Virus record (IMG/VR): IMGVR_UViG_3300028888_000064
Location: 32,001 to 96,000 of that record
Length of the DNA stretch: 64,000 nucleotides
Strand: one strand, 5' to 3'
Origin: a virus
Lineage: Duplodnaviria; Caudoviricetes
Shown: positions 1 to 64,000 of the stretch, one piece after another
Layout of the letters: each line of letters opens with the position of its first letter
Position numbering within the stretch: the stretch's first letter is position 1
Made by a program: the position numbers and the translations under genes
The notes under the pieces: model-generated
What the model was told of the DNA's origin: nothing
Databases searched by the model: none
What the model saw: only the letters and a program-made list of their open reading frames with translations

Positions 1-1480
1 AAAGGTTTGTTTTGTTTCAGCTACTCCTTTCATGGAAAAATATCTAGATATGCTGGATGAATTCAAAGATCTTCCTTATTACAGATTAGATTGGCAGTCA
101 GAACAACCTGATAGAGTAGTTCATCCTAAGATTAATATCGGATACTTAGGTTATAGCGGTTCTATTCAACCTGAAATAAAAAAAGTAATTCATAGGTATA
201 GATCTGGTAAAGGGCCTGTTTACAGAGAAATTGATCCTGTAACAGGAGAAATAAAAGAAATAAAATCCAGAGAAGTGGTTATTTACGTTAATTCTGTGAA
301 AGATATATGTAAAGCCATTAAGCAAAATAAATTGACCTTAGATGAATGTAATGTACTTGTAGCTAAGACAGACAGAAATGACAAAGACCTACGAAAAGTA
401 TTTAAAATAAGAAAGAGAAAGAATATTGATTTTTGTTGTATAGGTAAAGTTCCTGGTAAAAATGATCCCAGAAAAATGTTTACATTCTGTACTAGAACTG
501 TATACCTTGGCGCAGATTTTTACTCGGATAATGCTCAGACATTTGTATTTAGTAACGCTAACATAGATTCCCTTAGTGTAGATATTTCTATGGATTTACC
601 ACAAATCTTAGGTAGACAGAGATTGGATGAAAATCCTTGGAAAAGAGAGGCTACTGTATTTATCACCCTAAAATTAGGTAGATTAACTAAAGAGATCTTC
701 GAAAAAACGTTAGAAGAAAAGTTAAATAAAACGAAATATTATTTAAAACTGTATGACATGTCTTCTCAAGAATTAGGGGAAGAGGAAAAATTTATAGATC
801 TCATTGATATAAATATAAAAGCCTTACGTTACTCAAAAGATTATGCATCAATCGATTCTCACTCAGGAAAATCTCCTAAATTGGCATTTAATAACATAGT
901 ATTAGTCTCTGACATGAGAGCTTTTGAAGTTCAGCAGATAGATTATGCTAACAGATTTACCGTGTTTTCTGAACTAGAACAACAAAACTTTTCAGTAACG
1001 ATGAATAACGATAAAGTCAGAAATTTATTATCTGATTATCAAAAATTAACTGTATTTGAAGATAGGATGAAGTTTCTCTATGAAGTACTGGAGAAAAATC
1101 AGGATGATGAAGAATTATCAAAATCCCTCATAGAATCTTTTCCAACCGAACTTCAAGGTTATTTCAATGTTCTTAGTATGAAAGAAATTAGGTCAACATC
1201 GTTCAGAAAAGCTAGGTTAGAGGCTATTATTAAGAACAAATTAGCTATCAAAGATGCAGAACGACTAGTGCAGAAGTTAGATGAAAACTTTGTTGTAGGT
1301 AAATTTTATACAAAGGCTGTAGCAAAAGAAATTCTTGGGAAAATATTTGATGAAATTGGATATAAGAAAAAAGCAAAGGCATCAATGCTAAGTGAGTGGT
1401 ATAATATAAAACATACGACTCAATATGTTAGTGGCTCAAGGTCATCTGTTTCAGGAATTTTAATCATTTCTAAGCTTTAA
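1..1480 (+). CDS. Superfamily-2 helicase-like protein, 5' partial (frame is open from position 2)
   Basis: Frame upstream of the ATG at 32 reads KVCFVSATPF (motif III SAT). Then VIYVNSV (IV), CTRTVYLGADF (V) and QILGRQR (VI). Walker A/B would lie upstream of the window. Confidence 0.7.
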   Translation, partial: KVCFVSATPFMEKYLDMLDEFKDLPYYRLDWQSEQPDRVVHPKINIGYLGYSGSIQPEIKKVIHRYRSGKGPVYREIDPVTGEIKEIKSREVVIYVNSVKDICKAIKQNKLTLDECNVLVAKTDRNDKDLRKVFKIRKRKNIDFCCIGKVPGKNDPRKMFTFCTRTVYLGADFYSDNAQTFVFSNANIDSLSVDISMDLPQILGRQRLDENPWKREATVFITLKLGRLTKEIFEKTLEEKLNKTKYYLKLYDMSSQELGEEEKFIDLIDINIKALRYSKDYASIDSHSGKSPKLAFNNIVLVSDMRAFEVQQIDYANRFTVFSELEQQNFSVTMNNDKVRNLLSDYQKLTVFEDRMKFLYEVLEKNQDDEELSKSLIESFPTELQGYFNVLSMKEIRSTSFRKARLEAIIKNKLAIKDAERLVQKLDENFVVGKFYTKAVAKEILGKIFDEIGYKKKAKASMLSEWYNIKHTTQYVSGSRSSVSGILIISKL

Positions 1481-1481
1481 A

Positions 1482-1512
1482 GTAACCCCCTAAGTGGGGT
1501 TACATTTTTTTT
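1482..1512 (+). terminator. Rho-independent terminator after the helicase gene
   Basis: GTAACCCC-ctaagt-GGGGTTAC stem-loop followed by A and T8. Confidence 0.85.
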
Positions 1513-1634
1513 GTCGCAAAAGCCAACATTTTTAACGGAATGGGTTATCAAAAGGACAACATAACTATACGAATGCCTTATTAATGAATAACAAGAGTTT
1601 ATTTTCGTTTGGCGACTTAAACTTTATATAGATT

Positions 1635-1736
1635 TTCAGGGGAGTGTCCAATGCAGTAATTTTTTGTGGCATTATCGTTGAGGTTGGTTACCGCAAGATT
1701 TCCCGACTATTACTGTATTGGCCTCTTTTGCCTGAA
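1635..1736 (+). other. Long intergenic stem-loop (possible structured leader or ncRNA)
   Basis: TTCAGG(1635)/CCTGAA(1731) and CCAATGCAGTAAT(1648)/ATTACTGTATTGG(1709) pair with one G-U and enclose ~48 nt. Confidence 0.45.
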
Positions 1737-1752
1737 CTAAATAAGATCAATT

Positions 1753-2163
1753 ATGATATTATTCCGAAATAATAAACCCCAATTAACAGATGTTATAAAA
1801 ATAAATTCTAAGATTAAGTTAATAAAGGGGAGTGATTTATCAGTATTTAAGAATAATCCCAAAGCAATTAGTAAACTGCCTTCTATTGGAAAAGATAAAA
1901 GTAATTATGTAAACTACAGTATTGAATCATCTGACAGTAAAATGCCTTTAGGTATTGTTCAAATATCAAACGATAACTCAGAATTTATTGTTATTTTTCC
2001 AGAGAATGTATCAAGAGAAATTACTAAGTCGCATAAATTTGCAACCATGATTCATAAGGCTATATCAGAATTTCTACAGTTTTATAAAAAATTCAGGTAT
2101 AAAACCGGAGTAATTGTATTCATAGAAGATAACTCAATAGTGGATAAGTATTTACTGCATTAA
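1753..2163 (+). CDS. Leader-variant protein, degenerate GNAT-like paralogue
   Basis: Starts MILFRNNK. KIKLIK...YVNYSI...LGIVQI aligns by eye with the GNAT at 2771 (KIKLVK...FVNYDI...IGFIQV). Confidence 0.6.
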   Translation: MILFRNNKPQLTDVIKINSKIKLIKGSDLSVFKNNPKAISKLPSIGKDKSNYVNYSIESSDSKMPLGIVQISNDNSEFIVIFPENVSREITKSHKFATMIHKAISEFLQFYKKFRYKTGVIVFIEDNSIVDKYLLH

Positions 2164-2180
2164 TTCAACAAATATTTCAT

Positions 2181-2576
2181 ATGATTATACTTAGACAGAA
2201 AGAATACTCTCTTCGGGAAAACTCTGAAGAATTAATAGAGGTAACCCCAGAATATCAATTAGTTAAAGATGATCGTAAGGGTTTTGTTGCAAATCTATTA
2301 AGAAAAATCCCATCTATAAAAAATTATCAAGATAGTTGGGTACATTACAATCTATATCGTACCGGTCAGAAGAAATCTTTAGGTTCAATATTTATTGAAG
2401 AAACAAATAAGGGTTCTGATCTAAAGAGTAGCTGGTTTGATGTCGACAAATTACTACCTAAACAAGTAATAACAGAGATTGTAAAGTCTATTACTGATTT
2501 TGGTAAGAAACACGGCTATAATAACGTAGCAGTGGAAGTATTTGATGGTACCCCTGGTGTTGCATTATATAGCTAA
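2181..2576 (+). CDS. Leader-bearing GNAT-like paralogue, C-terminally truncated
   Basis: MIILRQKEYS leader. Colinear with 2771 (LRKIPSIK/LRYIPSIK; FGKKHGY/FGKKLGY) but stops at PGVALYS, where 2771 continues IYRKLGF. Confidence 0.7.
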   Translation: MIILRQKEYSLRENSEELIEVTPEYQLVKDDRKGFVANLLRKIPSIKNYQDSWVHYNLYRTGQKKSLGSIFIEETNKGSDLKSSWFDVDKLLPKQVITEIVKSITDFGKKHGYNNVAVEVFDGTPGVALYS

Positions 2577-2607
2577 TCCTGTTTTTATTTTAAATTAAAA
2601 TAGTATC

Positions 2608-2763
2608 GTGATAATACTTAGACGCAAAACATATTCCCTCCTAAGAAATGTTAGTGATACTGTAGGATTAACAACCTCTGATCCAAAGCAAATCGAAGCA
2701 AACAGTAAGTCCAACGGTGGCATGTATTGGAAGAGGGCAAAAGCCCCAATATTTGGAGGATAG
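2608..2763 (+). CDS. Unannotated 51-aa leader-bearing ORF (GTG start)
   Basis: Translates as MIILRRKTYSLLRNVSDTVGLT..., a perfect leader. The N-terminus resembles its GNAT neighbours. Confidence 0.6.
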   Translation: MIILRRKTYSLLRNVSDTVGLTTSDPKQIEANSKSNGGMYWKRAKAPIFGG

Positions 2764-2770
2764 ATACGAG

Positions 2771-3253
2771 ATGATAATACTTAGAATAAAAAACTTCACT
2801 TTTCGTGAAGATATGGACGATGTTATACCATTGACTCCTAAAATTAAACTAGTAAAAAGTCGTATAGGAAGACTTGGTAGAATATTGCGATATATTCCTT
2901 CTATTAAGCGAGACCAGGATGCTTTTGTTAATTATGATATCTTCTATTCGGGAAGAGAAAAATCCATTGGTTTTATTCAGGTAGTAGATAATGGTAATCT
3001 CGAACTAAATGTTGTACATATGGCTGTAGATGAAGATTTTCGTGGTCAAGGTATTGCTACTAAGACAATGGAAACTATCATAGCTTTTGGAAAAAAGTTA
3101 GGGTACAAATACATTACTCTAGAGGCTGCGGATAATTCGCCTGATGGGATTCACATTTATAGAAAGTTAGGGTTCAGAGACTTAGGTCATGTAGTCTTGA
3201 AAGATGATTTCCTTTGGGGAGGTGGCTATACAAAAATGAGATTAGACATATGA
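2771..3253 (+). CDS. Leader-bearing GNAT acetyltransferase
   Basis: Probable true start MIILRIKNFT at 2771. Acetyl-CoA motif A MAVDEDFRGQGIAT and motif B IYRKLGF. Confidence 0.85.
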   Translation: MIILRIKNFTFREDMDDVIPLTPKIKLVKSRIGRLGRILRYIPSIKRDQDAFVNYDIFYSGREKSIGFIQVVDNGNLELNVVHMAVDEDFRGQGIATKTMETIIAFGKKLGYKYITLEAADNSPDGIHIYRKLGFRDLGHVVLKDDFLWGGGYTKMRLDI

Positions 3254-3381
3254 TAATAAAAAGAAAAAAGAAAACTACTGTGGATAAACATAGTCTAAGA
3301 CAAGAGCAAGTTGAGGAGAAGAAAGCTCCCGGTTTTATTTCGACCTCAGAAATAAAGACAGTTACCTCACATTGGCCATGA
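3250..3381 (+). CDS. Unannotated 43-aa ORF with leader-like start
   Basis: MIIKRKKKTT...; ATGA overlaps with both neighbouring genes suggest translational coupling. Confidence 0.5.
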   Translation: MIIKRKKKTTVDKHSLRQEQVEEKKAPGFISTSEIKTVTSHWP

Positions 3382-4439
3382 TACTACTTAGACAGAAAGA
3401 ATATACTAGGGCTGAAAGAGAAGCGTTGAAAGAATTACTATTCAAAACTGGAAAACTTCGAAGATTACCAGGAGGCTCTAAAATGACCGCCAGGGATGTT
3501 GCTAGATTCAATAAATTAGCCGCGGATGTGCAACTTTGGACTAAAGGTTATAAACCTAAAAAAGAGGACTTTAAAAGTGCTAAGGTATTCTTAGAACATG
3601 CAGGTTTAGGAAAGTCCGCTGAAGAGTTAGAACACATAGCTAGTAAATACTCTAATAGAGAGGTGCTCTCTCGATGGCAAAGATTAAGACAGCGCCATAG
3701 TGAATTTGACATTCCGGGAATCAGCTCAAAACAACTAAAGAGGTTAAATAAAAGATATGATATCGATCGTAAGAACTGTCATAAAGTTCTTACAGATTTA
3801 GGTAGTTTAGAGAGAGGTGAAGGAAGTTTAATAGCAAACTTAGCAGAAGATGCTAAGAAAAAAAATATTCCTATTATTCAAAATTTAGGAGAGCCTTCAG
3901 AAAGTTTTACGGAATCATTAAATTATACGCGTAAACTTGCAGGAAGAGATAATGTGGAAGGAATCTTAAAAAGTATTAAGTATGATACTCCTGAATTTTC
4001 AACAAAACAAGCAAAGAGACTTGAATCTGCAGTAAAAAATAAAAACGTTGATAATATTGTAGTTATTGGTAAATCAACGGGCCCTGGAATTCTTGCTCAT
4101 GAATTAGGACATTGTAAGACATTAGATACAAGTTCTTCCGGTAGGTATCTAGATTTGGCAGGAAAAGCCGAAGATAGGGTATTACGTGTATTATCTAGAA
4201 AAAATGATACCCCCCATCTATTTTATCTACATAATAGGGCAAGGCAGATTGGGGATTCACTAGGTGAAATAGCTAATGAGAGTAGTGCCACTTCTTATGG
4301 TTTAGCCAGATTAAAGAAACATGGTTCTACTTCAAAACAATTAAAGAAAATGAAGGATGAATTAGGTCTTAATGGGGCTTTAGGAACATACGTAAATAAG
4401 AATAGAAAAAAAATTGCTGAAAGCTATTTAAACGAGTGA
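3378..4439 (+). CDS. Leader-bearing zinc metallopeptidase-like protein
   Basis: MILLRQKEYT leader; ILAHELGHC (HExxH) plus downstream ANESSAT third-ligand Glu; homologous to 40520. Confidence 0.75.
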   Translation: MILLRQKEYTRAEREALKELLFKTGKLRRLPGGSKMTARDVARFNKLAADVQLWTKGYKPKKEDFKSAKVFLEHAGLGKSAEELEHIASKYSNREVLSRWQRLRQRHSEFDIPGISSKQLKRLNKRYDIDRKNCHKVLTDLGSLERGEGSLIANLAEDAKKKNIPIIQNLGEPSESFTESLNYTRKLAGRDNVEGILKSIKYDTPEFSTKQAKRLESAVKNKNVDNIVVIGKSTGPGILAHELGHCKTLDTSSSGRYLDLAGKAEDRVLRVLSRKNDTPHLFYLHNRARQIGDSLGEIANESSATSYGLARLKKHGSTSKQLKKMKDELGLNGALGTYVNKNRKKIAESYLNE

Positions 4440-4484
4440 AGTGATTATATTAAATAACCTAATAATCTATTAATTTTACTACAT

Positions 4485-5189
4485 ATGGACACCATAAACC
4501 CTTTTTCAGACCCAGAATTTAAGAAACAAATCCTGGAGTCATCATTAGGTAAAGACGTGTCACCTGATAATTACGAGATTATAGAGGACAATTCTGACAC
4601 TAGTAAACAAGACTTGAAGTCCATGATATCAGGGGCACCAAAGTTACCTAGGTCAGCAAAGAATATCATTCTTGATGCTAGTGCTATAGCCAAGAATGAA
4701 AAAGAACAGAAGGTAAAAGAAATGGAGTTAGCTTTAAATCAAGTACTAACTTCATATAATAAAGAGTATGGTTTATCACTAAACTTAAATTTGAGTGACT
4801 TAAGTAAGTCGCTTATTGATGTATCTGATCCAAAGAGAAGGAGAATCCTAGAGCTTTACGTATCAGAACTTTATTCTAGTGTTAGACCTCTTTTATACCT
4901 TCACCTGATACAGAAGTTATACGTGGCTATGGATTATATTCTTGATCCAGAGAGATTGCTTGGTAGTCAAGATCTAACCACGGCAGATATGTTTCTTGTA
5001 GTAGAGAAGCTTATGTCTTATATTGAGCAAATATCTCAACTTCAGGATGAAGTTACCATAAAGGGTGCCGACCTGGAGTTAAAGAAAATAGCTGATGAAA
5101 ATAAAGACATAGATTTTAATAGCTCTGAATCTAAAGAAACTATTGATAACTTTATGAAGCTCTTTAATAGAGAATCAGGTATTCAGTAG
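4485..5189 (+). CDS. Hypothetical helical protein (possible terminase small subunit)
   Basis: 234-aa ORF directly upstream of the portal. The function guess is positional only. Confidence 0.35.
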   Translation: MDTINPFSDPEFKKQILESSLGKDVSPDNYEIIEDNSDTSKQDLKSMISGAPKLPRSAKNIILDASAIAKNEKEQKVKEMELALNQVLTSYNKEYGLSLNLNLSDLSKSLIDVSDPKRRRILELYVSELYSSVRPLLYLHLIQKLYVAMDYILDPERLLGSQDLTTADMFLVVEKLMSYIEQISQLQDEVTIKGADLELKKIADENKDIDFNSSESKETIDNFMKLFNRESGIQ

Positions 5190-5212
5190 GATGTGACTGA
5201 AGCGCAATATAA

Positions 5213-5267
5213 CCCTACAAGAGAATTGAAATATGATTCTTGCTATTCGATTAGGTTGTAGGGCCTA
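5213..5267 (+). ncRNA. tRNA-like three-way-junction element, copy A
   Basis: CCCTACAA/TTGTAGGG closing stem; AGAAT-loop-ATTCT; TG linker; CTA-TTCGAT-TAG. Confidence 0.6.
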
Positions 5268-5288
5268 AATTATATAAAGTTTGAGTTT

Positions 5289-6995
5289 ATGAAAAAAAGC
5301 GAAGGATTTTTTCAAAAGATTTTTGGTTCCTATTCTATAGGTAACTCGAGAATGCCACTTAGAAGTAACATTTTCAAAGGAAACGGTTACTCTCAGATAG
5401 GTGGTACGGGAAGATGGGGGAAGAATAGTATGAATAGACAGAGTCCTTTATTAGGGAATTCTAGCCCATCCAACCTTATCTCGGGTTATTATGATAGAAT
5501 AGATGAACTAAGAGGATATCAATTGTTGGATATTGTAAAACTAGCAACTAACTTTTTCTCAGATTACATAGTAAATTTCTTAGAGGATAGTGGTTCTAAG
5601 GTAGTTACTATTTATTCGGAGGATGGTTCAACAGTTGATGAAGTAAAAACAGAAAGAATAAATGAGATCCTAACAAAAGATCTCAGAATTTTTGATTATA
5701 TTAAGGACCATGTTAAAGATATGGTCTTTTATGGGCAATATACAAGCTTGATCTGTAGATCAAAGGACGAACTAGGACACACAAAGTTTAGATTTGAAGA
5801 GCTTAGCGATCCTGTATCTGTCATTTCTAAGAAAAAGAGAAACTCGGAGGGTGGTATTGATGAAACATTCTTAGCTAGGGGTGAAGACGGTAAAGTTTAC
5901 GAAATTAGTAAGAATGATGCCTTTACCTTAGGTAATATTAATCTTCGTCTTATTAATGACATGGAAGAAGGTTATAAAACTAAGAATAAAGAAAATCCAA
6001 AACCATCTTTTGGTAAAGTGTCTGGAGAATCCGCATTGGATAAAATTAGGAAAACTTGTTCTTATTCAACAAGTGAACCCTTATTCTATTCTATGATTCT
6101 TAAAGTAAAGGAGTTGATTATTAAGGAACTCCTAGTTTCTTTAATTTCTCTTAGAGACCTTTCCAGCGTTCAGATTTTCCTACTACAGTTTGATAAGAGT
6201 ACTCCTATTGAAACTGCTAATGAACTTTGTGCTAGAACTACAAAGTTAGCGAATAATACAAATGAATTAGCTTCTTTCTTGACTAGTAACTTTGACGTTA
6301 TTAGTTTCTTAGAGAATGTGATGTCTCAGTCTGCTAAGTTTGTTCCTGATTATAACTCTACTCTCGGCAATAAAAATAGTATGCTTCCATTAGATAAATT
6401 ATCGGATAAAATTTTGGAAGTAATGCAAACAATTGATACCTGTAGAGCTAATGTACTTAGTCCACTGGGTATTCCTAGTTCTATCCTAGATTCGACTAGT
6501 GGTAGTAAATGGACTATCTTACAGCAGTCAGAAAGAGCTAATAGTAGAGTTAGTGGATATATTGGCGGAGTAAAAGAATCTGTTCTGAACTTAGTATTAA
6601 TCTTACATGATATCCTGTATGGAAAGGATCTTGATCCTAATCTCGTAAAACTTCATGTATCAGAGAAGACTAGTGTAGAATACAATAACCAGATTAATCA
6701 ATCTGAGTCTATTGGTGGTCTTTTGACAGGTATTACAGGTGTTATTACTAACTCCCTACAGACACTCGAAGGAGCTGCTCCACTTATTGATACTAAGGCT
6801 TTCTTGAACTATATTCGTAGTTTGATCAAAGATATTGACCCAGATACAGAAGCACTAATTACGGATCAAACGGTAGAGGCTTATGCAGCATTTATGCAAT
6901 CTAAGATGGTAGCCGCCGCAGAAAACCAGGGTATTGATCCAGGTTCATTTATGAGTTTCCTTCAACAGGGAAATCAACCTAATCAAATGATGTAA
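5289..6995 (+). CDS. Putative portal protein (T4 gp20-like)
   Basis: 568 aa, near the terminase. Portal-like segments KDMVFYG, QIFLLQFD and LSPLGIPSSIL (cf. gp20 L-x-[VI]-P-x-S-R-L). Confidence 0.7.
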   Translation: MKKSEGFFQKIFGSYSIGNSRMPLRSNIFKGNGYSQIGGTGRWGKNSMNRQSPLLGNSSPSNLISGYYDRIDELRGYQLLDIVKLATNFFSDYIVNFLEDSGSKVVTIYSEDGSTVDEVKTERINEILTKDLRIFDYIKDHVKDMVFYGQYTSLICRSKDELGHTKFRFEELSDPVSVISKKKRNSEGGIDETFLARGEDGKVYEISKNDAFTLGNINLRLINDMEEGYKTKNKENPKPSFGKVSGESALDKIRKTCSYSTSEPLFYSMILKVKELIIKELLVSLISLRDLSSVQIFLLQFDKSTPIETANELCARTTKLANNTNELASFLTSNFDVISFLENVMSQSAKFVPDYNSTLGNKNSMLPLDKLSDKILEVMQTIDTCRANVLSPLGIPSSILDSTSGSKWTILQQSERANSRVSGYIGGVKESVLNLVLILHDILYGKDLDPNLVKLHVSEKTSVEYNNQINQSESIGGLLTGITGVITNSLQTLEGAAPLIDTKAFLNYIRSLIKDIDPDTEALITDQTVEAYAAFMQSKMVAAAENQGIDPGSFMSFLQQGNQPNQMM

Positions 6996-6996
6996 T

Positions 6997-7368
6997 ATGA
7001 AAGACATTGATAAAGATCATTCCATTGAAGAAAAGGATGACTTGGCCAAAACTGGTATAGTGGCAGGTAGTGGTATGGTAGGCCTAGGTGGTACTGCCGC
7101 AGGACTTGCAGCTATGTCTGAGAGGATTCTTGGTAGTAAAAAGATTAGCTTAGGTGAAAAAAAAGCTCTCCTAACTCACCTTGAAGAAAGGGCAAGAGTT
7201 AATGGTCTTAAGACTGCAGACTTTCTCAAAAAAGCCAAGAAAGTAGGTGGTATTACTGCTGCTGTAGGTGCGCCTATTCTTGGTATATCTGCTTATAAAC
7301 ACTATAAGTATAAGAAGCAGATAAAAGATAAGGAAAAGACTGGATTAAATAATAATCAGCAAAATTAA
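6997..7368 (+). CDS. Glycine-rich protein with two hydrophobic segments
   Basis: GIVAGSGMVGLGGTAAGLAA and VGGITAAVGAPILGISAY; basic C-terminus similar in layout to 12114. Confidence 0.6.
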   Translation: MKDIDKDHSIEEKDDLAKTGIVAGSGMVGLGGTAAGLAAMSERILGSKKISLGEKKALLTHLEERARVNGLKTADFLKKAKKVGGITAAVGAPILGISAYKHYKYKKQIKDKEKTGLNNNQQN

Positions 7369-7387
7369 ATAATAGTCAACAAAGATC

Positions 7388-7912
7388 GTGATAGTACTAA
7401 GGCCAATAAAAATCTGTTTTCTTACTGGATTTATGGCTCAAGAATTAGGGAAGCATCAGATAGAAGACTGTTTAAAATCTTTTATTCCAGATTTACAAGT
7501 ACCTAAATTAAGAAGTGACCCTAGTTTGGGTATTAATGATCTAAAGAAGATTCAGAAAACCAAGTGGGATTTAGTTATTGGTTTTAGTATGGGAGGATTT
7601 TACGCAACTAAAGTAAAATCTAGGAAAACGTTTTTAATAAATCCGGGACTTAATATATCAGAGGGAATGATGACGAAAATTCCTGAATACAGCTCAGGTT
7701 TCAAAATAATTGAGAAGTTACCGGATTTAGCAAAAGATGTGACGGGTATGATTGCCGTTGATGATAAAATTAGACCCTATGTAGAACCAATCTTCATTGA
7801 ACGATACGGTAAGGAAAATCTTATACATTTCCCTGGAAAACATGTGCCAGAGATTCCAATAGTCGAGCGGTTTATTATACCAGAAATTAAAAAAACTATA
7901 GCTACTTTATAG
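7388..7912 (+). CDS. Alpha/beta hydrolase (YqiA/YcfP esterase-like) with leader-like start
   Basis: FLTGF oxyanion segment, LVIGFSMGG nucleophile elbow, LINPG, and C-terminal D...GKH; starts MIVLRP (GTG). Confidence 0.75.
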   Translation: MIVLRPIKICFLTGFMAQELGKHQIEDCLKSFIPDLQVPKLRSDPSLGINDLKKIQKTKWDLVIGFSMGGFYATKVKSRKTFLINPGLNISEGMMTKIPEYSSGFKIIEKLPDLAKDVTGMIAVDDKIRPYVEPIFIERYGKENLIHFPGKHVPEIPIVERFIIPEIKKTIATL

Positions 7913-7934
7913 GCTATATTAATATATAATAGGA

Positions 7935-8339
7935 ATGATAATTCTCAGGAATAAATCATTCGCTGTTCCTCAGATGGGGGAGATGATTGATGCTGAGAAG
8001 AGTGGTAAATACCTTAATCCTCAGCCTCAACCAACTCAAGCACAACCTCAGCAAGCTCCACAAGAGATAACTTCAAAAGACCTTCAAATCGAGCAAATGA
8101 GGTTACAGAGACAACAGCGATTATTACAACATCAGAAAGCTAAGCTACAGGTGCAAGAAGGATTGGCAAGAACAAGAGCTATTACACAAAGGCAAAGAAT
8201 GGAAAACGAAAAAAGACAGCAAGATTTAAAAAATATAATGGATATACATAAAAGAATATACGACGATAACGAAGTACATAACCCTACATTATATAAATCA
8301 AAATCAACTATTACTGCGCCTGTAGCTATGCCTAAATAA
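7935..8339 (+). CDS. Leader-bearing Gln-rich coiled-coil protein
   Basis: MIILRNKSFA leader; Q/R-rich heptads. Confidence 0.7.
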   Translation: MIILRNKSFAVPQMGEMIDAEKSGKYLNPQPQPTQAQPQQAPQEITSKDLQIEQMRLQRQQRLLQHQKAKLQVQEGLARTRAITQRQRMENEKRQQDLKNIMDIHKRIYDDNEVHNPTLYKSKSTITAPVAMPK

Positions 8340-8349
8340 TATCATAATT

Positions 8350-8451
8350 ATGGAAGAGAAAGAGAAACTTTTCACTGTTGGGGTAGAGAATATTCGAGCA
8401 GAAGAAAAGAAAGAAGAAGCTAACTATAATCCTCTAAAAGAAAAGGAATAA
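8350..8451 (+). CDS. Unannotated 33-aa acidic ORF
   Basis: MEEKEKLFTVGVENIRAEEKKEE...; fills the gap, and its stop overlaps the next ATG. Confidence 0.45.
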   Translation: MEEKEKLFTVGVENIRAEEKKEEANYNPLKEKE

Positions 8452-8720
8452 TGATTATAGCCCGGAAAAAACATAACAGTAACCCGGGGCAACACGAAGA
8501 CTCTGTGCTGCGAAATATAAATTTGGATCGGGTTGAAAAATTAGGAGATGACTTAGTATATAAATTAGCAGATGTTGCCGATACTGGTCTGAACTATGCT
8601 GCTGATTCAAACCCGGTCGTTGAAAAAGCAACATCGAAGCTTAGAAAGAGAGTTAGTGGATTTACGATACCAATAAAGAAGCTAATATCTCTAAAAAGAA
8701 AGAAGAATAAAGACGAATGA
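8451..8720 (+). CDS. Small basic protein with leader-like start
   Basis: MIIARKKH... Confidence 0.6.
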   Translation: MIIARKKHNSNPGQHEDSVLRNINLDRVEKLGDDLVYKLADVADTGLNYAADSNPVVEKATSKLRKRVSGFTIPIKKLISLKRKKNKDE

Positions 8721-9088
8721 TTATACTCAGAACAAAGGAGTTTTCCATTAGTGCTGCAGAATCCAAGTACTGGAAAGCACTTTGGGAAGAATACAATAAA
8801 AAGTTTAAAACTTCGAAACTAAAATTTGAGTTTAAAGATAGGCCAAATGGACTTATTAAACTCTCCTTTCAAGGAATTACTTGGGTTTATATTGAGTTTG
8901 ATAAGGTGAGAGCTACAGATTATAATGGAGAAAATGTTTCTGACTCTAAGTATTATGTCTGGCATGAACTCTCAAATAGTCTCGAAGAAGACATGCCTCT
9001 TGTTCAGAGAAATCCAATTACTTATGATAGCATAAAGTGGTTAATTGGAGAACTTAGGCGAGAGCTATTAACTAAAAAACCACATTGA
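8717..9088 (+). CDS. Leader-bearing hypothetical protein
   Basis: MIILRTKEFS leader. Confidence 0.7.
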   Translation: MIILRTKEFSISAAESKYWKALWEEYNKKFKTSKLKFEFKDRPNGLIKLSFQGITWVYIEFDKVRATDYNGENVSDSKYYVWHELSNSLEEDMPLVQRNPITYDSIKWLIGELRRELLTKKPH

Positions 9089-9110
9089 TAACTTTTTAAA
9101 TAATAATAAT

Positions 9111-9194
9111 ATGTTTGATGTACTAATTGGTTCAATTGTCGCCGTAGCAGTAGTATTATCTAACTACGACGTCTTTTTTGGGGGAAGGATTTAA
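9111..9194 (+). CDS. Unannotated 27-aa single-TM-like peptide
   Basis: MFDVLIGSIVAVAVVLSNYDVFFGGRI, preceded by an A/T-rich TAATAATAAT start context. Confidence 0.4.
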   Translation: MFDVLIGSIVAVAVVLSNYDVFFGGRI

Positions 9195-9243
9195 TCCTTA
9201 CCTCCCATACCTTAAGGTATATCAAATAGATTTTTGCTACATT

Positions 9244-11109
9244 ATGGAGCCATTTATAAATCAATATGATCCGACTGCATATGTAGACCTAACATCAGTT
9301 TCGTTAGAACAGCAATATTCAAAATTAACTGAACAAGAAAAATTATTAATATTCTGCAAAATAAATGGATATAACAGAATACCTCCTAGTATACAAAGAT
9401 TATACTCTGATGAATATTACTTAGGGGGTTCTGCTTTTTTTGACGGTGGTGATAATATTTATCAATTTTGGAAAGACAGTTTACCTATGATTTTTCCAAA
9501 TGAAGTAACGACTGCAAAGCCATTTCTTATACTTAGTGGAGCAATCGGTATTGGTAAATCTACGATCTCCAGATTGTGCTTGGCCATGACGTACGCAAGA
9601 ATGTTATGTATGTCCAACCCAAGTAGAACATTAAAGCTCACACCTAAACCTTTTTCTGCTGTTATTTATCACAGAGATGAAGAAGTTGCTAGAAAAGAGT
9701 TTAAATATTGGTTTACACAGGAAGTATTAGTTAAGTCACCGTTTTTCAAAAATACAAGAGGCAATTTCAAATTTAACGTTTTAACTTCAGGTCCTCTATC
9801 AGCTGCTGGTCTAGGTAGTGATGTAATCGTCTACATTATCAGTGAGGTTAACTTTTTCCCAAATCAGGAAAAAGCTCAAGGTATAGTAGAAACAGCTTAT
9901 GGTCGTTTTACTAGCCGTTTTGATAGAGGTGCTATGACTAAAGTAGGAAATCTTATCATAGACTCTTCCGCAAAGGGAGATAGTTCTGTGACGGAGTGGT
10001 TCCTAGATAATACACCTAAAGACCTAACGTGGAATTGTCATCCAACACATTTTGCAGTAAAACCAGATGCATATAAAGAGTCTAGGGGAAGAACATTTTC
10101 TGTTTATATAGGCGATGGTAAATATCCCCCACAGATCCTTCCCGAGGATTATAGACTCTTAGAAGACCAAGACCCAGAGAGAGTACTGAAAATTCCCTTT
10201 CAGCTTTATGTAGAAGCTAAGCAGAACTTGGAAAAAATGCTCCAAGATAAGTGTGGAATTTCGACGGGAGCATCAGACTCTTTCTTCAGAACATTAGAGC
10301 ACTTTATTAATTGTACAAAAGGCCGCCAAAACTTTGTACCAGAGGTTATCTGTGTAGATTTTTATGATAAAACTGATAGACTTATAGATAAGATTGGTAG
10401 TGCCTTGAGGGGAATTAAGTTTGGTACCTCTATATGGATTGGTCTTGACCTAGCCACAAACAGTGACTTCGCAGGAATTAGTGCAGTAACCTTTGATAGC
10501 TGGGAAGTTATCGATAAAGTTAGGTTACCTAGGGTAAAATGTTTATTTGCCTTAGCAGTATCTAGAAAAGAAGGGCAAGAGACAAGTTTATATCACATTT
10601 TTGACTTAATAATGTCTCTTAAGAAGAATTATCACCTCATAGTATCTGCTGACCAAGCTTTTTCTAAACAAATACTACAGGATTGTGAGAGAGAAGGAAT
10701 AGTTACTAATGGTAGGATTAGTACAGATAATGTTCCTTGTGAACCTGCACTCTACTTGAAGAACTTAATTATGCAAGAGCTCATCAGTATTCCCTACAAC
10801 AGAAGACTAATGAGAGAAATTCATGACTTACGATATGTATCAACTAAGAGAGGTCTTAAAGTAGATCACCCTAAGAAAGCTACCTATAACCCAACAGTTT
10901 TTGATGATAATAATGGAGTAGGTTCTAAGGACGTCTGGGATTCTCTTTGTTCTGCATGTTATAGTCTGAAAATGTCAATTGATGCCGGAGAAGAAGGTGG
11001 TTATTCTAGTGGTATTGATAAACAATTAGAGATTGTTAAACATATGACGAGGAGTGCTGCCTCTGAATCAGGACAGATAGTTCAGAATATGTTAGAGAGT
11101 ATATTTTAA
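9244..11109 (+). CDS. terL: Terminase large subunit
   Basis: Walker A SGAIGIGKS, Walker B-like YIISE, motif III DSSA, RNase H-like IGLDLA, and C-terminal KVDHP...SKDVWDS. Likely start MEPF at 9244 (ORF track starts at TTG 9178). Confidence 0.9.
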   Translation: MEPFINQYDPTAYVDLTSVSLEQQYSKLTEQEKLLIFCKINGYNRIPPSIQRLYSDEYYLGGSAFFDGGDNIYQFWKDSLPMIFPNEVTTAKPFLILSGAIGIGKSTISRLCLAMTYARMLCMSNPSRTLKLTPKPFSAVIYHRDEEVARKEFKYWFTQEVLVKSPFFKNTRGNFKFNVLTSGPLSAAGLGSDVIVYIISEVNFFPNQEKAQGIVETAYGRFTSRFDRGAMTKVGNLIIDSSAKGDSSVTEWFLDNTPKDLTWNCHPTHFAVKPDAYKESRGRTFSVYIGDGKYPPQILPEDYRLLEDQDPERVLKIPFQLYVEAKQNLEKMLQDKCGISTGASDSFFRTLEHFINCTKGRQNFVPEVICVDFYDKTDRLIDKIGSALRGIKFGTSIWIGLDLATNSDFAGISAVTFDSWEVIDKVRLPRVKCLFALAVSRKEGQETSLYHIFDLIMSLKKNYHLIVSADQAFSKQILQDCEREGIVTNGRISTDNVPCEPALYLKNLIMQELISIPYNRRLMREIHDLRYVSTKRGLKVDHPKKATYNPTVFDDNNGVGSKDVWDSLCSACYSLKMSIDAGEEGGYSSGIDKQLEIVKHMTRSAASESGQIVQNMLESIF

Positions 11110-11119
11110 ATTTGTGGCT

Positions 11120-11320
11120 ATGATTATTATCAGAAATAAAACCTTTGCTCAACAGGAGAAAGCTCCACAGTGGATGCTAGATGAGGAAGGAGTGATTCAC
11201 CAGGATACGGATGGATCTTGGAGAATAGTGAATAGAAAAAAAGGCACTCTCTGGAATGCTAAGTATAAGAGTAAAGAATCTGCTCAAGCAGGACTTAGAG
11301 GGTATTTTGCAAATAAGTAG
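11120..11320 (+). CDS. Leader-bearing small protein
   Basis: MIIIRNKTFA leader. Confidence 0.7.
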   Translation: MIIIRNKTFAQQEKAPQWMLDEEGVIHQDTDGSWRIVNRKKGTLWNAKYKSKESAQAGLRGYFANK

Positions 11321-11329
11321 TAGTTTATT

Positions 11330-11527
11330 ATGATAGTCCTAAGACAAAAACAATATAGTTTTATTAAAAAGAGTTTATATAATAGACTACTAGAAAGAAC
11401 GAATAAGCAACTTCGTAATATTCAGGAGCTATCTAGGAATAAATTTGTTGTAGTTACTAATAAGGGTAGACAAATTTTTGAAAAAGCTAAAAGAGCTAGG
11501 TTTAGATTCCTGAATATGTTGAAGTAA
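11330..11527 (+). CDS. Leader-bearing small basic protein
   Basis: MIVLRQKQYS leader; K/R-rich. Confidence 0.7.
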   Translation: MIVLRQKQYSFIKKSLYNRLLERTNKQLRNIQELSRNKFVVVTNKGRQIFEKAKRARFRFLNMLK

Positions 11528-11544
11528 ACGATTTTAGTAAAAAT

Positions 11545-12006
11545 ATGATAATTATTAGACAAAAAGAATTTGCTAGGGCAATTCCTAAGGAATTAGTTGT
11601 AAAAGAGCTTGAACGTAGAGGATTGGCGGGAAAAATACATTCACCATTGGGTATTGGTATACCAAAATACATATCGAGGGACTTTAAAACTGTAAAAAAT
11701 CCTAGTTACGTTAAAGAAACTGAAGCAGCTTGGCAGAAATGGCAGAATCAGGGCAAGAGTTGGTCTACTGGAAAGTATAAAGACCTTGGCGTTAATCAAA
11801 GAATTAATCTTAAGGGAACTCTTGAAAACACTGGATTTGATAAATATACTACAAATCTTAAAACTGGTGGTAGAATCCCTTGGAAAAATAAAAAAGTATC
11901 GGCACGTAATGGAGTAGTAGATCACCCATCTAAGTTAATAGATGGTGATTCTGCTATTAAAGTAGCTTCAGGACATACATGGAACATTAGAGATTTCCAT
12001 CATTAA
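11545..12006 (+). CDS. Leader-bearing basic protein
   Basis: MIIIRQKEFA leader. Confidence 0.7.
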   Translation: MIIIRQKEFARAIPKELVVKELERRGLAGKIHSPLGIGIPKYISRDFKTVKNPSYVKETEAAWQKWQNQGKSWSTGKYKDLGVNQRINLKGTLENTGFDKYTTNLKTGGRIPWKNKKVSARNGVVDHPSKLIDGDSAIKVASGHTWNIRDFHH

Positions 12007-12014
12007 ACCAACAC

Positions 12015-12085
12015 TTAGGGACTAAGAAACCTAAATAAACAATAAACCTCTTACTATTTTAGTAAGAGATACACTAAACAATAAA
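12015..12085 (+). promoter_or_regulatory. Two intergenic hairpins plus TAAACAATAAA repeats
   Basis: TTAGG/CCTAA and CTCTTACT-atttt-AGTAAGAG. TAAACAATAAA occurs at ~12036 and ~12075, and again at ~14143. Confidence 0.4.
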
Positions 12086-12113
12086 CTAAACAATTTAAAA
12101 ACTAATAAGAATT

Positions 12114-12845
12114 ATGTTAATTAAGCGTAATGTATATTTCTCCGCAATTGACGAAGACGGAGAAGAGAGATTGTATTCCACTACTGAAGTAATGGATGAA
12201 CAGGATTACATCGAAAGACTCTATGCAGAAGCAGAAGACGAAGAAGCTGTAGGTGGTAAGAAAGGTCTAAGCTCACTTCAGGCTGCAGGTATTGGTGGTG
12301 CAGCTGCTGCTACTGCTACAGCTGGAGCAGGCGCTGGCTTATATTTTGGTGGTGAGAAGCTCGGAAAACACCTAGAGAAGCGCAGAAAGAAGGCTCTTGA
12401 GAAGTTACAGCAAGAGCGCTCGAACTACTTGGACCGCTATACAGATAAGACTATTGGAAAGACCAACCTAATGCAGTGGGATTCTTCCGCAAATGGTGGA
12501 AAAGGCGGAATGGTAGATAAATCTATGGGCCTAAAGGAGATTGAAGGTAAGATTGCTGCAAAAGGTCAGGCAGGTAAGTTGGAAACTAAGCTGAAGAATA
12601 TTAAGGATTACTTTAAGAATGCGAAGGGTCTTGCTGAAGCTGAGGAGAAGCTTGTTAATTCTCGTAAACTATCAGGTGCTGCTAAGACAGCTGCTGAGCA
12701 GAAAGCAGTCGAGTTGAACAAGGCAGCCAAAGCTCTCGCACGTAATCGTAAGCTTGGTGCTGCTGGTATCGCCCTTGGTACTACAGCTGTCGGTACTGGT
12801 ATTGGCTACGGTATTCATAAATATCGTCATCGCAACGACAACTAA
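12114..12845 (+). CDS. Glycine/alanine-rich virion-type protein with acidic scaffold-like propeptide
   Basis: MLIKRNVYFS...ERLYS...DYIERLYAE (cf. scaffold DYMERLFSD); two Gly/Ala hydrophobic segments. Confidence 0.7.
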   Translation: MLIKRNVYFSAIDEDGEERLYSTTEVMDEQDYIERLYAEAEDEEAVGGKKGLSSLQAAGIGGAAAATATAGAGAGLYFGGEKLGKHLEKRRKKALEKLQQERSNYLDRYTDKTIGKTNLMQWDSSANGGKGGMVDKSMGLKEIEGKIAAKGQAGKLETKLKNIKDYFKNAKGLAEAEEKLVNSRKLSGAAKTAAEQKAVELNKAAKALARNRKLGAAGIALGTTAVGTGIGYGIHKYRHRNDN

Positions 12846-12854
12846 TGATTATAC

Positions 12855-12904
12855 TTCCCAGGTGAACATTACAGGTTCTATGGTTCGATCCAACCTGGGA
12901 ACCA
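12855..12904 (+). ncRNA. tRNA-like three-way-junction element, copy B (ends in CCA)
   Basis: TTCCCAGGT/ACCTGGGAA 9-bp stem; GAAC-attacag-GTTC; TA; TGG-TTCGAT-CCA; then CCA. Confidence 0.65.
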
Positions 12905-12937
12905 ATTAGTTTATAAATCGTAAATAATCAATTTAAT

Positions 12938-13504
12938 ATGATAATATTAAGACAGTACCTCCAAAAAATGTTTGGAATAGGTGATCATGAGTTAGCAAAA
13001 AAGGAGGGATTCAAGAATGTTAAGGACTACCGGTTCTGGCGAAGACGAATGAGTGAATCTGCTTCTCCTATAGATGTATTTATTGAAGGGAAAAATGTTG
13101 CTAACAGTGGACTTGAAAGTGTAGTTAGTAGGAATAGTGAAAGAGCACAGAAGCGTCTTAATACTATTGCAAAAAAACAAGGGTATAGTAGTAAATTCGT
13201 TAAGGATGCCCAAGCAGATCTTCTCAATGAATTTAAATATAATAAGCGTGCATTAGGACTCTCTAATCAAGGTGCATATGATTTAATAAATTCATATGAT
13301 AAAAGGGCTAATGCTGCAATTCAATATGAAAATTTAAAAAGAGAGTTAAAAACTAAAGGTCTTGATAAAATGCAGCAACTGGTGCCAGGTATGTCTAATA
13401 AAGATTTTGCCCAAGCATTAAAAAATAAATGGTTAACACCAAAAGAACGTCAAAATTTAAGTAAAAAGGGATTATCTGCTCTTAAAAAAGTTCGTATTCG
13501 TTAA
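12938..13504 (+). CDS. Leader-bearing basic protein
   Basis: MIILRQYLQKMFG; basic C-terminal tail. Confidence 0.7.
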   Translation: MIILRQYLQKMFGIGDHELAKKEGFKNVKDYRFWRRRMSESASPIDVFIEGKNVANSGLESVVSRNSERAQKRLNTIAKKQGYSSKFVKDAQADLLNEFKYNKRALGLSNQGAYDLINSYDKRANAAIQYENLKRELKTKGLDKMQQLVPGMSNKDFAQALKNKWLTPKERQNLSKKGLSALKKVRIR

Positions 13505-13596
13505 CTTTAGTCTTCAAGAATTTAGTAGTATTAAATTAAAAATATTTCCAATGAGGTGATATTTTATCAAATAAAAAAAACACATATTCTCTTAAT

Positions 13597-13627
13597 GGGG
13601 GGGGGGGGTATGAAAAAAAAAACCCCC
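13597..13627. repeat. Homopolymer cluster G12 / A10 / C5
   Basis: GGGGGGGGGGGG-TATG-AAAAAAAAAA-CCCCC directly upstream of the 13641 gene. Confidence 0.8.
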
Positions 13628-13640
13628 GATATTAAGAGAT

Positions 13641-14066
13641 ATGATAGTTTTGAGACAAAAAATCTTCTTTCAGTCTAGGACTTCTGGAGAATACTTTACA
13701 GGAGCGGATATTAATAAGTCAGTTAAAGAACTCGATCATCAGGGTAGACTTCTTGGTATGTCCGAAGAAGGAATAAAGAGACATAGAGGAAATGCAATTA
13801 AGAATGCTTACGCACTGCATCAGGTAGACCCAATTAATATTCCTCTGGGAAAAACAGAAAGATTTGACGATTGGGTCAATAGAAAGTTAACTGCAAAGAG
13901 AAAGACTTTAGATTGGTTAGAAAATAAGGGCGTAATAAGAAAACTTAACGATCATTTTTGGACGATTCCTGATAAACCTGTGACTACAGCTGCTAAAGTT
14001 GAAAGTAAGGGGTTGGCAAAATCAGGAAAGATTATAAAGCGTGCTAAATCTCTTCTCAGAAAATAA
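13641..14066 (+). CDS. Leader-bearing basic protein
   Basis: MIVLRQKIFF leader; basic tail. Confidence 0.7.
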   Translation: MIVLRQKIFFQSRTSGEYFTGADINKSVKELDHQGRLLGMSEEGIKRHRGNAIKNAYALHQVDPINIPLGKTERFDDWVNRKLTAKRKTLDWLENKGVIRKLNDHFWTIPDKPVTTAAKVESKGLAKSGKIIKRAKSLLRK

Positions 14067-14092
14067 ACTAGCAGTCGCTAATATCAATCCTA

Positions 14093-14141
14093 CCCAAGAC
14101 TCAGTATTAGCTGATATCCTTCGATGGAATCTTGGGAACTA
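14093..14141 (+). ncRNA. tRNA-like three-way-junction element, copy C
   Basis: CCCAAGA/TCTTGGG stem; TCAG-tattag-CTGA; TA; TCC-TTCGAT-GGA; then AACTA. Confidence 0.65.
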
Positions 14142-14166
14142 ATAAACAATAAATTAAAAATAATAT

Positions 14167-15453
14167 ATGGAAGTACGTGTGAGATGTTGTGGTGTTGGAC
14201 CCCAGTCTTTCGCATCAGACGGTTCTCACATAAGTGAAGAGGTAGTTAGACAGTACTTAAACTCAGAAGACTATAGACTTTCTATTGACGGTAAGTTAAC
14301 GATGGGTTATCTTACCCACAGAGGAAGATCGATCGAATTCTTACCTAGCTCTATTGGTAACCCTGGAGTAAAAAAGGTAATTGGTAGAGATGATGCAGGT
14401 CTTTGTGTTGGTGAAAATCTTCCTACTTTTACACACTATGTGAAAGAATTTTACATTGAAGATGTTCCAGGTCAGGGTCCTTGGCTTTGTGCATTGGTAC
14501 ATATTTTTGATGAGAAGGATGGGTTTGATCAAATTGCAACAGAAAATATTAAGCGATTAAAAGCTCTTATTCGGAGTGGTGTTCGTCTTACCTGCTCATT
14601 AGTAGTTCTTGCTTTCTGGTCTTCTGAAAATGGTAATGGAGTAGATGAGTGTAAGAAGATTAAGGCAATTAAGAGTCTGGATTGGACTGTTAATCCTAGC
14701 TTTGGCCCATTAGCTCGTATTACTGAAGTCTACGATGATGACCAACCTATGAAGGATGACCTTATTAAAACTTTCTCTGAGGTAGAAGGAGACAGTGATT
14801 TTATTAAGTCTCAGCCTAATAAGGAAGGTGAAATTAAGGTTAAGGTATACTCAGACCTAAGCAGTTTCGGGGATATGCCAAAAACTTCAAAGATTGGTGG
14901 TAGATTTACTGAATTAAAGGCAAAAGAATTTTCTAGTGTATGTACAATTACAGTAGATTCCTCTTCACCAGCAGTACAGAAAGAATTTACAGTTGCTACT
15001 ATAAAAGAGCGCGTAAGATATGCTAAATTTTCTCCAAGAATGAGATTTAGAAGGTTATTCTTGGAATATAAGCAGTACGTTAAGCAGTCGGGGGGTGCAG
15101 ATAAAATCGATCCTGAGACGCTTAAGATTTTAAAGTCGCTCTTCTTATCTGATATCAATCAGATCTTCACGGGTCTTACTTCAGAAATTATTGCCGGAAA
15201 GCAGATTAATACGCTTATTGGTGCAGCTTCTCTAGGTAAAGGTGTTAGACAGGCAGCTCAAAAATTACAGCTACCTTATAGAATGGCTTTTCAGGAGATG
15301 CAGAAAACTGGTAAGATTACCCCAATGAGATTTGAAAAGATCAAGACTGCTTATACAGAATTTTCCAAGGCAATGGTTGAAGAAGTATTCGGCGAGAGTC
15401 CTATCCCAGAAGGTTTGGAAGAAGAAATTAAAAATGAGGAGGGAAAACAATGA
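14167..15453 (+). CDS. Prohead core (maturation) protease, T4 gp21-like
   Basis: GYLTH (catalytic His, cf. GELxHP), GVRLTCS (Ser, cf. GVSSR) and LDWTVNPSF (cf. DxVxxPS); lies upstream of scaffold and capsid. Confidence 0.75.
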   Translation: MEVRVRCCGVGPQSFASDGSHISEEVVRQYLNSEDYRLSIDGKLTMGYLTHRGRSIEFLPSSIGNPGVKKVIGRDDAGLCVGENLPTFTHYVKEFYIEDVPGQGPWLCALVHIFDEKDGFDQIATENIKRLKALIRSGVRLTCSLVVLAFWSSENGNGVDECKKIKAIKSLDWTVNPSFGPLARITEVYDDDQPMKDDLIKTFSEVEGDSDFIKSQPNKEGEIKVKVYSDLSSFGDMPKTSKIGGRFTELKAKEFSSVCTITVDSSSPAVQKEFTVATIKERVRYAKFSPRMRFRRLFLEYKQYVKQSGGADKIDPETLKILKSLFLSDINQIFTGLTSEIIAGKQINTLIGAASLGKGVRQAAQKLQLPYRMAFQEMQKTGKITPMRFEKIKTAYTEFSKAMVEEVFGESPIPEGLEEEIKNEEGKQ

Positions 15454-16304
15454 AAAGATTAAAGATTTTCTCTAGTCCAGATCGCATTATTTTCCCAAGG
15501 AGGAAAATTTTCTCAGGAGATGCTCCAACAAATGAAGGTGGGATGGTATTAAGAGAGCTGGTTTGTAGAGACTGTGGTACAGTAATTACTTCTTCTCAGC
15601 ATCCAAGTCATGCGATTTGCCCTAATTGTGGAGGTACTCGCCTCGATATTAAGTTCCTATCACCTAGACAAGATACTGAAAGAGATCCGCATAAAGAAGA
15701 GAATATTAAGCCAGAGGAGTATAGAAAGCCTATTTTTGGTGATGCAGAGTATCAAAAGAGTCTTAGGGAATTCAGTGGAAAAACTATTCCAAAGTCTACT
15801 TTTGAAAAAAGATTTTCCGAAACACAGGCAGAGGGCTTAATAGAGAAAGGATTTGCTACAGTTGAAGGTGATTATGTAATTATTGATCCTATCAGCTATG
15901 AAGCAGAGAAGACATTCTCTAAATTGATTATATCAGTAACTAAAACATTAGAGCTTGACCCTGATATAGTTAGTGGAAAGATTGATAGGGGTAGTGTGAT
16001 TGATCATCTAGAGGAAGATCATAGACTACCAGAGAAAGGAATTATGGTTATCAGGAAGGCTCATGGGCTACCACTTGAGAGTCATATGTTCTGCGAGGAT
16101 TCATGGGTAGAAGATTCTGGCATTATTCCAGATCTTGAACTAGAATATAATAATCAAAGTTTTGGCGTAGATCAATTTCTATCGATCCTACATGACCGTT
16201 ATCCAGATGCCCCAGAGAATATTTTAGATATTCTTATAAAAGAGGGTGTTGTTCGATTAGACGGTACTCAAGTAACAATTCAGAGTAATAGTATTAAAAA
16301 CTAA
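15450..16304 (+). CDS. Prohead core-associated protein with zinc ribbon
   Basis: CRDCG...CPNCGG; multiple K/R-x-F-S sites (KIFS x2, REFS, KRFS, KTFS); between protease and scaffold. Confidence 0.55.
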   Translation: MKRLKIFSSPDRIIFPRRKIFSGDAPTNEGGMVLRELVCRDCGTVITSSQHPSHAICPNCGGTRLDIKFLSPRQDTERDPHKEENIKPEEYRKPIFGDAEYQKSLREFSGKTIPKSTFEKRFSETQAEGLIEKGFATVEGDYVIIDPISYEAEKTFSKLIISVTKTLELDPDIVSGKIDRGSVIDHLEEDHRLPEKGIMVIRKAHGLPLESHMFCEDSWVEDSGIIPDLELEYNNQSFGVDQFLSILHDRYPDAPENILDILIKEGVVRLDGTQVTIQSNSIKN

Positions 16305-16307
16305 AAT

Positions 16308-19106
16308 ATGAAAAATACTCGTTTTATGGAAGCTATGTTCTCCAATACTGATGAAGAACTAGCAAAGCAGGTAGATAGTGACATTAAGTCTGCTCAGGCA
16401 GGTAATGTTGTTGATACCGATGAAGTGAAATATGAAAGAACCGGAAATGGCAATGATGTTGCTATTACCGATAAGGCTAATGGTGAAGTAACTATTGCTC
16501 AAAAGAGTGCTGACGAAGCTGATACCTATGACCTCATCGCTGTTCCGGATGAACAACTGGAAAAGTATGTTCACCCGTCTTCTGATGGAGTTACTCCAGG
16601 TAATCAGGTTGGTGCTCCAGATGAGTATGTTAAGACTCACCTTGATGGACGTTCTGTTATCTCTCCAAATCTTCCAGATGGAGGTTTAAATCCAGACGCC
16701 GGACACGAAAGAAGTGTGACCGAAGTAGATGATGAGCATCAGGATGCTTGTCCTGCCTGTGGTCAGAGTCCTTGCGTATGTGGAGAAGAGGGTAGAGAGT
16801 TTTCAGTAACTTCCGACAATGATGCTTGGCAGAAGATTTTCTCCATGCCACAAGAATTCGTAGACTATCTTTTCAGTGAAGTTATCGAATCTGAGGAAAC
16901 TTCTAAGGTAGGTGACCTGAAAGTAGAGAAGTTGGCTGATGAAGATAATGCGGTTATCGTTACCAGCGAGTCAACTGGTGATCAGGTTAAAGTTAAACTA
17001 GAAGGAGACGAAATGGAAGTTACAGAACTTAACAGTAAGAGTTTTAGCAACGATGAGCAGTTCATGCCATTGTTTGTTATTGGCGTTCAGCCTTATGACC
17101 ATATCATTGTAGATGCACAAGAGTATGGTCAGGAAAGTGCAGAGGAATTAAAGGCACAGCTTGAAGAGGATGGTGTAGAAGCAGTTCAGATTTTTGATAA
17201 TCAGGACGAGGCTCGTGAATACGCTATTAATCTTCTTAATAGTCTTGGTGCTAATCCAGCTGCAGGCGATGTAGATGAACCAGAACTACAGAAGGAGTAT
17301 AGTGAAGCTGTAGGTTCAGTTGTTTATACTACATCATATAGAACAGATGACAGTGTTTTGATGAGTCGTATGTTCTCCGAGGAAGCTCTTGGTGTAGCAG
17401 ATACTCAGGACACTGTAGAAGACGCAATTAAGTCTGGTCAAGAGACCGATATGGATGGCGCAATCGTTATCCCAGTAGATGCCACTAATGCAATTATCCA
17501 GGATGGTGATGAATTTACTAAGGCTACTTTGAATGGTGAAGATATGATTCTTGAAAATATCGATCCAGAAGAGGCACAGGCTATTCTTGGTGATTCTGAT
17601 ATTATGGAATATGAGGCATACGACGATGACGAAGATGACGACGAGAGAGATTTCTCTGATGTTTATACAGATGAGTATGAAACTAAGTTCTTCTCCGAAT
17701 ATGAAGACTTCACTGATTACATGGAAAGACTCTTCTCTGACGAGTCTGATCAAGAGCACATTGAAGATGCTATTGAAAATGGTGAGGAAATCGAGAATGA
17801 AACTGAAATCATCACACCAGTTAGTGCTACTACTGCAGTAGTAGAGGATAAGGAAACTGGTGAGTTTACTAAGGCTGTTCTTGACGACGGTACTATCGAT
17901 GTTCATCCAATTGACAAGGATGAGGCAGAAGATATGATTAAGGACATCAAGGTAGAAGATGAGGTAGACGATGATGAGGAGGATGACGACGAGGAAGACG
18001 AAAAGGAATACTCTGATGTCTATACAGATGATACAGAAACTAGATTCTTCTCTGGAGATGAAGAGTTTACAGACTATATGGAAAGACTCTTTACGGGTGA
18101 ATCTGATCAAGACGTCATCGAAGATGCTATCGAAGGTGGTCAGCAGGTAGAAAATGAGGAGGAAATTATTACTCCAGTGAACAGAAAGACTGCTGTAGTA
18201 GAAGATAAGGGTAATGGCGAATTCTCTAAGGTAACAATTCTCAATGATGATCAAATTAATGTTCATCCAATCTCTGAAGATGAAGCTGATGAGCTTACTG
18301 GTGATCTAGTAGTAGACGATGAAGAGGAAGTTGAACCTGAACAGGGTGAGTTCTCTGATGTTTACACAGATGATACAGAGACTAGATTCTTCTCAGAGGA
18401 TGAAGACTTCACTGATTACATGGAAAGACTCTTTACAGGTGAAGCAGATGAAAAACTTATCGAGGATGCTATCGAAGATGGTCAGCAAGTAGAAAACGAC
18501 GGTGAGGTAATCACCCCAGTTGATTCTAAGACTGCGGTAGTAGAGGATAAGGAAACTGGTGAATTTACTAAGGCAACTCTTAGTGATGATGACATTGATG
18601 TAGAGCCTATTTCTGAAGAGGAAGCTGATGAGCTCACTGAAGACCTTAAGGTAGAGAATACTAAGGAAGAAGAGGATGAAAAGAAGTTCTCTGAGAACAA
18701 CGAGCTTCTCGCTAGATTCTTTGCAGATGCAGGTATTCAGCAAGCACAGCCACAGCAAGTAGTAGCTGCTCAGCCAGTTGCTCCTGCTCCAGCTCCAGCA
18801 GAACAAGTAGTTGTAGACCAAAACGGTAATCCAGTAGATCCTAATGCAGTTCCAGTTGAAGAAGGTGCTCCTGCTCCAACAGTAGAAAATATTGAGGATA
18901 AGGCTCTTGCTGCAATCCAGAGTATTAAGGCTGCAGTAGAAGAAGGTGCTGCTCAGATTATGGAAGCTAAGGCTGCTCCTGCTCCAAATGCAGAACCACA
19001 GATTCAGGAAGCTCAGTTCTCTGATTTCGAGTACTGCGATGACGATGATGATCAAAGAACATTCAGTGAGAATGATACCTTAATCTCTTGGCTAGCTAAT
19101 AAATAA
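16308..19106 (+). CDS. Acidic prohead scaffold/core protein with internal repeats
   Basis: 932 aa, very D/E-rich, directly upstream of the capsid gene; ~115-aa repeats; more than 15 x-[FY]-S motifs. Confidence 0.75.
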   Translation: MKNTRFMEAMFSNTDEELAKQVDSDIKSAQAGNVVDTDEVKYERTGNGNDVAITDKANGEVTIAQKSADEADTYDLIAVPDEQLEKYVHPSSDGVTPGNQVGAPDEYVKTHLDGRSVISPNLPDGGLNPDAGHERSVTEVDDEHQDACPACGQSPCVCGEEGREFSVTSDNDAWQKIFSMPQEFVDYLFSEVIESEETSKVGDLKVEKLADEDNAVIVTSESTGDQVKVKLEGDEMEVTELNSKSFSNDEQFMPLFVIGVQPYDHIIVDAQEYGQESAEELKAQLEEDGVEAVQIFDNQDEAREYAINLLNSLGANPAAGDVDEPELQKEYSEAVGSVVYTTSYRTDDSVLMSRMFSEEALGVADTQDTVEDAIKSGQETDMDGAIVIPVDATNAIIQDGDEFTKATLNGEDMILENIDPEEAQAILGDSDIMEYEAYDDDEDDDERDFSDVYTDEYETKFFSEYEDFTDYMERLFSDESDQEHIEDAIENGEEIENETEIITPVSATTAVVEDKETGEFTKAVLDDGTIDVHPIDKDEAEDMIKDIKVEDEVDDDEEDDDEEDEKEYSDVYTDDTETRFFSGDEEFTDYMERLFTGESDQDVIEDAIEGGQQVENEEEIITPVNRKTAVVEDKGNGEFSKVTILNDDQINVHPISEDEADELTGDLVVDDEEEVEPEQGEFSDVYTDDTETRFFSEDEDFTDYMERLFTGEADEKLIEDAIEDGQQVENDGEVITPVDSKTAVVEDKETGEFTKATLSDDDIDVEPISEEEADELTEDLKVENTKEEEDEKKFSENNELLARFFADAGIQQAQPQQVVAAQPVAPAPAPAEQVVVDQNGNPVDPNAVPVEEGAPAPTVENIEDKALAAIQSIKAAVEEGAAQIMEAKAAPAPNAEPQIQEAQFSDFEYCDDDDDQRTFSENDTLISWLANK
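17650..18690 (+). repeat. Three ~115-aa tandem repeats in the scaffold (plus more diverged upstream copies)
   Basis: [FY]SDVYTD[DE]xETxFFSxxE[DE]FTDYMERLF...IEDAIE.G...ITPV...AVVEDK..GEF occurs three times. Confidence 0.9.
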
Positions 19107-19134
19107 TAACTATTAAAATAATTAATATAATAAT

Positions 19135-20586
19135 ATGACTGATTTTTCGTATCTCATGAGTAATCCTGACATGCAGGTTGCTCTTAGAAATAGTTCAGTA
19201 TCTGCAGAAGATGCTGCAATTCGTGGTAGAGAATATGCAAAGATGTTCTCTCGTAATGCGGAGATGTTGGATACTCTCGGTATGGGCCGTAATTCTAACC
19301 TCCTTCAGAAGACTTTCTCTGGCTATGCAGAGACTCCACTTCTTAGCACTCAGTATTTTAATGCATCTGTTGCTTCTTATGTAAGCTCTTTTGCAGGTTA
19401 CATGAGTATTGAACGTGACTTCGACCAGCCTAATGGCTTGTTCTATTGGTTCGATGTCCTTGGTGTAACAGACCTTCGTCCAGTTATTCCTAACCTTGGT
19501 CCAGATAACTATCAGGATATTCAGACTATGGGTTACTTTGAGCTTGACAATCAGATCGAAAATAGCGGTAGCTATGCTCCAATCGTTGGTCGTAAGTTGA
19601 TCCCAGGTACAGTACGAGTTAAGATCGTTAACAATGATGATACTAAGTCTGAACTCGTAGATGACGGTCAGGGTCACTTCATGGCTGTTCCAGGCGTACT
19701 TGATGCTGCAACAGACGCTACAATCAACTATCTCAGTGGTAATATTACCTTTAAGCTTGCAAACCCAGCAGTAAAATCTGTTAAGGTCGTAGGTAAGGAA
19801 GATGTAACTGGTACTCCTAGCTGCACAACTGGTACTGCAAGTACTCACGCAAATGACAAGCGTTTCATCGCTAAGATGCAGCAGCTCGGTCTTAGCACAG
19901 TTCCTGATATGCTCGTAGCTGAATATAACATTGCAGCTCTCGGCGCACTCAAGAAGGCAACTGGCTCTGATATGGCTACGTTCTTGTTCACTAAGCTTCG
20001 TGAAATCTATACTAAGACTATCAACTATAAGCTAGTAACTACTCTTGAGAATGGTTATACTGGTAACACTATTGATGATCTTGATCTTTCTAATGGTCCT
20101 ACTTCTGGTCTTGCTCAGAATTTCTACGATTATCGTTCTCGTGTAGACCTCTTTGACTCTTTCTTGATCAACGTTGAGTCTGCACTCGCTACAAAGGCAG
20201 TTAAGGGCGTTAAGACCACTGCTTATGTTGCAGGTAATCGTGCAAGTAACCAGTTCCAGAAGGGTGGTATCATCGGTAAGTGGGAATCTAACACTAAGAT
20301 GTCTTATATCAATGACCTCCTTGGCTGGTACAATGGTATTCCAGTACTACGAAGTACAGATATTGCAGAGGAAGATGGCGAAGGTACATTCTACGCTATT
20401 CACAAGACTGCTGATGGTCAGATGGCTCCACTCGCACGTGGTATCTATATGCCTTTGACTGACACTCCAACTATTGGTAACTACAACAACCCTACTCAGA
20501 TGGCTGCTGGTATCTACTACCAGGAAGGTGTTCGAGTAATGGCTCCTGAACTTGTTCAGAAGGTTACATTCAAGGTTGGTTTCTAA
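19135..20586 (+). CDS. Major capsid protein (T4 gp23-like)
   Basis: 483 aa after protease and scaffold; FDQPNGLFYW (cf. gp23 MxxPTGLIF), EIYTKTIN and IYMPL motifs; codon usage typical of a highly expressed gene. Confidence 0.85.
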   Translation: MTDFSYLMSNPDMQVALRNSSVSAEDAAIRGREYAKMFSRNAEMLDTLGMGRNSNLLQKTFSGYAETPLLSTQYFNASVASYVSSFAGYMSIERDFDQPNGLFYWFDVLGVTDLRPVIPNLGPDNYQDIQTMGYFELDNQIENSGSYAPIVGRKLIPGTVRVKIVNNDDTKSELVDDGQGHFMAVPGVLDAATDATINYLSGNITFKLANPAVKSVKVVGKEDVTGTPSCTTGTASTHANDKRFIAKMQQLGLSTVPDMLVAEYNIAALGALKKATGSDMATFLFTKLREIYTKTINYKLVTTLENGYTGNTIDDLDLSNGPTSGLAQNFYDYRSRVDLFDSFLINVESALATKAVKGVKTTAYVAGNRASNQFQKGGIIGKWESNTKMSYINDLLGWYNGIPVLRSTDIAEEDGEGTFYAIHKTADGQMAPLARGIYMPLTDTPTIGNYNNPTQMAAGIYYQEGVRVMAPELVQKVTFKVGF

Positions 20587-20637
20587 TCCTAGGAATTAAT
20601 TTCCCTTAAGTATTATATAGGATTAATATAATATAAA

Positions 20638-20685
20638 GGAGAGGAATTCTTTTGGTTAATGCTGAAAGTTTTCCTCTCCACTTTT
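20638..20685 (+). terminator. Stem-loop/terminator after the capsid gene
   Basis: GGAGAGGAA...TTCCTCTCC followed by ACTTTT. Confidence 0.6.
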
Positions 20686-20697
20686 AATTCACCTTAT

Positions 20698-20997
20698 ATG
20701 TCTGCAATAATAAAATTAAAAAGAAAACAGTTTGGCATATTCAATGTAGGGGCTAATTGGAATATGATGAAAAGCGCAATGAGCCATGCAAGTAAAGGTG
20801 GAGCATTGGCTAATAAGTATAACGCTATGGCTTGGAAGTCTGGTGCAAAAGCAGTAGGAGGTGCAATAGCTAAAACTGGAGCCATTGCAGGAGGCACAGC
20901 TCTTGCGGGAGGTGCTGTTCTTGGTGCAACCGGTTTTGGAGCATGTAATGCACTTTCTGGTGGTATGGGAAGCAGTGATGGATTAGATAATTGGTGA
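20698..20997 (+). CDS. Glycine-zipper protein with leader variant
   Basis: Likely start MSAIIKLKRKQFG; GAIAGGTALAGGAVLGATG. Confidence 0.65.
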   Translation: MSAIIKLKRKQFGIFNVGANWNMMKSAMSHASKGGALANKYNAMAWKSGAKAVGGAIAKTGAIAGGTALAGGAVLGATGFGACNALSGGMGSSDGLDNW

Positions 20998-21001
20998 TAA
21001 T

Positions 21002-21409
21002 ATGATAATTAGAATAAAAAGACAGAAATACTTCAGTGATAATCCCAACAATCCTAATCAGGAAAAAAAGGGTATGGGAACTGGTACTAAGCTTCTTATA
21101 GGTGCTGCTACTACTGCAGGATTATTTGCTGGAGCTAGACGAGGAATGTTAGGTTCTGGTCTTCAGATGTCTACTAATAGACTATGGGCACGTGGTGGAC
21201 ATATGTTAGGTAGTCAAGGAATGGTTAATAGCGCCAGAACAAGGTATTCACAGGGATTCGTTAAGAATCAAATAAAGGCTGGACAAGATGGATTTAGAAA
21301 TGTAAAGACAGATAGTGATGCGTTTAAAAATCTAGTCTCGAATCAAGAAAAAAATCTTGCTAAAAACAGTACATTATTTGGCAATGTTACCCCTCCACCA
21401 GCTAGTTAA
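21002..21409 (+). CDS. Leader-bearing Gly-rich hydrophobic protein
   Basis: MIIRIKRQKYFS; LLIGAATTAGLFAG. Confidence 0.7.
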   Translation: MIIRIKRQKYFSDNPNNPNQEKKGMGTGTKLLIGAATTAGLFAGARRGMLGSGLQMSTNRLWARGGHMLGSQGMVNSARTRYSQGFVKNQIKAGQDGFRNVKTDSDAFKNLVSNQEKNLAKNSTLFGNVTPPPAS

Positions 21410-21438
21410 TAAATAAATATTCGGATTAATCATAAACT

Positions 21439-22521
21439 ATGCCTAACGAAATTATTTATAAAGGGCTTCGCTTAGTAACTGACTGTAAATATTTTCAAGT
21501 AAAAGAGGGAGCTATTAATTCTATGATGGAGGACCCAGTTACCTCTACTTTGAAGATTACCTATTCTCCGGGGAATACAGCGAAATCCTTATCAAATTCC
21601 TTAGGCATACCAATAGTTGGAAAAGGTGATCAGCAAATGGAGTCAATGAGTACTCCATCTAGGATTAAGCACACTTATCTTACAATAAACGGACTGAAAC
21701 TCAAAAAGATATCCTATGGCTCACATATATTTAATATGATTATCGTAGATGATTGTGAGTCTAGGGTAGTTCAAAGTACAGGTTATACTACTATAGTAGT
21801 TTCAAAGGATGATTATAGAAATCCTGAATTTATAAATTTCTTATTTTACTCCGGGAATCTCTTATACTTAAAACCCGAGGGGCAAAAAATTCAAAACTAT
21901 CAGATAAGAAATTTTCCAAAGATCTTAATAAAAGACACTGATATTACGTTAGAGTCTGAGAATATAAATATATATACTCTCCGACGTAGATATAACGATT
22001 ACCTAATAAGGGCAATAGATTATCAAGATCAATTTCTATTGGAAATACGTAGGATTTTAGATGATTATGGCATAGAATTAGTTAGAACTAATAAAGAGAT
22101 GACTTTGTCAAAAACTTCGTATGTAACTTATCAACTAAATCAAACTCCAACAGAATATCAACATCCGGGTAGAAATGATTATATCAGACAGATATTACCT
22201 AGAAAATTACCAATTGAATTTTCATTACACTCAACCGACATGGTACTATTTCATGATTTTAAAAATAAGTTTATTAATGTAAACTTACTAACAAATTTCA
22301 CTGAATTTAGAACTATGGATAGCGCAGGAGATAAGTGGTCTGCTGCGGTTAAGTGGGGACAGATAACAGAAGATTTTAATCATATTTACCAACCAGACGA
22401 TAATTCTAACTTTGCTTTACAGTGTCAATTTAGATGTGAATTATACTTCTACGAGGTATTAGATACAAGGCATGAGTTTCTAAAAGATATCTTAACAAGA
22501 ATAGAAGCTACTGAAAAATAG
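21439..22521 (+). CDS. Hypothetical structural protein (possible head-tail joining/tail completion)
   Basis: 360-aa ORF without leader in the head-neck region; function positional only. Confidence 0.4.
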   Translation: MPNEIIYKGLRLVTDCKYFQVKEGAINSMMEDPVTSTLKITYSPGNTAKSLSNSLGIPIVGKGDQQMESMSTPSRIKHTYLTINGLKLKKISYGSHIFNMIIVDDCESRVVQSTGYTTIVVSKDDYRNPEFINFLFYSGNLLYLKPEGQKIQNYQIRNFPKILIKDTDITLESENINIYTLRRRYNDYLIRAIDYQDQFLLEIRRILDDYGIELVRTNKEMTLSKTSYVTYQLNQTPTEYQHPGRNDYIRQILPRKLPIEFSLHSTDMVLFHDFKNKFINVNLLTNFTEFRTMDSAGDKWSAAVKWGQITEDFNHIYQPDDNSNFALQCQFRCELYFYEVLDTRHEFLKDILTRIEATEK

Positions 22522-22533
22522 ATCAAATAAGAT

Positions 22534-22920
22534 ATGATTACATTTAAGAGGAAAGCATTAGAGACCGATATGGTTCCAGAAGCCATTAAGCACTTAGAGT
22601 CTGAAAAAATAGATTTTAATGTTATTTCCCAAAAAGAGGCAGAAGCTGCTAGTAAAGTAAATGCTAAATCTATGGTTCTCATGTCTTTCGTCAAAACAGA
22701 GAAAGGATTTTATCAGATTACTGTTAAAGATAAGGAGTTTTACAATTATACGAAAAAACTCTTAAGTGATCCTAATTATTGTAGAATGAGAATCGTAGAT
22801 GAAGATAGAAATAAAAGAACGGTTACCGTAGAAACAAATCACCTAGGAATAGTCTTAGATGTGATTGAAATTCTAGGTATTAAATACAATTTGTCTATTG
22901 TAAAGGATGATAAAGTTTAG
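22534..22920 (+). CDS. Hypothetical protein with leader variant
   Basis: MITFKRK start. Confidence 0.6.
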   Translation: MITFKRKALETDMVPEAIKHLESEKIDFNVISQKEAEAASKVNAKSMVLMSFVKTEKGFYQITVKDKEFYNYTKKLLSDPNYCRMRIVDEDRNKRTVTVETNHLGIVLDVIEILGIKYNLSIVKDDKV

Positions 22921-23659
22921 ACAAAAGATCTTCTCAGAGTATGATGCAATGAGAAGTCTTTACGTAGAAATAATGAAGCGACTCAATGGTGACAGAAGAA
23001 GATTTCCTATTATCACTATGAACGAACTTCCTGCTATTCTTAGGGGAAATAATGTAGTTATTGAGCGTTTCGTAATAAGTACTTCCTTTTTTAATAAAGA
23101 TAAATATAGGATGTACTTAAAAATAGGCGCAAGAGCTAAATTACCAGACGAAGTAAGATTACCTGGAAAATATTATGATAATAGATTGGCGAATGCTAAG
23201 GTAAGAATTAGTCCATCTATTCAAAATAGAGGTAATTGGAATAAATGGGTGGATGAAGTTCCTTCGAAATCTCAAGAAACTCAAGATCTTTTCGTGGATC
23301 CAAAGGATACTAAGACAGATAACTCTAGAAATGGAAAAGGTCGAGTTAAATTCGAGGAGAAACGGAAATCTGAGACAGATTCTGTGATGTATGGTTTAGA
23401 ACAGAGGTTGTTTGATGATAAGAATAAGAAAGGTAACAATAACAACAATAATGATGCTGGTGCTAAAATTTTATCTGCAGAAATTAACCCATATGTTGAT
23501 ATTGTTTATTACGTTCACAAACTTCTCGGAGAAGCAATTAAGTATGATAAGAAAGCAAGAACTTTAGTTCTTGAATTTGAATCAATTTCGGATGCCATTG
23601 ACGCTCTTAATATTTTACCATTTGGGATAAATTACAATATCTATTTATTAAATGCATAA
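22907..23659 (+). CDS. Leader-bearing hypothetical protein
   Basis: MIKFRQKIFS; internal QRLFD; poly-Asn linker. Confidence 0.7.
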   Translation: MIKFRQKIFSEYDAMRSLYVEIMKRLNGDRRRFPIITMNELPAILRGNNVVIERFVISTSFFNKDKYRMYLKIGARAKLPDEVRLPGKYYDNRLANAKVRISPSIQNRGNWNKWVDEVPSKSQETQDLFVDPKDTKTDNSRNGKGRVKFEEKRKSETDSVMYGLEQRLFDDKNKKGNNNNNNDAGAKILSAEINPYVDIVYYVHKLLGEAIKYDKKARTLVLEFESISDAIDALNILPFGINYNIYLLNA

Positions 23660-23884
23660 ATGATTTTACTACGGAATAGAAATTTCTCTGGAACTAATAT
23701 ACTTAATACAAGTGGTGCTACTGGATTTATCAGAGGGAGAAAATATGATACTGATCTTGATAGGCTTGGTAGAATGAACACTTCTCATAGAGAAATGGCT
23801 AGAGTAGGTGATTTATCTAGAGAAATGAGAGAAATGTCTTCAGAATTAAATAGAGGACTAAGACAAAAAGATTTAAGAGATTAA
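23660..23884 (+). CDS. Leader-bearing small protein
   Basis: MILLRNRNFS. Confidence 0.7.
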   Translation: MILLRNRNFSGTNILNTSGATGFIRGRKYDTDLDRLGRMNTSHREMARVGDLSREMREMSSELNRGLRQKDLRD

Positions 23885-23888
23885 TATT

Positions 23889-24191
23889 ATGGCGACATAC
23901 AGACTAAAAAGGAAAACCTATGGAATTGCTGAAGCTGCAGGAAATACTATTGGTGGAATAGTAGGAGGTACTGGTAAAGCTCTTGACTCTACTCCAGCTG
24001 CAGTGGCTGGTGGTTTGGCTGGAGGTCACTTTATTGGAGGAGCAATAACAAGCGGCCTTGCATCTACTGGAGTCCTTGGATCAGCGCTAGCTGGACCACT
24101 TGGCTGGTTAGTCGGAGCTGGTATTGGTGCAGCTGCTACTAGAGGACTTGGTAAGGGTCTTAAGGGCGCCGCTAATGAATTGCAAACCTGA
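23889..24191 (+). CDS. Glycine-zipper protein with leader variant
   Basis: MATYRLKRKTYG; long GxxxG runs. Confidence 0.7.
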   Translation: MATYRLKRKTYGIAEAAGNTIGGIVGGTGKALDSTPAAVAGGLAGGHFIGGAITSGLASTGVLGSALAGPLGWLVGAGIGAAATRGLGKGLKGAANELQT

Positions 24192-24209
24192 TAAACTAAT
24201 AGTGGCGCA

Positions 24210-25295
24210 ATGATTAGGTTTAAACAAAAAAACTTCTTTTTGCAGTTTGCAGGGATGGCAGCTATGACTGCTCTTCCTATGATGCAAGCAAGTGCACAGG
24301 GAAAAGAGGCCAAAGAACAAGCTGAACAGAGTGCTGCACAGATGGAAAAGCAAAATGAGTTAATTAAACAGCAAAACAAACAAATTGAAAAATTAGCTAT
24401 GAAAAATCCAAAAGCAGCTGCAGAATTTGGTAGAATAAAACAAGTAACCTATTCTATAGGTTCTACGCTAATGGGTCTTGGTCGAGCAAGTAAAGCTGCG
24501 TTCGGTTCTGGAGCAGCTAGTAATATAAAAATGGGACTTGGAATGGCTGGTGCAGGCTATTTGGCTAATAAGTACATTAGTCACGATATGAAGAAGAATG
24601 GACTAGACTATGACCAAGACGGAAATTTGATATCTACTAAAAATTACTCTGACCAAGCCACAGAAGTAGCTAAAAAATCTCTAGGAAAACGAATAGGTGG
24701 ACCACTCTTCAGTGTAGGCACAACATTAGCTTTAGGTGGTGGAATGGATATTATGGGTTATCAAGCTGATAAGAAAATGTTAAAAGATCAATTAGCTGCA
24801 ACTAATAATCCACAACAAGTTCCACAAACAACTACATACTCTGTAGTAGTTCCTAGACCAAAAAATAGAGCTAAACAGAAACTATTCTTTGCACTCAATC
24901 CTGCGGGTTTGTTTAAAAATATAGGAACGAGCGCACGAAATACTCTTAGTGGTTGGAAAACAGGCACACGCAACTATTTCAAAGATTGGAAAACTAATAT
25001 TTCTGGAACTGTTTCTAATTTTGCATCTTTTGGATTAGGTGGAACAAAGAATGTTCAGAAATTTGGAGAAAGTCTTAGAGCAGAGGGCGGAACCTTAGGG
25101 AAAGTTGGAGATTGGATTAAAGAGCACCCAGCTAGAGCTAACCTAGTTACCGCAGTACCTCTGGTAGGAGCTGCTTCACTTACTTGGGATGGAGCCACTA
25201 AAGCTGGAGAAGCTGTTGGCAGAAAAATAGATCCATCCGCATATAAATATAAAGACGCAAAGGAGAATGCGGCAAAACAACAATTACAACAATAA
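24210..25295 (+). CDS. Leader-bearing Gly/Ala-rich multi-segment protein (possible polyprotein)
   Basis: MIRFKQKNFF; internal QVTYS, TKNYS, TTTYS and KQKLFF sites between hydrophobic segments. Confidence 0.7.
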   Translation: MIRFKQKNFFLQFAGMAAMTALPMMQASAQGKEAKEQAEQSAAQMEKQNELIKQQNKQIEKLAMKNPKAAAEFGRIKQVTYSIGSTLMGLGRASKAAFGSGAASNIKMGLGMAGAGYLANKYISHDMKKNGLDYDQDGNLISTKNYSDQATEVAKKSLGKRIGGPLFSVGTTLALGGGMDIMGYQADKKMLKDQLAATNNPQQVPQTTTYSVVVPRPKNRAKQKLFFALNPAGLFKNIGTSARNTLSGWKTGTRNYFKDWKTNISGTVSNFASFGLGGTKNVQKFGESLRAEGGTLGKVGDWIKEHPARANLVTAVPLVGAASLTWDGATKAGEAVGRKIDPSAYKYKDAKENAAKQQLQQ

Positions 25296-25308
25296 TAATA
25301 ATTTAACT

Positions 25309-25716
25309 ATGATTATTCTTAGAACTAAACAGTTTACTAAGTGGGACGAAACAGACCACCTAAAGGCCATGAAGGATTCTGATATTCTGGCTGAAAAGAA
25401 AAGAGATACAACTTCAGCTGGATCGATGATTCGCTCTGGCGTAGCTGGTGCTAGTATTGGTGCAGGCATTAGTGCAGGCGGCGCTTTGGCTGCAAAAGCT
25501 CTTGGTTATAAAGTCGGCGCAAGGAGAGCTGGTCTAGCAGGTGCAGCTATTGGTGCAGGCATTGGTGCTACAGCTTCTTGGTTAAAGAATAGAAAGAAGA
25601 ATAATGAGAATCGATTCTACAACCAACGTCTTGCATATGCACAGCGTCAAGCACTAAGACGTGAAAGAAAAGATTGGAAAGTAGGAATGACCCAACGTGA
25701 TGGCTACTCGTATTAA
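25309..25716 (+). CDS. Leader-bearing glycine-zipper protein
   Basis: Likely start MIILRTKQFT at 25309; GVAGASIGAGISAGG...GLAGAAIGAGIG. Confidence 0.75.
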   Translation: MIILRTKQFTKWDETDHLKAMKDSDILAEKKRDTTSAGSMIRSGVAGASIGAGISAGGALAAKALGYKVGARRAGLAGAAIGAGIGATASWLKNRKKNNENRFYNQRLAYAQRQALRRERKDWKVGMTQRDGYSY

Positions 25717-26008
25717 ATTGCCGAGAAAAGCGTTTGATTATATAAATGAACATCCGGCAGCAATCTCAGTACCAGCACTAGGTATATCTAGTGCTGGGCT
25801 AGTAATAAATACAAAAAAGCAAAACAAGAATATCGAATTACAGAATAAGCAATTGGAAGCGATGAGTAAATTAACAAACTCATTGAACAAAGTTGATAAG
25901 ACTGTAAAAAATAGTCTTGTAGAAAAGGATAATAAAAATAATCGTAAGAAGAGTGAAAGTGTATTGGCTAATCTCTTCGAAAATATAAAGAAAAATAATG
26001 AACGATAA
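25700..26008 (+). CDS. Small protein with hydrophobic segment and coiled coil, leader variant
   Basis: MATRIKLPRKAFD. Confidence 0.6.
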   Translation: MATRIKLPRKAFDYINEHPAAISVPALGISSAGLVINTKKQNKNIELQNKQLEAMSKLTNSLNKVDKTVKNSLVEKDNKNNRKKSESVLANLFENIKKNNER

Positions 26009-26246
26009 CGAAGTTGAAGTTGTAGTTAATGATTTTCTTTCGTCTGCAGATGATGTATTGAAGAATGAAAATTCTACGTTCACTACAAGAACCGCTCAGA
26101 AAGTTGAGCTTGATTACGTAGTACCTGTAAACAAGGACTTGGTAGGTGAGCCTATTCATGCAGGTATTTGGGATGAGACTACAGGTGAGGTAGTGTCTTC
26201 AGTTTCTGATGAAGAAGAAGCAGAGCCTGCTGGACCAAATTCATAA
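25998..26246 (+). CDS. Small acidic hypothetical protein
   Basis: 82-aa D/E-rich ORF. Confidence 0.6.
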   Translation: MNDNEVEVVVNDFLSSADDVLKNENSTFTTRTAQKVELDYVVPVNKDLVGEPIHAGIWDETTGEVVSSVSDEEEAEPAGPNS

Positions 26247-26254
26247 AATAATCA

Positions 26255-26270
26255 GGGAAATTAATTTCCC
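26255..26270. promoter_or_regulatory. Perfect 16-bp palindrome GGGAAATTAATTTCCC (near-copy at 20591-20608)
   Basis: Self-complementary; both copies sit just after a stop codon and continue with TTA. Confidence 0.5.
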
Positions 26271-26284
26271 TTACTAAGATTTTT

Positions 26285-26977
26285 ATGATAAAATTTAAGC
26301 GAAAAGAATTTAGTAATTATATTTTATCAGATACTCTCAAGGGAGCAGGATATGGAGCTACTGCAGGAACATTTGCCGGTGCTTTAAATCTAGCTCCCAC
26401 ATTAAAGGGGAATAATTGGATTTCTAAGGCATATAATAGCCAAAAACAAAAAACTCGAGAAGCTAGTAAAGCAGGTGCATTTGAGCAAACTACTAACCAG
26501 AAGCTCTTAATAGCCGCTGCAGGTACATTGATCGGAGCCGCCCTAGGAGCTATCGTAGGTACCGTTAAGACTATTAGTGAAAAAATTTCCCAACATGGCA
26601 CTGACAATAGACTTCTTAAGAACGTAATGGGAAAATTAGGAACTATTGGATATAGAGAGGGTATTGACTATACGAGAGATCCTGAAACTGCAAACAGACT
26701 GAGAACAAAAGTTTGTCTGGTTATTACAAGAGATGCAGCTAATATTTCCCTCCTAGTAAATATGGTGAATGATAGTAAGCTCTCTAAGGATGCAGATAAG
26801 ATTCTTAGGAGTTTGCCAGGAAAACCTCAGATAAGATATAGTAGAACAACTGATAAATATAATGACATTACGATCTCTACTATCTCTAAGTCCGGCTCAA
26901 ATGTAGACTTAGTAACAGATATAGTAGATGGATTTATTAAAGCGGGTTATCCAGTTTACCTAGTTGAAGTAGGATAA
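26285..26977 (+). CDS. Leader-bearing glycine-zipper protein
   Basis: MIKFKRKEFS; GAGYGATAGTFAG and AAAGTLIGAALGAIVG. Confidence 0.7.
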   Translation: MIKFKRKEFSNYILSDTLKGAGYGATAGTFAGALNLAPTLKGNNWISKAYNSQKQKTREASKAGAFEQTTNQKLLIAAAGTLIGAALGAIVGTVKTISEKISQHGTDNRLLKNVMGKLGTIGYREGIDYTRDPETANRLRTKVCLVITRDAANISLLVNMVNDSKLSKDADKILRSLPGKPQIRYSRTTDKYNDITISTISKSGSNVDLVTDIVDGFIKAGYPVYLVEVG

Positions 26978-27019
26978 AGGATAACAAAAAACATGTTAAA
27001 AACTATTTAAAACATAAAT

Positions 27020-29245
27020 ATGGCACAGTGGAAAGAAACTCTTGAACCCTATATTAGAGTTCATGAGAAAATTAAGGTTGCAGCACTTAACCCAGTAGCA
27101 GGTGAAGATTTAATCATCGGGTGTGCATTTATTTCCGATGCAGGACCATCTCTACCTACACTTATTACTAGTCAGAAGGAATTCTTAGAGACTTATTCTT
27201 CTCAGGATATTACAGAAGATTATATTTCTAGTCTCGATGATTTCTATACAAACGCTACGACAGGTGGTGATCCTCATCTAGGATCTACTATGTGGCTTAA
27301 TGCATATCGTTTGGCTGGTTCTAATACTCTCTTGGCAGTGCGTGCAACAAAAGCAAAGGATCTTTATTACGCTAAGACGAGCGCTTACCCTAACGACGAT
27401 TATATAGTACGTGATGGGCAAGTATTAAAGAAGATAAACGTAGGTGACGGATTAAAGATTTGTTATGATAGCGATGAAGATAGTGCAGACTGGAAGAAAT
27501 TAGGTTGGGCTATTAAACTAAGAAATATCGGTATAGTAGGTAACCTAGTAACTGAAGATGGAGTTAAATATGATTATTACGTAGATAATTTGTTTGACCT
27601 AGTTGAATATCTCAATGATACTAGTGTATTCTTTAGTCCTAATTATGAATTTCACGACAATATTAATCAGGATGACGGAACACCCCAAACCCCAAGTACA
27701 ACTAAAATATCAGAAGATGCACTTCGAAACGGTGACAAGGAGAAAAATACTGTAAAAGCAGTAGTATTTAAGGAACTTTACTTAGGTAGTCGTATCCTAG
27801 ATGCACTCGACCTTACCGGCTCAACTACTGAAGAAAGCAATGCTGAATATGGACTCATGAACATAATAGTTGGTCAATCTACTTGGACATCAGGTAATGA
27901 GTCACAGCCAGTTATTGCACTAAATGATGCAAATCATTCAGGTTTTGATCAGAAGAGTACTCTTGATAAAGGCTATGTAACTAACGTGTATAATTCAGCT
28001 ACTAAGCTAGAAGTTAGAATTAGACGTTTTAATCATGATGCTGTAGCTACTAAACAGTTAACTAAACCAGATTCTAGTAGGGGCGGAAATTCTCCATATA
28101 CAGTAGTATTACCTAATTCTCTTTCGGCTTTAAACGTAAAGAGAGATTTTTACGAAATTGCCGTTTTTGATCCAAGTGTTAGTGGAGAATCCTTGTATTT
28201 TAACCTAGGTACTGTACTGAGCTTAGGTGATATGGAATTAGTTGATATAAATAATTCCCTTAAGATGGTACAGATAACTTTGCCTGATAAACTTAGTGAT
28301 CTTGGATTAGATTATTATGGCTCAGCAGGTTCTACTCAGGAGTACTATTACGATTTAAAGCTAGATCCCGATAACACATCTCTTCTAGATGTATCCAACT
28401 CTGATATACTCAAGGCATTAGATCAGATTCCTCTTAACGAAGTTTATACCGTAGAGGGACTCACTGACCTCGGTTGTACAGAGCCAATGGTTCAGTCTTA
28501 CATGGCTAATATGGCTATTAACGATAACTTCTTCTATCCAATTTCAACAGTTAATAGCACAAATTACTTAGCTATCGCTAATTCTATCTTACGTATTAGT
28601 CAGGATTTCTATAAGCTGTATGCAAGTGCACCTTGGGACGTGGATACTGGCACAATGGGTTGGAAGTTCTACTGCTCACCTAGTGTTCTTTACTGGGAAA
28701 CCGTAGGTAGAAACAGACGTCTTGGTAGAGAGTTTGCTCCAGTTCTTGGTCAGACTAATGGTATCGCACAATATCAGAAGCCTGTAGCTGAATTCAATAA
28801 GAAGACCCGTCAGCTACTTCTTTCTAAGAAGATCAATACTGTTCTTTGGGATGTTCAGACTCAAGCTTGGGACTGGAACGACAACTATACAAAGCAGACT
28901 GAAAACAACATTATGTCTGATGAGGCTAATAGCCGCTTGATGATTCGTATTAGCAAGGCTATGCCAGTACTTCTCCGTCAGTTTATTGGTAGAAGAATTG
29001 GTGCTGTCCTTTGGAATGACATGTATAATGTAATCGACTACTGGTTTAAGACTACTATTCTAGGCATGACTTATACAATTGATGGTTATAGAATTACAAT
29101 TGATGAGTCTAACAATACCCCAGAAGATGCTCGTGCAAATCGAGTGAACGTTTTAGTGGAAGTTCGTTATCAGAGAGCTGCTAAGTATATTGAAGTTTAT
29201 AACAACGCATTCGACGTTGGTATGGAATTCGACGGCATTATGTAA
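27020..29245 (+). CDS. Contractile tail sheath protein
   Basis: N-terminal AGPSLPTLITSQKEF; C-terminal APVLG...KKINTV...SRLMIRI...RQFIG...DESNNTPEDARANRVNVLVEV, typical of gp18/Phage_sheath_1C. Confidence 0.9.
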   Translation: MAQWKETLEPYIRVHEKIKVAALNPVAGEDLIIGCAFISDAGPSLPTLITSQKEFLETYSSQDITEDYISSLDDFYTNATTGGDPHLGSTMWLNAYRLAGSNTLLAVRATKAKDLYYAKTSAYPNDDYIVRDGQVLKKINVGDGLKICYDSDEDSADWKKLGWAIKLRNIGIVGNLVTEDGVKYDYYVDNLFDLVEYLNDTSVFFSPNYEFHDNINQDDGTPQTPSTTKISEDALRNGDKEKNTVKAVVFKELYLGSRILDALDLTGSTTEESNAEYGLMNIIVGQSTWTSGNESQPVIALNDANHSGFDQKSTLDKGYVTNVYNSATKLEVRIRRFNHDAVATKQLTKPDSSRGGNSPYTVVLPNSLSALNVKRDFYEIAVFDPSVSGESLYFNLGTVLSLGDMELVDINNSLKMVQITLPDKLSDLGLDYYGSAGSTQEYYYDLKLDPDNTSLLDVSNSDILKALDQIPLNEVYTVEGLTDLGCTEPMVQSYMANMAINDNFFYPISTVNSTNYLAIANSILRISQDFYKLYASAPWDVDTGTMGWKFYCSPSVLYWETVGRNRRLGREFAPVLGQTNGIAQYQKPVAEFNKKTRQLLLSKKINTVLWDVQTQAWDWNDNYTKQTENNIMSDEANSRLMIRISKAMPVLLRQFIGRRIGAVLWNDMYNVIDYWFKTTILGMTYTIDGYRITIDESNNTPEDARANRVNVLVEVRYQRAAKYIEVYNNAFDVGMEFDGIM

Positions 29246-29256
29246 TTATAATTTAA

Positions 29257-29299
29257 TGGGTAATACCTCATTTTGATGGTGGGGTATTACTCAATTTTT
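29257..29299 (+). terminator. Terminator-like hairpin after the sheath gene
   Basis: TGGGTAATACCTCA...TGGGGTATTACTCA followed by ATTTTT. Confidence 0.7.
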
Positions 29300-29308
29300 A
29301 TTCAATAT

Positions 29309-30106
29309 ATGGATAAGACATTATTAGTAGATCTCAAAAAGAAGATGTTCATGAGATCTGCCTTAATCTCCTTAGAGGATTCATTGGATGATGTTCTATC
29401 GCTTAGTGCTTCATTGACAGCGGATGAGATTCTCCTAGAGATTATCAAAAAAGCTCTAAGGGAATTCGAACTAACTAATCCACTTATCCTTGAAATGCCA
29501 ATGTCTAGAGAACAGATGTTAAGTTGTACTGCTCCCAATGGCTTCCTAGAAGTAAAAAGTAATTTTACTCTATACTTAAAGTGCATGATTCCGGAATATA
29601 GGATTATCCTAGTTCCAGTATCAATGCCATGTTGGAGAGTAGGAGATAATTCTGTAACAACTAATTTCTCCTCCTATATAGGAGGTACTAGTATTCCTCA
29701 ACCAGGTGCTTATACTTACTTTACTGAATATAGAAAACCTTATGTTTTTGTAGGTGACTTAGGCTTATTGCAAGGATTGGGGGGTAGTGGTATTATAATG
29801 AAAGGTATTTGTAGCAGACCAATAACTCCAGATTGGACGGAAGATAAGAAGTTTAATTCAGCATCGGAAACTTCTGCTGTATATTGGATGGATGTAGAGA
29901 CTGGAGGTGCAAGAGGTAACTACTTCATGGATCTCTGTATGGTTCATCTCTTAGACTACATTCGTCAATTGAAGGCATCTATTTCACTCAACAATGTATC
30001 AGTTGATGTTATGGGTAATGTTGATTCAGCTTATCAAGAGCTTCGAAGTAGGTGTGACCAATATGCATTACAATCTGGATGGTATGGCGAACTATTATAT
30101 AACTAG
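29309..30106 (+). CDS. Putative neck/head-completion protein (gp13-like)
   Basis: Likely start MDKTLL at 29309; size, position and the C-terminal VSVDVMG...YQEL segment resemble neck proteins. Confidence 0.45.
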   Translation: MDKTLLVDLKKKMFMRSALISLEDSLDDVLSLSASLTADEILLEIIKKALREFELTNPLILEMPMSREQMLSCTAPNGFLEVKSNFTLYLKCMIPEYRIILVPVSMPCWRVGDNSVTTNFSSYIGGTSIPQPGAYTYFTEYRKPYVFVGDLGLLQGLGGSGIIMKGICSRPITPDWTEDKKFNSASETSAVYWMDVETGGARGNYFMDLCMVHLLDYIRQLKASISLNNVSVDVMGNVDSAYQELRSRCDQYALQSGWYGELLYN

Positions 30107-30109
30107 TAT

Positions 30110-30664
30110 ATGATTATACTCAGACAAAAAGAATATGCTTCGAGGTTATTGAAAGCCGTAAGATCAATCAAGCGAGCAGGAAATAATGTGATGACTGCAG
30201 TTGATAATGCAGGTCTAAAGGCTGGTAATACCATAAAAAAAGCTATTACAGGTAAGAATATTCCTGTATCAGCAGAAGCTAATTTTAAGCCCAAGTCTAA
30301 TTTTCAAATTAATAGGGAGACGGTTAGAGTAAAAAATGCCGTAAAGGATGCTACTAATGCGATTAAAGAACGTCCAGGGGCAGTACTTGATGATGGCATA
30401 AGTTTCGCGGCTAAGAGTCCGATTGCAGCTGCAGGACAAGTAGGTAGTGTTACTCTTCCTCTTGCCAATCCCATATTTTTAGGTATTCCAATAGGTACTC
30501 CTTCAGTTGCTATTGATGTGGCAGCTAAGAAGCTCATTAAACCGTATGGTAGATATACAGAAAGAATTGCGAGAGCATATGATAGATCTAACTTTAGCAG
30601 AAATCTTAGAAGAATGCCTAATGCAACAGAAGTGGTTGACAACTTGAAGAGAAAGTTTAAATAA
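30110..30664 (+). CDS. Leader-bearing basic protein
   Basis: MIILRQKEYA. Confidence 0.75.
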   Translation: MIILRQKEYASRLLKAVRSIKRAGNNVMTAVDNAGLKAGNTIKKAITGKNIPVSAEANFKPKSNFQINRETVRVKNAVKDATNAIKERPGAVLDDGISFAAKSPIAAAGQVGSVTLPLANPIFLGIPIGTPSVAIDVAAKKLIKPYGRYTERIARAYDRSNFSRNLRRMPNATEVVDNLKRKFK

Positions 30665-30681
30665 TAAACGTAATAATACGT

Positions 30682-32274
30682 ATGATAAAATTTAAGAAAA
30701 AAGAGTTTACTATACCTGAGGGATATTACTCTGGACCGAAAGATTTGACAAAAATCCCGGGAACCCTTGAATTGATAGGAAAAGGGTCTACTATTGGAGC
30801 AATTACTGGTGGTATTGCCGGAAAATTTATAGAAGATTCAAGTATTATTGACGGTGCAATAACAGGATCTAAGGTAGGAACTCTCAGTGGTATAGCAGCT
30901 AAACTATTACTAAACTACATACATAAGCCAATGACCAAGATTAAGTACCAGGAGGTTGACAGAAATATTCGTAGACAGTTTGGCGTTTATCAAATCTCAG
31001 GCTTTACTGTAGGAGATAATATTACCAACAGAGGTAATATTAGGGATAAGTTTAGCTATAACGATAGAAATGTTTGTGACTATAAGATAAACTTTGCGAT
31101 TTATGATAATAAAATCACTATGTATACTTTTGGCATGACAAAGGATGAGCTGAACGGTGTATCTAAGATACTAGATGAATATTGTAAGAAATATTTTGCA
31201 ATGAAATATTCCGCTAAGCTTATCAACCAAAGGGTATATTCTTATGCGGTAGATATTATATTTACCAATTACCAGGTAATTAGTAATTTTATCATAGAGT
31301 TAAGTGATTTTATTAAAAGTAAGATAAATCTCTTAGATAACAATGCAATAGTTAGTCTTAGGTTATCGGAGAGTGCCGAAAATTTCAATGAAGAAGAGAG
31401 AACCTATTCGGTAAGTTCTCTTAATAAATATGATTTGATAAAAATCTTAACTAAAGGTGTATTATCAGGTATCAATTTCACTAACAAACTTAGAACAGAT
31501 ACATCCACTGCAATATTAAGTGCAATATTAGAAGGCATTAAGCATTTGGGGAAAAATGAGGTTAATAAAATTACAGGAAGCTCAGGTCAAAGAGTTACCG
31601 ACCTAAACAATGTATTTTTAGAGAGTGAACTAAAGAAACTTCACTACGTAGATGGGTTTAGCTACACTACTGGTAATGAGGCCACAAAATTAAATATGTC
31701 TCTAAATTCGGGAATCTTTATTATAACTGCGGTTAAAGAATTGGAGAAAGAGCTTGATAAGAAAGTTTGGAAAATTTTCCCAGAAAAAATAAATAAATCT
31801 AAGATTGGTGGAGTAAATGTATACACTTATGTAGTAAAGAGTCTAAGTGAATTCGAAATGCTCTTAAATAAAGTAATGTCTGTGGAATGTGATACTAAAC
31901 CAAATATATTTGATAACCCTGCATTTAAGAAAAAATTCTTTTCAAGTAACATGATAGAAAAATTAGTAGATAAATTAGAAAAAAATAGATTAGAGGATTT
32001 TGAAGTTAGTGATAGAATCCCTAAAGATGTAATTAGTGTTACAACAGATCTAAAGGATATTAGAATATATATACCTACCGACTTAGACTATGCTCAGTAT
32101 GAGATTGACGATGAAATTAGGCGAAATGCTAAATTTCTCAGAACAAAGACTGTTTTAGATAGGAATATGTATATAATGACTCTAATCGGAGGAACACTAA
32201 CACTTAGTCAACTTTATAATGTTATTAAGTACATAATCGAGGAACTAGGATTTTGTACTTTATTAGATCAATAA
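30682..32274 (+). CDS. Leader-bearing multidomain protein with glycine zipper
   Basis: MIKFKKKEFT; internal ERTYS and KKFFS sites. Confidence 0.7.
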   Translation: MIKFKKKEFTIPEGYYSGPKDLTKIPGTLELIGKGSTIGAITGGIAGKFIEDSSIIDGAITGSKVGTLSGIAAKLLLNYIHKPMTKIKYQEVDRNIRRQFGVYQISGFTVGDNITNRGNIRDKFSYNDRNVCDYKINFAIYDNKITMYTFGMTKDELNGVSKILDEYCKKYFAMKYSAKLINQRVYSYAVDIIFTNYQVISNFIIELSDFIKSKINLLDNNAIVSLRLSESAENFNEEERTYSVSSLNKYDLIKILTKGVLSGINFTNKLRTDTSTAILSAILEGIKHLGKNEVNKITGSSGQRVTDLNNVFLESELKKLHYVDGFSYTTGNEATKLNMSLNSGIFIITAVKELEKELDKKVWKIFPEKINKSKIGGVNVYTYVVKSLSEFEMLLNKVMSVECDTKPNIFDNPAFKKKFFSSNMIEKLVDKLEKNRLEDFEVSDRIPKDVISVTTDLKDIRIYIPTDLDYAQYEIDDEIRRNAKFLRTKTVLDRNMYIMTLIGGTLTLSQLYNVIKYIIEELGFCTLLDQ

Positions 32275-32278
32275 TAAT

Positions 32279-32716
32279 ATGTCAGCAGAAAGTATGACCT
32301 CCAGACTATTTGATAAAGCCCAATCTTTATATCAAATAGGTTTAAAACAAATAAAAGTTCAGTTAGCCCTCAATGGCACTAAATTCATTGTCCTCAGACC
32401 AAAAGATAATTCTAAGTGGAAGAGTGTATTTGGGGGTTCATACTCCTCTGATAGTACCTTAGAAAATGACTACGAGCAATTTGATACAGTACTTGTAGTT
32501 AATACTGGTGATATGAAGGATGTATGGAATAGAAACCGAGATTCCTTAGATGCTTGGACAAACGATGGATCTTTGGAAGTTGGCGATGAACTTCAGTATA
32601 CCAGAGATGGGAGAACTTATAGATTCAAAATTTCTCTAAAACAAAGTTTTAGTGAAGCTGCATCATCGTTATTTGAATATACTCTTATGAGTATCATTGA
32701 AACATTGGATATGTAA
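32279..32716 (+). CDS. Putative head-closure/neck protein
   Basis: 145 aa, beta-rich C-terminus (LEVGDEL...YRF); positional inference. Confidence 0.4.
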   Translation: MSAESMTSRLFDKAQSLYQIGLKQIKVQLALNGTKFIVLRPKDNSKWKSVFGGSYSSDSTLENDYEQFDTVLVVNTGDMKDVWNRNRDSLDAWTNDGSLEVGDELQYTRDGRTYRFKISLKQSFSEAASSLFEYTLMSIIETLDM

Positions 32717-32717
32717 A

Positions 32718-35700
32718 ATGGATAAAGAGGTTAAGAGAGATAATATGATCCCAGGGAGTTGTGAAGAATTTACAAGACCTGAGGAAATAAAAGCTCTAAG
32801 TAAATATCTTCGAAAGGTAAAAAAAGATCTTGAGGACAATACTTATTTAATTCGAGATAACCTAGAACTTTATGGTAGAGCAGATGGTAGAACAATGAGG
32901 CATATAGATGAGCTACCCGATAAAGTTGAATCCTTACAAAAGGGAGATCATCCTGAAGTTTCTACCCTCCCTGGATATAAAGAAGTATTAGGTGCTAAGG
33001 ATACTATTGAAGAATTACCTGGAGATAAAATTTCATTAGATGATGTAAGCCAAGAAACCTCCTTAAGTGATCATATAGAAACAATAGAAGTAACTGATAA
33101 ACCTTTTCTCGAAAAGAGACTAGAAATTTTAGAGAATGCTATCAGAGAAGCAGAACTTGAAAATGAAAAGGTATTATTAGAGGACAATACAGAAACTAAG
33201 CTAGATAATTATAAGTCAAGGCTACAGGATACAGAACAAGATATAGAGCTTTCTTCTACTAGAGAAGACCTGGGTAATACTGATAAACCCATAGACCTGC
33301 CAAAGAAAAAAGAAATACTGGAAGATAGCAATAGTAATCTGGACAAGTTAGGAGATTACGTAGAAACACTACATCCAAGCGTAGAGCCACCTCACCTAGA
33401 AGATCATAGAGAGGATCTAATTGTAAAAGACGAAGCTAGTTTAAGTGACGTTAGCGAGGCTCTCCCTAAAGATGTCGTACTACAGGAACACGAGCAATTC
33501 GATCCTAATAGAGATACTCTTTATGATGCAAATATTGCACGACCTGGTGGGGATAATGATGGAGATTCTACACTAGAAGACTACGTAGATCCACTACTAG
33601 GAAAGAGAGAGGATCCTAAGCTTCATGATGAATCAACTATTACAAAAATTCAACCTAAACCTGAAGAAGTTAAACTTCACGACGATTCAACTATCACAAG
33701 AGTTAAGCCAAGTCCGGAGGAGGTTGAATTACATGATGATTCTACTATTACAAGGATTGAACCTAGTCCAGAAGAAGTAGAGTTACATGATGAGTCTACA
33801 GTAACAAAAATAAAGCCTAGTCCTGAAGAGCCAGAGATTCATGATGATTCTACTATAACTCCTATCTTAGGAAAAATACCGGAACCAGAATTATCAGACA
33901 AATCTGAGCAAATCGTTGGTAAAATTCCAACCCCTAGATTAAATGATGATTCAACAATTACGAAGATTCAACCAGGACCCACCTATCCAGAGCTACACGA
34001 TGATTCAACTGTTACAAGGATTCAACCCAGACCTGAGGAAGTTGAATTACATGATGAGTCTACTATCACCAAAATTCAACCAAGTCCAGAGGAAGTTGAA
34101 TTACACGATGAATCTACTATAACAAAAATTCAACCTAAACCTGAAGAAGTAGGGCTACATGATGAATCTACAGTAGTTCAGATAGAACCTTCTCCCGAGG
34201 AAGTAGAGTTACATGATGAATCTACAAGAACATCCATAGATGATGCAGCTTCAGGAGAACATGCGCAGTTTAATCCAGATGGAGATTCTTTATACGATGC
34301 TAATATTATTCTCCCAGGTAATATAGTAGATCCTGAGTTACATGACGATTCAACAGTAACTAAAATTCAACCAAGTCCGGAGGAAGTAGAATTACATGAT
34401 GAATCTACTGTAACTAAGATAGAACCAAGTCCTGAAGAAGTAGAGCTCCACGATGAATCTACTATAGTTCAGATAGAGCCTGGACCTGAGGAAGTTGAAC
34501 TTCACGACGATTCCACTATTACAAGAATAGAACCTAGTCCAGAGGAAGTTGAATTACATGATGATTCTACTGTAACTAAGATAGAACCTAGTCCAGAAGA
34601 AGTAGAGTTACATGACAATTCTACTATCACAAAGATTGAACCTAGTCCTGAAGAAGTCGAACTTCATGATGATTCTACAATAACTAAGATAGAACCAAAA
34701 CCTGAAGAGGTAGAGTTACACGATGAATCTACAGTAACTAAGATAGAACCTAGTCCAGTTGATCCTGAACTTCATGATAATTCTACAATCACCAAAATAG
34801 AACCTGGGCCTGAAGAAGTTGAACTTCATGACGAATCTACTATTACTAAGATAGGTCCAAATCCAGATCCTGAGTTACATGATGATTCAACAGTAACTAA
34901 AATTCAACCCGAACCTGAAGAGGTAGAGTTAACAGGTAGTTCGTCTATTTCTCACTTAGATATTCCGAAAGAACTATCTACAGAGGTACAAGTTAAGTTT
35001 GATCCAAATATAAATAAGCATACCGCTAGAACCAGTGGTATCCCATCAGAGAATCCTATTGGTTGGGGAGAAACTTTAGATGATATTGTAGAAGATATTG
35101 TAGGTGATATTCCGGAAAATTCACTATCAGAGAAAAAGGTCGAATTAGAGGACACTAGTCCCGAGGATAGCATTGAAAAACATAAAGAACTCTTAATAGA
35201 TACTAGCCCTGAAGATAGTATTGAAAAACATAAAGAACTTCTGGTAGATACTAGTCCTGAGGATAAGTTGGTCAGCAAAAAGATAATTGAGGAAAATAAT
35301 ATAGAGGCTGATGAGGAAAAGTTTGTACCATACTTAGAGGCAAAAAGAAAGAAAAAACTAGAAGGCTGGGTAAAAGAAAAAAGAAGACAGGTTGACCTAG
35401 AAACTAAAGTAGTTCCTGGTATTCCTGCCCCTACTAATTCTCTTGCAGATGGTCCAGTAGAAGATTTAATTAGGGATATTAGTATGTTAAGGGATAAAGA
35501 TCTTAATGTTTATTACCAAAACATACTTAAGTTTGCGAATGACAATGTAAAGAATTTAGGGAAATGGGGAGAAAAGGCCAGAAGTATTATGTCATCCCTT
35601 GCATCTTCTAAAATGACTTCTGAAGATCTAGAAAACTTTGAAAAAAGACTGTATGGTTCAATAATTCTAGAAGATTACGCAACTAGAAAAGAGGATAGAA

Positions 35701-37307
35701 CAGACGAAGCGGATAATACTGGACTAGACGCCAAGCTCAAGAAAACCTTTGAGGATGATAATCTTTTCTTTGAGGGTATTCCTTTATCAAATTTACCAAA
35801 GAATTACTTTAACTCAGTACATGGTATAGGGTCAAATGCATCTAATCCTAGCACATATCTTAGATGGTTAGCTGAGCGGTCCGTAGGTAGTGCTCTTAGG
35901 CATGATAAGTCTGGAAAGTTATCAAGCACAAAGAGTAGTCTTAGACAAATAGCACTAGATGAGACTTTAGCACTCTTAGTTCTAGCTAGGGATAAAATGG
36001 AAAAGTTGACTAAGAGTAACCGAGATAGACTTCCAGGAAACGAAGGACTCTTAGGTGATGTGGGTAAACTTATCAGTCAAGGTGCTACTGCTGCAGTCAC
36101 TTCACTCGCTAAAAAAGCCGTGAAGGGAATGTTTGGTGCTAATAAGCTGGACTACACTGTTCCTCAGAATAGACCTACCAAAAAGCAAGAGACTTCTAGT
36201 TTCATTGCCATGAATGATAAGGGTAGAGATTATTCGTCTAAAAGTGGTATTGAAGGTAAAGAATATAATTTTAATAAGGAGTATTTAAGCGGTCCGGTAA
36301 TACATGGAATTAAAGTATCAAGGTCAGTAAATGAAGTAACCGGTGGAGCAGCGGATTACAGCCCAGGTGAAAACGCAACTGTAGTTGATACAACTAGTAA
36401 AGTATCTCCTAGAGCCGGCATGATGACCACCTTAAGTGAACTTTGTGGAAAAGAAAATGCCAGTGAAGTTGATACAGTAGATAAGTTATTTAATCTACTA
36501 AAAAATAGTCCTTATATATCAACTGCTGGAAAAGTAACTTCGTCAAATGAACACCCATTAAAGGTAAGTACATTAGACTCTAACATGAGATGGGAAATAA
36601 TATTTACACCTTTTGTTGGAATAGAGAATGGGGAGATGTCGTTTTTACCTCCAATAGAGGAAATTAATGTCTGGAATTCGATTTATCATGGAATAAAAAC
36701 TGGTTATAACTATTTTGCACCAATCAATTCATTTGAATTAGGAAAAGCAAAGTTAAATTCAAAAACAGTTCCACTATTCGAAGGAGAAATTAGTTACCCT
36801 ACATCAATGGAATTCACTAATGAACTTAGACTTACTTTTGTAGATGATCAATTTAAATCATGGAGAACTTATTTTGAAAGATGCGTAGACGCTAGTGTAT
36901 ATAATAGTACTGCTCATAAAAAAGAGGATTACAATGGTACCTATGATCTACAAGGTAAATTAACTGCTATAGACAAAACTTATACTTGTATAGCTCCCTA
37001 TAAAAATATTGCTTTTAGGTGTACTATCTATTCAATGACTCCTCAGTACAGTACAGTATCAAAGTATGATCTTCTCCTAGTAATGAAAGATTTCGCGGAA
37101 GAAAGATCGGGCGATATTGATGCTAGTGGACAAGATTTAACGGTTAATTTTAGTATCGTTGGTGAAAATCCAAGAAACGAATTAACTAAGGTTACTATAT
37201 CTGATGCTACTAAGTCTAAAGTTTATGCACCTCCTAGAAATAATAATAGAGGGGGATATGAATCTATAATTAATGGTGGAATCGATAACATGGTTAAATT
37301 ACTTTAA
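32718..37307 (+). CDS. Giant acidic repeat protein with C-terminal tail-tube-like domain
   Basis: About 23 18-aa repeats. The C-terminus (WEIIF...ELRLTFVDDQFKSWRTYFERCVD...LTVNFS) parallels the tail tube at 39444 (WEFHF...LTLSFVDREDQAITYFADDW...INISMKF). Confidence 0.7.
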   Translation: MDKEVKRDNMIPGSCEEFTRPEEIKALSKYLRKVKKDLEDNTYLIRDNLELYGRADGRTMRHIDELPDKVESLQKGDHPEVSTLPGYKEVLGAKDTIEELPGDKISLDDVSQETSLSDHIETIEVTDKPFLEKRLEILENAIREAELENEKVLLEDNTETKLDNYKSRLQDTEQDIELSSTREDLGNTDKPIDLPKKKEILEDSNSNLDKLGDYVETLHPSVEPPHLEDHREDLIVKDEASLSDVSEALPKDVVLQEHEQFDPNRDTLYDANIARPGGDNDGDSTLEDYVDPLLGKREDPKLHDESTITKIQPKPEEVKLHDDSTITRVKPSPEEVELHDDSTITRIEPSPEEVELHDESTVTKIKPSPEEPEIHDDSTITPILGKIPEPELSDKSEQIVGKIPTPRLNDDSTITKIQPGPTYPELHDDSTVTRIQPRPEEVELHDESTITKIQPSPEEVELHDESTITKIQPKPEEVGLHDESTVVQIEPSPEEVELHDESTRTSIDDAASGEHAQFNPDGDSLYDANIILPGNIVDPELHDDSTVTKIQPSPEEVELHDESTVTKIEPSPEEVELHDESTIVQIEPGPEEVELHDDSTITRIEPSPEEVELHDDSTVTKIEPSPEEVELHDNSTITKIEPSPEEVELHDDSTITKIEPKPEEVELHDESTVTKIEPSPVDPELHDNSTITKIEPGPEEVELHDESTITKIGPNPDPELHDDSTVTKIQPEPEEVELTGSSSISHLDIPKELSTEVQVKFDPNINKHTARTSGIPSENPIGWGETLDDIVEDIVGDIPENSLSEKKVELEDTSPEDSIEKHKELLIDTSPEDSIEKHKELLVDTSPEDKLVSKKIIEENNIEADEEKFVPYLEAKRKKKLEGWVKEKRRQVDLETKVVPGIPAPTNSLADGPVEDLIRDISMLRDKDLNVYYQNILKFANDNVKNLGKWGEKARSIMSSLASSKMTSEDLENFEKRLYGSIILEDYATRKEDRTDEADNTGLDAKLKKTFEDDNLFFEGIPLSNLPKNYFNSVHGIGSNASNPSTYLRWLAERSVGSALRHDKSGKLSSTKSSLRQIALDETLALLVLARDKMEKLTKSNRDRLPGNEGLLGDVGKLISQGATAAVTSLAKKAVKGMFGANKLDYTVPQNRPTKKQETSSFIAMNDKGRDYSSKSGIEGKEYNFNKEYLSGPVIHGIKVSRSVNEVTGGAADYSPGENATVVDTTSKVSPRAGMMTTLSELCGKENASEVDTVDKLFNLLKNSPYISTAGKVTSSNEHPLKVSTLDSNMRWEIIFTPFVGIENGEMSFLPPIEEINVWNSIYHGIKTGYNYFAPINSFELGKAKLNSKTVPLFEGEISYPTSMEFTNELRLTFVDDQFKSWRTYFERCVDASVYNSTAHKKEDYNGTYDLQGKLTAIDKTYTCIAPYKNIAFRCTIYSMTPQYSTVSKYDLLLVMKDFAEERSGDIDASGQDLTVNFSIVGENPRNELTKVTISDATKSKVYAPPRNNNRGGYESIINGGIDNMVKLL
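33615..34930 (+). repeat. About 23 copies of a 54-nt / 18-aa repeat [VP]ELHD[DEN]ST[IV]TKI[EQ]PSPEE
   Basis: Visible in the translation as two blocks, each preceded by an EHxQFxPxxDxLYDANI segment. Confidence 0.95.
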
Positions 37308-37312
37308 TAATT

Positions 37313-39463
37313 ATGTACATTAAATTAGGATCAACAACATTAAATTATCCTTCTATACCGTACGATGATTTTATGGTATTTTCCGAGGTTATCGACTCTC
37401 AGGTAGGATATGAAAAGCCAGTATTGGTTAGAACAATAGAGCAATTAGATAAATGGTTTGGTAGAGATTTTACTAGTAGAGATTATTTTGAAGAACTAAT
37501 CAATAGTGGAGTAACTCTCTTACTGACAAAACCCTTAGGATCTTATACCAATGATCTCGGAATAAAATTCTCTGGCGATGGTATCACGGTTGTGGATGAT
37601 ATTTATATATTTAATAATCTACCTACTACTACAGATCAGACTAAAGTTTATAAAGTCTATAATCCGAACGGCACTGGTGAATTTACAGGTACCCTAGGTG
37701 ATACTGAGATAACTTATGACTTATATCGATGGATAACAGATAATGAATCTATACCTAATGGCTATTACAAAAAGGATGATTTACCTAATATCATTAAAGC
37801 AGATTCACAGTCACTGAATAATAGGGATACTCTTAGGTTATTTTCCACAGATAATACTACCATCTACACGCATTTCGTATACAGTGAGCGCGAAAACGTG
37901 GGATCAACAGAAGAGGATTCATTGAATCTAAGTAACTTAAACTTAGAAAGAATAGAATTAGGTTATCAGACACTAGTCTTTGATATAGTAGAGCGTGAAG
38001 ATCCAGATAATACTCTTCAAGAAAACTCTTATATAATTTTCCCTAACGAACCTATATCAGATAATATTGAAAATACTTTATATTATCACGGAAATGTAGA
38101 TGAGCTAGGAGTTGATAGTAAGTATTATAAAGAAGGTGCTGAGATAAGCTTTGATAGCTTAGATGATCTTTTTGGGAAATTAGAAGGAGTAGAAAAAGTA
38201 GGTAATAAGTTAGTTGCAAACCGGCCTATCGATACTACATTCTTTTATGAAGGTCTCGGGATAGATCTTATACCAAATTACCTAGAAACTCATCATATTC
38301 TTGATAAATATGAGAACTCTAAGGATAGTTCTACAGACGAACCAATAAATAATCGTATTGTAGATTTTTGGTCTAAAACTATTGGTACTGCCGGTATTGA
38401 TGGTAATATAGCTGTGACTATAGAGGAATCCTTAGATGAGGGAAATTATAGAATTATTATTGAGAGATTTGGTCACCTAGAGATTTTTGAGGGACCTATA
38501 AAAGTTACCGCAGGAATAGAAAGACTAGATTATCGAATAAGTAGATTATCTGAACTAGTGTACTGTGATTTCGCTGAAGGAATAGAAGAATTACCGTTAG
38601 GTACATGGACTTTGAAAGGAGCCATTGAAGAAACGTATAATTATGAATCTTATAACAATGGCTTAGATGAGATCTTTGAGGAAGCTGATAGAACTTTTCC
38701 AGATTTTTTCTTAATACCTGATTCTTCTTTATATGTACCGGAAAGAAATACATTAGATGAGAATATAGAGGAATACGAAAAGTTCTATAAAAAAGTACTA
38801 AGATATGCCGAAGAGTCTGGATGTCAAGTATTAGTTGAAAATGAAGACACTAAAAATAATTATATGTATAACTACACGGGTGATGTGTTTAATAGATTAG
38901 TGTACTTTTATAGATCAATGATGCTAGGTGATGTTCCTAGACCAGGCTATTATATATTTATTAGGGGATTATTAAGAGACATTTATTCAATGTCTACTGA
39001 TATAATCTACTATAAAAGCATAAAGGATCTGAGCAAAGATAAAAATTCATATGAAGAAACAGAGGAATCCGAGGATCTGAAAAAATATAAATGCAATTAT
39101 TTAATAGACAACGGATTAATGTACTATTATAAAGAGTATCAGAACGGCGATAAGTTTGAGACTTCAATATGGATGAGATTTGTTCTCGGAAAAATCAAAA
39201 GAGAGTTAGAAAAGAATAAGTGGAAATACCTAGGTGAAAAAAATCAGGGAAAAATAAGGGAAAATATTTCTGCAATCCTCAATAAAGTTTCTTCTAATTT
39301 TGGGATAATTAGGGATTTAAGCATACTAGATATTAGATTCCACTTAGAAAGTAATAAGGTCGACGTTAACATTGAAACAACTATATCAGACCTTGTAAAA
39401 AATCACATGATAGTTAATTTTACTATAAATTATAATAAGCAAGATGGCAAATACAGTATCTGA
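37313..39463 (+). CDS. Second, divergent tail-sheath-like protein
   Basis: PVLVRTIEQLDKWFG, WSKTIGTAG..NIAVTIE and C-terminal RFVLGKIKRELE...YLGEKN...KVDVNI fit sheath architecture; adjacent to the tube gene. Confidence 0.65.
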   Translation: MYIKLGSTTLNYPSIPYDDFMVFSEVIDSQVGYEKPVLVRTIEQLDKWFGRDFTSRDYFEELINSGVTLLLTKPLGSYTNDLGIKFSGDGITVVDDIYIFNNLPTTTDQTKVYKVYNPNGTGEFTGTLGDTEITYDLYRWITDNESIPNGYYKKDDLPNIIKADSQSLNNRDTLRLFSTDNTTIYTHFVYSERENVGSTEEDSLNLSNLNLERIELGYQTLVFDIVEREDPDNTLQENSYIIFPNEPISDNIENTLYYHGNVDELGVDSKYYKEGAEISFDSLDDLFGKLEGVEKVGNKLVANRPIDTTFFYEGLGIDLIPNYLETHHILDKYENSKDSSTDEPINNRIVDFWSKTIGTAGIDGNIAVTIEESLDEGNYRIIIERFGHLEIFEGPIKVTAGIERLDYRISRLSELVYCDFAEGIEELPLGTWTLKGAIEETYNYESYNNGLDEIFEEADRTFPDFFLIPDSSLYVPERNTLDENIEEYEKFYKKVLRYAEESGCQVLVENEDTKNNYMYNYTGDVFNRLVYFYRSMMLGDVPRPGYYIFIRGLLRDIYSMSTDIIYYKSIKDLSKDKNSYEETEESEDLKKYKCNYLIDNGLMYYYKEYQNGDKFETSIWMRFVLGKIKRELEKNKWKYLGEKNQGKIRENISAILNKVSSNFGIIRDLSILDIRFHLESNKVDVNIETTISDLVKNHMIVNFTINYNKQDGKYSI

Positions 39464-40037
39464 TCTGGTGAGAGGAAGTAATGACTTACACCAAAAATTT
39501 ATTGATTACGAAAAATCCTATAAGGATGGTAATAAGGAATTTCTTCGTGGTGATATGTGGGAATTTCATTTCCTTACTGCACCGAAAATTGTTTACTATC
39601 CAGGAGACGACTTGATTAACAAACGCCTAAATGCAGTGCAGGTAGGTATCGATTATAGTGTAATCGGTTTTGAAAAGAGAATGAGAAATAACTATGTAAT
39701 TTATCAACAGGCTGACCAGTCTACATATGGTACACTCACACTTAGCTTTGTCGATCGTGAAGACCAGGCAATCACTTACTTTGCGGATGACTGGAGACAA
39801 AAGATCGCTGACCGTGATACTAAGTATTCTTTCAGAAAGGATGATGTAGTAGCAGACTGTGAACTTTACATTACAAACTCATCTCGTATTGACGTTCGTT
39901 ACCTACGTTTCTACAACTGTATCATAACTGATGCAACTACTGATGAAAGTGGTGCAACTGACCCTGGTACAGATCGTGCTGATATTAATATTAGTATGAA
40001 GTTCGAGCATTACACAAGAGAGTTTAAGAATCTTTAA
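39444..40037 (+). CDS. Tail tube protein (gp19-like)
   Basis: 197 aa; YGTLTLSFVDRED..ITYFADDW...LRFYNCII...ISMKFEH pattern; highly expressed codon bias. Confidence 0.8.
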   Translation: MANTVSDLVRGSNDLHQKFIDYEKSYKDGNKEFLRGDMWEFHFLTAPKIVYYPGDDLINKRLNAVQVGIDYSVIGFEKRMRNNYVIYQQADQSTYGTLTLSFVDREDQAITYFADDWRQKIADRDTKYSFRKDDVVADCELYITNSSRIDVRYLRFYNCIITDATTDESGATDPGTDRADINISMKFEHYTREFKNL

Positions 40038-40049
40038 TTTACAGGGTTT

Positions 40050-40074
40050 GGGGTTAATGATTACAATTAACCCC
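40050..40074 (+). terminator. Stem-loop after the tail tube gene
   Basis: GGGGTTAAT-gattaca-ATTAACCCC; weak U tail. Confidence 0.5.
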
Positions 40075-40096
40075 TTACCTCAATAAACTTAGAAAA

Positions 40097-40513
40097 ATGA
40101 TATTCAAACAAAAAACATATAGCCTTGGTGATAAGATTCACTTTACTAAATTTATTGGCATTTTAACTGGATTTAGCAATAAAGCTAAGAATTTACACTG
40201 GGCAGCCCCTGCTAAGAATATCCACACTTATCTGGATGACCTATATGGAATTATAAATGATTTTACAGATACTATAGCAGAGGGGTACATGGGAATTCTA
40301 GGTAAAATGGGACCTAGGGATATAGTAGTCGTACCTTGTGAGGTAGGAGACGCTAGAACATTTATAGACGAACTCATAGACCAGACAAAAAAGTTTTATG
40401 AAGGTATCCCAGATTCAACTGAATTTAAGGGAATAACTAGTGAAACAGAAACCTTCATGCAGAACTGTCAAAAGTATCGCTACTTGTTCAGCTTGTGCAG
40501 TAATGACTTCTAA
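40097..40513 (+). CDS. Leader-bearing Dps/ferritin-like protein
   Basis: MIFKQKTYS; KNLHWAA...IHTYLDDLY...DTIAE matches Dps H-W...H...D..AE ferroxidase spacing. Confidence 0.75.
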   Translation: MIFKQKTYSLGDKIHFTKFIGILTGFSNKAKNLHWAAPAKNIHTYLDDLYGIINDFTDTIAEGYMGILGKMGPRDIVVVPCEVGDARTFIDELIDQTKKFYEGIPDSTEFKGITSETETFMQNCQKYRYLFSLCSNDF

Positions 40514-40519
40514 GGTATT

Positions 40520-41431
40520 ATGATTGTAGTTAGACAGAAAGAATACGGACGTCTTATTGATTCTGACGTAAAAAAACGAGGTCGTAAGTTCGATGATGTA
40601 AGAAAAAAGTTTCTAGAAGGAAATAATACAGTATATGATAAAAATACACTCGGAAAACTGAAAAATCGTGTAGAAAGAACTACTCCAATTGTAAAAGATG
40701 GAATAGAAGCAGGTTTCGAAGTAGAACATCATTTAAAGCCTTATACCTTTGTTGTATCTAAAGATAACATCGATCGTAATCGTCTTACACATTTAGGAAA
40801 GAAAATTCACCTAGAGAATCCAGAAAACCTAGCTAATCTTGCTCATGAATATGGACATGCACTAGATTTTGCCAGTAAAGGGGGACACTCCAGGTCTATA
40901 GATGGTATATTTTTTGATGGTGAAAAGGATTTCTTTGGAGATGTTCGAACTAGTAGAAAACATTTAACGGATGGTAGAATTAAAGTGAAATATGAAGCTA
41001 CTGCCTCAAAGAATGGCTTAAAGATGTTAAGGAAACTAGAAGCTTCCCCAGAAGATATGAAAAAGACTAGAGAGAATTTAAAAGATGCGCTAGGAACTTA
41101 CTATAGAGCTGAAGAATCTTTAAGTTCTCAGGCCGCAAAACTTGGCAATATGTCTGATAAGGAGTATTTCAAGCAAAAACTTACTGATAATCGAAGACTT
41201 AAGAGAGACTACAAGAAAGCAATAAAAGAAATAGAAACTGCAGGTAGAACTGGTGCTGAAAGAGCATATGAAGCTTCTCAAAGATCTGGCGTTGAAAATG
41301 CGGGGAGAGCCATTAAGAAAACCTTCTTAAAAAACGATACTGTAAGACATGCAGTGGAAAAAGCAAGCCAAGCTGGGGATAAAACAAAGAAAAAGATTAT
41401 TAAGAAAGTATTTAAACACTTGATAAAATGA
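40520..41431 (+). CDS. Leader-bearing zinc metallopeptidase-like protein
   Basis: MIVVRQKEYG; LAHEYGHA plus YEATASKNG...ALGTY; paralogue of 3378. Confidence 0.75.
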   Translation: MIVVRQKEYGRLIDSDVKKRGRKFDDVRKKFLEGNNTVYDKNTLGKLKNRVERTTPIVKDGIEAGFEVEHHLKPYTFVVSKDNIDRNRLTHLGKKIHLENPENLANLAHEYGHALDFASKGGHSRSIDGIFFDGEKDFFGDVRTSRKHLTDGRIKVKYEATASKNGLKMLRKLEASPEDMKKTRENLKDALGTYYRAEESLSSQAAKLGNMSDKEYFKQKLTDNRRLKRDYKKAIKEIETAGRTGAERAYEASQRSGVENAGRAIKKTFLKNDTVRHAVEKASQAGDKTKKKIIKKVFKHLIK

Positions 41432-41958
41432 TTGTAATTAGACAGAAAGAGTTTGGAAAAAAGAAATCCGAACGACTAACGGAAAAAGATAAAGACTTTA
41501 TTAGAGCTCTTGCTGAAGAAAGTGACTCAGCTAAGGCTAATAATAGAGTAAGTTATAGAACATTACAAGGTTTAGGTGCCTTAGGTGCTGGTATAGGTGC
41601 AGGAACTCTAGTCAAGAAGATAAGTAAAAGTAACAAGGCCGGAATAATTGGTGCAGGTATAGCAGGTATTGGTACAGGTATTGCTCTTAATAAGCCTATT
41701 AAGAGAGCCATTGAAAGAGCAAACCTCGAAGAGGATATAAAGTATTCGAAAAGGAAAGGACACTTTATATCTAGAGACCGTATTGACCGAGATTACTTAA
41801 TTGATAAGAGAGAAAAAGAGCTAGAACGTCAAAGACAGCTGGAGGAACAGAGAAGAAGAGAGGCACGTGAGGAAAGACTTGAGTATGAAAGAAACCAGGC
41901 TATTCGTGATGCAGGTGCTTTTGCCGGTGGTCAGAAAAAGTATGATGAATACAAATAA
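41428..41958 (+). CDS. Leader-bearing glycine-zipper/coiled-coil protein
   Basis: MIVIRQKEFG; GLGALGAGIGAG...GIIGAGIAGIGTG. Confidence 0.75.
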   Translation: MIVIRQKEFGKKKSERLTEKDKDFIRALAEESDSAKANNRVSYRTLQGLGALGAGIGAGTLVKKISKSNKAGIIGAGIAGIGTGIALNKPIKRAIERANLEEDIKYSKRKGHFISRDRIDRDYLIDKREKELERQRQLEEQRRREAREERLEYERNQAIRDAGAFAGGQKKYDEYK

Positions 41959-41973
41959 TGAACGCAGATAAAA

Positions 41974-42263
41974 ATGCGGAAAAAATTAATAAAAACAGAT
42001 AAGTATATGGGCTTCTCAGATTGGGAAGACTCAGAAAAATATCATGTCACCTATGCCTGGTGCATTATTCCAGGAACTACTTGGAGAGATGATGTCAAAA
42101 ATGGATTTATATGGAAATAAATGATGGTTTCTCTAATGGACTTGGAGGAGACACTCTGATGGAATCTTTTTATAATAAGGTAAAAATAACAACAGGGGAT
42201 TGGGAATATCCTCATAAAGACAGCATAGACTTAAAAGGAAGAGATCCAAAAAAGGAAGAGTAA
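41974..42263 (+). pseudogene. Possible frameshifted gene (two overlapping ~50-aa ORFs, 41974-42120 and 42111-42263)
   Basis: Coding-like sequence fills a 320-nt gap in an otherwise gene-dense region; the frames switch near an A5 run at ~42097. Confidence 0.35.
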
Positions 42264-42278
42264 TATTATACATACACA

Positions 42279-42713
42279 ATGATTATATTAAGGCATAAAA
42301 ATTTTTCACGAATTCAGGACGAAGATTATCGTGATGAATTAGAAAAGGATAAAAAAAGCGTTAAACACGCAAAACGTAATGGAACAATAAAAGGTGCTCT
42401 TGGAGGCGCTGCTACTGGCCTACTGATAGGTGCTAATGTTGGTGGTAGTAAAGCTGCTCTATTAAGTCTTGCAGGTGGCACTTTAGCTGGTGGTGGTCTG
42501 GGATATCATCTGGGAAAGAAAAAGAAGAAAGAGGTTGAGGAATATGCCGATAAAATGTTAAGACGCTATGAATCAGCTGACGAAAAGGACAGAGCATACT
42601 TGAGAAAGAAATTAAATGAGGATAAAAATCGCGAACTGCAGAGAATTCAGGCAGAAGCTCAGAGATCTCAAGCACAGTCTCAAAGCATTATGGCACTTAA
42701 TTCTTGGAAATAA
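42279..42713 (+). CDS. Leader-bearing glycine-zipper/coiled-coil protein
   Basis: MIILRHKNFS; GALGGAATGLLIG...LAGGTLAGGGLG. Confidence 0.75.
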   Translation: MIILRHKNFSRIQDEDYRDELEKDKKSVKHAKRNGTIKGALGGAATGLLIGANVGGSKAALLSLAGGTLAGGGLGYHLGKKKKKEVEEYADKMLRRYESADEKDRAYLRKKLNEDKNRELQRIQAEAQRSQAQSQSIMALNSWK

Positions 42714-42718
42714 AAAAA

Positions 42719-43132
42719 ATGATAATATTAAGGAATTCATATTTTTCTTCTAAAGATGACGAAGAGTATCGTGAATTAATACAGAAGAAGAGGAACTCAA
42801 TAAAAGATCCTAAGGAGTACATACTTCCTCTAACTACTGTAGGTGCATTGGCAGGAGCTCACACCGGATATATATGGAAGCATTCTGTGAAATCAGCGTT
42901 GACTGGTACTGCTATTGGTGCACCAACTTTAGGTACGATTGGTTATTTAAACGAAAAGCGTCGTGCAAAAAAGTTGAATAAAAAACTCGACGAGAAATTA
43001 GAAATTTACGAAAAAGCTAGTAAAAAGGAAAAAGCACATCTTCTCGAAAAAGAAAAATTTGATCAGAAGAAATTTCAAAAAGAATTACAATCTTCTTTAC
43101 CAAAAGGTTCCCCTTTTAAGGAAAAAAATTAA
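42719..43132 (+). CDS. Leader-bearing glycine-zipper protein, paralogue of 42279
   Basis: Likely start MIILRNSYFS; DEEYRELI vs DEDYRDEL; YEKA..KEKAHL vs YESA..KDRAYL. Confidence 0.75.
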   Translation: MIILRNSYFSSKDDEEYRELIQKKRNSIKDPKEYILPLTTVGALAGAHTGYIWKHSVKSALTGTAIGAPTLGTIGYLNEKRRAKKLNKKLDEKLEIYEKASKKEKAHLLEKEKFDQKKFQKELQSSLPKGSPFKEKN

Positions 43133-43148
43133 ATGATATTAAAGATAA

Positions 43149-43185
43149 GGTAAGAGTAGGCGTCTAAAGTACCCTACTCTTATCC
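43149..43185 (+). terminator. Stem-loop between the cargo cluster and the hub genes
   Basis: TAAGAGTAGG...CCTACTCTTA; no clear U tract. Confidence 0.45.
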
Positions 43186-43214
43186 CTAAACAAAATTACT
43201 TAAAATTAACGAAA

Positions 43215-43970
43215 ATGAATATAGATGTTTCATTATTACCTAGCGGAGGCATTGGGTATAATTTTCCCAGTGTGGTAATTAAGCCTCTCAATTTCTTAGA
43301 GATTACGCAATACTTATCCAACCTACCTGGGGAGGATGATCCGTTAGGACGTTACTTATTCGATATGAACATGCTGAGGGATGATGATCCTAATATAGAA
43401 AATTGTTATATTATGGATATAGACTTTCTCATCTTCTATAAAAAGTTATGTACTGTCAGTGAAGACTTATCTTATCAAATTGAAGTTAGTTGTCCACATT
43501 GCGGTGCTACAATAAAGAAGACCATTTCCTTTGATAAGGATGTTCATTTCAAACAGATTGACCCCAATATCATGAATGGGGCCAAGATAGAACTAAATGG
43601 TCATCATTACGATACTATTGTTCCCACATACAAAGACTTTATGAAAGTTTTTTCACTTTATCTCAGGTATAGAAAAATACAAGACCTAAAGATGATTAAA
43701 ACAATTGCCCTCATTAAAGATTTTGATGTACAAGGAAATCAGATTGAAGATGACGTATTACATGCAAAGCATAGTGACATTACTCTCCTTATGGCTCTAA
43801 GAGATCTCTATTATGATAGAGTAGAACCAGTTGAGTTATTTTGTCCTAAATGCGATAAGCCCGAAGAAAGGAGGAGTGTGACAGTGAGTCTTGAAGGTCT
43901 CATTGTCGATTTCTTTCGAGAGCTCTATGTCAATAGCCCAATTGATGGAACTAAAATTCTTTTTAAATAA
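43215..43970 (+). CDS. Baseplate hub assembly/tape-measure chaperone (T4 gp26-like)
   Basis: LPSGG N-terminus, CPHCG and CPKC zinc sites, SLEGLIVDFF (cf. gp26 LEGLxxFF); upstream of the tape measure. Confidence 0.7.
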   Translation: MNIDVSLLPSGGIGYNFPSVVIKPLNFLEITQYLSNLPGEDDPLGRYLFDMNMLRDDDPNIENCYIMDIDFLIFYKKLCTVSEDLSYQIEVSCPHCGATIKKTISFDKDVHFKQIDPNIMNGAKIELNGHHYDTIVPTYKDFMKVFSLYLRYRKIQDLKMIKTIALIKDFDVQGNQIEDDVLHAKHSDITLLMALRDLYYDRVEPVELFCPKCDKPEERRSVTVSLEGLIVDFFRELYVNSPIDGTKILFK

Positions 43971-44208
43971 AATGTTAAAAGCGGATAATATAGAGTATTA
44001 TACGTTAGATGCATTAATTAAACTTAGAAAAGTCTACGACGAATTCTTAAGCAACAGTGATGGCGTAGATCCAGATTTCCCACTCATGAAGTTTGGAAAC
44101 GGTGAAAAGAAAATCGCAGGTGTTAATAAGGCTAAAATAGAATTAGAGAACCAAGAACGTGGAATAGAGGAGCCACTGGGCATGAATAATTTCCTCAATA
44201 AACAATAA
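43927..44208 (+). CDS. gp51-like second chaperone ORF (start uncertain; possible frameshift extension)
   Basis: Overlaps the gp26-like gene in the +1 frame and precedes the tape measure. Confidence 0.5.
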   Translation: MSIAQLMELKFFLNKMLKADNIEYYTLDALIKLRKVYDEFLSNSDGVDPDFPLMKFGNGEKKIAGVNKAKIELENQERGIEEPLGMNNFLNKQ

Positions 44209-44210
44209 AT

Positions 44211-47200
44211 ATGGCTAATAACAATCAAAATCAGCCAAAGAAAGACGAATCCTACGCTAACTATCAACAGGCAGGTCAGCAATTGCTTCGAATGAATGCC
44301 GAAAGACAGAAGAACATAGCTCTTCAGAGACAAGCTAATGCCAATCAGCAAGGAACTACTGAATTACTATCCCAAGCTGGTGCAATGGCAACTATGGGAG
44401 GAGGAGGTGCAGCGATAAATCCACAAACCCAAGCTATGTTGAGAAAATATGGCTATGGTCAGCCTAAGGTACAAAGGGCTCAAGGTAGAGAAGTAAAAAT
44501 TGTTCCTAATAATATTGTTATTAACAATAATTATAACACGGTATCCAATAACAATGTTATTCCTCAACAAGGTGGTGGAAATGATGCTGCTAATAGTCAG
44601 AGTAGGTTCAAGACTTGGATTAGTGGAATTTTTGCTAGACAGAAAGAGGAAACTGCTAAGAGAGACCGAGAATATCAAAAGCAAGAGTGGGCTATTGGTA
44701 AGAGTACTAATAGAATGCTCAGGCAGATGACTGATGCTGGCCGTAATGTAGCAAATGCAATAAATCCTAGAAACTTGGGCTCTTCCTTAGGTGGTCAGAT
44801 AAAAACACTGCTCTTCCTATTTGGTATGAGATTTTTGTCTAAGAACTGGACTAAAATCTTGGATATAACTACTACCATAACTGGATATATAAGAGAAGGA
44901 TTGGCCTTTTTTGGTATAGGTGATGAGACTAGGGTAAAAGCTCTAGCAGCACAAGGTAAGGATTTTCGAGGCAGATTTATTTCATTTTTCACTGAACCTG
45001 CTAGAGCCAGAGATGGAAAAACTACAGTAATCAGTCTCATGAGGGAAATGATACAAAGCTTTGGAGATTACATTAAGACTTTCATTGAAGGTCAAATGGA
45101 ACTTCGAGGTATCGCCATGAGAAGTATCAAATTCCCAAAAATAGACTTTAAACCTGCAGATTCGTCTGGTTGGAATCCATTAGCTAGTGCTATAAATAGT
45201 GCAATATCTAGTTTAGGTGATTCGCTGACAAATGCTCTTTCTGGCATGGGAACCTACATCGGTGATATATTTACTGCCTTTGTAAGTCCTAAGGCTGGTG
45301 CAAGAAGAGCAATTGTTTCTAATGCTAGAAACTTAGGTACGGAAAATTCAAGAAAAAATCAGGAATACTATAGGAATGTAAATAGATTTACTGCAGTCAA
45401 TGTATGGGATGGCGATAAAGCAAATGGTTGGGCAGTAAATGCTGGAGACGCAGCAAATGAATTAGTAGGAGAAGATTATTACGATACTGCGAATCATAGA
45501 TACCTGAAGGGTGGTAGGAGATATGCACTCTTGGAGAATGCTCTAGAAGGTAATAAGTTAAGAAATACAGCTGGTTCTCAAATTAGCCAAGGTCGAGACT
45601 TGTTAGGTGCTATTAATAATGCGAAAACACATGGTAGAATAGATACTGCTAGATTTGCAAGTGGTGTATCTAGACTCTATGAAGCAGCTAAGGAAAATGA
45701 AAATGGTGTAGTAGTTGACCAGGAATTTGTAAATACACTGGTTGGAGAGAAACTAAAGAGAGACCTTACCTCAACTAGAGACTTAGTACCCGTTAAGATG
45801 AAGTATGTCGTATCTGACCTAGATGCTTCAGAATACGGAAATCGAGGTTCAGAGTTATATAAGGAGGCTGCTGGAACTTCAGACGACCTATTAGTTGGAA
45901 AAGTTCCATTATTAGGTTGGGGATTAAATGTAGCTACCGCAGGTATACAAAAATTAGGGAATTCACTTGCTACTCACCTTAACTCTAAAAAACTAATATT
46001 AGTTCCTGAATCAGATCCTAGACCTGCAGTTACTAAGATTAAGGATGTTTGGGGTGCTAATACAACCGGTGATGTAAAAGACCTAGGAAAACCTGTCAGT
46101 ACTTATTACCGATTGACTCCAACTGCCATAGAGAAGATAATGCAACACCGCATTAGTAAGGACGCAGATATAGATAACTATGAAACATTCTTACCAGGTG
46201 TTGATAAGTTCTTAGTTCGCGCAGGTGGTGGAGAAGCAGCAGTTAATAAAAAATGGAGCGAGAGCCAGAAGAAAAACCTTCAGTTTACTCAAGAGCGTTT
46301 TGGAGGTAATCAGCGAGATTATGATATTACAAGCGGTTTTAATGAAATAAGACGTATCGAACTTGCTGAACAAAAACTACGATCTAAAATGGAAAATCAT
46401 CCATTTATGGGTTATGTTAATCGTGCTGTTAATAATGCAGAAAAACTGGTTAATAAAGGAGTTGAAGGTGTTAATAACGTTGTAAGGTGGTTTGGTACAA
46501 CAGATCTTGGTAGAAATCTTGCAACTGAGAGAGTTACTAATAAAACTGTTAGAGCTAATGCCCAAAGAATAATGGATTTCCTCATTAATGAGGGTGGATT
46601 TACTCCAGATCAAGCGATAGGAATTCTTGGAAACTTGTATATAGAATCAGGCAGATCCCTCAGTCCACGAGCAATAAACCCTAATGATGATGGAAAAAGG
46701 TCTGTTGGCCTAGCTCAATGGAGAGACGATCGTGATAAGGCTCTTCAACAATTTGCTTCCAGTCGAGGAAAATCTTGGGATGATTTCGATACTCAGCTAG
46801 AGTTTCTTCTATGGGAACTTGGGAACAAAGAAAGAGCTGCAAACAATGCTGTTAGAAAATCGAATAATTTCCAGGAAGCTGCATATGCTTGGAGACTTTT
46901 TGAGAGATATGATGGCTGGGATACTGGCGGAAGAACTACGGGCTTGCATAAAGAACGACAGAAGGCCGCCTGGTCTATGTATAATATGCTTAAGAACGAT
47001 GGATACTTTGAAGGAAAGAGATTAGATATAAACGGCGCTACAAGTAATGACGGCAGTGATCTAATGAATTCAAATATACCAGAAGGCTCTATCTTCATAT
47101 CTACTGCACGCCCTGGAGCAAATACTTCGGGCGGATACAATTATTATAATTCACTTGGATCGTTCTCTATGCCTTCTACAGCAGCTGCTCCAAGCAATAA

Positions 47201-49805
47201 TGGCTATTACTTACCACTACAGAACAACTCTATGGTTATAACTTCACCTTTTGGTAATCGTGCAGATCCCGTTAATAAAGGTAAAGTACAATTTCATAAA
47301 GGTATCGATATTCGAGCTAATAATGAGAATATTTACGCCACAGAGAACGGAGGAAGAGTTGTTAAGGTAAACAATAATGCTGGCTCTGGTGGTGGAAAGT
47401 CTGTAACAGTAGAGTATGATCGTGGTAACGGTAATAAAATACAAACCACCTATAGACACTTATCTAGCATTGGTGTACGAGAAGGTGAAGGTGTTCAAGC
47501 AGGTCAACAATTAGGTGTATCAGGAAATACTGGTCGTAGATCAACAGCACCACACTTACATTTCGAAGTTAGTACTATAGATAGCAACGGCAATTCACAG
47601 AAGGTAGATCCTACTGCATATCTTGCAGATATAAGTCAGGCAGGAGGATTATCTTTGAATATGTCTTACAAAAACGGAAGTGGAGGTATAGTAGTAAATG
47701 GTAGTTCTGAATCTATTTTCGAAAATGATACTATTGAACGCCCTTTCGGTAAAGAAGATATCAAAACTGAAAAAGAACTAAAGCAACAAGAGGTAAAATC
47801 AGCCGTTGCTAGAGAAGCAATGAGGGTTTGGGAAAAATATCCGGAACTAAAAGAAGCTTTTGATGATTATGATCATTTCGAAAATTATTGGATTACAAAA
47901 GGTCCTAGTAAAAGAAAAAAGCTAATGAAAGGCTATATGGCCTATCATAATCATAAAAAAGCTATTGATGCAGACCCGAACCTATCTAAGTTAGGCGTAC
48001 ATCATTTTGCTGAAATATGGGCTAGTAAATCAACAGAACCTTGGGAAGTGATAAATAGAGCTGAACAAGGTCGACAATTTGAAAAGATAGAAGGAGGCGC
48101 TGATGCTTTTGCAAAGAAAATAGAAGAACAATCGAAAGACACTCTTTGGATAAGAAATGATTATAAGAGAGGTTCGGACAAAAAATGGAAAGATGAAGTA
48201 GATGCTATAGGAGAAAGCGGAGCTTACAAGAGACTTTATAAGGATATTCTAGAGGGAAGAAAAGGCTCTGGTTATGACGATAAGATAGCAGCATCTATTC
48301 TATTTGGAGATGATTATAATAAATTACGAGAAGAGCTAAACGATACTAACACAGCTATTACTAATGCAAAGTACAGAGGCATTAATCACGACAAGGAAAT
48401 TACGAAGAAAGACTTCCTGCAAAAAAAGTTAAGAAATTTTGAACAATCTGCATATAACTATACAACGCTAGCAAATAATGAAAGTAAATCTAAGAGAAAA
48501 CAACTCTTTTCACAAAATCAAAAAATAGCCCAAATAAAAAACCAAATCTTAAGTTATGAGGAGGAGAGAAAAGCCATTACTGCAAAAGCTGAAAGACAAC
48601 TACTTAATTGGCCTAACATGACTGCAGAAGAGATTAATGAGCTAGAATTAAATACTGTAGCAGATATTGCTTGGATCAATGATAAGCAGGATAGTCTCCG
48701 ACAACAACTATATAAGATAATGGATGGGCTAGGTGAAGATCAAGAGGAGTTTAAAATCAAGCTAGAGCAAGAAATTAAATTACAAACAAAGACAGGAGAA
48801 GAACTTTGGGGTGAATTTAATAATATTATGGATAGCGGTAAATCTCAGATAGAGGCATTAGGTGAAATGATGCGTGAGTATGGAAAAGAAGTTCTTGAAA
48901 AAATGAGAAATGAATTAGCAAAAACTATAACATTCTTCCAAGATCATGAACTTACTGAAAACATGTTCGATCCTAATTATAATCCTACTGCACAATTAAC
49001 CGCCCTTGAAAAAATACAAGAACAGAAGAAAGCTTTAGTCGAAGAATATGGATCTTGGACAAAAGTTCCAGACGATAAAAGAATTCCACTTGAACTTGCG
49101 GAAAAAAATATAAAACAAAACGCTGCAAATGTTCAAGTTACTATTCAAGGTAATCAAGCTCTATCTGAAAATGGATTGGCTGAACCTATAAAAAATGCAG
49201 ATGAACTCAATACAAAAGCACAGGGAGTAATTAATAAAGTTGATAAGCTCTCTAATAGAAAAACCACTATGGAAATACTTCCAAAAGGTTGGGGAGGAAC
49301 TGGGTATGATGAAAATTATACAAGTAATAAGCCAGATGAAAAACCAGTCTTTACGTCTAAATATTATAATTCCGGATACATTGATGAGAAAACTGGTAAG
49401 ATAAATGGTCCTCTGACAGATTCCTCAGGATTTAATAAAAAGAGAAAAACGCCAGTCAAACTATCTAGTGGTAAAACTGTAGGAGGCTATACTGAACCGG
49501 GTAATCCACTAACCCCTTCTGGATATGTCCTTCACAAAGATGAGTTTGTAGTTAATTCTAAGTCTCTGAAAAACCCATTGATTAGTGATATCGTCCGAGC
49601 AATTGATGTTTATCAGGGAACTAATAAGGACTCAGTTAAGACACCAATCTCTAAAGAATCGATATTAACTGCAGAATCTTCAAAAATTACTGCAATTAAC
49701 ACCGCAGAAACAAACGCTAGGTTAGAGCAGTTAACTCAAGCTGTATTAAATTTAGGAAGAAGTGGAGGAACACCAAAAACTAAAGTTCCTTCTTATACAC
49801 CATGA
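44211..49805 (+). CDS. Tape-measure/tail-associated lysin with phage-tail lysozyme and M23 peptidase domains
   Basis: GFTPDQAIGILGNLYIESG...GLAQW...QLEFLLWEL (Phage_lysozyme2-like, ~46550-46990); HKGIDI...YRHL...HLHFE (M23, ~47230-47620); C-terminal GGYT...GYVLHKDEFVV. Confidence 0.85.
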   Translation: MANNNQNQPKKDESYANYQQAGQQLLRMNAERQKNIALQRQANANQQGTTELLSQAGAMATMGGGGAAINPQTQAMLRKYGYGQPKVQRAQGREVKIVPNNIVINNNYNTVSNNNVIPQQGGGNDAANSQSRFKTWISGIFARQKEETAKRDREYQKQEWAIGKSTNRMLRQMTDAGRNVANAINPRNLGSSLGGQIKTLLFLFGMRFLSKNWTKILDITTTITGYIREGLAFFGIGDETRVKALAAQGKDFRGRFISFFTEPARARDGKTTVISLMREMIQSFGDYIKTFIEGQMELRGIAMRSIKFPKIDFKPADSSGWNPLASAINSAISSLGDSLTNALSGMGTYIGDIFTAFVSPKAGARRAIVSNARNLGTENSRKNQEYYRNVNRFTAVNVWDGDKANGWAVNAGDAANELVGEDYYDTANHRYLKGGRRYALLENALEGNKLRNTAGSQISQGRDLLGAINNAKTHGRIDTARFASGVSRLYEAAKENENGVVVDQEFVNTLVGEKLKRDLTSTRDLVPVKMKYVVSDLDASEYGNRGSELYKEAAGTSDDLLVGKVPLLGWGLNVATAGIQKLGNSLATHLNSKKLILVPESDPRPAVTKIKDVWGANTTGDVKDLGKPVSTYYRLTPTAIEKIMQHRISKDADIDNYETFLPGVDKFLVRAGGGEAAVNKKWSESQKKNLQFTQERFGGNQRDYDITSGFNEIRRIELAEQKLRSKMENHPFMGYVNRAVNNAEKLVNKGVEGVNNVVRWFGTTDLGRNLATERVTNKTVRANAQRIMDFLINEGGFTPDQAIGILGNLYIESGRSLSPRAINPNDDGKRSVGLAQWRDDRDKALQQFASSRGKSWDDFDTQLEFLLWELGNKERAANNAVRKSNNFQEAAYAWRLFERYDGWDTGGRTTGLHKERQKAAWSMYNMLKNDGYFEGKRLDINGATSNDGSDLMNSNIPEGSIFISTARPGANTSGGYNYYNSLGSFSMPSTAAAPSNNGYYLPLQNNSMVITSPFGNRADPVNKGKVQFHKGIDIRANNENIYATENGGRVVKVNNNAGSGGGKSVTVEYDRGNGNKIQTTYRHLSSIGVREGEGVQAGQQLGVSGNTGRRSTAPHLHFEVSTIDSNGNSQKVDPTAYLADISQAGGLSLNMSYKNGSGGIVVNGSSESIFENDTIERPFGKEDIKTEKELKQQEVKSAVAREAMRVWEKYPELKEAFDDYDHFENYWITKGPSKRKKLMKGYMAYHNHKKAIDADPNLSKLGVHHFAEIWASKSTEPWEVINRAEQGRQFEKIEGGADAFAKKIEEQSKDTLWIRNDYKRGSDKKWKDEVDAIGESGAYKRLYKDILEGRKGSGYDDKIAASILFGDDYNKLREELNDTNTAITNAKYRGINHDKEITKKDFLQKKLRNFEQSAYNYTTLANNESKSKRKQLFSQNQKIAQIKNQILSYEEERKAITAKAERQLLNWPNMTAEEINELELNTVADIAWINDKQDSLRQQLYKIMDGLGEDQEEFKIKLEQEIKLQTKTGEELWGEFNNIMDSGKSQIEALGEMMREYGKEVLEKMRNELAKTITFFQDHELTENMFDPNYNPTAQLTALEKIQEQKKALVEEYGSWTKVPDDKRIPLELAEKNIKQNAANVQVTIQGNQALSENGLAEPIKNADELNTKAQGVINKVDKLSNRKTTMEILPKGWGGTGYDENYTSNKPDEKPVFTSKYYNSGYIDEKTGKINGPLTDSSGFNKKRKTPVKLSSGKTVGGYTEPGNPLTPSGYVLHKDEFVVNSKSLKNPLISDIVRAIDVYQGTNKDSVKTPISKESILTAESSKITAINTAETNARLEQLTQAVLNLGRSGGTPKTKVPSYTP

Positions 49806-51025
49806 CAAGTAAAGAAATTAACTATAGCAATGGAGCTGACTTAGGCGATGGAGTTTCTGGTTTCTATTATGATAGCCAGTTGAATCTTGAAACTATGTCA
49901 GCTTCTCTTCACCCAAATTCCATCCTAGACAAAGATGGAATAAAATGGATATCTATACCAACAGATGAACAGGAATCTACGGATAATCAAATATACAGTG
50001 ACACTAGAGTAACAACCAAAACAGAGGAACAATACCCATATAGAGAGAAGCCTATTTGTAAAGCCATAATAAATGAAGAATTTCAAGTATCAATTGCCAA
50101 TACTTATACGGGTTTTGGTGAAGATTTTATAGGCGGACTCTGGAGTAACCTAAAACCACTTGCACCATATGCCGGCGAAGCTGCAAAGTTCCTTGCAGAT
50201 ATAGCCAATCAAACGGAAAATTACTTTGCCGACAAAGTAGGTGAAGGCAAAAATATGAGCGAAAATGGAAATAAAGCCCTAAGTGCCTTTCTTAGTGTTA
50301 TGAGGAATGCCTCAAATTTTGCTGGTCAGGCTGGGGATTATTTAAACAGATCATTGGTAGTTCAAGGTAGTAGATTTTCTTATTACAATGGTACTGGTAT
50401 TGATTTTGGTAATCTGGTTATGAAATTTACAGTATTCTCGGGATTTCATACTGTGGATGAATATGATGGGGAGAATCACAAGGTTATCAAAAAGGTTATT
50501 GAGTATAATAGTGTATATAATCAAATTGCTGAAATTCTTCCATATGTAATAGGTGAATTTGTTCCTATAACGGACATAACGAAGAATTCTTCAGAGGAGG
50601 TAAAGCAGTTTGTCAGTGAATTCGCATCCTGGCAAATGCCGCCTGGTGGATATGTACCTTACTACAAGGACGTAGATACTGTTCACCCAGGAACGCTAAA
50701 ACTTAGACTAGGCCCTTACTTTTCAGTAGAAAATCTTGTTATTAAATCCGCTCAGTTTACTTACTCTAAGGCTATGTCAAAAAATCCTACATATAGAGGT
50801 GATTCAAAAATATCTAAGGATACTCAAAATTATCTAGTACCATTATCCTGTGAGGTATTATTAAATCTAAGCCCTATTACTAAGCACTCAAGACAATCTC
50901 TTGAAAGATATATAAAGGGAACTTCCTCTAGAGGTACTAAGAAAATTTTAGAGGGAAAAATGGAAGATAGTCTTAGTAAAATAGAAGAAAGAACAAACGA
51001 CATATCTAAGATTAGTAGAATTTAA
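49802..51025 (+). CDS. Putative baseplate tube-initiator (gp48/gp54-like) protein
   Basis: Follows the tape measure; LRLGPYFSVENLVIKSAQFTYS...PLSCEVLLNL tube-fold-like pattern. Confidence 0.5.
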   Translation: MTSKEINYSNGADLGDGVSGFYYDSQLNLETMSASLHPNSILDKDGIKWISIPTDEQESTDNQIYSDTRVTTKTEEQYPYREKPICKAIINEEFQVSIANTYTGFGEDFIGGLWSNLKPLAPYAGEAAKFLADIANQTENYFADKVGEGKNMSENGNKALSAFLSVMRNASNFAGQAGDYLNRSLVVQGSRFSYYNGTGIDFGNLVMKFTVFSGFHTVDEYDGENHKVIKKVIEYNSVYNQIAEILPYVIGEFVPITDITKNSSEEVKQFVSEFASWQMPPGGYVPYYKDVDTVHPGTLKLRLGPYFSVENLVIKSAQFTYSKAMSKNPTYRGDSKISKDTQNYLVPLSCEVLLNLSPITKHSRQSLERYIKGTSSRGTKKILEGKMEDSLSKIEERTNDISKISRI

Positions 51026-51333
51026 TGTTTACCAAGTCATCTAAAATAAATTCTAGTAGAACAGATTTTTCAAACTATATTGAAGGATTTGATGTATATA
51101 ATGCGAGGGTCTTTGACTTAATGAAAGAATATGATGACCAGCGTGTTCTCTACAAGATTACAACAAAAAGCTACAGACCTGATCTCATAGCAAAAGATAT
51201 TTATGGAAGTACTGATTATCTTCCATTTCTTCTGATTGCATGTGCATCAGGTCTTAGTTATTATACAAAAGGAAATACTATCAGTATTTTCCCAAAAGAT
51301 ATTATTGATAAAGTTATTGCCAGGTTAGCATGA
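51025..51333 (+). CDS. Baseplate wedge gp53/LysM-like protein
   Basis: YRPDLIAKDIYGS motif. Confidence 0.7.
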   Translation: MFTKSSKINSSRTDFSNYIEGFDVYNARVFDLMKEYDDQRVLYKITTKSYRPDLIAKDIYGSTDYLPFLLIACASGLSYYTKGNTISIFPKDIIDKVIARLA

Positions 51334-52472
51334 GGATAGAAACGTCACATAAAATTTCAGTATTCTTTAGTCCTTGGTTTGGTGAAACTCCAGATGATGC
51401 TGGTGATTTTAGTTTTACAAAACTCCACCTATATGAAGAATTAGGTGGTAGTATTGCCTATGGAGACATAGACCTAGTATCTCTAGGTACTGACAGAGCA
51501 AACGAGCTCCTACAAAAACAAAGAACCGGGGTAATACAAATTGAACAAGAGGAAAGAGTTTCTTATAATATTCCAGTCTGTATTACAAAAGTATCTATGT
51601 ATAGTAATTTAATTTCGTTAGGTTTTGTTTGTTGTAAATCAAAAGATTTCTTTTCTAAGAGAAAAACAGATACCTTAGAAATGGATATCTCAAGCGCTAT
51701 ACAGAATCTCTATTCTGGGAATAGTGATATTAGGTGTGAATCTGATGTTCAAGGAAGTTTGAAATTTTATCAACAAATGGAAACTGACTTGAGTCTTTTG
51801 ACTAGGTTATGTTATTCTTATAAAAAGGACTCTATCTTTGGCCTGGGTTGGAATGGATTAGTTATAAAAGAGACTTTTGGTGAGAAGAATAGTAAAGGGA
51901 ATAAAGAACCTGACGAAAATATGATTCTCCCATTAGATGCAGAAGTTTTCCAAAAAGAGGAAAGAACTGAAACTTATTATCCGCAAAACTACAAACCCCC
52001 AGTTAATGTTTGGGAAGATACTGAAGGAAAAATAGCCATACAGGATTATACTCAGGATGAGCCTATTAATCCAAGGATCATAATGAAGCAGACAGAAAGT
52101 GGTATGCAAACTTTAATGATGCACAAGGATTATTACCAAATGCACGAGAATTATACGTACAATACTAATTTTATGGCTACTAAAATGTACTCTTCTATAA
52201 AAGTCGTTGATCCAATCGCTATTCCTAAATATATGCTAGGAGATGTAGTAGAAGTAGATAAACAAAGTCTTAAGGCTGATAATCTAAATTGGCCTGTTAA
52301 ATACTACTTAGTTAAATCAAATGAATTCTTCATATCAATAGACGGTTCTCAATTTGTTGATGAAAATGGTGCTAATTTCTCATGGACATCAACTCTCTTA
52401 GGACTAGAGGAAATTGATGGTACAGTTGCTATTGGTAGTGAAGAAGATCCAAGGGATAAAGAAGAAAAATGA
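51330..52472 (+). CDS. Baseplate hub protein (gp27/gpD-like)
   Basis: LYEELGG..YGDI and YQQMETDLSLLTRLC (QxxETDxxFLxRL motif). Confidence 0.7.
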   Translation: MRIETSHKISVFFSPWFGETPDDAGDFSFTKLHLYEELGGSIAYGDIDLVSLGTDRANELLQKQRTGVIQIEQEERVSYNIPVCITKVSMYSNLISLGFVCCKSKDFFSKRKTDTLEMDISSAIQNLYSGNSDIRCESDVQGSLKFYQQMETDLSLLTRLCYSYKKDSIFGLGWNGLVIKETFGEKNSKGNKEPDENMILPLDAEVFQKEERTETYYPQNYKPPVNVWEDTEGKIAIQDYTQDEPINPRIIMKQTESGMQTLMMHKDYYQMHENYTYNTNFMATKMYSSIKVVDPIAIPKYMLGDVVEVDKQSLKADNLNWPVKYYLVKSNEFFISIDGSQFVDENGANFSWTSTLLGLEEIDGTVAIGSEEDPRDKEEK

Positions 52473-53164
52473 AAAAGAATTTTGGAGTAATAAAAAAAGT
52501 GATCGACCCGGATTTATTTACAGTTGAAGTAGACATTCCGGGCGAAAATGAAGCGCTTAGAGCTTTTCCAAAAAGAGGAGAAGTGGATGAACCTAGGGTG
52601 GGCGATGTCGTCTGGTTAGAGGAAGTTGACCCACTCTATCATTCATATTATCTTTATGAGAAATTGAAGGAAAATAACTTCATCGGAATAAGAGCTCGTG
52701 GAAAAGTACTTAGACTTAGTTCAGATGAGATATCAGTTGGCATTTTCGATCCATCTGACGAGTCATGGTATGATAAGCAAGACGGGGCTGATCCAACACC
52801 AAAGCCAACATCATGGATCAAGCTAGACAAGGACGGTAACATTGATATTAATGGGGAAAAGGATACTACCATTAATATAAAAGGAAATGTTACTATTAAC
52901 GTAGATGGAGATGCAAAGATCGACGTAAAAGGTAATGCTGAAACTAACGTAGGTGGAGATTCAAAATTAACTGTCTCAGGGGACACTGAAATTAAATCAC
53001 CTAATGTGAAGATTAATAGTTCTTCTCAAGTTCAGATTACTGGAGGTGGATCATTTAACATGAGAGGTACTGCATCACCTAGTGTAAATGGACCAATGAA
53101 TTGTCTTAAAATGTGTGTCTTTAGTGGGGCCGTACATGGCTCAGACACTTGTACAGGAATATAG
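52469..53164 (+). CDS. Baseplate central spike (gpV/gp5-like)
   Basis: N-terminal OB-fold (EPRVGDVVW), beta-helix repeats INIKGNVTINVDGDAKIDVKGN, and C-terminal CxxC...H tip. Confidence 0.8.
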   Translation: MKKNFGVIKKVIDPDLFTVEVDIPGENEALRAFPKRGEVDEPRVGDVVWLEEVDPLYHSYYLYEKLKENNFIGIRARGKVLRLSSDEISVGIFDPSDESWYDKQDGADPTPKPTSWIKLDKDGNIDINGEKDTTINIKGNVTINVDGDAKIDVKGNAETNVGGDSKLTVSGDTEIKSPNVKINSSSQVQITGGGSFNMRGTASPSVNGPMNCLKMCVFSGAVHGSDTCTGI

Positions 53165-53175
53165 GAGATTTTATT

Positions 53176-53679
53176 ATGATGACCGCAAGTTCAATGGCAG
53201 ATCATATAATCAGTAGTATAAATAAAACAACTGACCCTGCCACTGCAAATAATAGCTTTTATAGTGCCCTTTGTAGTTACGTAGAAGCAAATGCAGAAGT
53301 ATATTATTCCTGGAAAGCAGCACTTACTAGTCCACCTTATTCGGTAGACCCAGTGGTAGTTATAAAACCCACTATTAAGACAAGTGGTACTTTAACTCCA
53401 TCTGGGGCAACAGATCCTGGGGAGGCCATGAGTATATTTACACAGACATTAAATGCTAATATAGCAACATGGACGATGGTTTGGCCACCGGGTTTTACAT
53501 TAACTCCTTGTTTTATACTGCCATCGGTTACAATAACTCCATCTGGTGCCACTGATCAGAAATCTGCAATGGAGGCTGTCTGTGCACAAATTATAGCAGG
53601 GATATTATTAGCGACCCCTGCAGCTACTGGATCACATGCATCTTTTGTAGGGGCTGCCACTTTTACAAGCATATCTTAA
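53176..53679 (+). CDS. Baseplate-region hypothetical protein
   Basis: Likely start MMTASS at 53176; T/A/P-rich with an internal TPSGATD repeat. Confidence 0.55.
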   Translation: MMTASSMADHIISSINKTTDPATANNSFYSALCSYVEANAEVYYSWKAALTSPPYSVDPVVVIKPTIKTSGTLTPSGATDPGEAMSIFTQTLNANIATWTMVWPPGFTLTPCFILPSVTITPSGATDQKSAMEAVCAQIIAGILLATPAATGSHASFVGAATFTSIS

Positions 53680-53680
53680 T

Positions 53681-54007
53681 ATGAAATACTTACTCAGTAC
53701 TGGAAGAAGTACTACAAAAATAGAAAAATACATCCTAGACTTAATTAGATTACACATGAGTATTCAGCCAGGAGATATTCCTTTTTCTGATGCGGGTTTC
53801 AATTTTATCCTAACCGACGTTAAGAAAGATCAAGCTGCCAGAGAAATTAAGTCTAGGATAACTAGTCTCATTGAAAGAATAGGCTCTAGATTCAAGGGAA
53901 TTAGTATTAATTTAACCAACTTAGCCATAGTGGATGAGACTAGGGCTGAAGTTACAATAAGTATTGATGATTACAGTGATACTTATTTAATTAACTTATA
54001 TGATTAA
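53681..54007 (+). CDS. Baseplate wedge gp25-like protein
   Basis: 108 aa with IQPGDIPFSDAGF (cf. gp25 GExxFxPxFG); position before the gp6-like gene. Confidence 0.65.
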   Translation: MKYLLSTGRSTTKIEKYILDLIRLHMSIQPGDIPFSDAGFNFILTDVKKDQAAREIKSRITSLIERIGSRFKGISINLTNLAIVDETRAEVTISIDDYSDTYLINLYD

Positions 54008-55704
54008 TGAAAACAATTCAAGATTACATAGACCGTTATAGCACTGTAGCAAAAAACCTTGGATATAAAGGAGATGGAGTAGATGTATTAATACAGTTAT
54101 TGGCAAATGCATCTTATATTAGTGAAGTAGAAAATATATCCTATGTAACGGAAGCTTCATTAGAGAAAGCCACTCTCCTTAATTCAAAGATTCAGCATTG
54201 TGTAGATAACATGTATTCCGTATTTAGGGGTTCTTGCCCGAGAGTGGTTCTGAACATTAAGCCTACTAAATACCTAACATTGAAACCCTATGATCTCATT
54301 ATCTCCTCTAATAATTTCAATGTATATTATTTAGGTTATTATACAGAAAAATCAGAGACTGAACCGGGAGGAGAAGACGGTACTGATGAAATCCCTGAGC
54401 ATGGTATCATCAATGAAATAACAGATACCGAAGGTAATATTATAGATAAAACTAACGAAGAAACTGAAGAAGATACTCCTCCTAGTGAGGGTGATAGCGA
54501 AAACGTTACTACTTCTAAAATTACCGGAGCATGGGTTTATAATAAGTCCATAACATTTCCTCCAGCACTAAGCGGCGAAGATGGTGGATATATTGGTACG
54601 CAGGTTATTATTGGGTTTATTGCTCCAAAAAGAACAGGAGAAAATCTCTCAATAGAGGTAAATGTTGATGAGAAGAACACTTATTATGCAGATTGTATTG
54701 CAAATAATCTCAGCGATGATATGTACATTACAATAGATAATAAGATGATCCCTAGAACTAGAGTATTTGCGGAACATATTCTCGATAATAGAAAAATGTT
54801 TGACTTAACTTTACCATCATTCGGTTCGAGAATATACTTTGCTAATTATTATAGAGATTCTCACGGAAGAAATAGTCAATCTGTACAAGGAATCCCAGAG
54901 AATACAAAAATTACTGCCCAATACTTCGGGTATTCTACATTAGATGAATACAATGAGCCTGAGTTAAAAAGAGTTCAGCTAAAGGGTGCAGAATTAATTC
55001 CTTTTGATGAGGAATTTTTGAGAACAAACAGCTTAACAGAATTAAATACAGGAGTTTGTTATATAGATGCAACCCCAAGAGATGGACTTAATACGATTCA
55101 CTATAAAGCTAATAGAGATAGATATGTTAGTAGTATTATTAGAAGTAATTCTGATATTGGTGTTGTCCTAGAAGAATGTTACCCAGAAGTAATTAAGACT
55201 GGCGGTACGAATTACTTATTTGTGGCTAGTAGTGCAGAATCAAGAAATAGCTCTGTTACTATATTCTACATACCTAAAGTAGAAGAAGTATATTTAACTA
55301 CGGATCAAATTAGAAAATTTGCCGAAGATTATAGAGCATATTACATTATAACTAGCACTATCACTGTAACTCCTGGAGAGAAATACTATGCATATTTTAA
55401 TCTCGACTTAGAATTATTTCAGTCAACTAATTCAGATAACTTTGATGAAACTATTGGAGAAGAAATCTTAGTGGACTCATATGAAAAGAAGTTCAACGTT
55501 GTGTTTGACGAAGATACTATAAAAGAGATCGAGTCATTAATTAGTAAAGTATCGAACATAAAGAAAATTTCTAATCTATCAGTTACATTTACTGATAGTA
55601 GTGGTAGAGAAGTAGATACATCTGGTCTTGACTCAGGTAGGATATATTATATCATAAAATATTCAATTAGAACTACAGTATCTCAAACAATAAATAATAT
55701 ATGA
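54007..55704 (+). CDS. Baseplate wedge protein (T4 gp6/P2 J-like)
   Basis: GDGVDVLIQLLANASY...EASLEKATLLNSKIQH matches the gp6 N-terminal pattern. Confidence 0.75.
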   Translation: MKTIQDYIDRYSTVAKNLGYKGDGVDVLIQLLANASYISEVENISYVTEASLEKATLLNSKIQHCVDNMYSVFRGSCPRVVLNIKPTKYLTLKPYDLIISSNNFNVYYLGYYTEKSETEPGGEDGTDEIPEHGIINEITDTEGNIIDKTNEETEEDTPPSEGDSENVTTSKITGAWVYNKSITFPPALSGEDGGYIGTQVIIGFIAPKRTGENLSIEVNVDEKNTYYADCIANNLSDDMYITIDNKMIPRTRVFAEHILDNRKMFDLTLPSFGSRIYFANYYRDSHGRNSQSVQGIPENTKITAQYFGYSTLDEYNEPELKRVQLKGAELIPFDEEFLRTNSLTELNTGVCYIDATPRDGLNTIHYKANRDRYVSSIIRSNSDIGVVLEECYPEVIKTGGTNYLFVASSAESRNSSVTIFYIPKVEEVYLTTDQIRKFAEDYRAYYIITSTITVTPGEKYYAYFNLDLELFQSTNSDNFDETIGEEILVDSYEKKFNVVFDEDTIKEIESLISKVSNIKKISNLSVTFTDSSGREVDTSGLDSGRIYYIIKYSIRTTVSQTINNI

Positions 55705-56327
55705 ACATATATATCCCAAAATATTTAAGAGAGCGAGTAAAAATAGTTGACCAGCTCTATAACATGATTAGAGAATACTACGACGAATATTCAAAAACAA
55801 CTGAACCCGATAGTTTCGATCAGTTTAGATTCAGTCGAAAAAATGACTATGTTGTTAGATTCCTGGATTATGTAATTCCACTAAAATACACAACAGCCGA
55901 GGTTAATAGAGAAATAGTAAGTGTAGAAGATAAGACTACTAGAGAAACAGCTCTAAATTATCTCAGCAAGTTATTTTATAGTGTAAAGGGGACTTATAAA
56001 GTTTTGGACTATCTCATTGACTATAATATCTTAAACGCCGACGATAACTGGTGGGATCTAAATAATTCCAATAGTAACAAAGTTGACATTTCCTATACTG
56101 CTAGAAGTATTGATATTAAAGTTGATAAATTGCCTAATGGTTTGGATAGGGAACTTTATTGTGATTACCTAGAAAAATTCTTATGTGCTCTCTTATATTT
56201 TGAATTTTTAACAATAAACATAGGCGAAATGAGCTCATCTATGTCAGAAAGAACTGAGGTTCATCTTAATAGAGGACAATCATTTTATCAAGCTTATGAA
56301 GTAGATGCAGAGGAGGTAGAATTATGA
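55701..56327 (+). CDS. Baseplate wedge protein (P2 I/gp7-like)
   Basis: LFYSVKGTYKVLDYL (cf. YxxKGTxxG motif). Confidence 0.6.
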   Translation: MNIYIPKYLRERVKIVDQLYNMIREYYDEYSKTTEPDSFDQFRFSRKNDYVVRFLDYVIPLKYTTAEVNREIVSVEDKTTRETALNYLSKLFYSVKGTYKVLDYLIDYNILNADDNWWDLNNSNSNKVDISYTARSIDIKVDKLPNGLDRELYCDYLEKFLCALLYFEFLTINIGEMSSSMSERTEVHLNRGQSFYQAYEVDAEEVEL

Positions 56328-58150
56328 ATGTAACATATCCAGGAGCAACAAATAATATTCCTCGATTTACTACGTTAGATAAAGTGGTATTAACTGAAGA
56401 TAATTTAGATGATCTAACCCTATACTATGGCAGTGACACTAGTCTATTAGATTTAGATGATTTCAATGAATATGGGTGGGAATTCTTAGTAAAGAAATAT
56501 AGATATAACTCTTTCTGTCCACTAAACCTACTAACACTTCATGATAAAACAGAAGTAATGGGTTATGACTCTAACTGTATAGAAAACACAAATAAATGCT
56601 TTTTCCCCACATTAATTGAAGTAGATGAGGAGGATAGTGATGCTAGTGATCTTATTCAATATTTTGGCACATTATCTGTAGGAAGACAAAAGCTAACCAT
56701 GATAAGAATTCCTCCAGGATACTCAGATGCTGATATTCAAGATACTACTGATGAAAGTCCGAGCAAAATACACATTTTATTTCAGGGTGATGAGATTAAA
56801 TATTATAAGATAATTTGGTTTGTCTTAACTCCCGGAGAAAAAAATAAAATAGTTGATATCAATTTATCTTATATATCTTGGGAAATTAGTAATAATCCAT
56901 TTAGAAATCAGGATAAATACCTTCTTAGGGAGGATGATAGGGTAAATATTATTCATGGTATAGATGTTGTAGAAAATATAGGAACAGAAACTAATCCACA
57001 TTGGTTAGATCAAAGTTCAGGAACTATTGTTGGCAACAGAGCTGTAACTAGTACACCAATACTGAATCAGATTATAGAAATGTTGGAAGATAATACCTCT
57101 TGGGATAAATACGTATCGTACAAAAGAGGACAGACCTGTATCTATAATGGAGAAAATTGGATATCCTTGGAAAACAATAATGTAGGAAATAATCCAAAAT
57201 TTAGCAACCTATGGTCATTGGAAAGCTTATTCTCTAAGGAGTTCACTATATCTCGAGCTATCGTTACTACGACAAACTTGAGCGGAGAAGAAGTAGACGA
57301 TTATGGTGAAGTTACTCCAACTACTCTTATAGCAACTACTTCTATTGAAGAGTATGAATTAACGCTATATTGTAGAAATGGTTATGTTCCTTCTCGCATA
57401 AGAAATGTACAAACAGATAAAGATATAATACTCTATGACGAAGACGGAACTTCCGATTATTACTGGCAGGCCTATACTTCAGGCAATGGATACTGTAAAG
57501 TAACTATACCAACATCTTTTGTAGAACAAGCAGATGAGATTAATGTCGAATTTAGAAAGGCTGATCTTGAATGCTTAAGTTTCTCGGAGAATATTTCCAC
57601 TGGAGAAAGAGTTCCTATTTCTGGTGATAATAGTTATAAGATAGTGAGAATTGGAGATACATATTCAAATACATTTAATTCTGGTTCAGGCACTATTATT
57701 AACGAGGTTATATTAAACTACTTAATAGGTGATGATGTTGTAGTTAAAACCGAAGTTTTCATACCAGATCCTGATAGAGATAATCCAAGTGAATTCAGAG
57801 TGGAAAAGATAATTGATTATCCTGCAGAATATCACTTCATATGTAGATATGAAGATACAGACTATTTTACAATTAATATAATTGAGCATAAGGGATTTTT
57901 CGTAGATACAATGACTAGGAAAGTTCCAAGAAATTCAACTGACCCAGTGATAATCAATTTTTATCCAGAAGATGGTGATTTAGAAAATACACAGGGAACT
58001 GTAGAAATTGGATCAGTAGTAAAACCAATCAGTGAATCTTCTACTATAATAAATAATAAGGTTAGGTTAGAGAAAAATAATTGTTATCAGTTAATTTTCA
58101 ATAATATAGCTGAAGATTATAATATTAAATTCAATAAGAATGAGAATTAA
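56324..58150 (+). CDS. Putative tail fibre/baseplate appendage protein with CBM5/12-like repeat
   Basis: SWDKYVSYKRGQTCIYNGENWISL...NVGNNP; beta-rich. Confidence 0.5.
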   Translation: MNVTYPGATNNIPRFTTLDKVVLTEDNLDDLTLYYGSDTSLLDLDDFNEYGWEFLVKKYRYNSFCPLNLLTLHDKTEVMGYDSNCIENTNKCFFPTLIEVDEEDSDASDLIQYFGTLSVGRQKLTMIRIPPGYSDADIQDTTDESPSKIHILFQGDEIKYYKIIWFVLTPGEKNKIVDINLSYISWEISNNPFRNQDKYLLREDDRVNIIHGIDVVENIGTETNPHWLDQSSGTIVGNRAVTSTPILNQIIEMLEDNTSWDKYVSYKRGQTCIYNGENWISLENNNVGNNPKFSNLWSLESLFSKEFTISRAIVTTTNLSGEEVDDYGEVTPTTLIATTSIEEYELTLYCRNGYVPSRIRNVQTDKDIILYDEDGTSDYYWQAYTSGNGYCKVTIPTSFVEQADEINVEFRKADLECLSFSENISTGERVPISGDNSYKIVRIGDTYSNTFNSGSGTIINEVILNYLIGDDVVVKTEVFIPDPDRDNPSEFRVEKIIDYPAEYHFICRYEDTDYFTINIIEHKGFFVDTMTRKVPRNSTDPVIINFYPEDGDLENTQGTVEIGSVVKPISESSTIINNKVRLEKNNCYQLIFNNIAEDYNIKFNKNEN

Positions 58151-59909
58151 TGATAAGAGTATAAAAGGGTTTTTCCTTTACTCTGATGATGTACAATTTG
58201 AAAAGGGCGATTTTGTAGTCGATGGTGGTGTTATTTACACAGCAAAAGTAAATGTCATGGGGAAAAAACCAAGTGATTACAACGAGCTTTACGACATATA
58301 TTTAGGTGAAAACATTGCTGATCTAGAGGGTAAAGACTTTGCCAATTATATTAAGGGTGCTGGTTCAGACAAGCTAGTCACAGCATATTCTGTTGGCAAG
58401 ATACTTAACTCTTTTATCTCAGGGTTTGATGAAAAAGGTATCATCAATAACGAAATAACAAAAGATCAGATTGTTTATCTAAGGGATTATTTCGGAGATG
58501 AAACAGTTTTGGCAAGAACTAATCCATTAGATGCTGTAATGACTGCGCCTGATCTAAACAACTGTATATTCAAAGTTGATAGACACGTAGTACAAGACCT
58601 ATTTGGAACATCTCAATTACAGTTCACTAGTAGTTACGTTATTCTCCGACAATATACTTACATGGAGGAAGAAGCTTCTCCAACAGGTCCAGCCTTGTAT
58701 ATTAGAGTACAAGAGTTAATAGATGAAGAGACTGGTCTAACTAAATGGAGGTATTCTACTAGTAATGATAATTTTGATTCTAGCATTGACTGGAATAGCG
58801 TCAATGTGAATGAGAATATTCTAGAAACAATTGATGAGATTATAAATTACTATAGGAACAAAGCAATTTCTTTTGAAAAAGAAAAAGCCGCAATGAAAGC
58901 GAGCTTTACCTTTGTAGAAGTTCCTTTCTCTTATGGCGCTGTTCAGGGAAATATCTTAACTTTAAATTGTGATGATTTTCCAGGATTTCGAGTAGCACAG
59001 AATGAGCTATTAGCAAATTATCCAGTAACCATTACTGTTAATAATCAAGTTCAAGGGTCATCAGTGATTGAGGCAGGATCTTCCACAATTGATTTAGGGC
59101 GAATGGCTAATAAAGGAATAACCAACGAAACCTATAGAATCGTCAATGGAGTGAATCTGGATATACAGTTTAACGGAAGTGTCCCAGAATTTACATTTAC
59201 TACACCTACTGGCTGCTTGATAAGCAATATCTATGCCAGAGTATCAATAGAAGATGCATATCAGATTACTAGTAGTAATTCCATGATGATCGGATTAAAT
59301 TGTATAAATACAGATGAAGGTTCTAATGCGGTTTATGGAAATACTGGTTCTCGTTATCTTATTCCTATTGGATTACAAAGCATCGATCGTGATACTCTAA
59401 TGGGTGGTACTCTGGTTTTTAAAGGCGTTCAATCCAGATACTATGGTTATGATAGTAGTGGTTGGAGGGTTGGTGAAGATGAATTTCAGCTATCAATTCC
59501 AATTAAGGATATATTTACAATAAATGATTCACAGGTAAATAACCAATCTAATAGTGAATTTATAAACAATTCAGGTGGTGTAGCTGATGGCAAAATGACT
59601 TGGGTATCGGCTATTAATGGGCTCAATCGATTTAATGCTCAAATTTTCAGAAGTAAGCGCATGGAGAATAATAGATATCCTAGCTACTTTGAAAATACTC
59701 AAGACAAAGAGTATATATGCATTGTTCCTACTAAGTATAATCCTTACGAAACTCCAGATTCTAATATTTATAGGGTTATTCCTGGCGTCTTTAAACTGGA
59801 GCCAACGGATGCCCAGAGTTTAGAGGCTGAAGCTATGGAAAAAGTCCCTAACCTCATGTATAAAATGAAATGCGCTATAGTAATTAGTGAAGTATACTGT
59901 TTATTATGA
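58140..59909 (+). CDS. Putative tail fibre/appendage protein
   Basis: N-terminal YSDDVQFEKGDFVVDGGVIY (CBM5/12-like); position in tail module. Confidence 0.45.
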   Translation: MRINDKSIKGFFLYSDDVQFEKGDFVVDGGVIYTAKVNVMGKKPSDYNELYDIYLGENIADLEGKDFANYIKGAGSDKLVTAYSVGKILNSFISGFDEKGIINNEITKDQIVYLRDYFGDETVLARTNPLDAVMTAPDLNNCIFKVDRHVVQDLFGTSQLQFTSSYVILRQYTYMEEEASPTGPALYIRVQELIDEETGLTKWRYSTSNDNFDSSIDWNSVNVNENILETIDEIINYYRNKAISFEKEKAAMKASFTFVEVPFSYGAVQGNILTLNCDDFPGFRVAQNELLANYPVTITVNNQVQGSSVIEAGSSTIDLGRMANKGITNETYRIVNGVNLDIQFNGSVPEFTFTTPTGCLISNIYARVSIEDAYQITSSNSMMIGLNCINTDEGSNAVYGNTGSRYLIPIGLQSIDRDTLMGGTLVFKGVQSRYYGYDSSGWRVGEDEFQLSIPIKDIFTINDSQVNNQSNSEFINNSGGVADGKMTWVSAINGLNRFNAQIFRSKRMENNRYPSYFENTQDKEYICIVPTKYNPYETPDSNIYRVIPGVFKLEPTDAQSLEAEAMEKVPNLMYKMKCAIVISEVYCLL

Positions 59910-60775
59910 CAAAGAAGAAAAGACTTACAATAATCTCTCAAGGAAAAAAAGAGAGTGGTTTATACATTAATAATGGAAATATATCTTACATATCAGAGGA
60001 TGGTATAAAGACACTTAATAATTACCCTAGCAATGAAAAACCACTCTTTTTATCTGAGCTTTCAAAAAGATTAAAGAACAGAAACTGGTGCCTCCCAGAT
60101 ATGAAGACTGTGGGTAGAATAATAGATAAGGTTAGCGGAGGAAGTATTGGTGGAGGAAGAGGAAGACGTCCCTTTTTTAAGACAGTCCCAGTGCTTTCTG
60201 TAATAAAAGACGGATTTTCTTATAAAAAGCTCGATACTAAGAGAAATGTAAAAAATCTTTCCCCAGAACAAAACGATGTAGAATTTATAGATACAGCCAA
60301 TATAGTAGATTATTCTGGAAATTTTAGTTCTGGAGAAGGATTAAGAAAATTATTAGAATTTCAAAAAACTGTTCAAGAAATGAAAGAAGCGGATGGCAAA
60401 ACTTTCTATAACTCTTCGAAAGTTATAGTAGATTTTTTGAGTAAATCCATTTCTATTGACTTAATGACAGAAGATTCTTATACAAATACAGTAAGTTTAT
60501 TACCAGTCATAGAAAAGCACAAAACTTCTGGTCTTACTGCAAAAGTAGATCTTAATGTAAGGTATTCAAAAGAGAATGTCATATATAGTAGAGAATTGAC
60601 TTTCAAAGCTTTTAAGTACGAAGGCTCTACATTTAATACTGAAAGTTTTATTAAAAAACTTAATTCCGATATATTTATAGAATATCTTAATGGGGTTATT
60701 AGAGTTATTCCAGAATCTCCGTTAGTAAACGAATGTATTATTAGTAATTGTATTGTAACTTATGGTTGTCTCTAA
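59906..60775 (+). CDS. Hypothetical protein (tail module)
   Basis: 289-aa ORF coupled to neighbouring genes. Confidence 0.55.
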   Translation: MTKKKRLTIISQGKKESGLYINNGNISYISEDGIKTLNNYPSNEKPLFLSELSKRLKNRNWCLPDMKTVGRIIDKVSGGSIGGGRGRRPFFKTVPVLSVIKDGFSYKKLDTKRNVKNLSPEQNDVEFIDTANIVDYSGNFSSGEGLRKLLEFQKTVQEMKEADGKTFYNSSKVIVDFLSKSISIDLMTEDSYTNTVSLLPVIEKHKTSGLTAKVDLNVRYSKENVIYSRELTFKAFKYEGSTFNTESFIKKLNSDIFIEYLNGVIRVIPESPLVNECIISNCIVTYGCL

Positions 60776-62702
60776 AATAACGGAACTTCTAGGTACTAAG
60801 AGTCTCAGTAGTAGTGATGCATTATTTGTATATAATTCGGAAGCATTCGCTAATAAAGCTATTGTAGCTGCACTAGGTTTTAGTGAAGAAGTAGGAAAGT
60901 TGCTTACAGAAGTACCTACAACTAGTACAATAGATGACTTCTATGTTCTTCTAGAAGCTACTGGTGCATTTGAGACTTTACAGAAAGAAGAAACTCCTGA
61001 AGGAGAGGCTTCATCTCCCCTGTCATTTATATATAGAAATAATCCTCTCAGCGTAGTTAGTGGTTATGGGTTTAATACGATTATATACCTGAGAGGTCAA
61101 CAAATTATTGGATTTACAGTTCTCCTAAACCCTATAGGAGCAACTATAACAACTAAGGGACAGTCTTACTACTCGCTTAGTAAAAATTATACTGTAGGTG
61201 AGGTTCATATAACAATATCAACAGAGGAAGACAAAGATATTGTTTCAATCAACTCTGAACAACTCACCTTATTTCATAAAGTAGAAAGTCAAGCTAGAAT
61301 AACGAAACCCATTGGCTTTGCTACTGACCCAACTTATGAAACTAATAGACATAACTATCAGACAAAAATAAACTCTCTACTAAAAAATACCACTCCACAT
61401 GAAATTTTTACAGATTCTTCTATAATAAGGGGTGAGAAAGGAGAATTAACTTTATCAAAACTCTCAGTAATAAAGGGAATTGTTTTAGATGAAAGATATA
61501 AATACCTGACTAATAAGCAGGTTGGATTATATAAAGGCGATATAGTTTTATATCTTTGGAAAAATAAAACCATAGGAAACAATAATACAGAATCTCCTAT
61601 TACTTATGCTATACTATCTCTTACTAAATCAATGGAAGAAATATCGGGCATATCAGGACTAGATAATTCACCTATAACCTATACTTCAAGTCTAAAAGAT
61701 TTAACAACAGGAAAGTATGTTTCAAAAAACTGTATGTGTGAGCTTCCCGAATTTAGCGAAGAAGATCCAGTTAGTCGTATTATTGAATTCCAAGGACCTT
61801 TTGCTAAAGTTGAATTAAAGTCTGGAGAAACCAGAGTATTTGATATAACTAGGCAAGGAACACCTAGGTATGAAGGTTTTCCTTACAATAAAGGTTGGGT
61901 AATAAAAGAAAAATTATTTACTGGCAGAATTATACCAGTCAGTTGGGATAGTAGTACAAACATGTGGGTAAATGGCAATAATAATAGCAGCAATTATTAT
62001 GAAAATGTTGACTTAATACCTAATACTGCAGATTCTAGAATAAAAGAATATGATATAACTTTCTTAACAGATTTTATACTAGACTCTAAGGGTAAGTTAA
62101 TAAAAAATACTTCTTGGAAGTCTATGCAAGAAGCTAGAGAAGAATTCCCACAGTTAACCAACACATATGCTGACCTAACCATTGCATTGGGTAAATATGA
62201 GGGTGCAAAAGTTGTACAAAGATTAGGTGATTGGATAAAAATATTTTTCCCAGAAGACCAAACGTACTTATATACTAATATGAGAACCTGTGTAAAAATA
62301 GGAGCAGAAGAAATTGAACCTATTGTTATTAACAGCAGTTCTATGATGACCGTAGAGGAAAATAAGGATCTAGGTACAGTTACTTACACGCTCTATAGAA
62401 ATAGTGGTAATTTTATTACAAAAACACTGGCAAAGAGACTATATAGCTGGACCGAAACAACCGACGTAGTTATGAAGAATGACTATATTCATGGAACTTG
62501 GGAAATAGTTGAAGCACAGGATTTGATATTTACAATTAATATTGGTAATGTACCAGATTTACCCAAAGTATTGGGTGATGGATTTTTAAATAGATACCGT
62601 AGAAATATAGTTCCAATGTCCTTAGAAAATTTTCATATAATTGGGGCAGTTGAAGGTCTTATATTCTATGAACAAGAAAAAAATATAGTTAATCTCTTAT
62701 GA
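60762..62702 (+). CDS. Hypothetical structural protein (tail module)
   Basis: 646-aa beta-rich ORF coupled to neighbouring genes. Confidence 0.55.
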   Translation: MVVSKITELLGTKSLSSSDALFVYNSEAFANKAIVAALGFSEEVGKLLTEVPTTSTIDDFYVLLEATGAFETLQKEETPEGEASSPLSFIYRNNPLSVVSGYGFNTIIYLRGQQIIGFTVLLNPIGATITTKGQSYYSLSKNYTVGEVHITISTEEDKDIVSINSEQLTLFHKVESQARITKPIGFATDPTYETNRHNYQTKINSLLKNTTPHEIFTDSSIIRGEKGELTLSKLSVIKGIVLDERYKYLTNKQVGLYKGDIVLYLWKNKTIGNNNTESPITYAILSLTKSMEEISGISGLDNSPITYTSSLKDLTTGKYVSKNCMCELPEFSEEDPVSRIIEFQGPFAKVELKSGETRVFDITRQGTPRYEGFPYNKGWVIKEKLFTGRIIPVSWDSSTNMWVNGNNNSSNYYENVDLIPNTADSRIKEYDITFLTDFILDSKGKLIKNTSWKSMQEAREEFPQLTNTYADLTIALGKYEGAKVVQRLGDWIKIFFPEDQTYLYTNMRTCVKIGAEEIEPIVINSSSMMTVEENKDLGTVTYTLYRNSGNFITKTLAKRLYSWTETTDVVMKNDYIHGTWEIVEAQDLIFTINIGNVPDLPKVLGDGFLNRYRRNIVPMSLENFHIIGAVEGLIFYEQEKNIVNLL

Positions 62703-64000
62703 TAGTAAAATTTGAAAATAAATTTAAGGTTGAATTAAAAACACCTGGAAATTCTTTTAAGTTATGTACCTATCGTTTAGGGTGTCGTAGTCAAGCAGAT
62801 AATGAGAATACAACTGATGATCTCACACACTATTTTCAGTTTGAATCTCTATGGGACCCAGATACTAGAATCCTAAACATGGCTCTAGATTTAAGCTTTC
62901 TTAGAAAAGATTCAATTGAGGATATAGATAGAAGACCAGACCTAGAGATAGCTGAAAACTGTAATCACATCGATGTTTATTACTCTGATCTAAATGATAA
63001 TATCTTAGGATTAGCATTTGAGTTAACAGATTCTGATTCTAATGTTCCGGATAACCTAAATTTGTGTTCATTTGATGCGAAGGTGGCTGATCCTGCTCAT
63101 TGGAAGAATATGAACTATATTAACTTAAGATTTCCTAAAGATACTAAAGCTAACATAGAAACTCTCGAGATCAACGAAAATACGGATTTCCTAGAACAAT
63201 TAACATCAACCGAAGGAATAAATACTTTCTTAGTTGAAGGTAATAAAGAGAATGATACTATATTAACTAAAGATTCTTTTGCCAAACATGTTAGAAATGC
63301 AATATCAAAAAACAATAACTCTCCAATGTACTTAGATTACTGTGGAGAAAAAGTTTTTGATATAGGAATATATAAATATTACAAAAAAATAGTAATAACA
63401 TGTATTGGACCTACGAATGTAGATACTTTAGAGGATGGAACAGTAACTTGTAGTGTTAATAACAGATCTTCAGTAGCTATTAAAGGATACTGTTTATTCG
63501 ATAAATATAAAGTAATTAATAATGAGTATACACTAGTAGGAGTAGATCAAAGAGAAGACTTAGAAAAAACTACATTAATTAGACTAATTAATGGAGTAGA
63601 AACTTCGGAAAGAAATGGGATATATATCGATCCAGTTAATAAGCAAATAAAAATAGACGATGTAGAGGGAATAAATAGCGAAATTGATATTGCGGCTAAA
63701 TTAACTTTCGTTGATAAATTAGGGACAGGTGAGGATCGAGAAATCACATTAATATCTAATGTTGTCAGAATAAACCTATTCTTCTCTTGGTATATAGAAT
63801 ACTTCACCTCTTATACAGAATTGGATGAAGAGGGTTCAAGTCATCCTGTAATATTATTTGATACAGAAAAAGGTAATAAAGGGTGGATAGAAAGTAATTA
63901 TCCAGGGACAGTTCCTCCAGGTACTATATTAATATATTCTAGTAAGATAATTAATACAGAGACTGGTATAAATATTGTAGCTCATAATCCTGAGAAACAG
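62699..64000 (+). CDS. Hypothetical structural protein, 3' partial (absent from the ORF track)
   Basis: ATG overlaps the previous TGA; frame MIVKFENKFKVELK... stays open to the end of the window (>430 aa). Confidence 0.7.
   Translation, partial: MIVKFENKFKVELKTPGNSFKLCTYRLGCRSQADNENTTDDLTHYFQFESLWDPDTRILNMALDLSFLRKDSIEDIDRRPDLEIAENCNHIDVYYSDLNDNILGLAFELTDSDSNVPDNLNLCSFDAKVADPAHWKNMNYINLRFPKDTKANIETLEINENTDFLEQLTSTEGINTFLVEGNKENDTILTKDSFAKHVRNAISKNNNSPMYLDYCGEKVFDIGIYKYYKKIVITCIGPTNVDTLEDGTVTCSVNNRSSVAIKGYCLFDKYKVINNEYTLVGVDQREDLEKTTLIRLINGVETSERNGIYIDPVNKQIKIDDVEGINSEIDIAAKLTFVDKLGTGEDREITLISNVVRINLFFSWYIEYFTSYTELDEEGSSHPVILFDTEKGNKGWIESNYPGTVPPGTILIYSSKIINTETGINIVAHNPEKQ

Follow-up and report, generated by a model that had tools for sequence, protein, structure and literature searches.

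Gene content of the locus

The window analyzed here is the whole 64,000-nucleotide stretch of DNA from a huge uncultured phage; genes are designated by their first position in it. Relatives of this phage are 350–420 kb in size. A ten-residue leader common to about 30 mostly unrelated, mostly basic phage proteins was found in the window (Table 1). The neighbors of the leader genes include genes for the portal-like protein (5289), large terminase (9178), protease (14167), capsid protein (19135), tail sheath (27020), and tail tube (39444). The leader was absent from the sheath, the tube, the 1864-aa tape-measure-like protein, and the baseplate-hub-like protein, and leader genes were interleaved among head genes, both as the first-pass annotation had claimed. 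Seven leader genes (30110, 30682, and 40097–42719) stand among tail genes; gene order therefore cannot place those seven in the head.

Table 1. Features of the locus (positions in the window)
Coordinates	Strand	Feature	Remarks
1753..2163	+	N-terminal half of leader alone, MILFRNNKPQ	paralog of 2181 and 2771
2181..2576	+	leader gene, MIILRQKEYS	131 aa; paralog of GNAT gene 2771
2608..2763	+	leader gene, VIILRRKTYS	GTG start; 51 aa
2771..3253	+	leader gene, MIILRIKNFT	GNAT acetyltransferase body (PF13508 E=1.3e-12, PF00583 E=3.2e-12)
3378..4439	+	leader gene, MILLRQKEYT	353 aa; body with HELGH (HExxH) motif
5289..6995	+	portal-like protein, N-terminal FQKIFG	weak evidence, E=0.01
7935..8339	+	leader gene, MIILRNKSFA	
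8717..9088	+	leader gene, MIILRTKEFS	
9178..11109	+	large terminase subunit, without leader	E=9e-46 vs annotated TerL of phage IME392
11120..11320	+	leader gene, MIIIRNKTFA	
11330..11527	+	leader gene, MIVLRQKQYS	
11545..12006	+	leader gene, MIIIRQKEFA	
12114..12845	+	probable leader variant, MLIKRNVYFS	
12938..13504	+	gapped leader variant, MIILRQYLQKMFG	
13641..14066	+	leader gene, MIVLRQKIFF	
14167..15453	+	predicted prohead protease	residues 1–190 gp21-like domain; invariant H51, S144, D172
15450..16304	+	acidic zinc-ribbon protein	two tandem motif copies at start (MKRLKIFSS...RRKIFSG)
16308..19106	+	acidic, indel-rich protein, scaffold- or core-like	932 aa; 6 K-x-[FY]-S sites
19135..20586	+	major capsid protein	motif QKTFSGY at 58–64
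20698..20997	+	gapped leader variant, MSAIIKLKRKQFG	Gly/Ala-rich body
21002..21409	+	gapped leader variant, MIIRIKRQKYFS	
22534..22920	+	N-terminal half of leader alone, MITFKRKAL	
22907..23659	+	leader gene, MIKFRQKIFS	core gene; 79/80 related loci keep leader
23660..23884	+	leader gene, MILLRNRNFS	short form MIIKRFS frequent in orthologs
23889..24191	+	second leader form, MATYRLKRKTYG	orthologs keep form
24210..25295	+	leader gene, MIRFKQKNFF	Gly/Ala-rich hydrophobic body
25309..25716	+	leader gene, MIILRTKQFT	glycine-zipper-like body; orthologs change to MAxYxLKRKxFT form
25700..26008	+	partial leader variant, MATRIKLPRKAFD	full leader (MINFRQKEFG) in some orthologs
26285..26977	+	leader gene, MIKFKRKEFS	body with hydrophobic segment
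27020..29245	+	tail sheath, without leader	phrog_23, E=1.3e-9
30110..30664	+	leader gene, MIILRQKEYA	
30682..32274	+	leader gene, MIKFKKKEFT	530 aa; second, internal KKFFS at residue 418
39444..40037	+	tail tube, without leader	phrog_45, E=3.6e-7
40097..40513	+	leader gene, one residue shorter, MIFKQKTYS	DUF5856 body
40520..41431	+	leader gene, MIVVRQKEYG	body with HEYGH (HExxH) motif
41428..41958	+	leader gene, MIVIRQKEFG	glycine-zipper-like body
42279..42713	+	leader gene, MIILRHKNFS	
42719..43132	+	leader gene, MIILRNSYFS	S replaces K at residue 7; paralog of 42279

The N-terminal leader

Twenty-one plus-strand genes begin in register with M-I-[IVK]-[LF]-[RK]-x-K-x-[FY]-[small], 20 of them with ATG and gene 2608 with GTG, and one more gene (40097) carries a motif one residue shorter. 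All 22 core coordinates proposed in the first-pass annotation proved to be start codons followed by the motif, and 5–7 gapped leader variants were found beyond them. The twelve variants proposed at the same time fared unequally: five (12938, 15450, 20698, 21002, and 23889) were clear, with hydrophobic-[KR]-x-K-x-[FY]-[small] in a shifted register; two were probable or partial (12114, RNVYFS; 25700, RKAFD); four (1753, 3250, 8451, and 22534) had the N-terminal half alone (MI.[FILK][RK]); and 7388 was unconvincing. Among the 14 commonest N-terminal forms listed for 22534 orthologs, 13 had M-[IV]-x-F-[RK]-x-K and lacked [FY]-[small].

The 133,262-bp record was scanned in all six frames with a strict regular expression. 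This yielded 20 matches, each at a start codon between positions 2181 and 42279 of the window, one extra match at a non-start position inside a 16-codon frame, and none on the minus strand; the motif was found at no other gene start of the record. In a position matrix, the 21 members scored at least 18 bits and the runner-up among 5251 start positions 4.3, a separation that is partly circular because the matrix was trained on those same 21 members.

As claimed previously, the leader codons vary synonymously (CTT, CTC, CTA, TTA, and TTG for Leu; AGA, AGG, and CGG for Arg; TCN and AGT for Ser); for Leu and for Ser, codons of either box are used. Conservation ends after residue 10, and no conserved upstream DNA was found at the leader genes. 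Residue 8 is Glu in 9 of the 21 in-register members. The selection indicated by these sequences acts at the level of the peptide. An effect at the level of DNA or translation (a start cassette or a late-gene initiation bias) or the expansion of one paralog family is highly improbable and has already been largely refuted: the leader codons are indeed A/T-rich and many leader genes have no obvious Shine–Dalgarno sequence, but the synonymous codons differ, the upstream DNA is not conserved, other starts of the record do not carry the motif, in a complete relative some 316 kb are free of it, the bodies are unrelated, and the conserved internal copies described below cannot be start effects.

Bodies of the leader proteins

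The claim that the bodies are mostly unrelated holds: BLASTP at E<0.01 linked only 5 pairs among the 34 leader-gene bodies, the related sets being {1753, 2181, 2771}, {42279, 42719}, and, weakly, {3378, 40520}. Neither Pfam nor PHROG searches gave a match for the 3378 protein. The median pI of the bodies was 9.7, with 25 of the 34 above 9, and that of the remaining 100 ORFs was 5.75 (Mann–Whitney P=2e-11). Single-site leader bodies are mostly basic, while among the multi-site proteins 15450 has an acidic pI of 5.0 and 16308 contains many Asp/Glu linkers.

Gly/Ala-rich hydrophobic, glycine-zipper-like segments were found in about 12 bodies, and a membrane could be the destination of these. These segments, and the position of several leader genes next to the sheath and tube genes, could be explained by a tag that sends proteins elsewhere than the capsid interior: to the cell membrane, to a compartment made by the phage, or to the place where tail or baseplate is assembled. 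We nevertheless regard such a tag as very improbable. The leader lacks the signal-peptide-like hydrophobic core of Sec, Tat, or lipoprotein signals (about 7–15 residues after a charged start), having merely 2–3 hydrophobic residues before R-x-K, and it shares its motif with the capsid protein, protease, and scaffold-like proteins.

Internal copies of the motif

What is new here is that the end of the leader, K-x-[FY]-S, recurs inside other proteins and is conserved there across relatives. In the capsid protein, K59, F61, and S62 are invariant in 21 of 21 sequences; G63 and Y64 are invariant too, and the site lies behind a variable linker. The identity of this protein was derived from similarity to its annotated counterpart in phage IME392 (tblastn E=7e-7; local BLASTP E=3e-12) and from Atlas clusters with Pfam Gp23 (score 0.98); the Pfam Gp23 model itself gave no match to 19135. 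Relatives of 15450 have 2–4 motif copies at the protein start, and relatives of 16308 have 3–10 K-x-[FY]-S sites within variable acidic linkers. In the portal-like protein, K-I-F-G occupies residues 10–13, and FQKIFG is also present in its ortholog in relative G001.

The prohead protease

Protein 14167 was not recognized by Pfam, PHROGs, or plain HMMER; Pfam models also gave no match for 19 relatives and 10 distant family members. Its nearest ESM Atlas clusters were Peptidase_S80 and Peptidase_S77 (score 0.96). A profile of 99 family members (residues 1–190 of 14167) was compared by hhalign with a profile of 8 proteases of the T4 gp21 family, giving a probability of 94.8% and P=5.3e-8 over 130 columns; 20 unrelated phage proteins used as controls gave P of at least 0.051 and the reversed gp21 alignment P=0.67. 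The three invariant residues align with H85, S140, and D168 of T4 gp21, which we take to be the numbering of the T4 catalytic triad. Profile–profile comparison and the language-model lead thus identify 14167 as a predicted T4 gp21-like prohead protease. The triad of the SPN3US protease is given as H77, S153, and D178 (PMC5694885).

Directly after its catalytic domain, the protease carries K-x-[FY]-[ST] sites at residues 201, 226, 253, and 272. A K-x-[FY]-S-type motif is present in 51 of the 53 long representatives of the family, with 157 sites vs 13.8 ± 3.6 in shuffles and a peak at residues 150–275. The motif recurs in the kinds of place where T4-type proteases cut: at the capsid propeptide, in scaffold-like proteins, and where the protease domain ends.

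K-x-[FY]-S could instead be a docking motif that remains uncut and binds the inner shell, the portal, or the scaffold, its repeats adding avidity. The repeats in scaffold-like proteins are in line with this, and encapsulin cargo peptides work likewise. We consider uncut docking quite improbable, given the motif at the protease-domain end in those 51 family members and at the variable-to-conserved boundary of the capsid protein near residue 60: both places are described as autocleavage and propeptide cut positions in SPN3US and T4 (PMC5694885, PMC9958956).

According to PMC5694885, the characterized proteases of the gp21/gp175 family all cut after Glu. No fixed Glu is present in the leader motif, residue 8 being variable and the capsid-protein site being QKTFS; the assignment therefore presupposes that specificity has shifted.

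Relatives and distant loci

A complete relative of 400 kb has 19 leader-like N-termini. Seventeen of them surround the capsid gene, at 119–203 kb, and each of these 17 begins with the first Met of its frame. Whether the leader also begins early and replication genes had been set beforehand as a refuting test by the first-pass annotation; the confinement of the leader to the structural zone, here and in the 400-kb relative, answers that test. Orthologs retain a leader, though their bodies are just 26–70% identical. A homolog of the 40097 protein that lacks the leader is located elsewhere in relative G001.

Distant loci with a 14167-type protease have different leaders with the same terminal motif. 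A motif-ending leader was found in 11 of 26 plus-strand ORFs of locus L089 (internal-Met control, 4 of 95) and in 7 of 24 of locus L090 (2 of 125). IME392, a cultured relative with a homologous protease, scored 0 of 27 for leader-like N-termini, so no proteomics can be transferred from it.

Proposed role of the leader

The last four residues of the leader match the putative cut motif of the head protease, which makes the leader probably a load-and-trim tag in the manner of T4. We favor as likely an assembly tag in two parts, comparable to that of T4 capsid targeting and composed of an address and a prohead-protease cut site; by this analogy, the leader proteins are probably loaded into the capsid and trimmed. 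The T4 analogy drawn in the first-pass annotation gained from the gp21-like protease, from the motif at T4-type cut places, and from the restriction to the structural zone, and as an interpretation it is partly supported.

The leader end, (hydrophobic)-[KR]-x-K-x-[FY]-[S/T/A/G], would be recognized by protease 14167, which the phage itself encodes, and probably cleaved after [FY], ahead of the small residue. The start, M-I-x-[L/F]-[R/K], extends this site and is probably the address into the assembling prohead core, so that packaging would be driven by the tag. In the closed shell, the protease would trim the leader off about 27–30 mostly basic proteins, retained inside with the DNA, and take about 60 residues off the capsid protein. 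Acidic multi-site proteins (15450, 16308, and the protease's own C-terminal half) would be diced and then leave. The trimmed leader proteins may be ejected into the host.

The leader is just 3 residues longer than the extended internal sites LKAKEFS (protease) and LLQKTFS (capsid protein), which weakens the case for a separate targeting role, and the motif half is the part common to distant clades. Both points suit a leader that is a cut site only, a propeptide removed by the prohead protease that carries no address, with entry by way of the bodies or their charge. This explanation is unlikely in our view: the leader always starts from Met1 with fixed spacing, its M-I-x-[LF] half is conserved in the clade and resembles the MIxF of L089, members of the 22534 family retain the first half but lack [FY]-[small], and the loss of nine residues brings no evident gain to some 30 unrelated folds unless those residues serve in loading.

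A further-reaching version of the two-part tag seems somewhat unlikely. The roughly 30 proteins would be loaded by docking of their N-termini in the substrate groove of the core-bound protease, which would be the receptor, address and cut site being the same; the protease would have switched from cutting after Glu to cutting between aromatic and small residues, and the cargo would form a large injected arsenal. If so, this cargo would comprise a GNAT acetyltransferase, two HExxH proteins, and about 12 glycine-zipper proteins. The packaged proteome of an uncultured group of huge gut phages would become predictable from DNA alone, and the tag would be usable for loading foreign proteins.

Comparison with known systems

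In encapsulins, a short terminal peptide suffices to load unrelated proteins into an HK97-fold shell; unlike the leader, it is usually C-terminal, is not removed, and serves a cellular compartment rather than a virus. In the sites of herpesvirus assemblin, the cut is followed directly by the small residue Ser, which resembles [FY] followed by S here, although hosts, substrates, and scaffold-docking logic differ. Assemblin belongs to the same protease superfamily as gp21 (PMC5694885).

The giant myoviruses phiKZ, 201phi2-1, and SPN3US likewise process many head and ejection proteins by removal of head propeptides (gp175/gp245, Peptidase S80; PMC5694885). The SPN3US-type protease, with its His/Ser/Asp triad, is described as cutting its own C-terminus just past the catalytic domain (PMC5694885), as predicted for 14167, and 14 cleavage sites have been mapped in nine SPN3US proteins (PMC10052503). 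The differences are that those proteases cut after Glu (A-x-E, S/A/G-x-E; PMC5694885) and that the propeptides described are mostly long (several over 100 residues) and dissimilar, whereas a short uniform leader is shared by about 30 genes here.

A close likeness in arrangement is found in T4, where a targeting sequence of about 10 residues, the loss of 65 residues from gp23, scaffold degradation, and protease autocleavage are described (PMC9958956, PMC3012670, PMC5694885). The T4 capsid-targeting sequence of IPI–III, Alt, and gp24, removed by gp21, is likewise an N-terminal peptide on unrelated proteins, and both systems have a gp21-type protease, a capsid protein losing about 60 residues (predicted here), and multi-site scaffold proteins. 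In contrast, the T4 motif ends in Glu and that of the leader is K-x-[FY]-[small]; one genome here has about 27–30 clients vs a handful in T4; and the leader is far more uniform and is known from genes alone, in an uncultured huge phage. We failed to find a published description of this leader system in the literature. That diverse proteins share only a targeting sequence was already stated for T-even internal proteins (PMC3012670), so the concept is not new; new relative to that precedent are the scale, the motif, and the phage group.

N-Terminal Leader in the Virus Record

The virus record holding the window, which spans its bases 32001–96000, was 133,262 bp in length, with a G+C content of 34% and a CheckV completeness of 36%. 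The leader (M-I-[IVK]-[LF]-[RK]-x-K-x-[FY]-[small]) was reported in the first-pass annotation at 22 core gene starts, and each of these was indeed a start codon followed by the motif: 21 are in register, and that of gene 40097 is shorter by one residue. A strict regular expression run over the six frames of the record matched 20 start codons, all within positions 2181–42279 of the window; elsewhere in the record it gave one match, at a non-start position, and on the minus strand none. By a position matrix, 21 members scored at least 18 bits, and the next best among 5,251 start positions scored 4.3 bits; this separation is partly circular, as the matrix was trained on the same 21 members. Twelve further genes had been proposed as variants. 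Five of them carry the leader clearly, in a shifted register (12938, 15450, 20698, 21002, and 23889), two probably or partially (12114 and 25700), and four have its first half alone (1753, 3250, 8451, and 22534); gene 7388 was unconvincing.

The same annotation described the proteins behind the leader as unrelated and its codons as synonymously variable, and both descriptions held. The bodies are unrelated except for three small paralog sets, and paralog expansion was rejected as the origin of the leader for this reason. Leu and Ser are each encoded from both of their codon boxes, conservation ends sharply past residue 10, and the upstream DNA is not conserved; selection therefore acts on the leader peptide. 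A nucleotide-level or initiation bias was rejected on the same codon and upstream data, together with the restricted distribution of the leader in the record and in the complete relative G001. A signal peptide was rejected on the sequence of the leader.

Leader in Related Phages

Uncultured relatives are numerous: a capsid protein 61–80% identical to that of the window is encoded at 80 loci, on contigs of up to ~400 kb, and the contigs of database members reach ~427 kb. A near relative was absent from the phage collection searched. In G001 (400,901 bp, complete, with terminal repeats), a looser leader pattern, which picks up too few cases of the short form (M-x-Y-x-[VI]-K-R-F-[SA]), matched 19 N-termini. 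Seventeen of them are on the plus strand in the 119–203 kb region that surrounds the capsid gene, each beginning with the first Met of its frame; the remaining two appear to be chance matches. Further G001 orthologs bear the short form, one being located at 90 kb. The leader is therefore not a general start bias, the alternative raised in the first-pass annotation for a motif equally common on early and replication genes.

The leader is retained by orthologs whose bodies share 26–70% identity, and three forms of it (MIILRxKxFS, MIIKRFS, and MAxYxLKRKxF[STG]) swap between orthologs. In the family of gene 22534 (79 loci), 13 of the 14 commonest N-terminal forms listed have M-[IV]-x-F-[RK]-x-K, and most lack [FY]-[small]; the scaffold-like proteins are the reverse, having the second half alone. 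This suggests that the leader consists of two overlapping parts, a putative address and a putative cut site. The gene at 29273–30106, with the likely true start MDKTLLVDLKKKMFM, reads L-K-K-K-M-F followed by M in place of the small residue, and its G001 ortholog reads LKRKIFL; as in the 22534 family, this looks like a leader-like N-terminus and may remain uncut.

The GNAT domain of the 2771 product and the DUF5856 domain of the 40097 product begin ~40–50 residues in, and a leaderless DUF5856 homolog of the latter (26% identity) is encoded in the G001:C1:244510 region, far from the structural zone. These facts are consistent with addition of the tag to ordinary genes, and DUF5856 is possibly a gene family in which some copies are tagged and others are not.

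Single-sequence queries with two distant proteases retrieved no viral loci; an alignment query retrieved four. Two distant loci with remote protease members have quite different leaders (e.g., MIYFDQETRQFS and MSLIEYTKQFA) ending in the same motif. Motif-ending leaders begin 11/26 plus-strand ORFs of locus L089 and 7/24 of locus L090, versus 4/95 and 2/125, respectively, in internal-Met controls. In phage IME392, which has a more distant protease, 0/27 N-termini were leader-like. Judged from these sequences, the motif and the putative protease travel together across loci.

Internal Copies of K-x-[FY]-S

The last four residues of the leader are not restricted to N-termini: K-x-[FY]-S also occurs internally, at four places where the relatives conserve it. 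In the major capsid protein, it lies within QKTFSGY (residues 58–64), where K59, F61, S62, G63, and Y64 are invariant in 21/21 sequences, with a variable, indel-rich linker before it and a strongly conserved stretch after it. The acidic zinc-ribbon protein 15450 has 2–4 tandem copies at its start; the scaffold-like protein 16308 (932 aa) has 3–10 copies, each within a variable acidic linker; and the candidate prohead protease 14167 has three or four copies, near residues 201–272, straight after residues 1–190. K-x-[FY]-S is, with good confidence, predicted to be the cut site of protease 14167.

The portal-like protein starts MKKSEGFFQKIFGS. It may also be N-terminally trimmed, since F-Q-K-I-F-G is kept in its 51%-identical G001 ortholog.

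Candidate Prohead Protease

Residues 1–190 of 14167 form a domain in which H51, S144, and D172 are invariant. The closest ESM Atlas clusters were Peptidase_S80 and Peptidase_S77 (score 0.96). The hhalign match to T4 gp21 strengthened with profile depth, from E=0.004 with 19 sequences to P=1.9e-4 with 99 family members taken from the representative search, and a profile of eight gp21-family proteases was matched with a probability of 94.8% (P=5.3e-8, 130 columns). H51/S144/D172 fall on T4 residues 85/140/168 in each alignment. In controls, P was >=0.051 for twenty unrelated phage proteins and 0.67 for the gp21 alignment when reversed. Ten distant representatives of the protease family lacked a Pfam family. 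We read 14167 as a prohead protease of the gp21 type that bears a C-terminal extension, an assignment made exclusively by profile–profile and language-model methods. An unannotated 478-aa protein encoded upstream of the IME392 capsid gene (vB_EcoM_IME392; L093:6930-8366) belongs to the same superfamily (hhalign P=3.1e-9) and is probably a protease–scaffold fusion.

K-x-[FY]-S was present in 51/53 protease-family representatives of at least 300 residues; the 53 contained 157 sites versus 13.8 ± 3.6 in 200 shuffles (maximum 21). These sites cluster at residues 150–275, immediately past the domain. SPN3US gp245 is described as cleaving its own C-terminus just after the domain, and the phiKZ protease as likewise autocleaving its C-terminus (PMC5694885).

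In many relatives, the first nine residues of the protease itself are leader-like, e.g., M-R-C-K-V-K-L-F-S (L076:5883-6467, L078:5257-5841, and L045:5366-5950), and K-L-[FY]-S occupies residues 6–9 in 6/53 long representatives. The protease of the window starts MEVRVRCCG, without a leader-like N-terminus. T4 gp21 is reported to be blocked by its own nine N-terminal residues, which it then removes (PMC9958956).

Genes around the Leader Set

The leader genes are interleaved with genes for structural and packaging proteins (Table).

Table. Structural and packaging genes among the leader genes
Feature	Window position	Evidence
Portal-like protein	5289-6995	weak, E=0.01
Large terminase	9178	E=9e-46 to TerL as annotated in E. 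coli phage IME392
Major capsid protein	19135	Atlas clusters with Gp23 (score 0.98); tblastn match to annotated capsid proteins, E=7e-7
Tail sheath	27020	
Tail tube	39444	
Tape-measure-like protein, 1864 aa	44211-49805	metallopeptidase domain
Baseplate-hub-like protein	52469	

Family libraries (Pfam, PHROGs) were almost blind to this phage. Neither 10 large head-region proteins nor 10 leader proteins matched them; among 10 further proteins, nine of them from the first-pass list, three had curated-level Pfam matches (GNAT, UPF0227, and DUF5856). Pfam models of S77, S80, and Gp23 did not match the record, no relevant Pfam family was found for any member of the alignments of protease and capsid protein relatives, and sequence and profile searches of PDB chains gave no match for 14167, 19135, or 16308. 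The capsid alignment matched T4 gp23 alone weakly (hhalign E=0.021 over 46 columns); the capsid assignment is based on tblastn, BLASTP, and Atlas matches, not on this comparison. The metallo-endopeptidase domain of the tape-measure-like protein spans residues ~1000–1150 (phrog_3578, E=2e-21; phrog_4070, E=3e-15); such domains are found in tape-measure proteins and endolysins.

Directly upstream of leader gene 13641, positions 13600–13640 form odd homopolymers, a G run followed by an A run and a C run. Outside the window, the record has two tandem arrays, ~12 small paralogs of 144–179 aa (G000:C1:21779-27551, plus strand) and eight of 178–227 aa (G000:C1:126406-131201, minus strand), none leader-bearing.

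Client Bodies and Proposed Mechanism

The bodies of leader proteins have a median pI of 9.7, with 25/34 above 9; in the remaining 100 ORFs of the record, the median is 5.75 and 17 are above 9 (Mann–Whitney P=2e-11). Multi-site protein 15450 is acidic (pI 5.0), and 16308 is rich in Asp/Glu linkers. In T4, degradation removes the acidic proteins of the core, and the basic internal proteins remain with the DNA; similarly, single-leader clients here are basic and multi-site proteins acidic. Recognizable bodies include a GNAT acetyltransferase, two proteins with HExxH, and roughly a dozen whose hydrophobic segments are rich in Gly and Ala. The two HExxH proteins, 3378-4439 (HELGH) and 40520-41431 (HEYGH), are weakly similar (E=0.005), had no match in Pfam or PHROG, and may be zinc metallopeptidases.

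On balance, we favor the whole leader as a T4-style targeting-plus-trimming tag: leader proteins would be brought into the head and trimmed by the prohead protease at K-x-[FY]-S. The bond cleaved would likely be that between [FY] and the small residue, a guess made from residue 10, which in 19/21 leaders is S, T, A, or G. Ejection of the trimmed proteins into the host is a more tentative step, with somewhat less than an even chance. Several points count against the tag. The motif has no fixed Glu; the characterized relatives of the protease all cut after Glu according to PMC5694885. Certain leader genes are located among tail genes, and hydrophobic bodies could point to membranes.

Significance and Comparison with Known Systems

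The first weapons of a phage are the proteins that it packages and injects, and in uncultured phages these are nearly invisible. If the leader marks packaged proteins, the cargo of virions could be listed from sequence alone for a widespread group of 350–420 kb phages, and its gain and loss traced between relatives (~17 tagged genes in one complete relative versus ~30 here). It would also follow that head proteases of the gp21 family can shift their specificity and that a new motif is carried jointly by substrates and protease, which would allow clean, cheap tests by peptide assay or by autocleavage of recombinant protease. The leader would also be a candidate for tagging proteins to be loaded into large capsids.

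No prior description of the leader or motif was found in the literature searched. The main text of a paper on 360–402 kb gut huge phages, as far as covered, lacks the terms "N-terminal", "leader", and "propeptide"; its supplements may include protein tables (PMC12880540).

In phages of the phiKZ and SPN3US group, many head proteins are processed, at Glu motifs, and the propeptides are mostly long and dissimilar (PMC5694885); 14 sites across nine proteins were mapped in SPN3US (PMC10052503). Among known systems, the T4 capsid-targeting sequence comes closest. According to PMC9958956, this sequence of ~10 aa can carry a foreign protein into the core; gp21 removes it, takes 65 residues off gp23, and degrades gp22, gp67, and gp68. 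In T-even phages, the internal proteins are diverse, with the tag as their sole common element (PMC3012670). The proposed logic is the same here, with a different motif, a client set that is far larger and more uniform, and a home in an uncultured group of huge phages.

What the first reader, a model, noticed from the sequence alone, without database searches (positions are those of the whole stretch)
5213..14141. Three intergenic tRNA-like three-way-junction elements with compensatory covariation
SEEN: 5213-5263, 12855-12904 and 14093-14136 share one architecture: a 7-9-bp closing stem with CCC/GGG at or near its base, a 4-5-bp hairpin, a T[AG] linker, then a 3-bp hairpin with an invariant TTCGAT loop. 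The stems differ in sequence but keep pairing (T-arm CTA/TAG, TGG/CCA, TCC/GGA; first arm AGAAT/ATTCT, GAAC/GTTC, TCAG/CTGA). The 3' ends read CCTA, ACCA and AACTA. They sit just upstream of the portal, a cargo gene and the prohead protease. KNOWN: UUCGA is the tRNA T-loop read by RNase P, RNase Z and the CCA-adding enzyme, and mascRNA-type tRNA mimics direct transcript cleavage. INFERENCE: these are anticodon-less mini-tRNA mimics that process or stabilise the late polycistronic mRNA or act as decoys. A ssDNA-level role is not excluded.
Basis: partly seen in the sequence, partly recalled or inferred. Interest (0 to 1): 0.85.

Follow-up and report, generated by a model that had tools for sequence, protein, structure and literature searches.

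The report
Miniature tRNA mimics between phage head genes
Three ~50-base RNA folds between the head genes of an uncultivated giant rumen phage are shrunken tRNA look-alikes that sit where related phages carry real tRNA genes, so they probably mark where the long late messenger RNA is cut.

Summary
The three sites (5213-5263, 12855-12901, 14093-14137, + strand) share a three-way junction. It has a 7-9 bp closing stem, a variable hairpin, a short linker, a 3-bp stem with a TTCGAT loop, then N-C-TAA. A descriptor finds exactly these 3 in the 133-kb record; shuffles give 0.05. A covariance model finds 90 matches (49 distinct) in the window plus 61 related IMG/VR loci. All 90 lie on the gene strand and all are intergenic, with compensatory changes in all 16 pairs. 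Rfam 15 and ARAGORN do not recognise them.

The new evidence is that distant relatives carry 8-16 real tRNA genes in the same head-gene module, same strand, sometimes in the same slots. Those tRNAs lack an encoded CCA. They have the same trailer as the elements: discriminator, C (73/79 tRNAs; 47/49 elements), then A/T-rich. In both, 12 helix nucleotides separate the T-type loop from the discriminator. Intermediate forms exist, and relatives encode a CCA-adding-family enzyme.

Best reading: reduced tRNA mimics that keep the acceptor/T minihelix and serve as processing signals ("tRNA punctuation") in late head-gene mRNA. The mimicry is well supported. Cleavage is inferred, because only assembled RNA contigs were available.

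The parts
5213..5263 (+). Element 1. Three-way junction: P1 5213-5220/5256-5263, P2 5222-5226/5236-5240 (extendable), P3 5243-5245/5252-5254, loop TTCGAT 5246-5251.
   Evidence: R1 score 59.2 bits. Lies 23 nt after the stop at 5189 and 25 nt before the ATG at 5289.
5264..5268 (+). Tail of element 1: discriminator-like N (C), then C, then TAA.
   Evidence: Tail statistics.
12855..12901 (+). Element 2. P1 12855-12863/12893-12901, P2 12864-12867/12875-12878 with a 7-nt loop, linker TA, P3 12881-12883/12890-12892, loop TTCGAT 12884-12889.
   Evidence: (minimum-energy fold equals the proposed fold). R1 score 54.8 bits. A relative's contig in run X3 keeps 12856-12902 while its flanks differ.
12902..12906 (+). 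Tail of element 2: N (C), C, then AAT. This copy departs from the TAA consensus.
14093..14137 (+). Element 3. P1 14093-14099/14130-14136 (7 bp inside a 9-position frame), P2 14101-14105/14110-14114, linker TA, P3 14117-14119/14126-14128, loop TTCGAT 14120-14125.
   Evidence: (minimum-energy fold equals the proposed fold). R1 score 40.3 bits.
14138..14142 (+). Tail of element 3: N (A), C, TAA.
5289..6995 (+). Downstream gene of element 1: a 568-aa portal-like ORF. In relatives its upstream slot holds either an element or a tRNA.
   Evidence: ESM look-alikes of T4 gp20 portal clusters, a lead only. for the slot map.
12938..13504 (+). Downstream gene of element 2: a 188-aa ORF of unknown family.
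   Evidence: no family match.
14167..15453 (+). Downstream gene of element 3: a 428-aa prohead-protease-like ORF. In relatives its upstream slot holds either an element or a tRNA.
   Evidence: ESM look-alikes in Peptidase_S77/S80 clusters, a lead only. for the slot map.

Best explanation
The three elements belong to a previously uncatalogued family of sense-strand RNA structures. The family is confined, as far as searched, to one clade of roughly 370-kb rumen and gut phages.

Each element is a miniaturised tRNA mimic.
- The closing stem (about 9 positions) stacked on the 3-bp stem reproduces the 12-bp acceptor/T minihelix of a tRNA.
- The stack is capped by a T-loop-type TTCGA(T) loop.
- It is followed by a discriminator-like base, an invariant C and an A/T-rich trailer, exactly as in this clade's own CCA-less tRNA genes.
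- The variable hairpin stands in for the rest of the tRNA body.

The elements are transcribed within the long late head-gene transcript. I infer that the enzymes that mature the phage's tRNAs recognise them. These would be RNase Z and/or RNase P, trimming in the A/U-rich trailer, and perhaps the phage's own CCA-adding-family enzyme. The polycistronic mRNA would then be cut or given defined ends between particular head genes. Real tRNAs and mini-mimics would serve as interchangeable punctuation marks.

Shown here: the structure, its strand, its conservation, the shared slots, the shared trailer and the shared geometry. Inferred: transcription as part of the mRNA, cleavage, and the enzymes involved.
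For: 1. The family is real.
- The descriptor finds 3 copies against 0.05 expected from shuffles.
- It gives 73 hits in 1.24 Mb of related loci, 72 of them on the gene strand.
- The covariance model R1 gives 90 hits at E<=1 in 1.31 Mb, 90 of 90 on the gene strand and 49 distinct.
- In the whole 133-kb record R1 finds only the 3 copies (59, 55 and 40 bits); the next best scores 14 bits.

2. Covariation.
- All 16 pairs show changes on both sides. 94-96% of cells are paired, against 28-51% when partners are slid by 1-3 columns.
- Orthologous copies such as L008:3474 and L009:9930 differ by double compensatory changes in P1.
- G-T wobbles, including 9-12 U-G at the junction pair, fit the sense strand only.

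3. Same slots as tRNAs.
- 398 of 399 ARAGORN tRNA calls in the related loci are on the gene strand. None of the 79 distinct ones lies inside an ORF.
- Slot directly upstream of the portal-like ORF: an element in the window, L002, L008, L009 and L010; a tRNA in L017, L018, L019, L021, L023 and L040.
- Slot upstream of the protease-like ORF: an element in the window, L002, L010, L011 and L022; a tRNA in L013, L018, L021 and L050.
- In a 93%-complete 367-kb relative, 10 of 12 tRNA matches lie in the 15-kb head module.
- 25 of 27 R1 hits in five contigs cluster within about 14 kb around the portal gene.

4. Same 3' signal.
- After the acceptor stem of 79 distinct tRNAs: +1 is A in 52 and G in 16; +2 is C in 73 of 79; +3 to +5 are A/T-rich.
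- After P1 of 49 distinct elements: +1 is A in 30; +2 is C in 47 of 49; +3 is T in 35 and A in 12; +4 and +5 are A in 38 and 35.
- The loop-to-discriminator distance is 12 nt in 47 of 49 elements. A tRNA has 5+7=12.

5. Intermediates fold as mini-tRNAs.
- L010:1630-1662 is a bare acceptor plus canonical T-arm minihelix.
- L001:1830 and L003:8785 have a 7-bp acceptor, a short hairpin and a 6-bp T stem with a 7-nt loop.
- L002:15559 has a 7-bp acceptor, a 12-nt insert and a canonical-type T arm.

6. Relatives encode a PF01743 (CCA-adding/poly(A) polymerase) protein, as expected for CCA-less tRNAs.

7. Enzyme recognition. RNase Z faces the stacked acceptor and T domains, and the rest of the tRNA is largely dispensable (passage read in PMC3790967). 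Plant mitochondrial t-elements are an experimentally supported precedent (passages read in PMC1920247).
Against: - No RNA end, small RNA or cleavage was observed. The only RNA data are assembled contigs of sheep-gut metatranscriptomes. Contigs of one run bridge elements 1 and 3, so uncut RNA, or contaminating DNA, exists.
- The T-like arm is non-canonical (3 bp and a 6-nt loop). A few copies have loops such as ATCGAA that do not fit a T-loop.
- P1 starts with T-A/C-G, not the G1-C72 usual for RNase P substrates. There is no RCCA.
- tRNA finders and Rfam, including the tRNA model at E<=10, do not recognise the elements.
- Many relatives have neither an element nor a tRNA in the portal or protease slot, so neither is essential there.
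- The inverse relation between element and tRNA counts per locus is weak and not corrected for phylogeny (Spearman -0.39, p=0.047, 26 loci).
- In the largest clade the best-conserved copy lies at the end of a + strand unit, before a convergent gene. That fits 3'-end formation but not cutting between two cistrons.
- The copies in alignment A1 were picked with a pairing descriptor, and A2 is fitted to the model. The paired percentages are therefore partly circular.
Confidence: 0.55

Rival explanations
1. The element is a 3'-end protective or terminator-like structure. It would block 3'-to-5' exonucleases, or stop a polymerase, at the end of the upstream cistron without any tRNA-processing enzyme. 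Its tRNA likeness would then be only ancestry.
For: - The elements hug the upstream stop codon. The median gap is 13 nt (quartiles 9-30), while the gap to the next ATG is more variable.
- In L021 and its near-identical relatives the element ends a + strand unit facing a convergent gene.
- Region 1-20000 has only one clear intrinsic terminator on the + strand, at 1482-1503.
Against: - No T-run follows any copy. The tail is N-C-TAA.
- A simple hairpin would protect a 3' end. That does not explain the invariant loop, the invariant C, the fixed 12-nt geometry or the 3-way junction.
- It also does not explain interchange with real tRNAs in the same slots.
- Contigs bridge elements 1 and 3.
Confidence: 0.15
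2. The element is a binding site (operator or decoy) for a protein that recognises the tRNA top half. Candidates are a phage translational regulator, a tRNA-modifying enzyme, the phage CCA-adding-family enzyme, or a host tRNA-targeting defence protein that the phage titrates.
For: - The loop, the base of P1 (T-C-C ... G-G-A) and the tail are conserved in sequence while the stems covary. That pattern is typical of protein-recognised RNAs.
- Two thirds of copies lie 16-43 nt before a start codon.
- The clade encodes a PF01743 enzyme.
Against: - No candidate binding protein was identified. The neighbouring ORFs have no family match.
- The elements lack an anticodon loop, so anticodon nucleases cannot be the target.
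- About a third of copies are far from any start codon.
Confidence: 0.12
3. The elements are decaying tRNA pseudogenes with no function of their own, left behind as the lineage lost tRNAs from the head module.
For: - Loci rich in tRNAs (L017 has 16, L018 has 10) have no elements, and loci without tRNAs have up to 6.
- The P1 bases resemble the acceptor stems of the clade's tRNA-Arg(TCT) and tRNA-Asn (4 of 49 share the first 5 nt).
Against: - Neutral remnants would not keep three helices through compensatory changes in 49 distinct copies.
- They would not keep the loop, the C and the 12-nt spacing invariant.
- They would not be 100% strand-specific and intergenic in tightly packed phage genomes.
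Confidence: 0.06
4. The element acts at the DNA level, for example as a single-strand initiation or priming signal or a hairpin promoter on the displaced + strand.
For: Strand specificity and stem-loop conservation are formally compatible with a folded single DNA strand. A TATAAA-like motif follows elements 1 and 2.
Against: - Frequent G-T wobble positions, strict intergenic placement on the coding strand and the shared signal with tRNA genes all point to RNA.
- There is no link to replication genes.
- TATAAA is common in A/T-rich spacers and absent after element 3.
Confidence: 0.03

Closest known systems
Plant mitochondrial t-elements (passages read in PMC1920247)
   Same: They are non-canonical tRNA-like structures embedded in mRNA precursors next to coding regions. 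They work alongside true tRNAs as signals for RNase P and RNase Z, which create the mRNA 5' and 3' ends. The excised t-elements receive non-templated C/A.
   Different: - t-elements keep a canonical T arm (motif GGTTCRANYCC) and a cloverleaf-like body of about 74 nt. The phage elements are 43-53 nt with a 3-bp T-like stem, a 6-nt loop and a junction shifted to 9|3.
- There is no sequence homology.
- The setting here is a bacterial virus.
- Cleavage has not been tested here.
Animal mitochondrial tRNA punctuation model (recalled; only search listings seen)
   Same: tRNAs interspersed between protein genes on one strand of a polycistronic transcript. Their excision releases the mRNAs.
   Different: That model uses real, decoding tRNAs in an organelle. 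None of the 15 papers listed of the 30 holding both 'tRNA punctuation' and 'phage' (titles and abstract starts seen) applied it to phages.
mascRNA and related tRNA-like 3' modules of MALAT1/MEN-beta (recalled; Rfam holds such families, and they did not match)
   Same: A tRNA mimic within a longer transcript that is cut out by RNase P and RNase Z and CCA-tailed, which defines the end of the long RNA.
   Different: mascRNA is a four-arm cloverleaf of about 61 nt in vertebrate nuclei. The element here is a three-way junction without a D arm, repeated 3-7 times per phage head module.
tRNA acceptor/T-arm minihelix substrates of RNase P, RNase Z and CCA-adding enzymes (RNase Z statement read in PMC3790967; the rest recalled)
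   Same: A 12-bp coaxial stack capped by a T-type loop and followed by a discriminator. These are the features the enzymes measure.
   Different: Those are laboratory model substrates with a 7+5 bp stack and a 7-nt loop. The natural elements here have a 9+3 stack, a 6-nt loop and an extra hairpin at the junction.
RNase III processing sites between phage T7 early genes (recalled)
   Same: Conserved intercistronic RNA structures in a phage polycistronic mRNA. They direct host endonuclease cleavage and leave a stabilising 3' hairpin.
   Different: They have a different fold (a long irregular hairpin) and a different enzyme, and no relation to tRNA.

Membership tests
tRNA (Rfam RF00005 / ARAGORN definition) | Cloverleaf with D, anticodon and T arms that standard tRNA finders can detect. 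| tested here: not met
   ARAGORN finds 0 genes in the window. In mitochondrial mode none of its 4 calls in 1-20000 overlaps an element. Rfam shows no tRNA match even at E<=10 around the sites.
tRNA (Rfam RF00005 / ARAGORN definition) | Canonical T arm: a 5-bp stem and a 7-nt loop. | tested here: not met
   All 49 distinct copies have a 3-bp (rarely 4-bp) stem and a 6-nt loop.
tRNA top half (acceptor/T minihelix) | A 12-nt helical 3' strand between the T loop and the discriminator, followed by the clade's tRNA trailer. | tested here: met
   The distance is 12 nt in 47 of 49 elements. C follows the discriminator position in 47 of 49 elements and 73 of 79 phage tRNAs.
T-loop motif | Five-nucleotide T-T-N-R-A sequence signature in the loop. 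The consensus is recalled, and the 3D fold is not testable here. | tested here: inconclusive
   TTCGA, TTCAA, TTTGA or TTTAA is present in most copies. Three low-scoring copies have ATCGAA, ATCAAA or ACCAAA. The tertiary structure cannot be tested with these tools.
Plant mitochondrial t-elements | Conserved pseudo-uridine-arm motif GGTTCRANYCC within a tRNA-like fold. | tested here: not met
   The three window copies have 3-bp stems (CTA, TGG, TCC) around TTCGAT and no GGTTCRANYCC. The motif definition comes from PMC1920247.
[quoted passage not shown]
   Only Logan contigs of the RNA runs were available. Contigs cannot show ends.
Intrinsic (Rho-independent) terminator | A G+C-rich hairpin followed directly by a T-run. 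| tested here: not met
   The terminator scan of 1-20000 lists no site at the three elements. The tails are N-C-TAA.
Known self-cleaving ribozymes and other Rfam 15 families | A match to a curated covariance model. | tested here: not met
   There are 0 gathering-score matches in the window or the rest of the record. Near the sites only chance-level matches appear, the best at E=0.29 and on the opposite strand.
Programmed readthrough or frameshift stimulator | A fixed reading-frame relation between the upstream stop codon and the conserved TAA of the tail. | tested here: not met
   The frames are 11/10/6 over 27 distinct copies.

The most novel reading that the evidence does not exclude
A clade of ~370-kb gut and rumen phages runs a 'tRNA punctuation' system like that of mitochondria. 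Real tRNAs and evolved 45-53-nt tRNA top-half mimics would be interchangeable cleavage marks that break up the late head-gene transcript through RNase Z/P and a phage CCA-adding enzyme. Each cut would also release a CCA-tailed mini-RNA that may have a role of its own, for example titrating tRNA-binding host factors. This would be the first such system in a virus of bacteria. It would also be a natural minimal substrate showing what these enzymes really need.
Probability: 0.4. Interest if true: 0.85.

Novelty: new variant of a known kind. Interest (0 to 1): 0.78.

Why it matters
The principle is known from organelles and a few eukaryotic long RNAs: tRNA-like structures mark where tRNA-maturation enzymes cut a long transcript. 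My searches found no description of it for bacteriophage mRNAs. None of the papers listed (10-20 shown per search) gave a phage example.

The family is a natural experiment in how far a tRNA can be reduced. It has lost the D arm. Its T stem is cut to 3 bp, and the junction has shifted by 2 bp. It still keeps the 12-bp stack, the T-type loop and the 3' trailer.

It may also explain why this clade's tRNA genes sit inside the head-gene module rather than in a separate cluster. It offers a testable mechanism for setting the relative amounts of portal, protease and other head proteins from one transcript. As a 45-53-nt module it could be useful for engineered RNA processing.

Tried and rejected
- **Known families.** Rfam 15 gave nothing, either at gathering score on the window and the rest of the record or at E<=10 around the sites. 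ARAGORN in bacterial and mitochondrial modes does not call the elements.
- **Named relatives.** Megablast and tblastn against 50,697 phage records found no match. PHROGs and Pfam on 20 ORFs named only a tail sheath and a lysozyme/M23 tape-measure-like protein.
- **Recoding.** The conserved TAA of the tail has no fixed frame relative to the upstream stop (11/10/6). A readthrough or frameshift role is rejected.
- **General "hairpin plus N-CTAA" signal.** There are 69 on the + strand, 45 on the - strand and 47 in shuffles, mostly weak stems. ACTAA is not enriched in intergenic DNA (17 against 16 on the reverse complement). CTAA is therefore a feature of the elements and tRNA trailers, not a genome-wide signal.
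- **Late-promoter idea.** TATAAA follows elements 1 and 2 but not 3, and it is common in A/T-rich spacers. Not pursued.
- **Wider distribution.** An exact 16-base pattern scan of IMG/VR gave 35 stretches. 34 new loci were scored (the 35th, L008, was already held), and only 5 of them hold R1 matches: L071, L077, L089, L093 and L097. Two of these lie on contigs already held, and the other three are further IMG/VR contigs (L077 and L089 from samples that also gave earlier loci). The rest look like chance. Metagenome and bacterial genome collections were not scanned.
- **Metatranscriptome contigs.** One run has a gap at 12833-12928 around element 2, with an adapter-tagged contig end at 12832. This is an uncovered stretch in an assembly and the end is not at an element border, so I draw nothing from it. 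Depth figures are per contig and were not used.
- **CCA-adding enzyme in the window's own record.** No PF01743 match, but the record is only 36% complete.
- **Element-versus-tRNA count anticorrelation.** Weak and not corrected for phylogeny.
- **Origin from tRNA-Arg or tRNA-Asn.** Only 4 of 49 elements share the first 5 acceptor bases, so this is a lead and no more.
- **Prior listing.** PMC10690425 lists 8,495 unnamed candidate structured RNAs from IMG/VR. I read passages only.
- **Not used.** Structure prediction, complex prediction and the large protein searches.

Full report
**What is in the sequence.** The window is bases 32001-96000 of a 133,262-bp virus record with 34% G+C. CheckV rates the record 36% complete. 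Relatives reach 367-401 kb, so this is a fragment of a jumbo phage. The window encodes a tail sheath (27020-29245) and a lysozyme/M23 tape-measure-like protein (44211-49805). Almost nothing else matches Pfam or PHROGs, and no record in the phage collection matches. ESM-Atlas look-alikes suggest, as leads only, that ORF 5289-6995 is a T4-type portal and ORF 14167-15453 a prohead protease. RNA runs that hold the stretch are labelled sheep gut metagenome.

- Copies 2 and 3 fold into the proposed three-way junction as their minimum-energy structure. Copy 1 keeps the closing stem.
- A descriptor requiring a closing stem of at least 6 bp, a hairpin of at least 4 bp, a 0-3 nt linker and a 3-bp stem around TTCGAT finds exactly these three sites in the whole record on both strands.
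- A hundred dinucleotide shuffles give a mean of 0.05 and never more than one.
- All three lie between ORFs on the coding strand, 9-25 nt after a stop and 25-36 nt before the next ATG.

**It is a conserved RNA family.** The portal-like protein retrieved 61 related IMG/VR loci.
- The descriptor hits them 73 times, 72 on the gene strand.
- A covariance model (R1), built on a MAFFT alignment of 30 copies, finds 90 matches at E<=1 in 1.31 Mb. All are on the gene strand and 49 are distinct. Fourteen were not picked by the descriptor.
- In the window's own record only the three copies score (59, 55 and 40 bits; next best 14).
- Every one of the 16 base pairs shows changes on both sides. 94-96% of cells pair, against 28-51% when partners are slid by 1-3 columns.

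These percentages are partly circular, because the copies were chosen or aligned by pairing. The independent evidence is the total strand asymmetry, the shuffle control, and orthologous pairs that differ by double compensatory changes. Frequent U-G pairs fit only the sense strand. The loop is TTCGAT, less often TTCAAT, TTTGAT or TTTAAT. The base of the closing stem is T-C-C...G-G-A. The stem is followed by one variable base, a nearly invariant C and TAA. Rfam 15 has no match.

**The decisive context.** ARAGORN finds no tRNA in the window's record. In more distant relatives the same head-gene module is full of real tRNA genes.
- L017 has 16, L018 has 10, and L019, L021, L023, L040 and L050 have 8-10 each.
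- Over all the loci, 398 of 399 tRNA calls are on the gene strand. None of the 79 distinct ones lies inside an ORF.
- In a 93%-complete 367-kb relative, 10 of 12 tRNA matches lie within the 15-kb head module.
- The mini-elements cluster in the same module: 25 of 27 R1 hits in five contigs and 2 of 3 in the near-complete genome.

A gene-by-gene map shows the two kinds of feature in the same slots.
- Directly upstream of the portal-like gene there is an element in the window, L002, L008, L009 and L010. There is a tRNA in L017, L018, L019, L021, L023 and L040.
- Upstream of the protease-like gene there is an element in the window, L002, L010, L011 and L022. There is a tRNA in L013, L018, L021 and L050.
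- The ~625-aa gene has elements or tRNAs on either side.
- Many relatives have neither in a given slot.

**Shared signal and geometry.** The clade's tRNA genes lack an encoded CCA.
- After the acceptor stem comes the discriminator (A in 52 of 79), then C in 73 of 79, then A/T-rich sequence.
- After the closing stem of the elements comes one base (A in 30 of 49), then C in 47 of 49, then T/A-A-A.
- In 47 of 49 elements exactly 12 nucleotides of helix strand (3 + 9) separate the loop from that base. A tRNA has 5 + 7 = 12.

So the element keeps the tRNA's coaxial acceptor/T stack, its T-type loop and its 3' trailer. The point where the other arms leave the stack has moved by two base pairs, the D arm is gone, and the loop is one base shorter.

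**Intermediate forms.**
- L010:1630-1662 is a bare 7-bp acceptor plus canonical 5-bp/7-nt T arm.
- L001:1830 and L003:8785 are three-way junctions with a canonical-type T arm.
- L002:15559 has a 7-bp acceptor, a 12-nt insert and a canonical-type T arm.
- L004:8040 and L007:13521 are variants with a 4-bp stem and a TTTAAT loop.

Two relatives encode a PF01743 (CCA-adding/poly(A) polymerase family) protein of about 600 aa.

**How it most likely works.** RNase Z recognises the stacked acceptor and T domains, and the rest of the tRNA is largely dispensable (PMC3790967, passage read). RNase P and CCA-adding enzymes are known, from my recall, to accept such minihelices.

Plant mitochondria give an experimentally supported precedent. 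There, non-canonical tRNA-like t-elements and true tRNAs next to coding regions direct RNase P and RNase Z cleavage, which creates the mRNA ends (PMC1920247, passages read).

I therefore read the phage elements as reduced tRNA mimics that have kept the processing signal while losing the decoding function. They would be transcribed within the late head-gene polycistron and recognised by the machinery that matures the phage's tRNAs. The transcript would then be cut or given defined ends at chosen gene borders.

Which enzyme cuts, and on which side, is unknown. The closeness to the upstream stop (median gap 13 nt) may matter. So may the copy that ends a transcription unit in the largest clade. 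Both suggest that forming or protecting the upstream 3' end is as important as freeing the downstream cistron.

**What speaks against it, and what is missing.**
- No RNA end was seen. The RNA runs are available only as contigs, and contigs of one run bridge elements 1 and 3.
- The T-like arm is non-canonical.
- The closing stem lacks the usual G1-C72, and there is no RCCA.
- tRNA finders do not see the elements.
- The inverse relation between element and tRNA counts per locus is weak (Spearman -0.39, p = 0.047, 26 loci, uncorrected for phylogeny).

Rival readings are listed separately: a plain 3' stabiliser or terminator, a protein operator or decoy, a neutral tRNA relic, and a DNA-level signal. 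The invariance of loop, C and spacing, the covariation, and the interchange with tRNAs argue against most of them.

**Novelty.** Seven full-text searches listed no phage example of tRNA-like punctuation (10-20 papers shown per search). A 2023 catalogue of 8,495 unnamed IMG/VR candidate RNAs (PMC10690425, passages read) could contain this motif. I rate the finding a new variant of a known kind. The principle is known from organelles and from MALAT1-type RNAs. The fold, the phage setting and the tRNA-to-mimic series are new as far as I could check.

Noticed in passing
L063:13790-15317 (G000 29790-31317, just upstream of the window): A 1.5-kb non-coding stretch holds six or more repeated units. 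Each has a hairpin with a conserved loop, followed by a T-run and then a conserved CCTTAA..GCCTTATATAT-like motif. It looks like an array of terminator-promoter modules or small RNA genes.
   Followed up: no
window 13595-13630; also 9170-9200: A run of 12 G, then TATG, 10 A and CCCCC lies just before the ATG at 13641. G-runs also appear in intergenic DNA upstream of 9244 and after several elements in relatives (L001 ~7440, L003 ~14800, L014 ~14540). GGGGG is about 20-fold enriched in + strand intergenic DNA.
   Followed up: no
L063 (G000 ~21780-27550): A tandem array of about 12 overlapping ORFs of 144-179 aa on the + strand. In relatives a 144-193-aa paralogous family is the commonest gene directly upstream of the elements: 12 members, 11 of them upstream. 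Whether the two sets are the same family was not tested.
   Followed up: partly
L021:9935-11960 and the same gene in L023, L040, L050: In the 350-400-kb clade the portal-like ORF is interrupted by a stretch of roughly 70 codons (about 200 nt) full of stop codons. The frame resumes after it, which suggests an intron-like insertion. The protease-like and ~625-aa genes are also split into pieces in table 11.
   Followed up: partly
L011:1471-1550; L017:7247-7320: ARAGORN calls tRNAs with four-base anticodons (gtta, ttta). These could be tRNAs with an 8-nt anticodon loop.
   Followed up: no
G006:C1:50146-50547 and G007:C1:39434-39838 (records of L019 and L018): Relatives encode a ~600-aa ORF with a PF01743 (CCA-adding/poly(A) polymerase) domain. 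The clade's tRNA genes almost all encode only the first C after the discriminator.
   Followed up: partly
window 12003-12116: In the intergenic region before ORF 12114, a 9-bp hairpin is followed by three or four ACTAA repeats in an A-rich spacer. This resembles the tail after element 3.
   Followed up: no
window 4485-5189 and 5289-6995: The two ORFs flanking element 1 are in the same frame, separated only by TAG codons (5187 and 5259). This was read directly. The element-wide frame test was negative, so it is probably coincidence.
   Followed up: partly
L093:3211-3537: ARAGORN calls a permuted tmRNA that runs off the end of this short locus, on a contig that also carries an element. Unverified.
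   Followed up: no

Follow-up and report, generated by a model that had tools for sequence, protein, structure and literature searches.

A phage-encoded protease resembling T4 gp21 probably recognises and cuts a basic-x-aromatic-small motif in the capsid protein, the scaffold, the protease itself, a zinc-ribbon protein, the portal, and the N-terminal leaders of many other proteins. The window (the whole stretch of 64,000 nucleotides that was analysed) belongs to a 133-kb fragment of an uncultured gut-type jumbo phage, whose relatives have contigs of 355-401 kb, and is best explained as carrying the module for head assembly of a jumbo myovirus. The head genes adjoin at 14167-20586, all on the plus strand, in the order protease, zinc-ribbon ORF, acidic scaffold, and capsid protein (Table 1). 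The enzyme would recognise [KR]-x-[FY]-[S/A, also G/T], with a basic P3, a free P2, an aromatic P1, and a small P1', and the bond cut would lie between P1 and P1'. To our knowledge, T4-like head proteases are so far known only as cutters after glutamate, and no earlier report of the [KR]-x-[FY]-[SA] motif was found in the literature. If the cleavage reading is true, this is a T4-like head protease with a basic-x-aromatic-small site in place of Glu. The initial annotation had noticed the motif and proposed such processing; its observation is confirmed apart from small slips, its interpretation is supported, and every computational test able to refute it came out favourably.

Distribution of the motif

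The core [KR]-x-[FY]-[SA] was counted beyond residue 20 only in pooled gene groups (300 shuffles), and single proteins were compared with 500 composition-preserving shuffles of each. The protease, ORF 15450, the scaffold, and the capsid protein together hold 25 sites vs 1.8 expected (13.6-fold), a count reached by none of the 300 shuffles. The motif is at expectation in 43 other ORFs of the leader block beyond residue 20 (16 vs 12.7), in 26 tail, baseplate, and fibre ORFs (18 vs 18.4), and in the 54 remaining ORFs (18 vs 17.1), with observed/expected ratios of 0.98-1.26. The excess is limited to the four core genes and the N-terminal leaders, and the comparison of head with tail and non-structural proteins, set beforehand, agrees with the proposal. 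The motif shows no depletion in the mature parts of the other proteins of this block, and hence no counter-selection can be seen.

Taken singly, the scaffold has 15 sites vs 0.50 expected, ORF 15450 has 6 vs 0.27 (matched by 0/500 shuffles), the protease has 3 strict sites vs 0.58, and the capsid protein has 3 vs 0.57, all within residues 32-62. Five permuted or altered versions of the motif, used as controls, show no enrichment in the four core genes, and neither [LI]xE nor [SAG]xE is enriched in this window. T4 shows the reverse: its own [LI]xE motif is enriched in gp22 (16 vs 5.8 expected), gp21 (7 vs 2.6), and gp23 (8 vs 4.0), and the three proteins have zero [KR]x[FY][SA] sites. These results support the suggestion that the specificity here is not for Glu; recognition of the basic-x-aromatic site would replace the [L/I/A/S/G]-x-Glu sites of T4, phiKZ, and SPN3US.

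The 932-aa ORF is taken as a scaffold from its position and its composition (D+E 28.6%, K+R 6.2%, internal repeats); no family match was found in Pfam or PHROG. Of the peptides first quoted from the four genes, nearly all are found where they had been placed; in the scaffold, 'EREFS' is actually GREFS. K or R stands at P3 in 13 of its 18 [FY]S dipeptides, the others being AMFS, YLFS, GEFS (twice), and AQFS. If cut at all sites inside the prohead, it would yield 16 pieces of 11-165 residues, which would be able to exit the shell. In 16 diverse relatives the scaffold homologues keep 10-20 sites (0.3-0.7 expected), those of ORF 15450 keep 5-8, and the protease keeps 3-5 where the gene is intact. 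In a complete relative (G001, 400,901 bp, with terminal repeats), the scaffold homologue ranks first genome-wide, and scaffold, zinc-ribbon ORF, and protease are the top three by motif excess among 292 ORFs of at least 150 aa.

ORF 15450, in which 'five or more' sites had been reported, has six strict sites (aa 5, 19, 106, 120, 133, and 154). Its Pfam matches to zinc ribbons are weak and sub-threshold. It is probably a prohead core or cargo protein and would be trimmed by the protease.

It is extremely improbable that composition, internal repeats, or a repeated DNA element (e.g. a start-region signal) produced the pattern as an artefact with no function at the protein level. The genome is AT-rich, AAA, TTT, and TCT codons are common, and six of the scaffold sites (two in each of three clusters) lie in tandem repeats and are therefore not independent events. 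However, no composition-preserving shuffle attains the observed counts, permuted motifs show no enrichment, nine of the scaffold sites fall outside the repeats, and divergent homologues conserve the sites. Moreover, the leader codons differ synonymously, using both serine codon families, and the DNA upstream of them is unrelated, which points to selection on the peptide. The artefact reading is already contradicted by these observations.

The protease, the capsid protein, and the portal

The AF2 model of the protease (pLDDT 75.9) shows a gp21-like catalytic domain (about aa 1-190), followed by a variable linker (aa 192-279) and a helical C-terminal domain (aa 276-428). T4 gp21 is the top match of the model both in Foldseek (5jbl, prob 0.96-0.97) and in VIA-align (5jbl_B, Z 9.3, rmsd 3.2 A over 132 residues, model 1-177), where the next row has a clearly lower Z of 6.1. 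The motifs GxLxH, AxIRxGx5S, and Dx4PS are collinear with those of T4 gp21, with a Ser-to-Asp spacing of 28 in both, and His51, Ser144, and Asp172 are invariant in 21 homologues. Pfam (S77 included) and PHROG gave no match, and hhalign against the single T4 gp21 sequence was insignificant (probability 0.9%); homology to gp21 therefore rests on the predicted fold and on short motifs chosen post hoc. The phage collection searched has no matching record for the protease, and its clade is uncultured. From the predicted fold and the collinear, invariant His, Ser, and Asp, the best explanation is a diverged, catalytically intact gp21 relative, as 'gp21-like' in the initial annotation had implied.

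The four motif peptides which that annotation had placed in the C-terminal extension are all present, each of them in the linker that follows the catalytic domain. Each is kept as [KR]x[FY][SAGT] in 21/21 homologues with a variable P2, and conservation is 0.93 at P3/P1/P1' vs 0.54 for the remaining linker. The protease may free itself from its C-terminal tether at these sites.

The capsid protein was matched by tblastn to the major capsid proteins of Escherichia phage IME392 (27%, E 7e-7) and Cobetia phage Carin-5, and has 90 relatives in IMG/VR. KMFS is present and LLQKTFSG lies at exactly the residues that had been given (56-63), and both sites are kept in 32/32 unique homologues; K59, F61, and S62 are invariant and P2 varies. 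Column conservation rises from 0.53-0.69 at residues 41-60 to 0.98 at residues 61-80, so that K59-T-F-S62 is the junction of a variable N-terminus and a 98%-conserved body. This fits the earlier estimate that the mature protein starts near residue 62-63: the scissile bond may be F61/S62, by which a 61-residue propeptide would be removed to leave Ser62 as the new N-terminus, the propeptide also being cut at F38/S39. GREYA had been listed as a further site; REYA is present at residues 32-35, but it is not conserved (P3 is R in only 9/20 aligned capsid proteins). The AF2 model of the capsid protein (pLDDT 52.5) is too poor to locate the start of the N-arm.

The portal start had been quoted as FFQKIFG, and the ORF at 5289 indeed opens with MKKSEGFFQKIFG. 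The sequence [QE]K[IVML]FG near this N-terminus is kept among the relatives listed, and the N-terminus would be trimmed. T4-like portal gp20 is the nearest named cluster in the ESM Atlas (score 0.97, 171 shared features), a lead only; no sequence match was found in Pfam, PHROG, or PDB.

Table 1. Head genes, candidate sites, and leaders in the window
Feature	Position	Strand	Basis or remark
Portal-like protein, 568 aa	5289-6995	+	nearest named ESM Atlas cluster T4-like portal gp20
Conserved N-terminal K-I-F-G, aa 10-13, of portal-like ORF	5316-5327	+	
Predicted prohead protease, 428 aa	14167-15453	+	AF2 model, structural matches to T4 gp21, invariant triad
Four candidate self-cleavage sites, linker	14767-14991	+	conserved in 21/21 homologues
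KTFS, aa 201-204	14767-14778	+	linker
KVYS, aa 226-229	14842-14853	+	linker
KEFS, aa 253-256	14923-14934	+	linker
KEFT, aa 272-275	14980-14991	+	linker; QKEFT 271-275
Zinc-ribbon-like ORF, 284 aa	15450-16304	+	CxxC...CxxC segment; motif enrichment, homologues
Acidic scaffold-like protein, 932 aa	16308-19106	+	15 motif sites; position, composition
Major capsid protein, 483 aa	19135-20586	+	tblastn matches to annotated capsid proteins
Predicted capsid propeptide, aa 1-61	19135-19317	+	predicted mature N-terminus Ser62
Internal propeptide site KMFS, aa 36-39	19240-19251	+	
Candidate capsid maturation site KTFS, aa 59-62	19309-19320	+	within LLQKTFSG, residues 56-63
Leader MIILRQKEYS	2181-2210	+	131-aa ORF 2181-2576
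Leader IILRRKTYS	2608-2637	+	GTG start; 51-aa ORF 2608-2763
Leader MIILRIKNFT	2771-2800	+	likely true start of ORF 2717-3253
Leader MILLRQKEYT	3378-3407	+	ORF ending 4439
Leader MIILRNKSFA	7935-7964	+	ORF 7935-8339
Leader MIILRTKEFS	8717-8746	+	ORF 8717-9088
Leader MIIIRNKTFA	11120-11149	+	ORF ending 11320
Leader MIVLRQKQYS	11330-11359	+	ORF 11330-11527
Leader MIIIRQKEFA	11545-11574	+	ORF 11545-12006
Variant leader MLIKRNVYFS	12114-12143	+	basic residue at P5 instead of P3; ORF 12114-12845
Longer leader MIILRQYLQKMFG	12938-12976	+	ORF 12938-13504
Leader MIVLRQKIFF	13641-13670	+	P1' = Phe; ORF 13641-14066
Leader MSAIIKLKRKQFG	20698-20736	+	likely true start inside ORF 20659-20997
Leader MIIRIKRQKYFS	21002-21037	+	ORF 21002-21409
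Leader MIKFRQKIFS	22907-22936	+	ORF 22907-23659
Leader MILLRNRNFS	23660-23689	+	ORF 23660-23884
Leader MATYRLKRKTYG	23889-23924	+	ORF 23889-24191
Leader MIRFKQKNFF	24210-24239	+	P1' = Phe; ORF 24210-25295
Leader MIILRTKQFT	25309-25338	+	likely true start; ORF ending 25716
Leader MIKFKRKEFS	26285-26314	+	ORF 26285-26977
Leader MIILRQKEYA	30110-30139	+	ORF 30110-30664, among tail genes
Leader MIKFKKKEFT	30682-30711	+	530-aa ORF 30682-32274, among tail genes
Leader MIFKQKTYS	40097-40123	+	ORF 40097-40513
Leader MIVVRQKEYG	40520-40549	+	ORF 40520-41431
Leader MIVIRQKEFG	41428-41457	+	ORF 41428-41958
Leader MIILRHKNFS	42279-42308	+	ORF 42279-42713
Variant leader MIILRNSYFS	42719-42748	+	likely true start; ORF ending 43132

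N-terminal leaders

At least 27 ORFs, all within 2181-43132, open with a leader of about nine residues that ends in the motif core (consensus MIILRQKEF/S). A strict pattern found 25 of them and two more were added by eye; outside this block the pattern occurs in 0/80 ORFs of at least 60 aa. The leaders first quoted do share this core, although 'LRNKTFA' should read IIRNKTFA. In a distant clade with a related protease the leader heads differ (MIYFDQETRQFS, MSLIEYTKQFG) and the core [KR]xF[SAGT] is kept. The motif as written is too strict: in two leaders the basic residue stands at P5, in two Phe occupies P1', and some scaffold F-S pairs lack a basic residue at P3.

The nine residues (M-I-I-L-R-Q-K-E-F/S) would be clipped from at least 27 other proteins, and the leader may be the counterpart of the T4 capsid targeting sequence, an address ending in a protease site. 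Several leader genes sit among tail genes (30110, 30682, and 40097-42704); either these genes encode head-internal proteins, or processing extends beyond the prohead.

A rather unlikely reading is that the motif stays uncut and acts as a short docking peptide, like the cargo-loading peptide of encapsulins, which binds the shell interior, the scaffold, or the portal and so recruits scaffold, protease, and cargo into the prohead. Such a signal would look alike, with repeated short scaffold motifs and an N-terminal tag shared by many small proteins. The orthologue group of ORF 22534-22920 keeps the head MI-x-F-[KR]-x-K without the aromatic-small pair, so part of the leader has a role besides any cleavage. 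However, docking leaves unexplained the capsid site exactly at the border of variable and conserved sequence, the four protease sites between catalytic and tether domains, and the likeness to the enrichment of cleavage sites in the T4 scaffold, protease, and capsid protein. A fixed P3, P1, and P1' with a free P2 is the conservation pattern typical of protease sites, as judged from the alignments; the T4 LxE and the herpesvirus V/L-x-A/S cleavage sites have the same P3-x-P1 layout. In SPN3US and phiKZ, the AXE and SXE sites follow it too (excerpts of PMC5694885). Docking and cleavage are also compatible, since T4 targeting sequences serve both.

Relation to known systems

Cleavage by the gp21-like enzyme would have its closest parallel in T4, where gp21 processes the gp23 propeptide, the gp22 scaffold, gp24, and internal proteins with capsid targeting sequences of 10-20 residues. 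The likeness includes the predicted catalytic fold with collinear His/Ser/Asp motifs, the gene order protease-scaffold-capsid, a predicted capsid propeptide of about 61 residues (about 65 in T4), a scaffold riddled with sites, and short N-terminal leaders on unrelated proteins. Unlike T4, in which a handful of proteins bear leaders, the window has at least 27 such genes; the proposed site is basic-x-aromatic/small rather than L/I-x-Glu, a profile match to Pfam S77 is lacking, and the protease carries a helical C-terminal domain of about 150 residues, attached through the four-site linker. Short leaders common to unrelated head proteins are described for T4 in the excerpts of PMC5694885, in which the gp21 catalytic triad is also aligned with His, Ser, and Asp residues of SPN3US gp245.

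phiKZ gp175 and SPN3US gp245 (MEROPS S80) are likewise diverged gp21 relatives in jumbo phages. They resemble the system proposed here in C-terminal self-cleavage (excerpts of PMC5694885) and in the many head and ejection proteins that undergo processing, with propeptides that contain several sites (PMC5694885 and PMC10052503, both in part). They differ in that they cut after Glu (S/A/G-x-E, A-x-E) and in that their propeptides are mostly long (>100 residues) and dissimilar, vs the uniform nine-residue leader here.

It is quite improbable that the motif is cleaved by another protease, either a host enzyme, in the manner of Prp, or the phage's own ClpP. The leader is akin to Prp substrates of the L27 type: in Staphylococcus phage 80alpha, a short N-terminal peptide is removed at Phe/Ala or another small residue, and the otherwise non-homologous targets of Prp are capsid and scaffold proteins and, among related phages, also tail proteins (parts of PMC5744158). 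The leader genes among the tail genes would suit a soluble protease, G001 encodes a canonical ClpP (E 1e-73), and the frequent domains of Jug phages include CLP_protease (PMC12880540, in part). However, Prp is a host cysteine protease of Firmicutes with one site per protein and a scaffold without internal sites, and neither the contig nor G001 yielded a Prp homologue. The ClpP gene of G001 is some 120 kb away from the head module, on the opposite strand, and looks of the housekeeping type. The motif co-occurs with the gp21-like protease family in three separate groups (the family of the window, G001, and the distant clade), and the linker of the protease keeps its sites in 21/21 homologues, as expected for self-cleavage.

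The window may be related to the Jug (jumbo gut) phages of Bacteroides and Phocaeicola, but its capsid protein shares only 75% identity with that of its largest group of relatives (L004 type), and G001 is without the P-type ATPase domain which the Jug paper highlights (PMC12880540). The main text of that paper contains no 'N-terminal', 'leader', or 'propeptide' and no relevant 'cleavage'. The Jug phages (360-402 kb) are similar in length to the relatives of the window and share the standard genetic code. The L004-type relatives have terminase and protease genes split into pieces, and the Jug report describes the same, including the prohead protease (PMC12880540, in part).

Motif frequency in the head genes

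The window covers bases 32001-96000 of a single linear viral contig (133,262 bp, 34% G+C, CheckV completeness 36%), whose genes have homologues on contigs of 310-401 kb; therefore, it is a fragment of a jumbo-phage genome. Genes in the window lie nearly all on the + strand and together form one structural block, in which the protease gene is followed by ORF15450, the scaffold-like gene, and the capsid gene. As in T4 (order 21-22-23), the protease gene thus stands beside the scaffold and major capsid genes.

Features of the window, its contig, and two relatives (window positions unless a contig or locus is named; motif sites as observed/expected)
Feature	Position	Strand	Motif sites	Remark
Portal-like ORF	5289	+		ESM Atlas neighbour cluster is T4-like portals (score 0.97), taken as a lead only
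Terminase-like ORF	9178	
Protease	14167-15453	+	3/0.58	all sites within residues 201-256
ORF15450	15450-16304		6/0.27	follows the protease gene
Acidic 932-aa scaffold-like protein	16308-19106	+	15/0.50	follows ORF15450
Capsid protein	19135-20586	+	3/0.57	all sites within residues 32-62; assigned from weak tblastn similarity to proteins annotated as capsid (27% identity, E 7e-7)
Tail sheath	27020			PHROG 23; followed by large tail, baseplate, and fibre proteins
Three very large fibre-region ORFs	62699-64000 onward (G000:C1:94699-117931)			2379, 1648, and 2883 aa; motif at chance level
Tandem paralogous array of 12 ORFs	G000:C1:21779-27551	+		~140-180 aa each; outside the window
Tandem paralogous array of 8 ORFs	G000:C1:126406-131201	-		~180-230 aa each; outside the window
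ClpP gene in the complete relative G001	G001:C1:285323-285844 (L105)	-		Pfam CLP_protease, E 1e-73
Split protease gene in the related locus L004	L004:5007-6635			three ORFs, gaps of ~140-170 nt
Split terminase gene in L004	L004:37-1891			likewise in pieces

Occurrences of the motif [KR]-x-[FY]-[SA] were counted in each protein and compared with those in composition-preserving shuffles of the same protein. With the first 20 residues of every protein excluded, the four core genes (protease, ORF15450, scaffold-like, and capsid) together have 25 sites where 1.8 are expected, a count reached in 0 of 300 shuffles. The initial annotation had asked for the motif to be more frequent in head proteins than in tail proteins, and the counts agree with it: tail, baseplate, and fibre ORFs (n = 26) contain 18 sites where 18.4 are expected, the other ORFs of the leader block (n = 43) 16 against 12.7, and the remaining ORFs (n = 54) 18 against 17.1. 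The individual peptides that had been quoted are present, apart from two small misreadings; GREYA, listed as a third capsid site, was dropped as a conserved site, since its position varies among the aligned capsid proteins.

Although lysine and arginine make up just 6.2% of the scaffold residues, K or R occupies P3 in 13 of its 18 [FY]-S dipeptides. Of the 15 sites in the scaffold, six belong to internal repeats and the other nine do not. Within residues 447-709, clusters resembling ERDFSDVYTD..ETKFFSE.EDFTDYMERLF[ST] occur three times at a spacing of ~115 aa.

Five permuted or altered motifs showed no enrichment in the four core genes. The proteases of T4, phiKZ, 201phi2-1, and SPN3US are all reported to cleave C-terminal to glutamate (PMC5694885). 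The four core genes have Glu motifs at chance level (22 sites of T4-type [LI]xE against 25.5 expected, and 41 of phiKZ-type [SAG]xE against 42.1), as judged by motif enrichment, which is a proxy for cleavage specificity. The T4 proteins, whose protease has a known specificity, behave in the opposite way under the same shuffle procedure: [LI]xE occurs 16 times in the scaffold gp22, where 5.8 are expected (0 of 1000 shuffles), 7 times in gp21 (2.6 expected), and 8 times in gp23 (4.0 expected), while none of the three has a [KR]x[FY][SA] site. The window is a mirror image of T4, and no other indirect evidence speaks more strongly for the enriched motif as a mark of protease sites.

Conserved sites and leader peptides

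A related capsid protein is encoded at 90 IMG/VR loci. Among its 32 unique sequences, the K-x-F-S sites at residues 36-39 and 59-62 are each present in all 32, with a variable P2. Column conservation rises from 0.53 (residues 41-50) and 0.69 (residues 51-60) to 0.98 (residues 61-80), so that the second site falls exactly on the border between a variable N-terminal region and a conserved body, as is to be expected of a propeptide junction. In the protease, each of four linker sites is present in 21 of 21 homologues (50-78% identity); conservation there is 0.93 at P3, P1, and P1' and 0.54 at the other linker positions, with P2 free to vary. Less probably, the motif is a docking peptide that is never cut; this would account less readily for the capsid junction and for the protease linker than would cleavage by the prohead protease.

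The pattern extends to other genomes. At 16 diverse loci, the scaffold homologue has 10-20 sites where 0.3-0.7 are expected, the ORF15450 homologue 5-8, and the protease 3-5 where its gene is intact, and leaders occur on the neighbouring genes. One relative, G001, is a complete genome of 400,901 bp with terminal repeats, which encodes a capsid protein of 71% identity and was analysed in separate 20-kb pieces. When its 292 ORFs of at least 150 aa were ranked by motif excess, the first three places went to the genes for the scaffold (10 sites, 0.36 expected), the ORF15450 homologue (6 sites, 0.28 expected), and the protease (5 sites, 0.53 expected). A deliberately loose leader pattern matched 22 of the 62 ORFs between 149 and 204 kb, where the structural block lies, compared with 16 of 464 elsewhere (Fisher p 5e-13).

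In the window's own contig, the strict leader pattern (an ORF start of the form M-[hydrophobic]3-[KR]...[FY][SAGTF]) was found on 25 ORFs, every one inside window positions 2181-43132; outside this block there are 80 ORFs of at least 60 aa, and none of them has it. Two further leaders, at 2608 and 20698, were recognised by eye, giving 27 ORFs with leaders of 9-13 residues. Most have the form M-I-I-L-R-Q-K-E-F-S, in which position 9 is the aromatic residue. In the leaders, synonymous codons are exchanged freely (ATT/ATA, five Leu codons, TTT/TTC, TAT/TAC, and both TCN and AGT for Ser). The DNA upstream is unrelated between ORFs. Therefore, selection appears to act on the leader peptide and not on a repeated DNA element; a nucleotide-level repeat or a start-region signal is ruled out on the same grounds. 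That the motif as a whole is an artefact is likewise ruled out, by the synonymous leader codons, by the shuffles together with the flat counts for permuted motifs, and by conservation in homologues.

The leader core is the same motif that is enriched and conserved in the scaffold, the protease linker, and the putative capsid propeptide, and from these sequences we infer that it is the recognition motif of the prohead protease itself. Another protease, of the host or of the phage, may cleave it instead. The closest parallel is the N-terminal cut at F|A, after some 9-14 residues, mediated by Prp in Staphylococcus phage 80alpha (PMC5744158), which the leader ends, [FY][SAGT] at residues 9-10, resemble. 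G001 does encode a canonical ClpP; however, its gene lies ~120 kb away from the head genes, and the Prp cysteine protease (PF04327) has no match in either the contig or G001. Cleavage by a protease other than the prohead enzyme is considered quite improbable.

Decayed leaders that lack the aromatic residue are found on ORFs 1753, 3214, 8451, and 22534. Leader-like starts without a clean [KR]x[FY][SAGT] core were seen at window positions 1753, 3214, 7388, 8451, and 25697 (MILFRNNKPQ, MIIKRKKKTT, VIVLRPIKICF, MIIARKKHNS, and MATRIKLPRKAFD, respectively). ORF 22534-22920 and its orthologues at related loci (L001-L078) have the head MITF[KR]xK... in all relatives examined, and the aromatic-small pair is absent. 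Proteins of this group may be addressed like other leader proteins yet stay uncut, and a head without a cut site hints that the leader consists of two separable parts. Six leader-bearing ORFs (12114, 20659, 23889, 24210, 25267, and 26285) contain long Gly/Ala-rich hydrophobic stretches and are possibly membrane-active or ejection proteins; those that were tested gave no family match. Nine leader-bearing proteins and ORF 29273 had no match in PHROGs.

A predicted relative of T4 gp21

T4 gp21-type prohead proteases (PF03420 / MEROPS S77) have a fold like that of herpesvirus assemblin. In the AlphaFold model of the window's protease, built from the alignment of 21 sequences (pLDDT 75.9), residues 1-190 form a beta-rich domain, which a disordered linker joins to a helical C-terminal domain. 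Chains of T4 gp21 (5jbl) took ranks 1-3 in a Foldseek search with this model (prob 0.96-0.97, E 0.02-0.03). With VIA-align, residues 1-177 superposed on 5jbl at Z 9.3 and rmsd 3.2 A (132/164 residues), compared with Z 6.1 for the next unrelated row, which concerns the helical domain. As modelled, the catalytic domain has the gp21 fold.

Three motifs, chosen after inspection of both sequences, are collinear in the protease and T4 gp21: G-x-L-x-H (His51 in the protease, His85 in gp21), A-x-I-R-x-G-x5-S (Ser144 and Ser140), and D-x4-P-S (Asp172 and Asp168), with a Ser-to-Asp spacing of 28 in both. His51, Ser144, and Asp172 are invariant among the 21 homologues. H85 and S140 are the catalytic His and Ser of T4 gp21, and D168 would be its catalytic Asp. 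In PMC5694885, the catalytic triad of T4 gp21 is aligned with H77, S153, and D178 of SPN3US gp245.

Sequence-based searches gave a different picture. Pfam PF03420 (S77) had no match in the contig at E <= 10 nor in two relatives at E <= 1, Pfam had no match for the protease or 10 distant homologues, and the profile of the protease family had none among PDB sequences. An hhalign comparison of the protease profile with the single T4 gp21 sequence was insignificant (probability 0.9%), although it nonetheless set His51 on the T4 GELNH segment. The initial annotation of the enzyme as gp21-like is accordingly upheld in the predicted fold, the order of the triad, and the gene placement, but not in the family sequence profile. 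A predicted complex of protease residues 1-195 with capsid residues 25-90 scored 0.02, which counts neither as support nor as counter-evidence.

The neighbouring proteins are similarly remote from described families. In Pfam and PHROGs, the protease, ORF15450, scaffold, capsid protein, portal-like ORF, and terminase had only sub-threshold Zn-ribbon matches. The capsid alignment profile matched no solved structure, the AF2 model of the capsid protein is poor (pLDDT 52.5), and the portal-like ORF had a single match among solved structures, at chance level.

Proposed maturation scheme and its distribution

Taken together, sequence statistics, conservation, and a predicted fold support a gp21-type maturation system whose recognition rule has changed and whose set of leader-tagged proteins is unusually large and uniform. 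The proposed scheme is as follows. The protease would enter the prohead by way of its C-terminal domain and cut [KR]-x-[FY]|[SAGT], where the bond is placed before the small residue by analogy with the P3-x-P1 layout of gp21-type and herpesvirus proteases and on account of the small size of the P1' residue. Capsid residues 1-61 would be removed, the scaffold would be fragmented into 16 pieces of 11-165 residues, and the protease would release itself at its linker sites, and leaders would be clipped from the cargo proteins. Self-cleavage of the C-terminus has been reported for phiKZ gp175 and SPN3US gp245 (PMC5694885; see also PMC10052503). T4 head proteins bear capsid targeting sequences of 10-20 residues (PMC5694885; see also PMC10052503), and the leaders are similar in being short N-terminal peptides common to otherwise unrelated proteins of the head module; the conserved leader head is a possible address. 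The leader would then have two separable parts, a hydrophobic-basic head (M-I-I-L-R-Q) that serves as address and a K-x-F|S end that is cut. Both the orthologue group with a head only and a distant clade with a swapped head and the same cut site fit this division.

The broader reading is that, in a widespread uncultured clade of jumbo phages, which probably includes the gut 'Jug' lineage but is not limited to it, a protease of the gp21/herpesvirus type was re-tuned from Glu to basic-x-aromatic|small and paired with a uniform cleavable leader of nine residues, which loads dozens of proteins into the capsid; its chances of being right or wrong seem to us evenly balanced. If it is true, the packaged and possibly injected proteome of such phages could be read directly from sequence. 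With the motif, sequence alone would suffice to predict where the mature capsid protein starts, what becomes of the scaffold, and which proteins are packed into the head in abundant ungrown phages, and at least 27 such candidate head-packed proteins are encoded in the window. A relative that prefers an aromatic P1 and a basic P3 would mean that an old enzyme family, which herpesviruses share, can change its specificity along with all of its substrates. The leader might also be of use as a tag by which such capsids are loaded with foreign proteins.

A profile search of 1.84 billion representatives gave a protease family of 229 proteins. In some distant members (proteins P0196, P0206, and P0215, and P0200 and P0237), the catalytic domain (~165 aa) forms a protein by itself, and the helical C-terminal domain belongs to another, longer protein rich in K-x-F-S. 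Therefore, the fusion of the two domains seen in the window is not universal. Searches for loci with single distant homologues found none, and an alignment of 14 of them found two. At these two loci the leader heads are quite different (e.g. MIYFDQETRQFS, MSLIEYTKQFG, and MSYYTYIPETRSFS), while the core [KR]-x-F-[SAGT] stays the same; the protease itself also contains the motif (3 and 5 sites). The core thus goes with the protease family, while the remainder of the leader changes. The protease and three distant homologues had no tblastn match in 50,697 phage records, and the literature searched gave no description of the leader or the motif.

Jug phages are reported from animal and human guts, with genomes of 360-402 kb and genes split by small group I introns (PMC12880540); the main text of that report does not mention leaders or cleavage sites. 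No E1-E2 ATPase domain was found in G001. The relatives of the window resemble Jug phages, in that their contigs measure 355-401 kb and their terminase and protease genes are in pieces in the group of L004, although the link itself is unproven. In this group, the largest among the relatives, the split protease and terminase genes are in keeping with the group I introns, small in size, of Jug phages.
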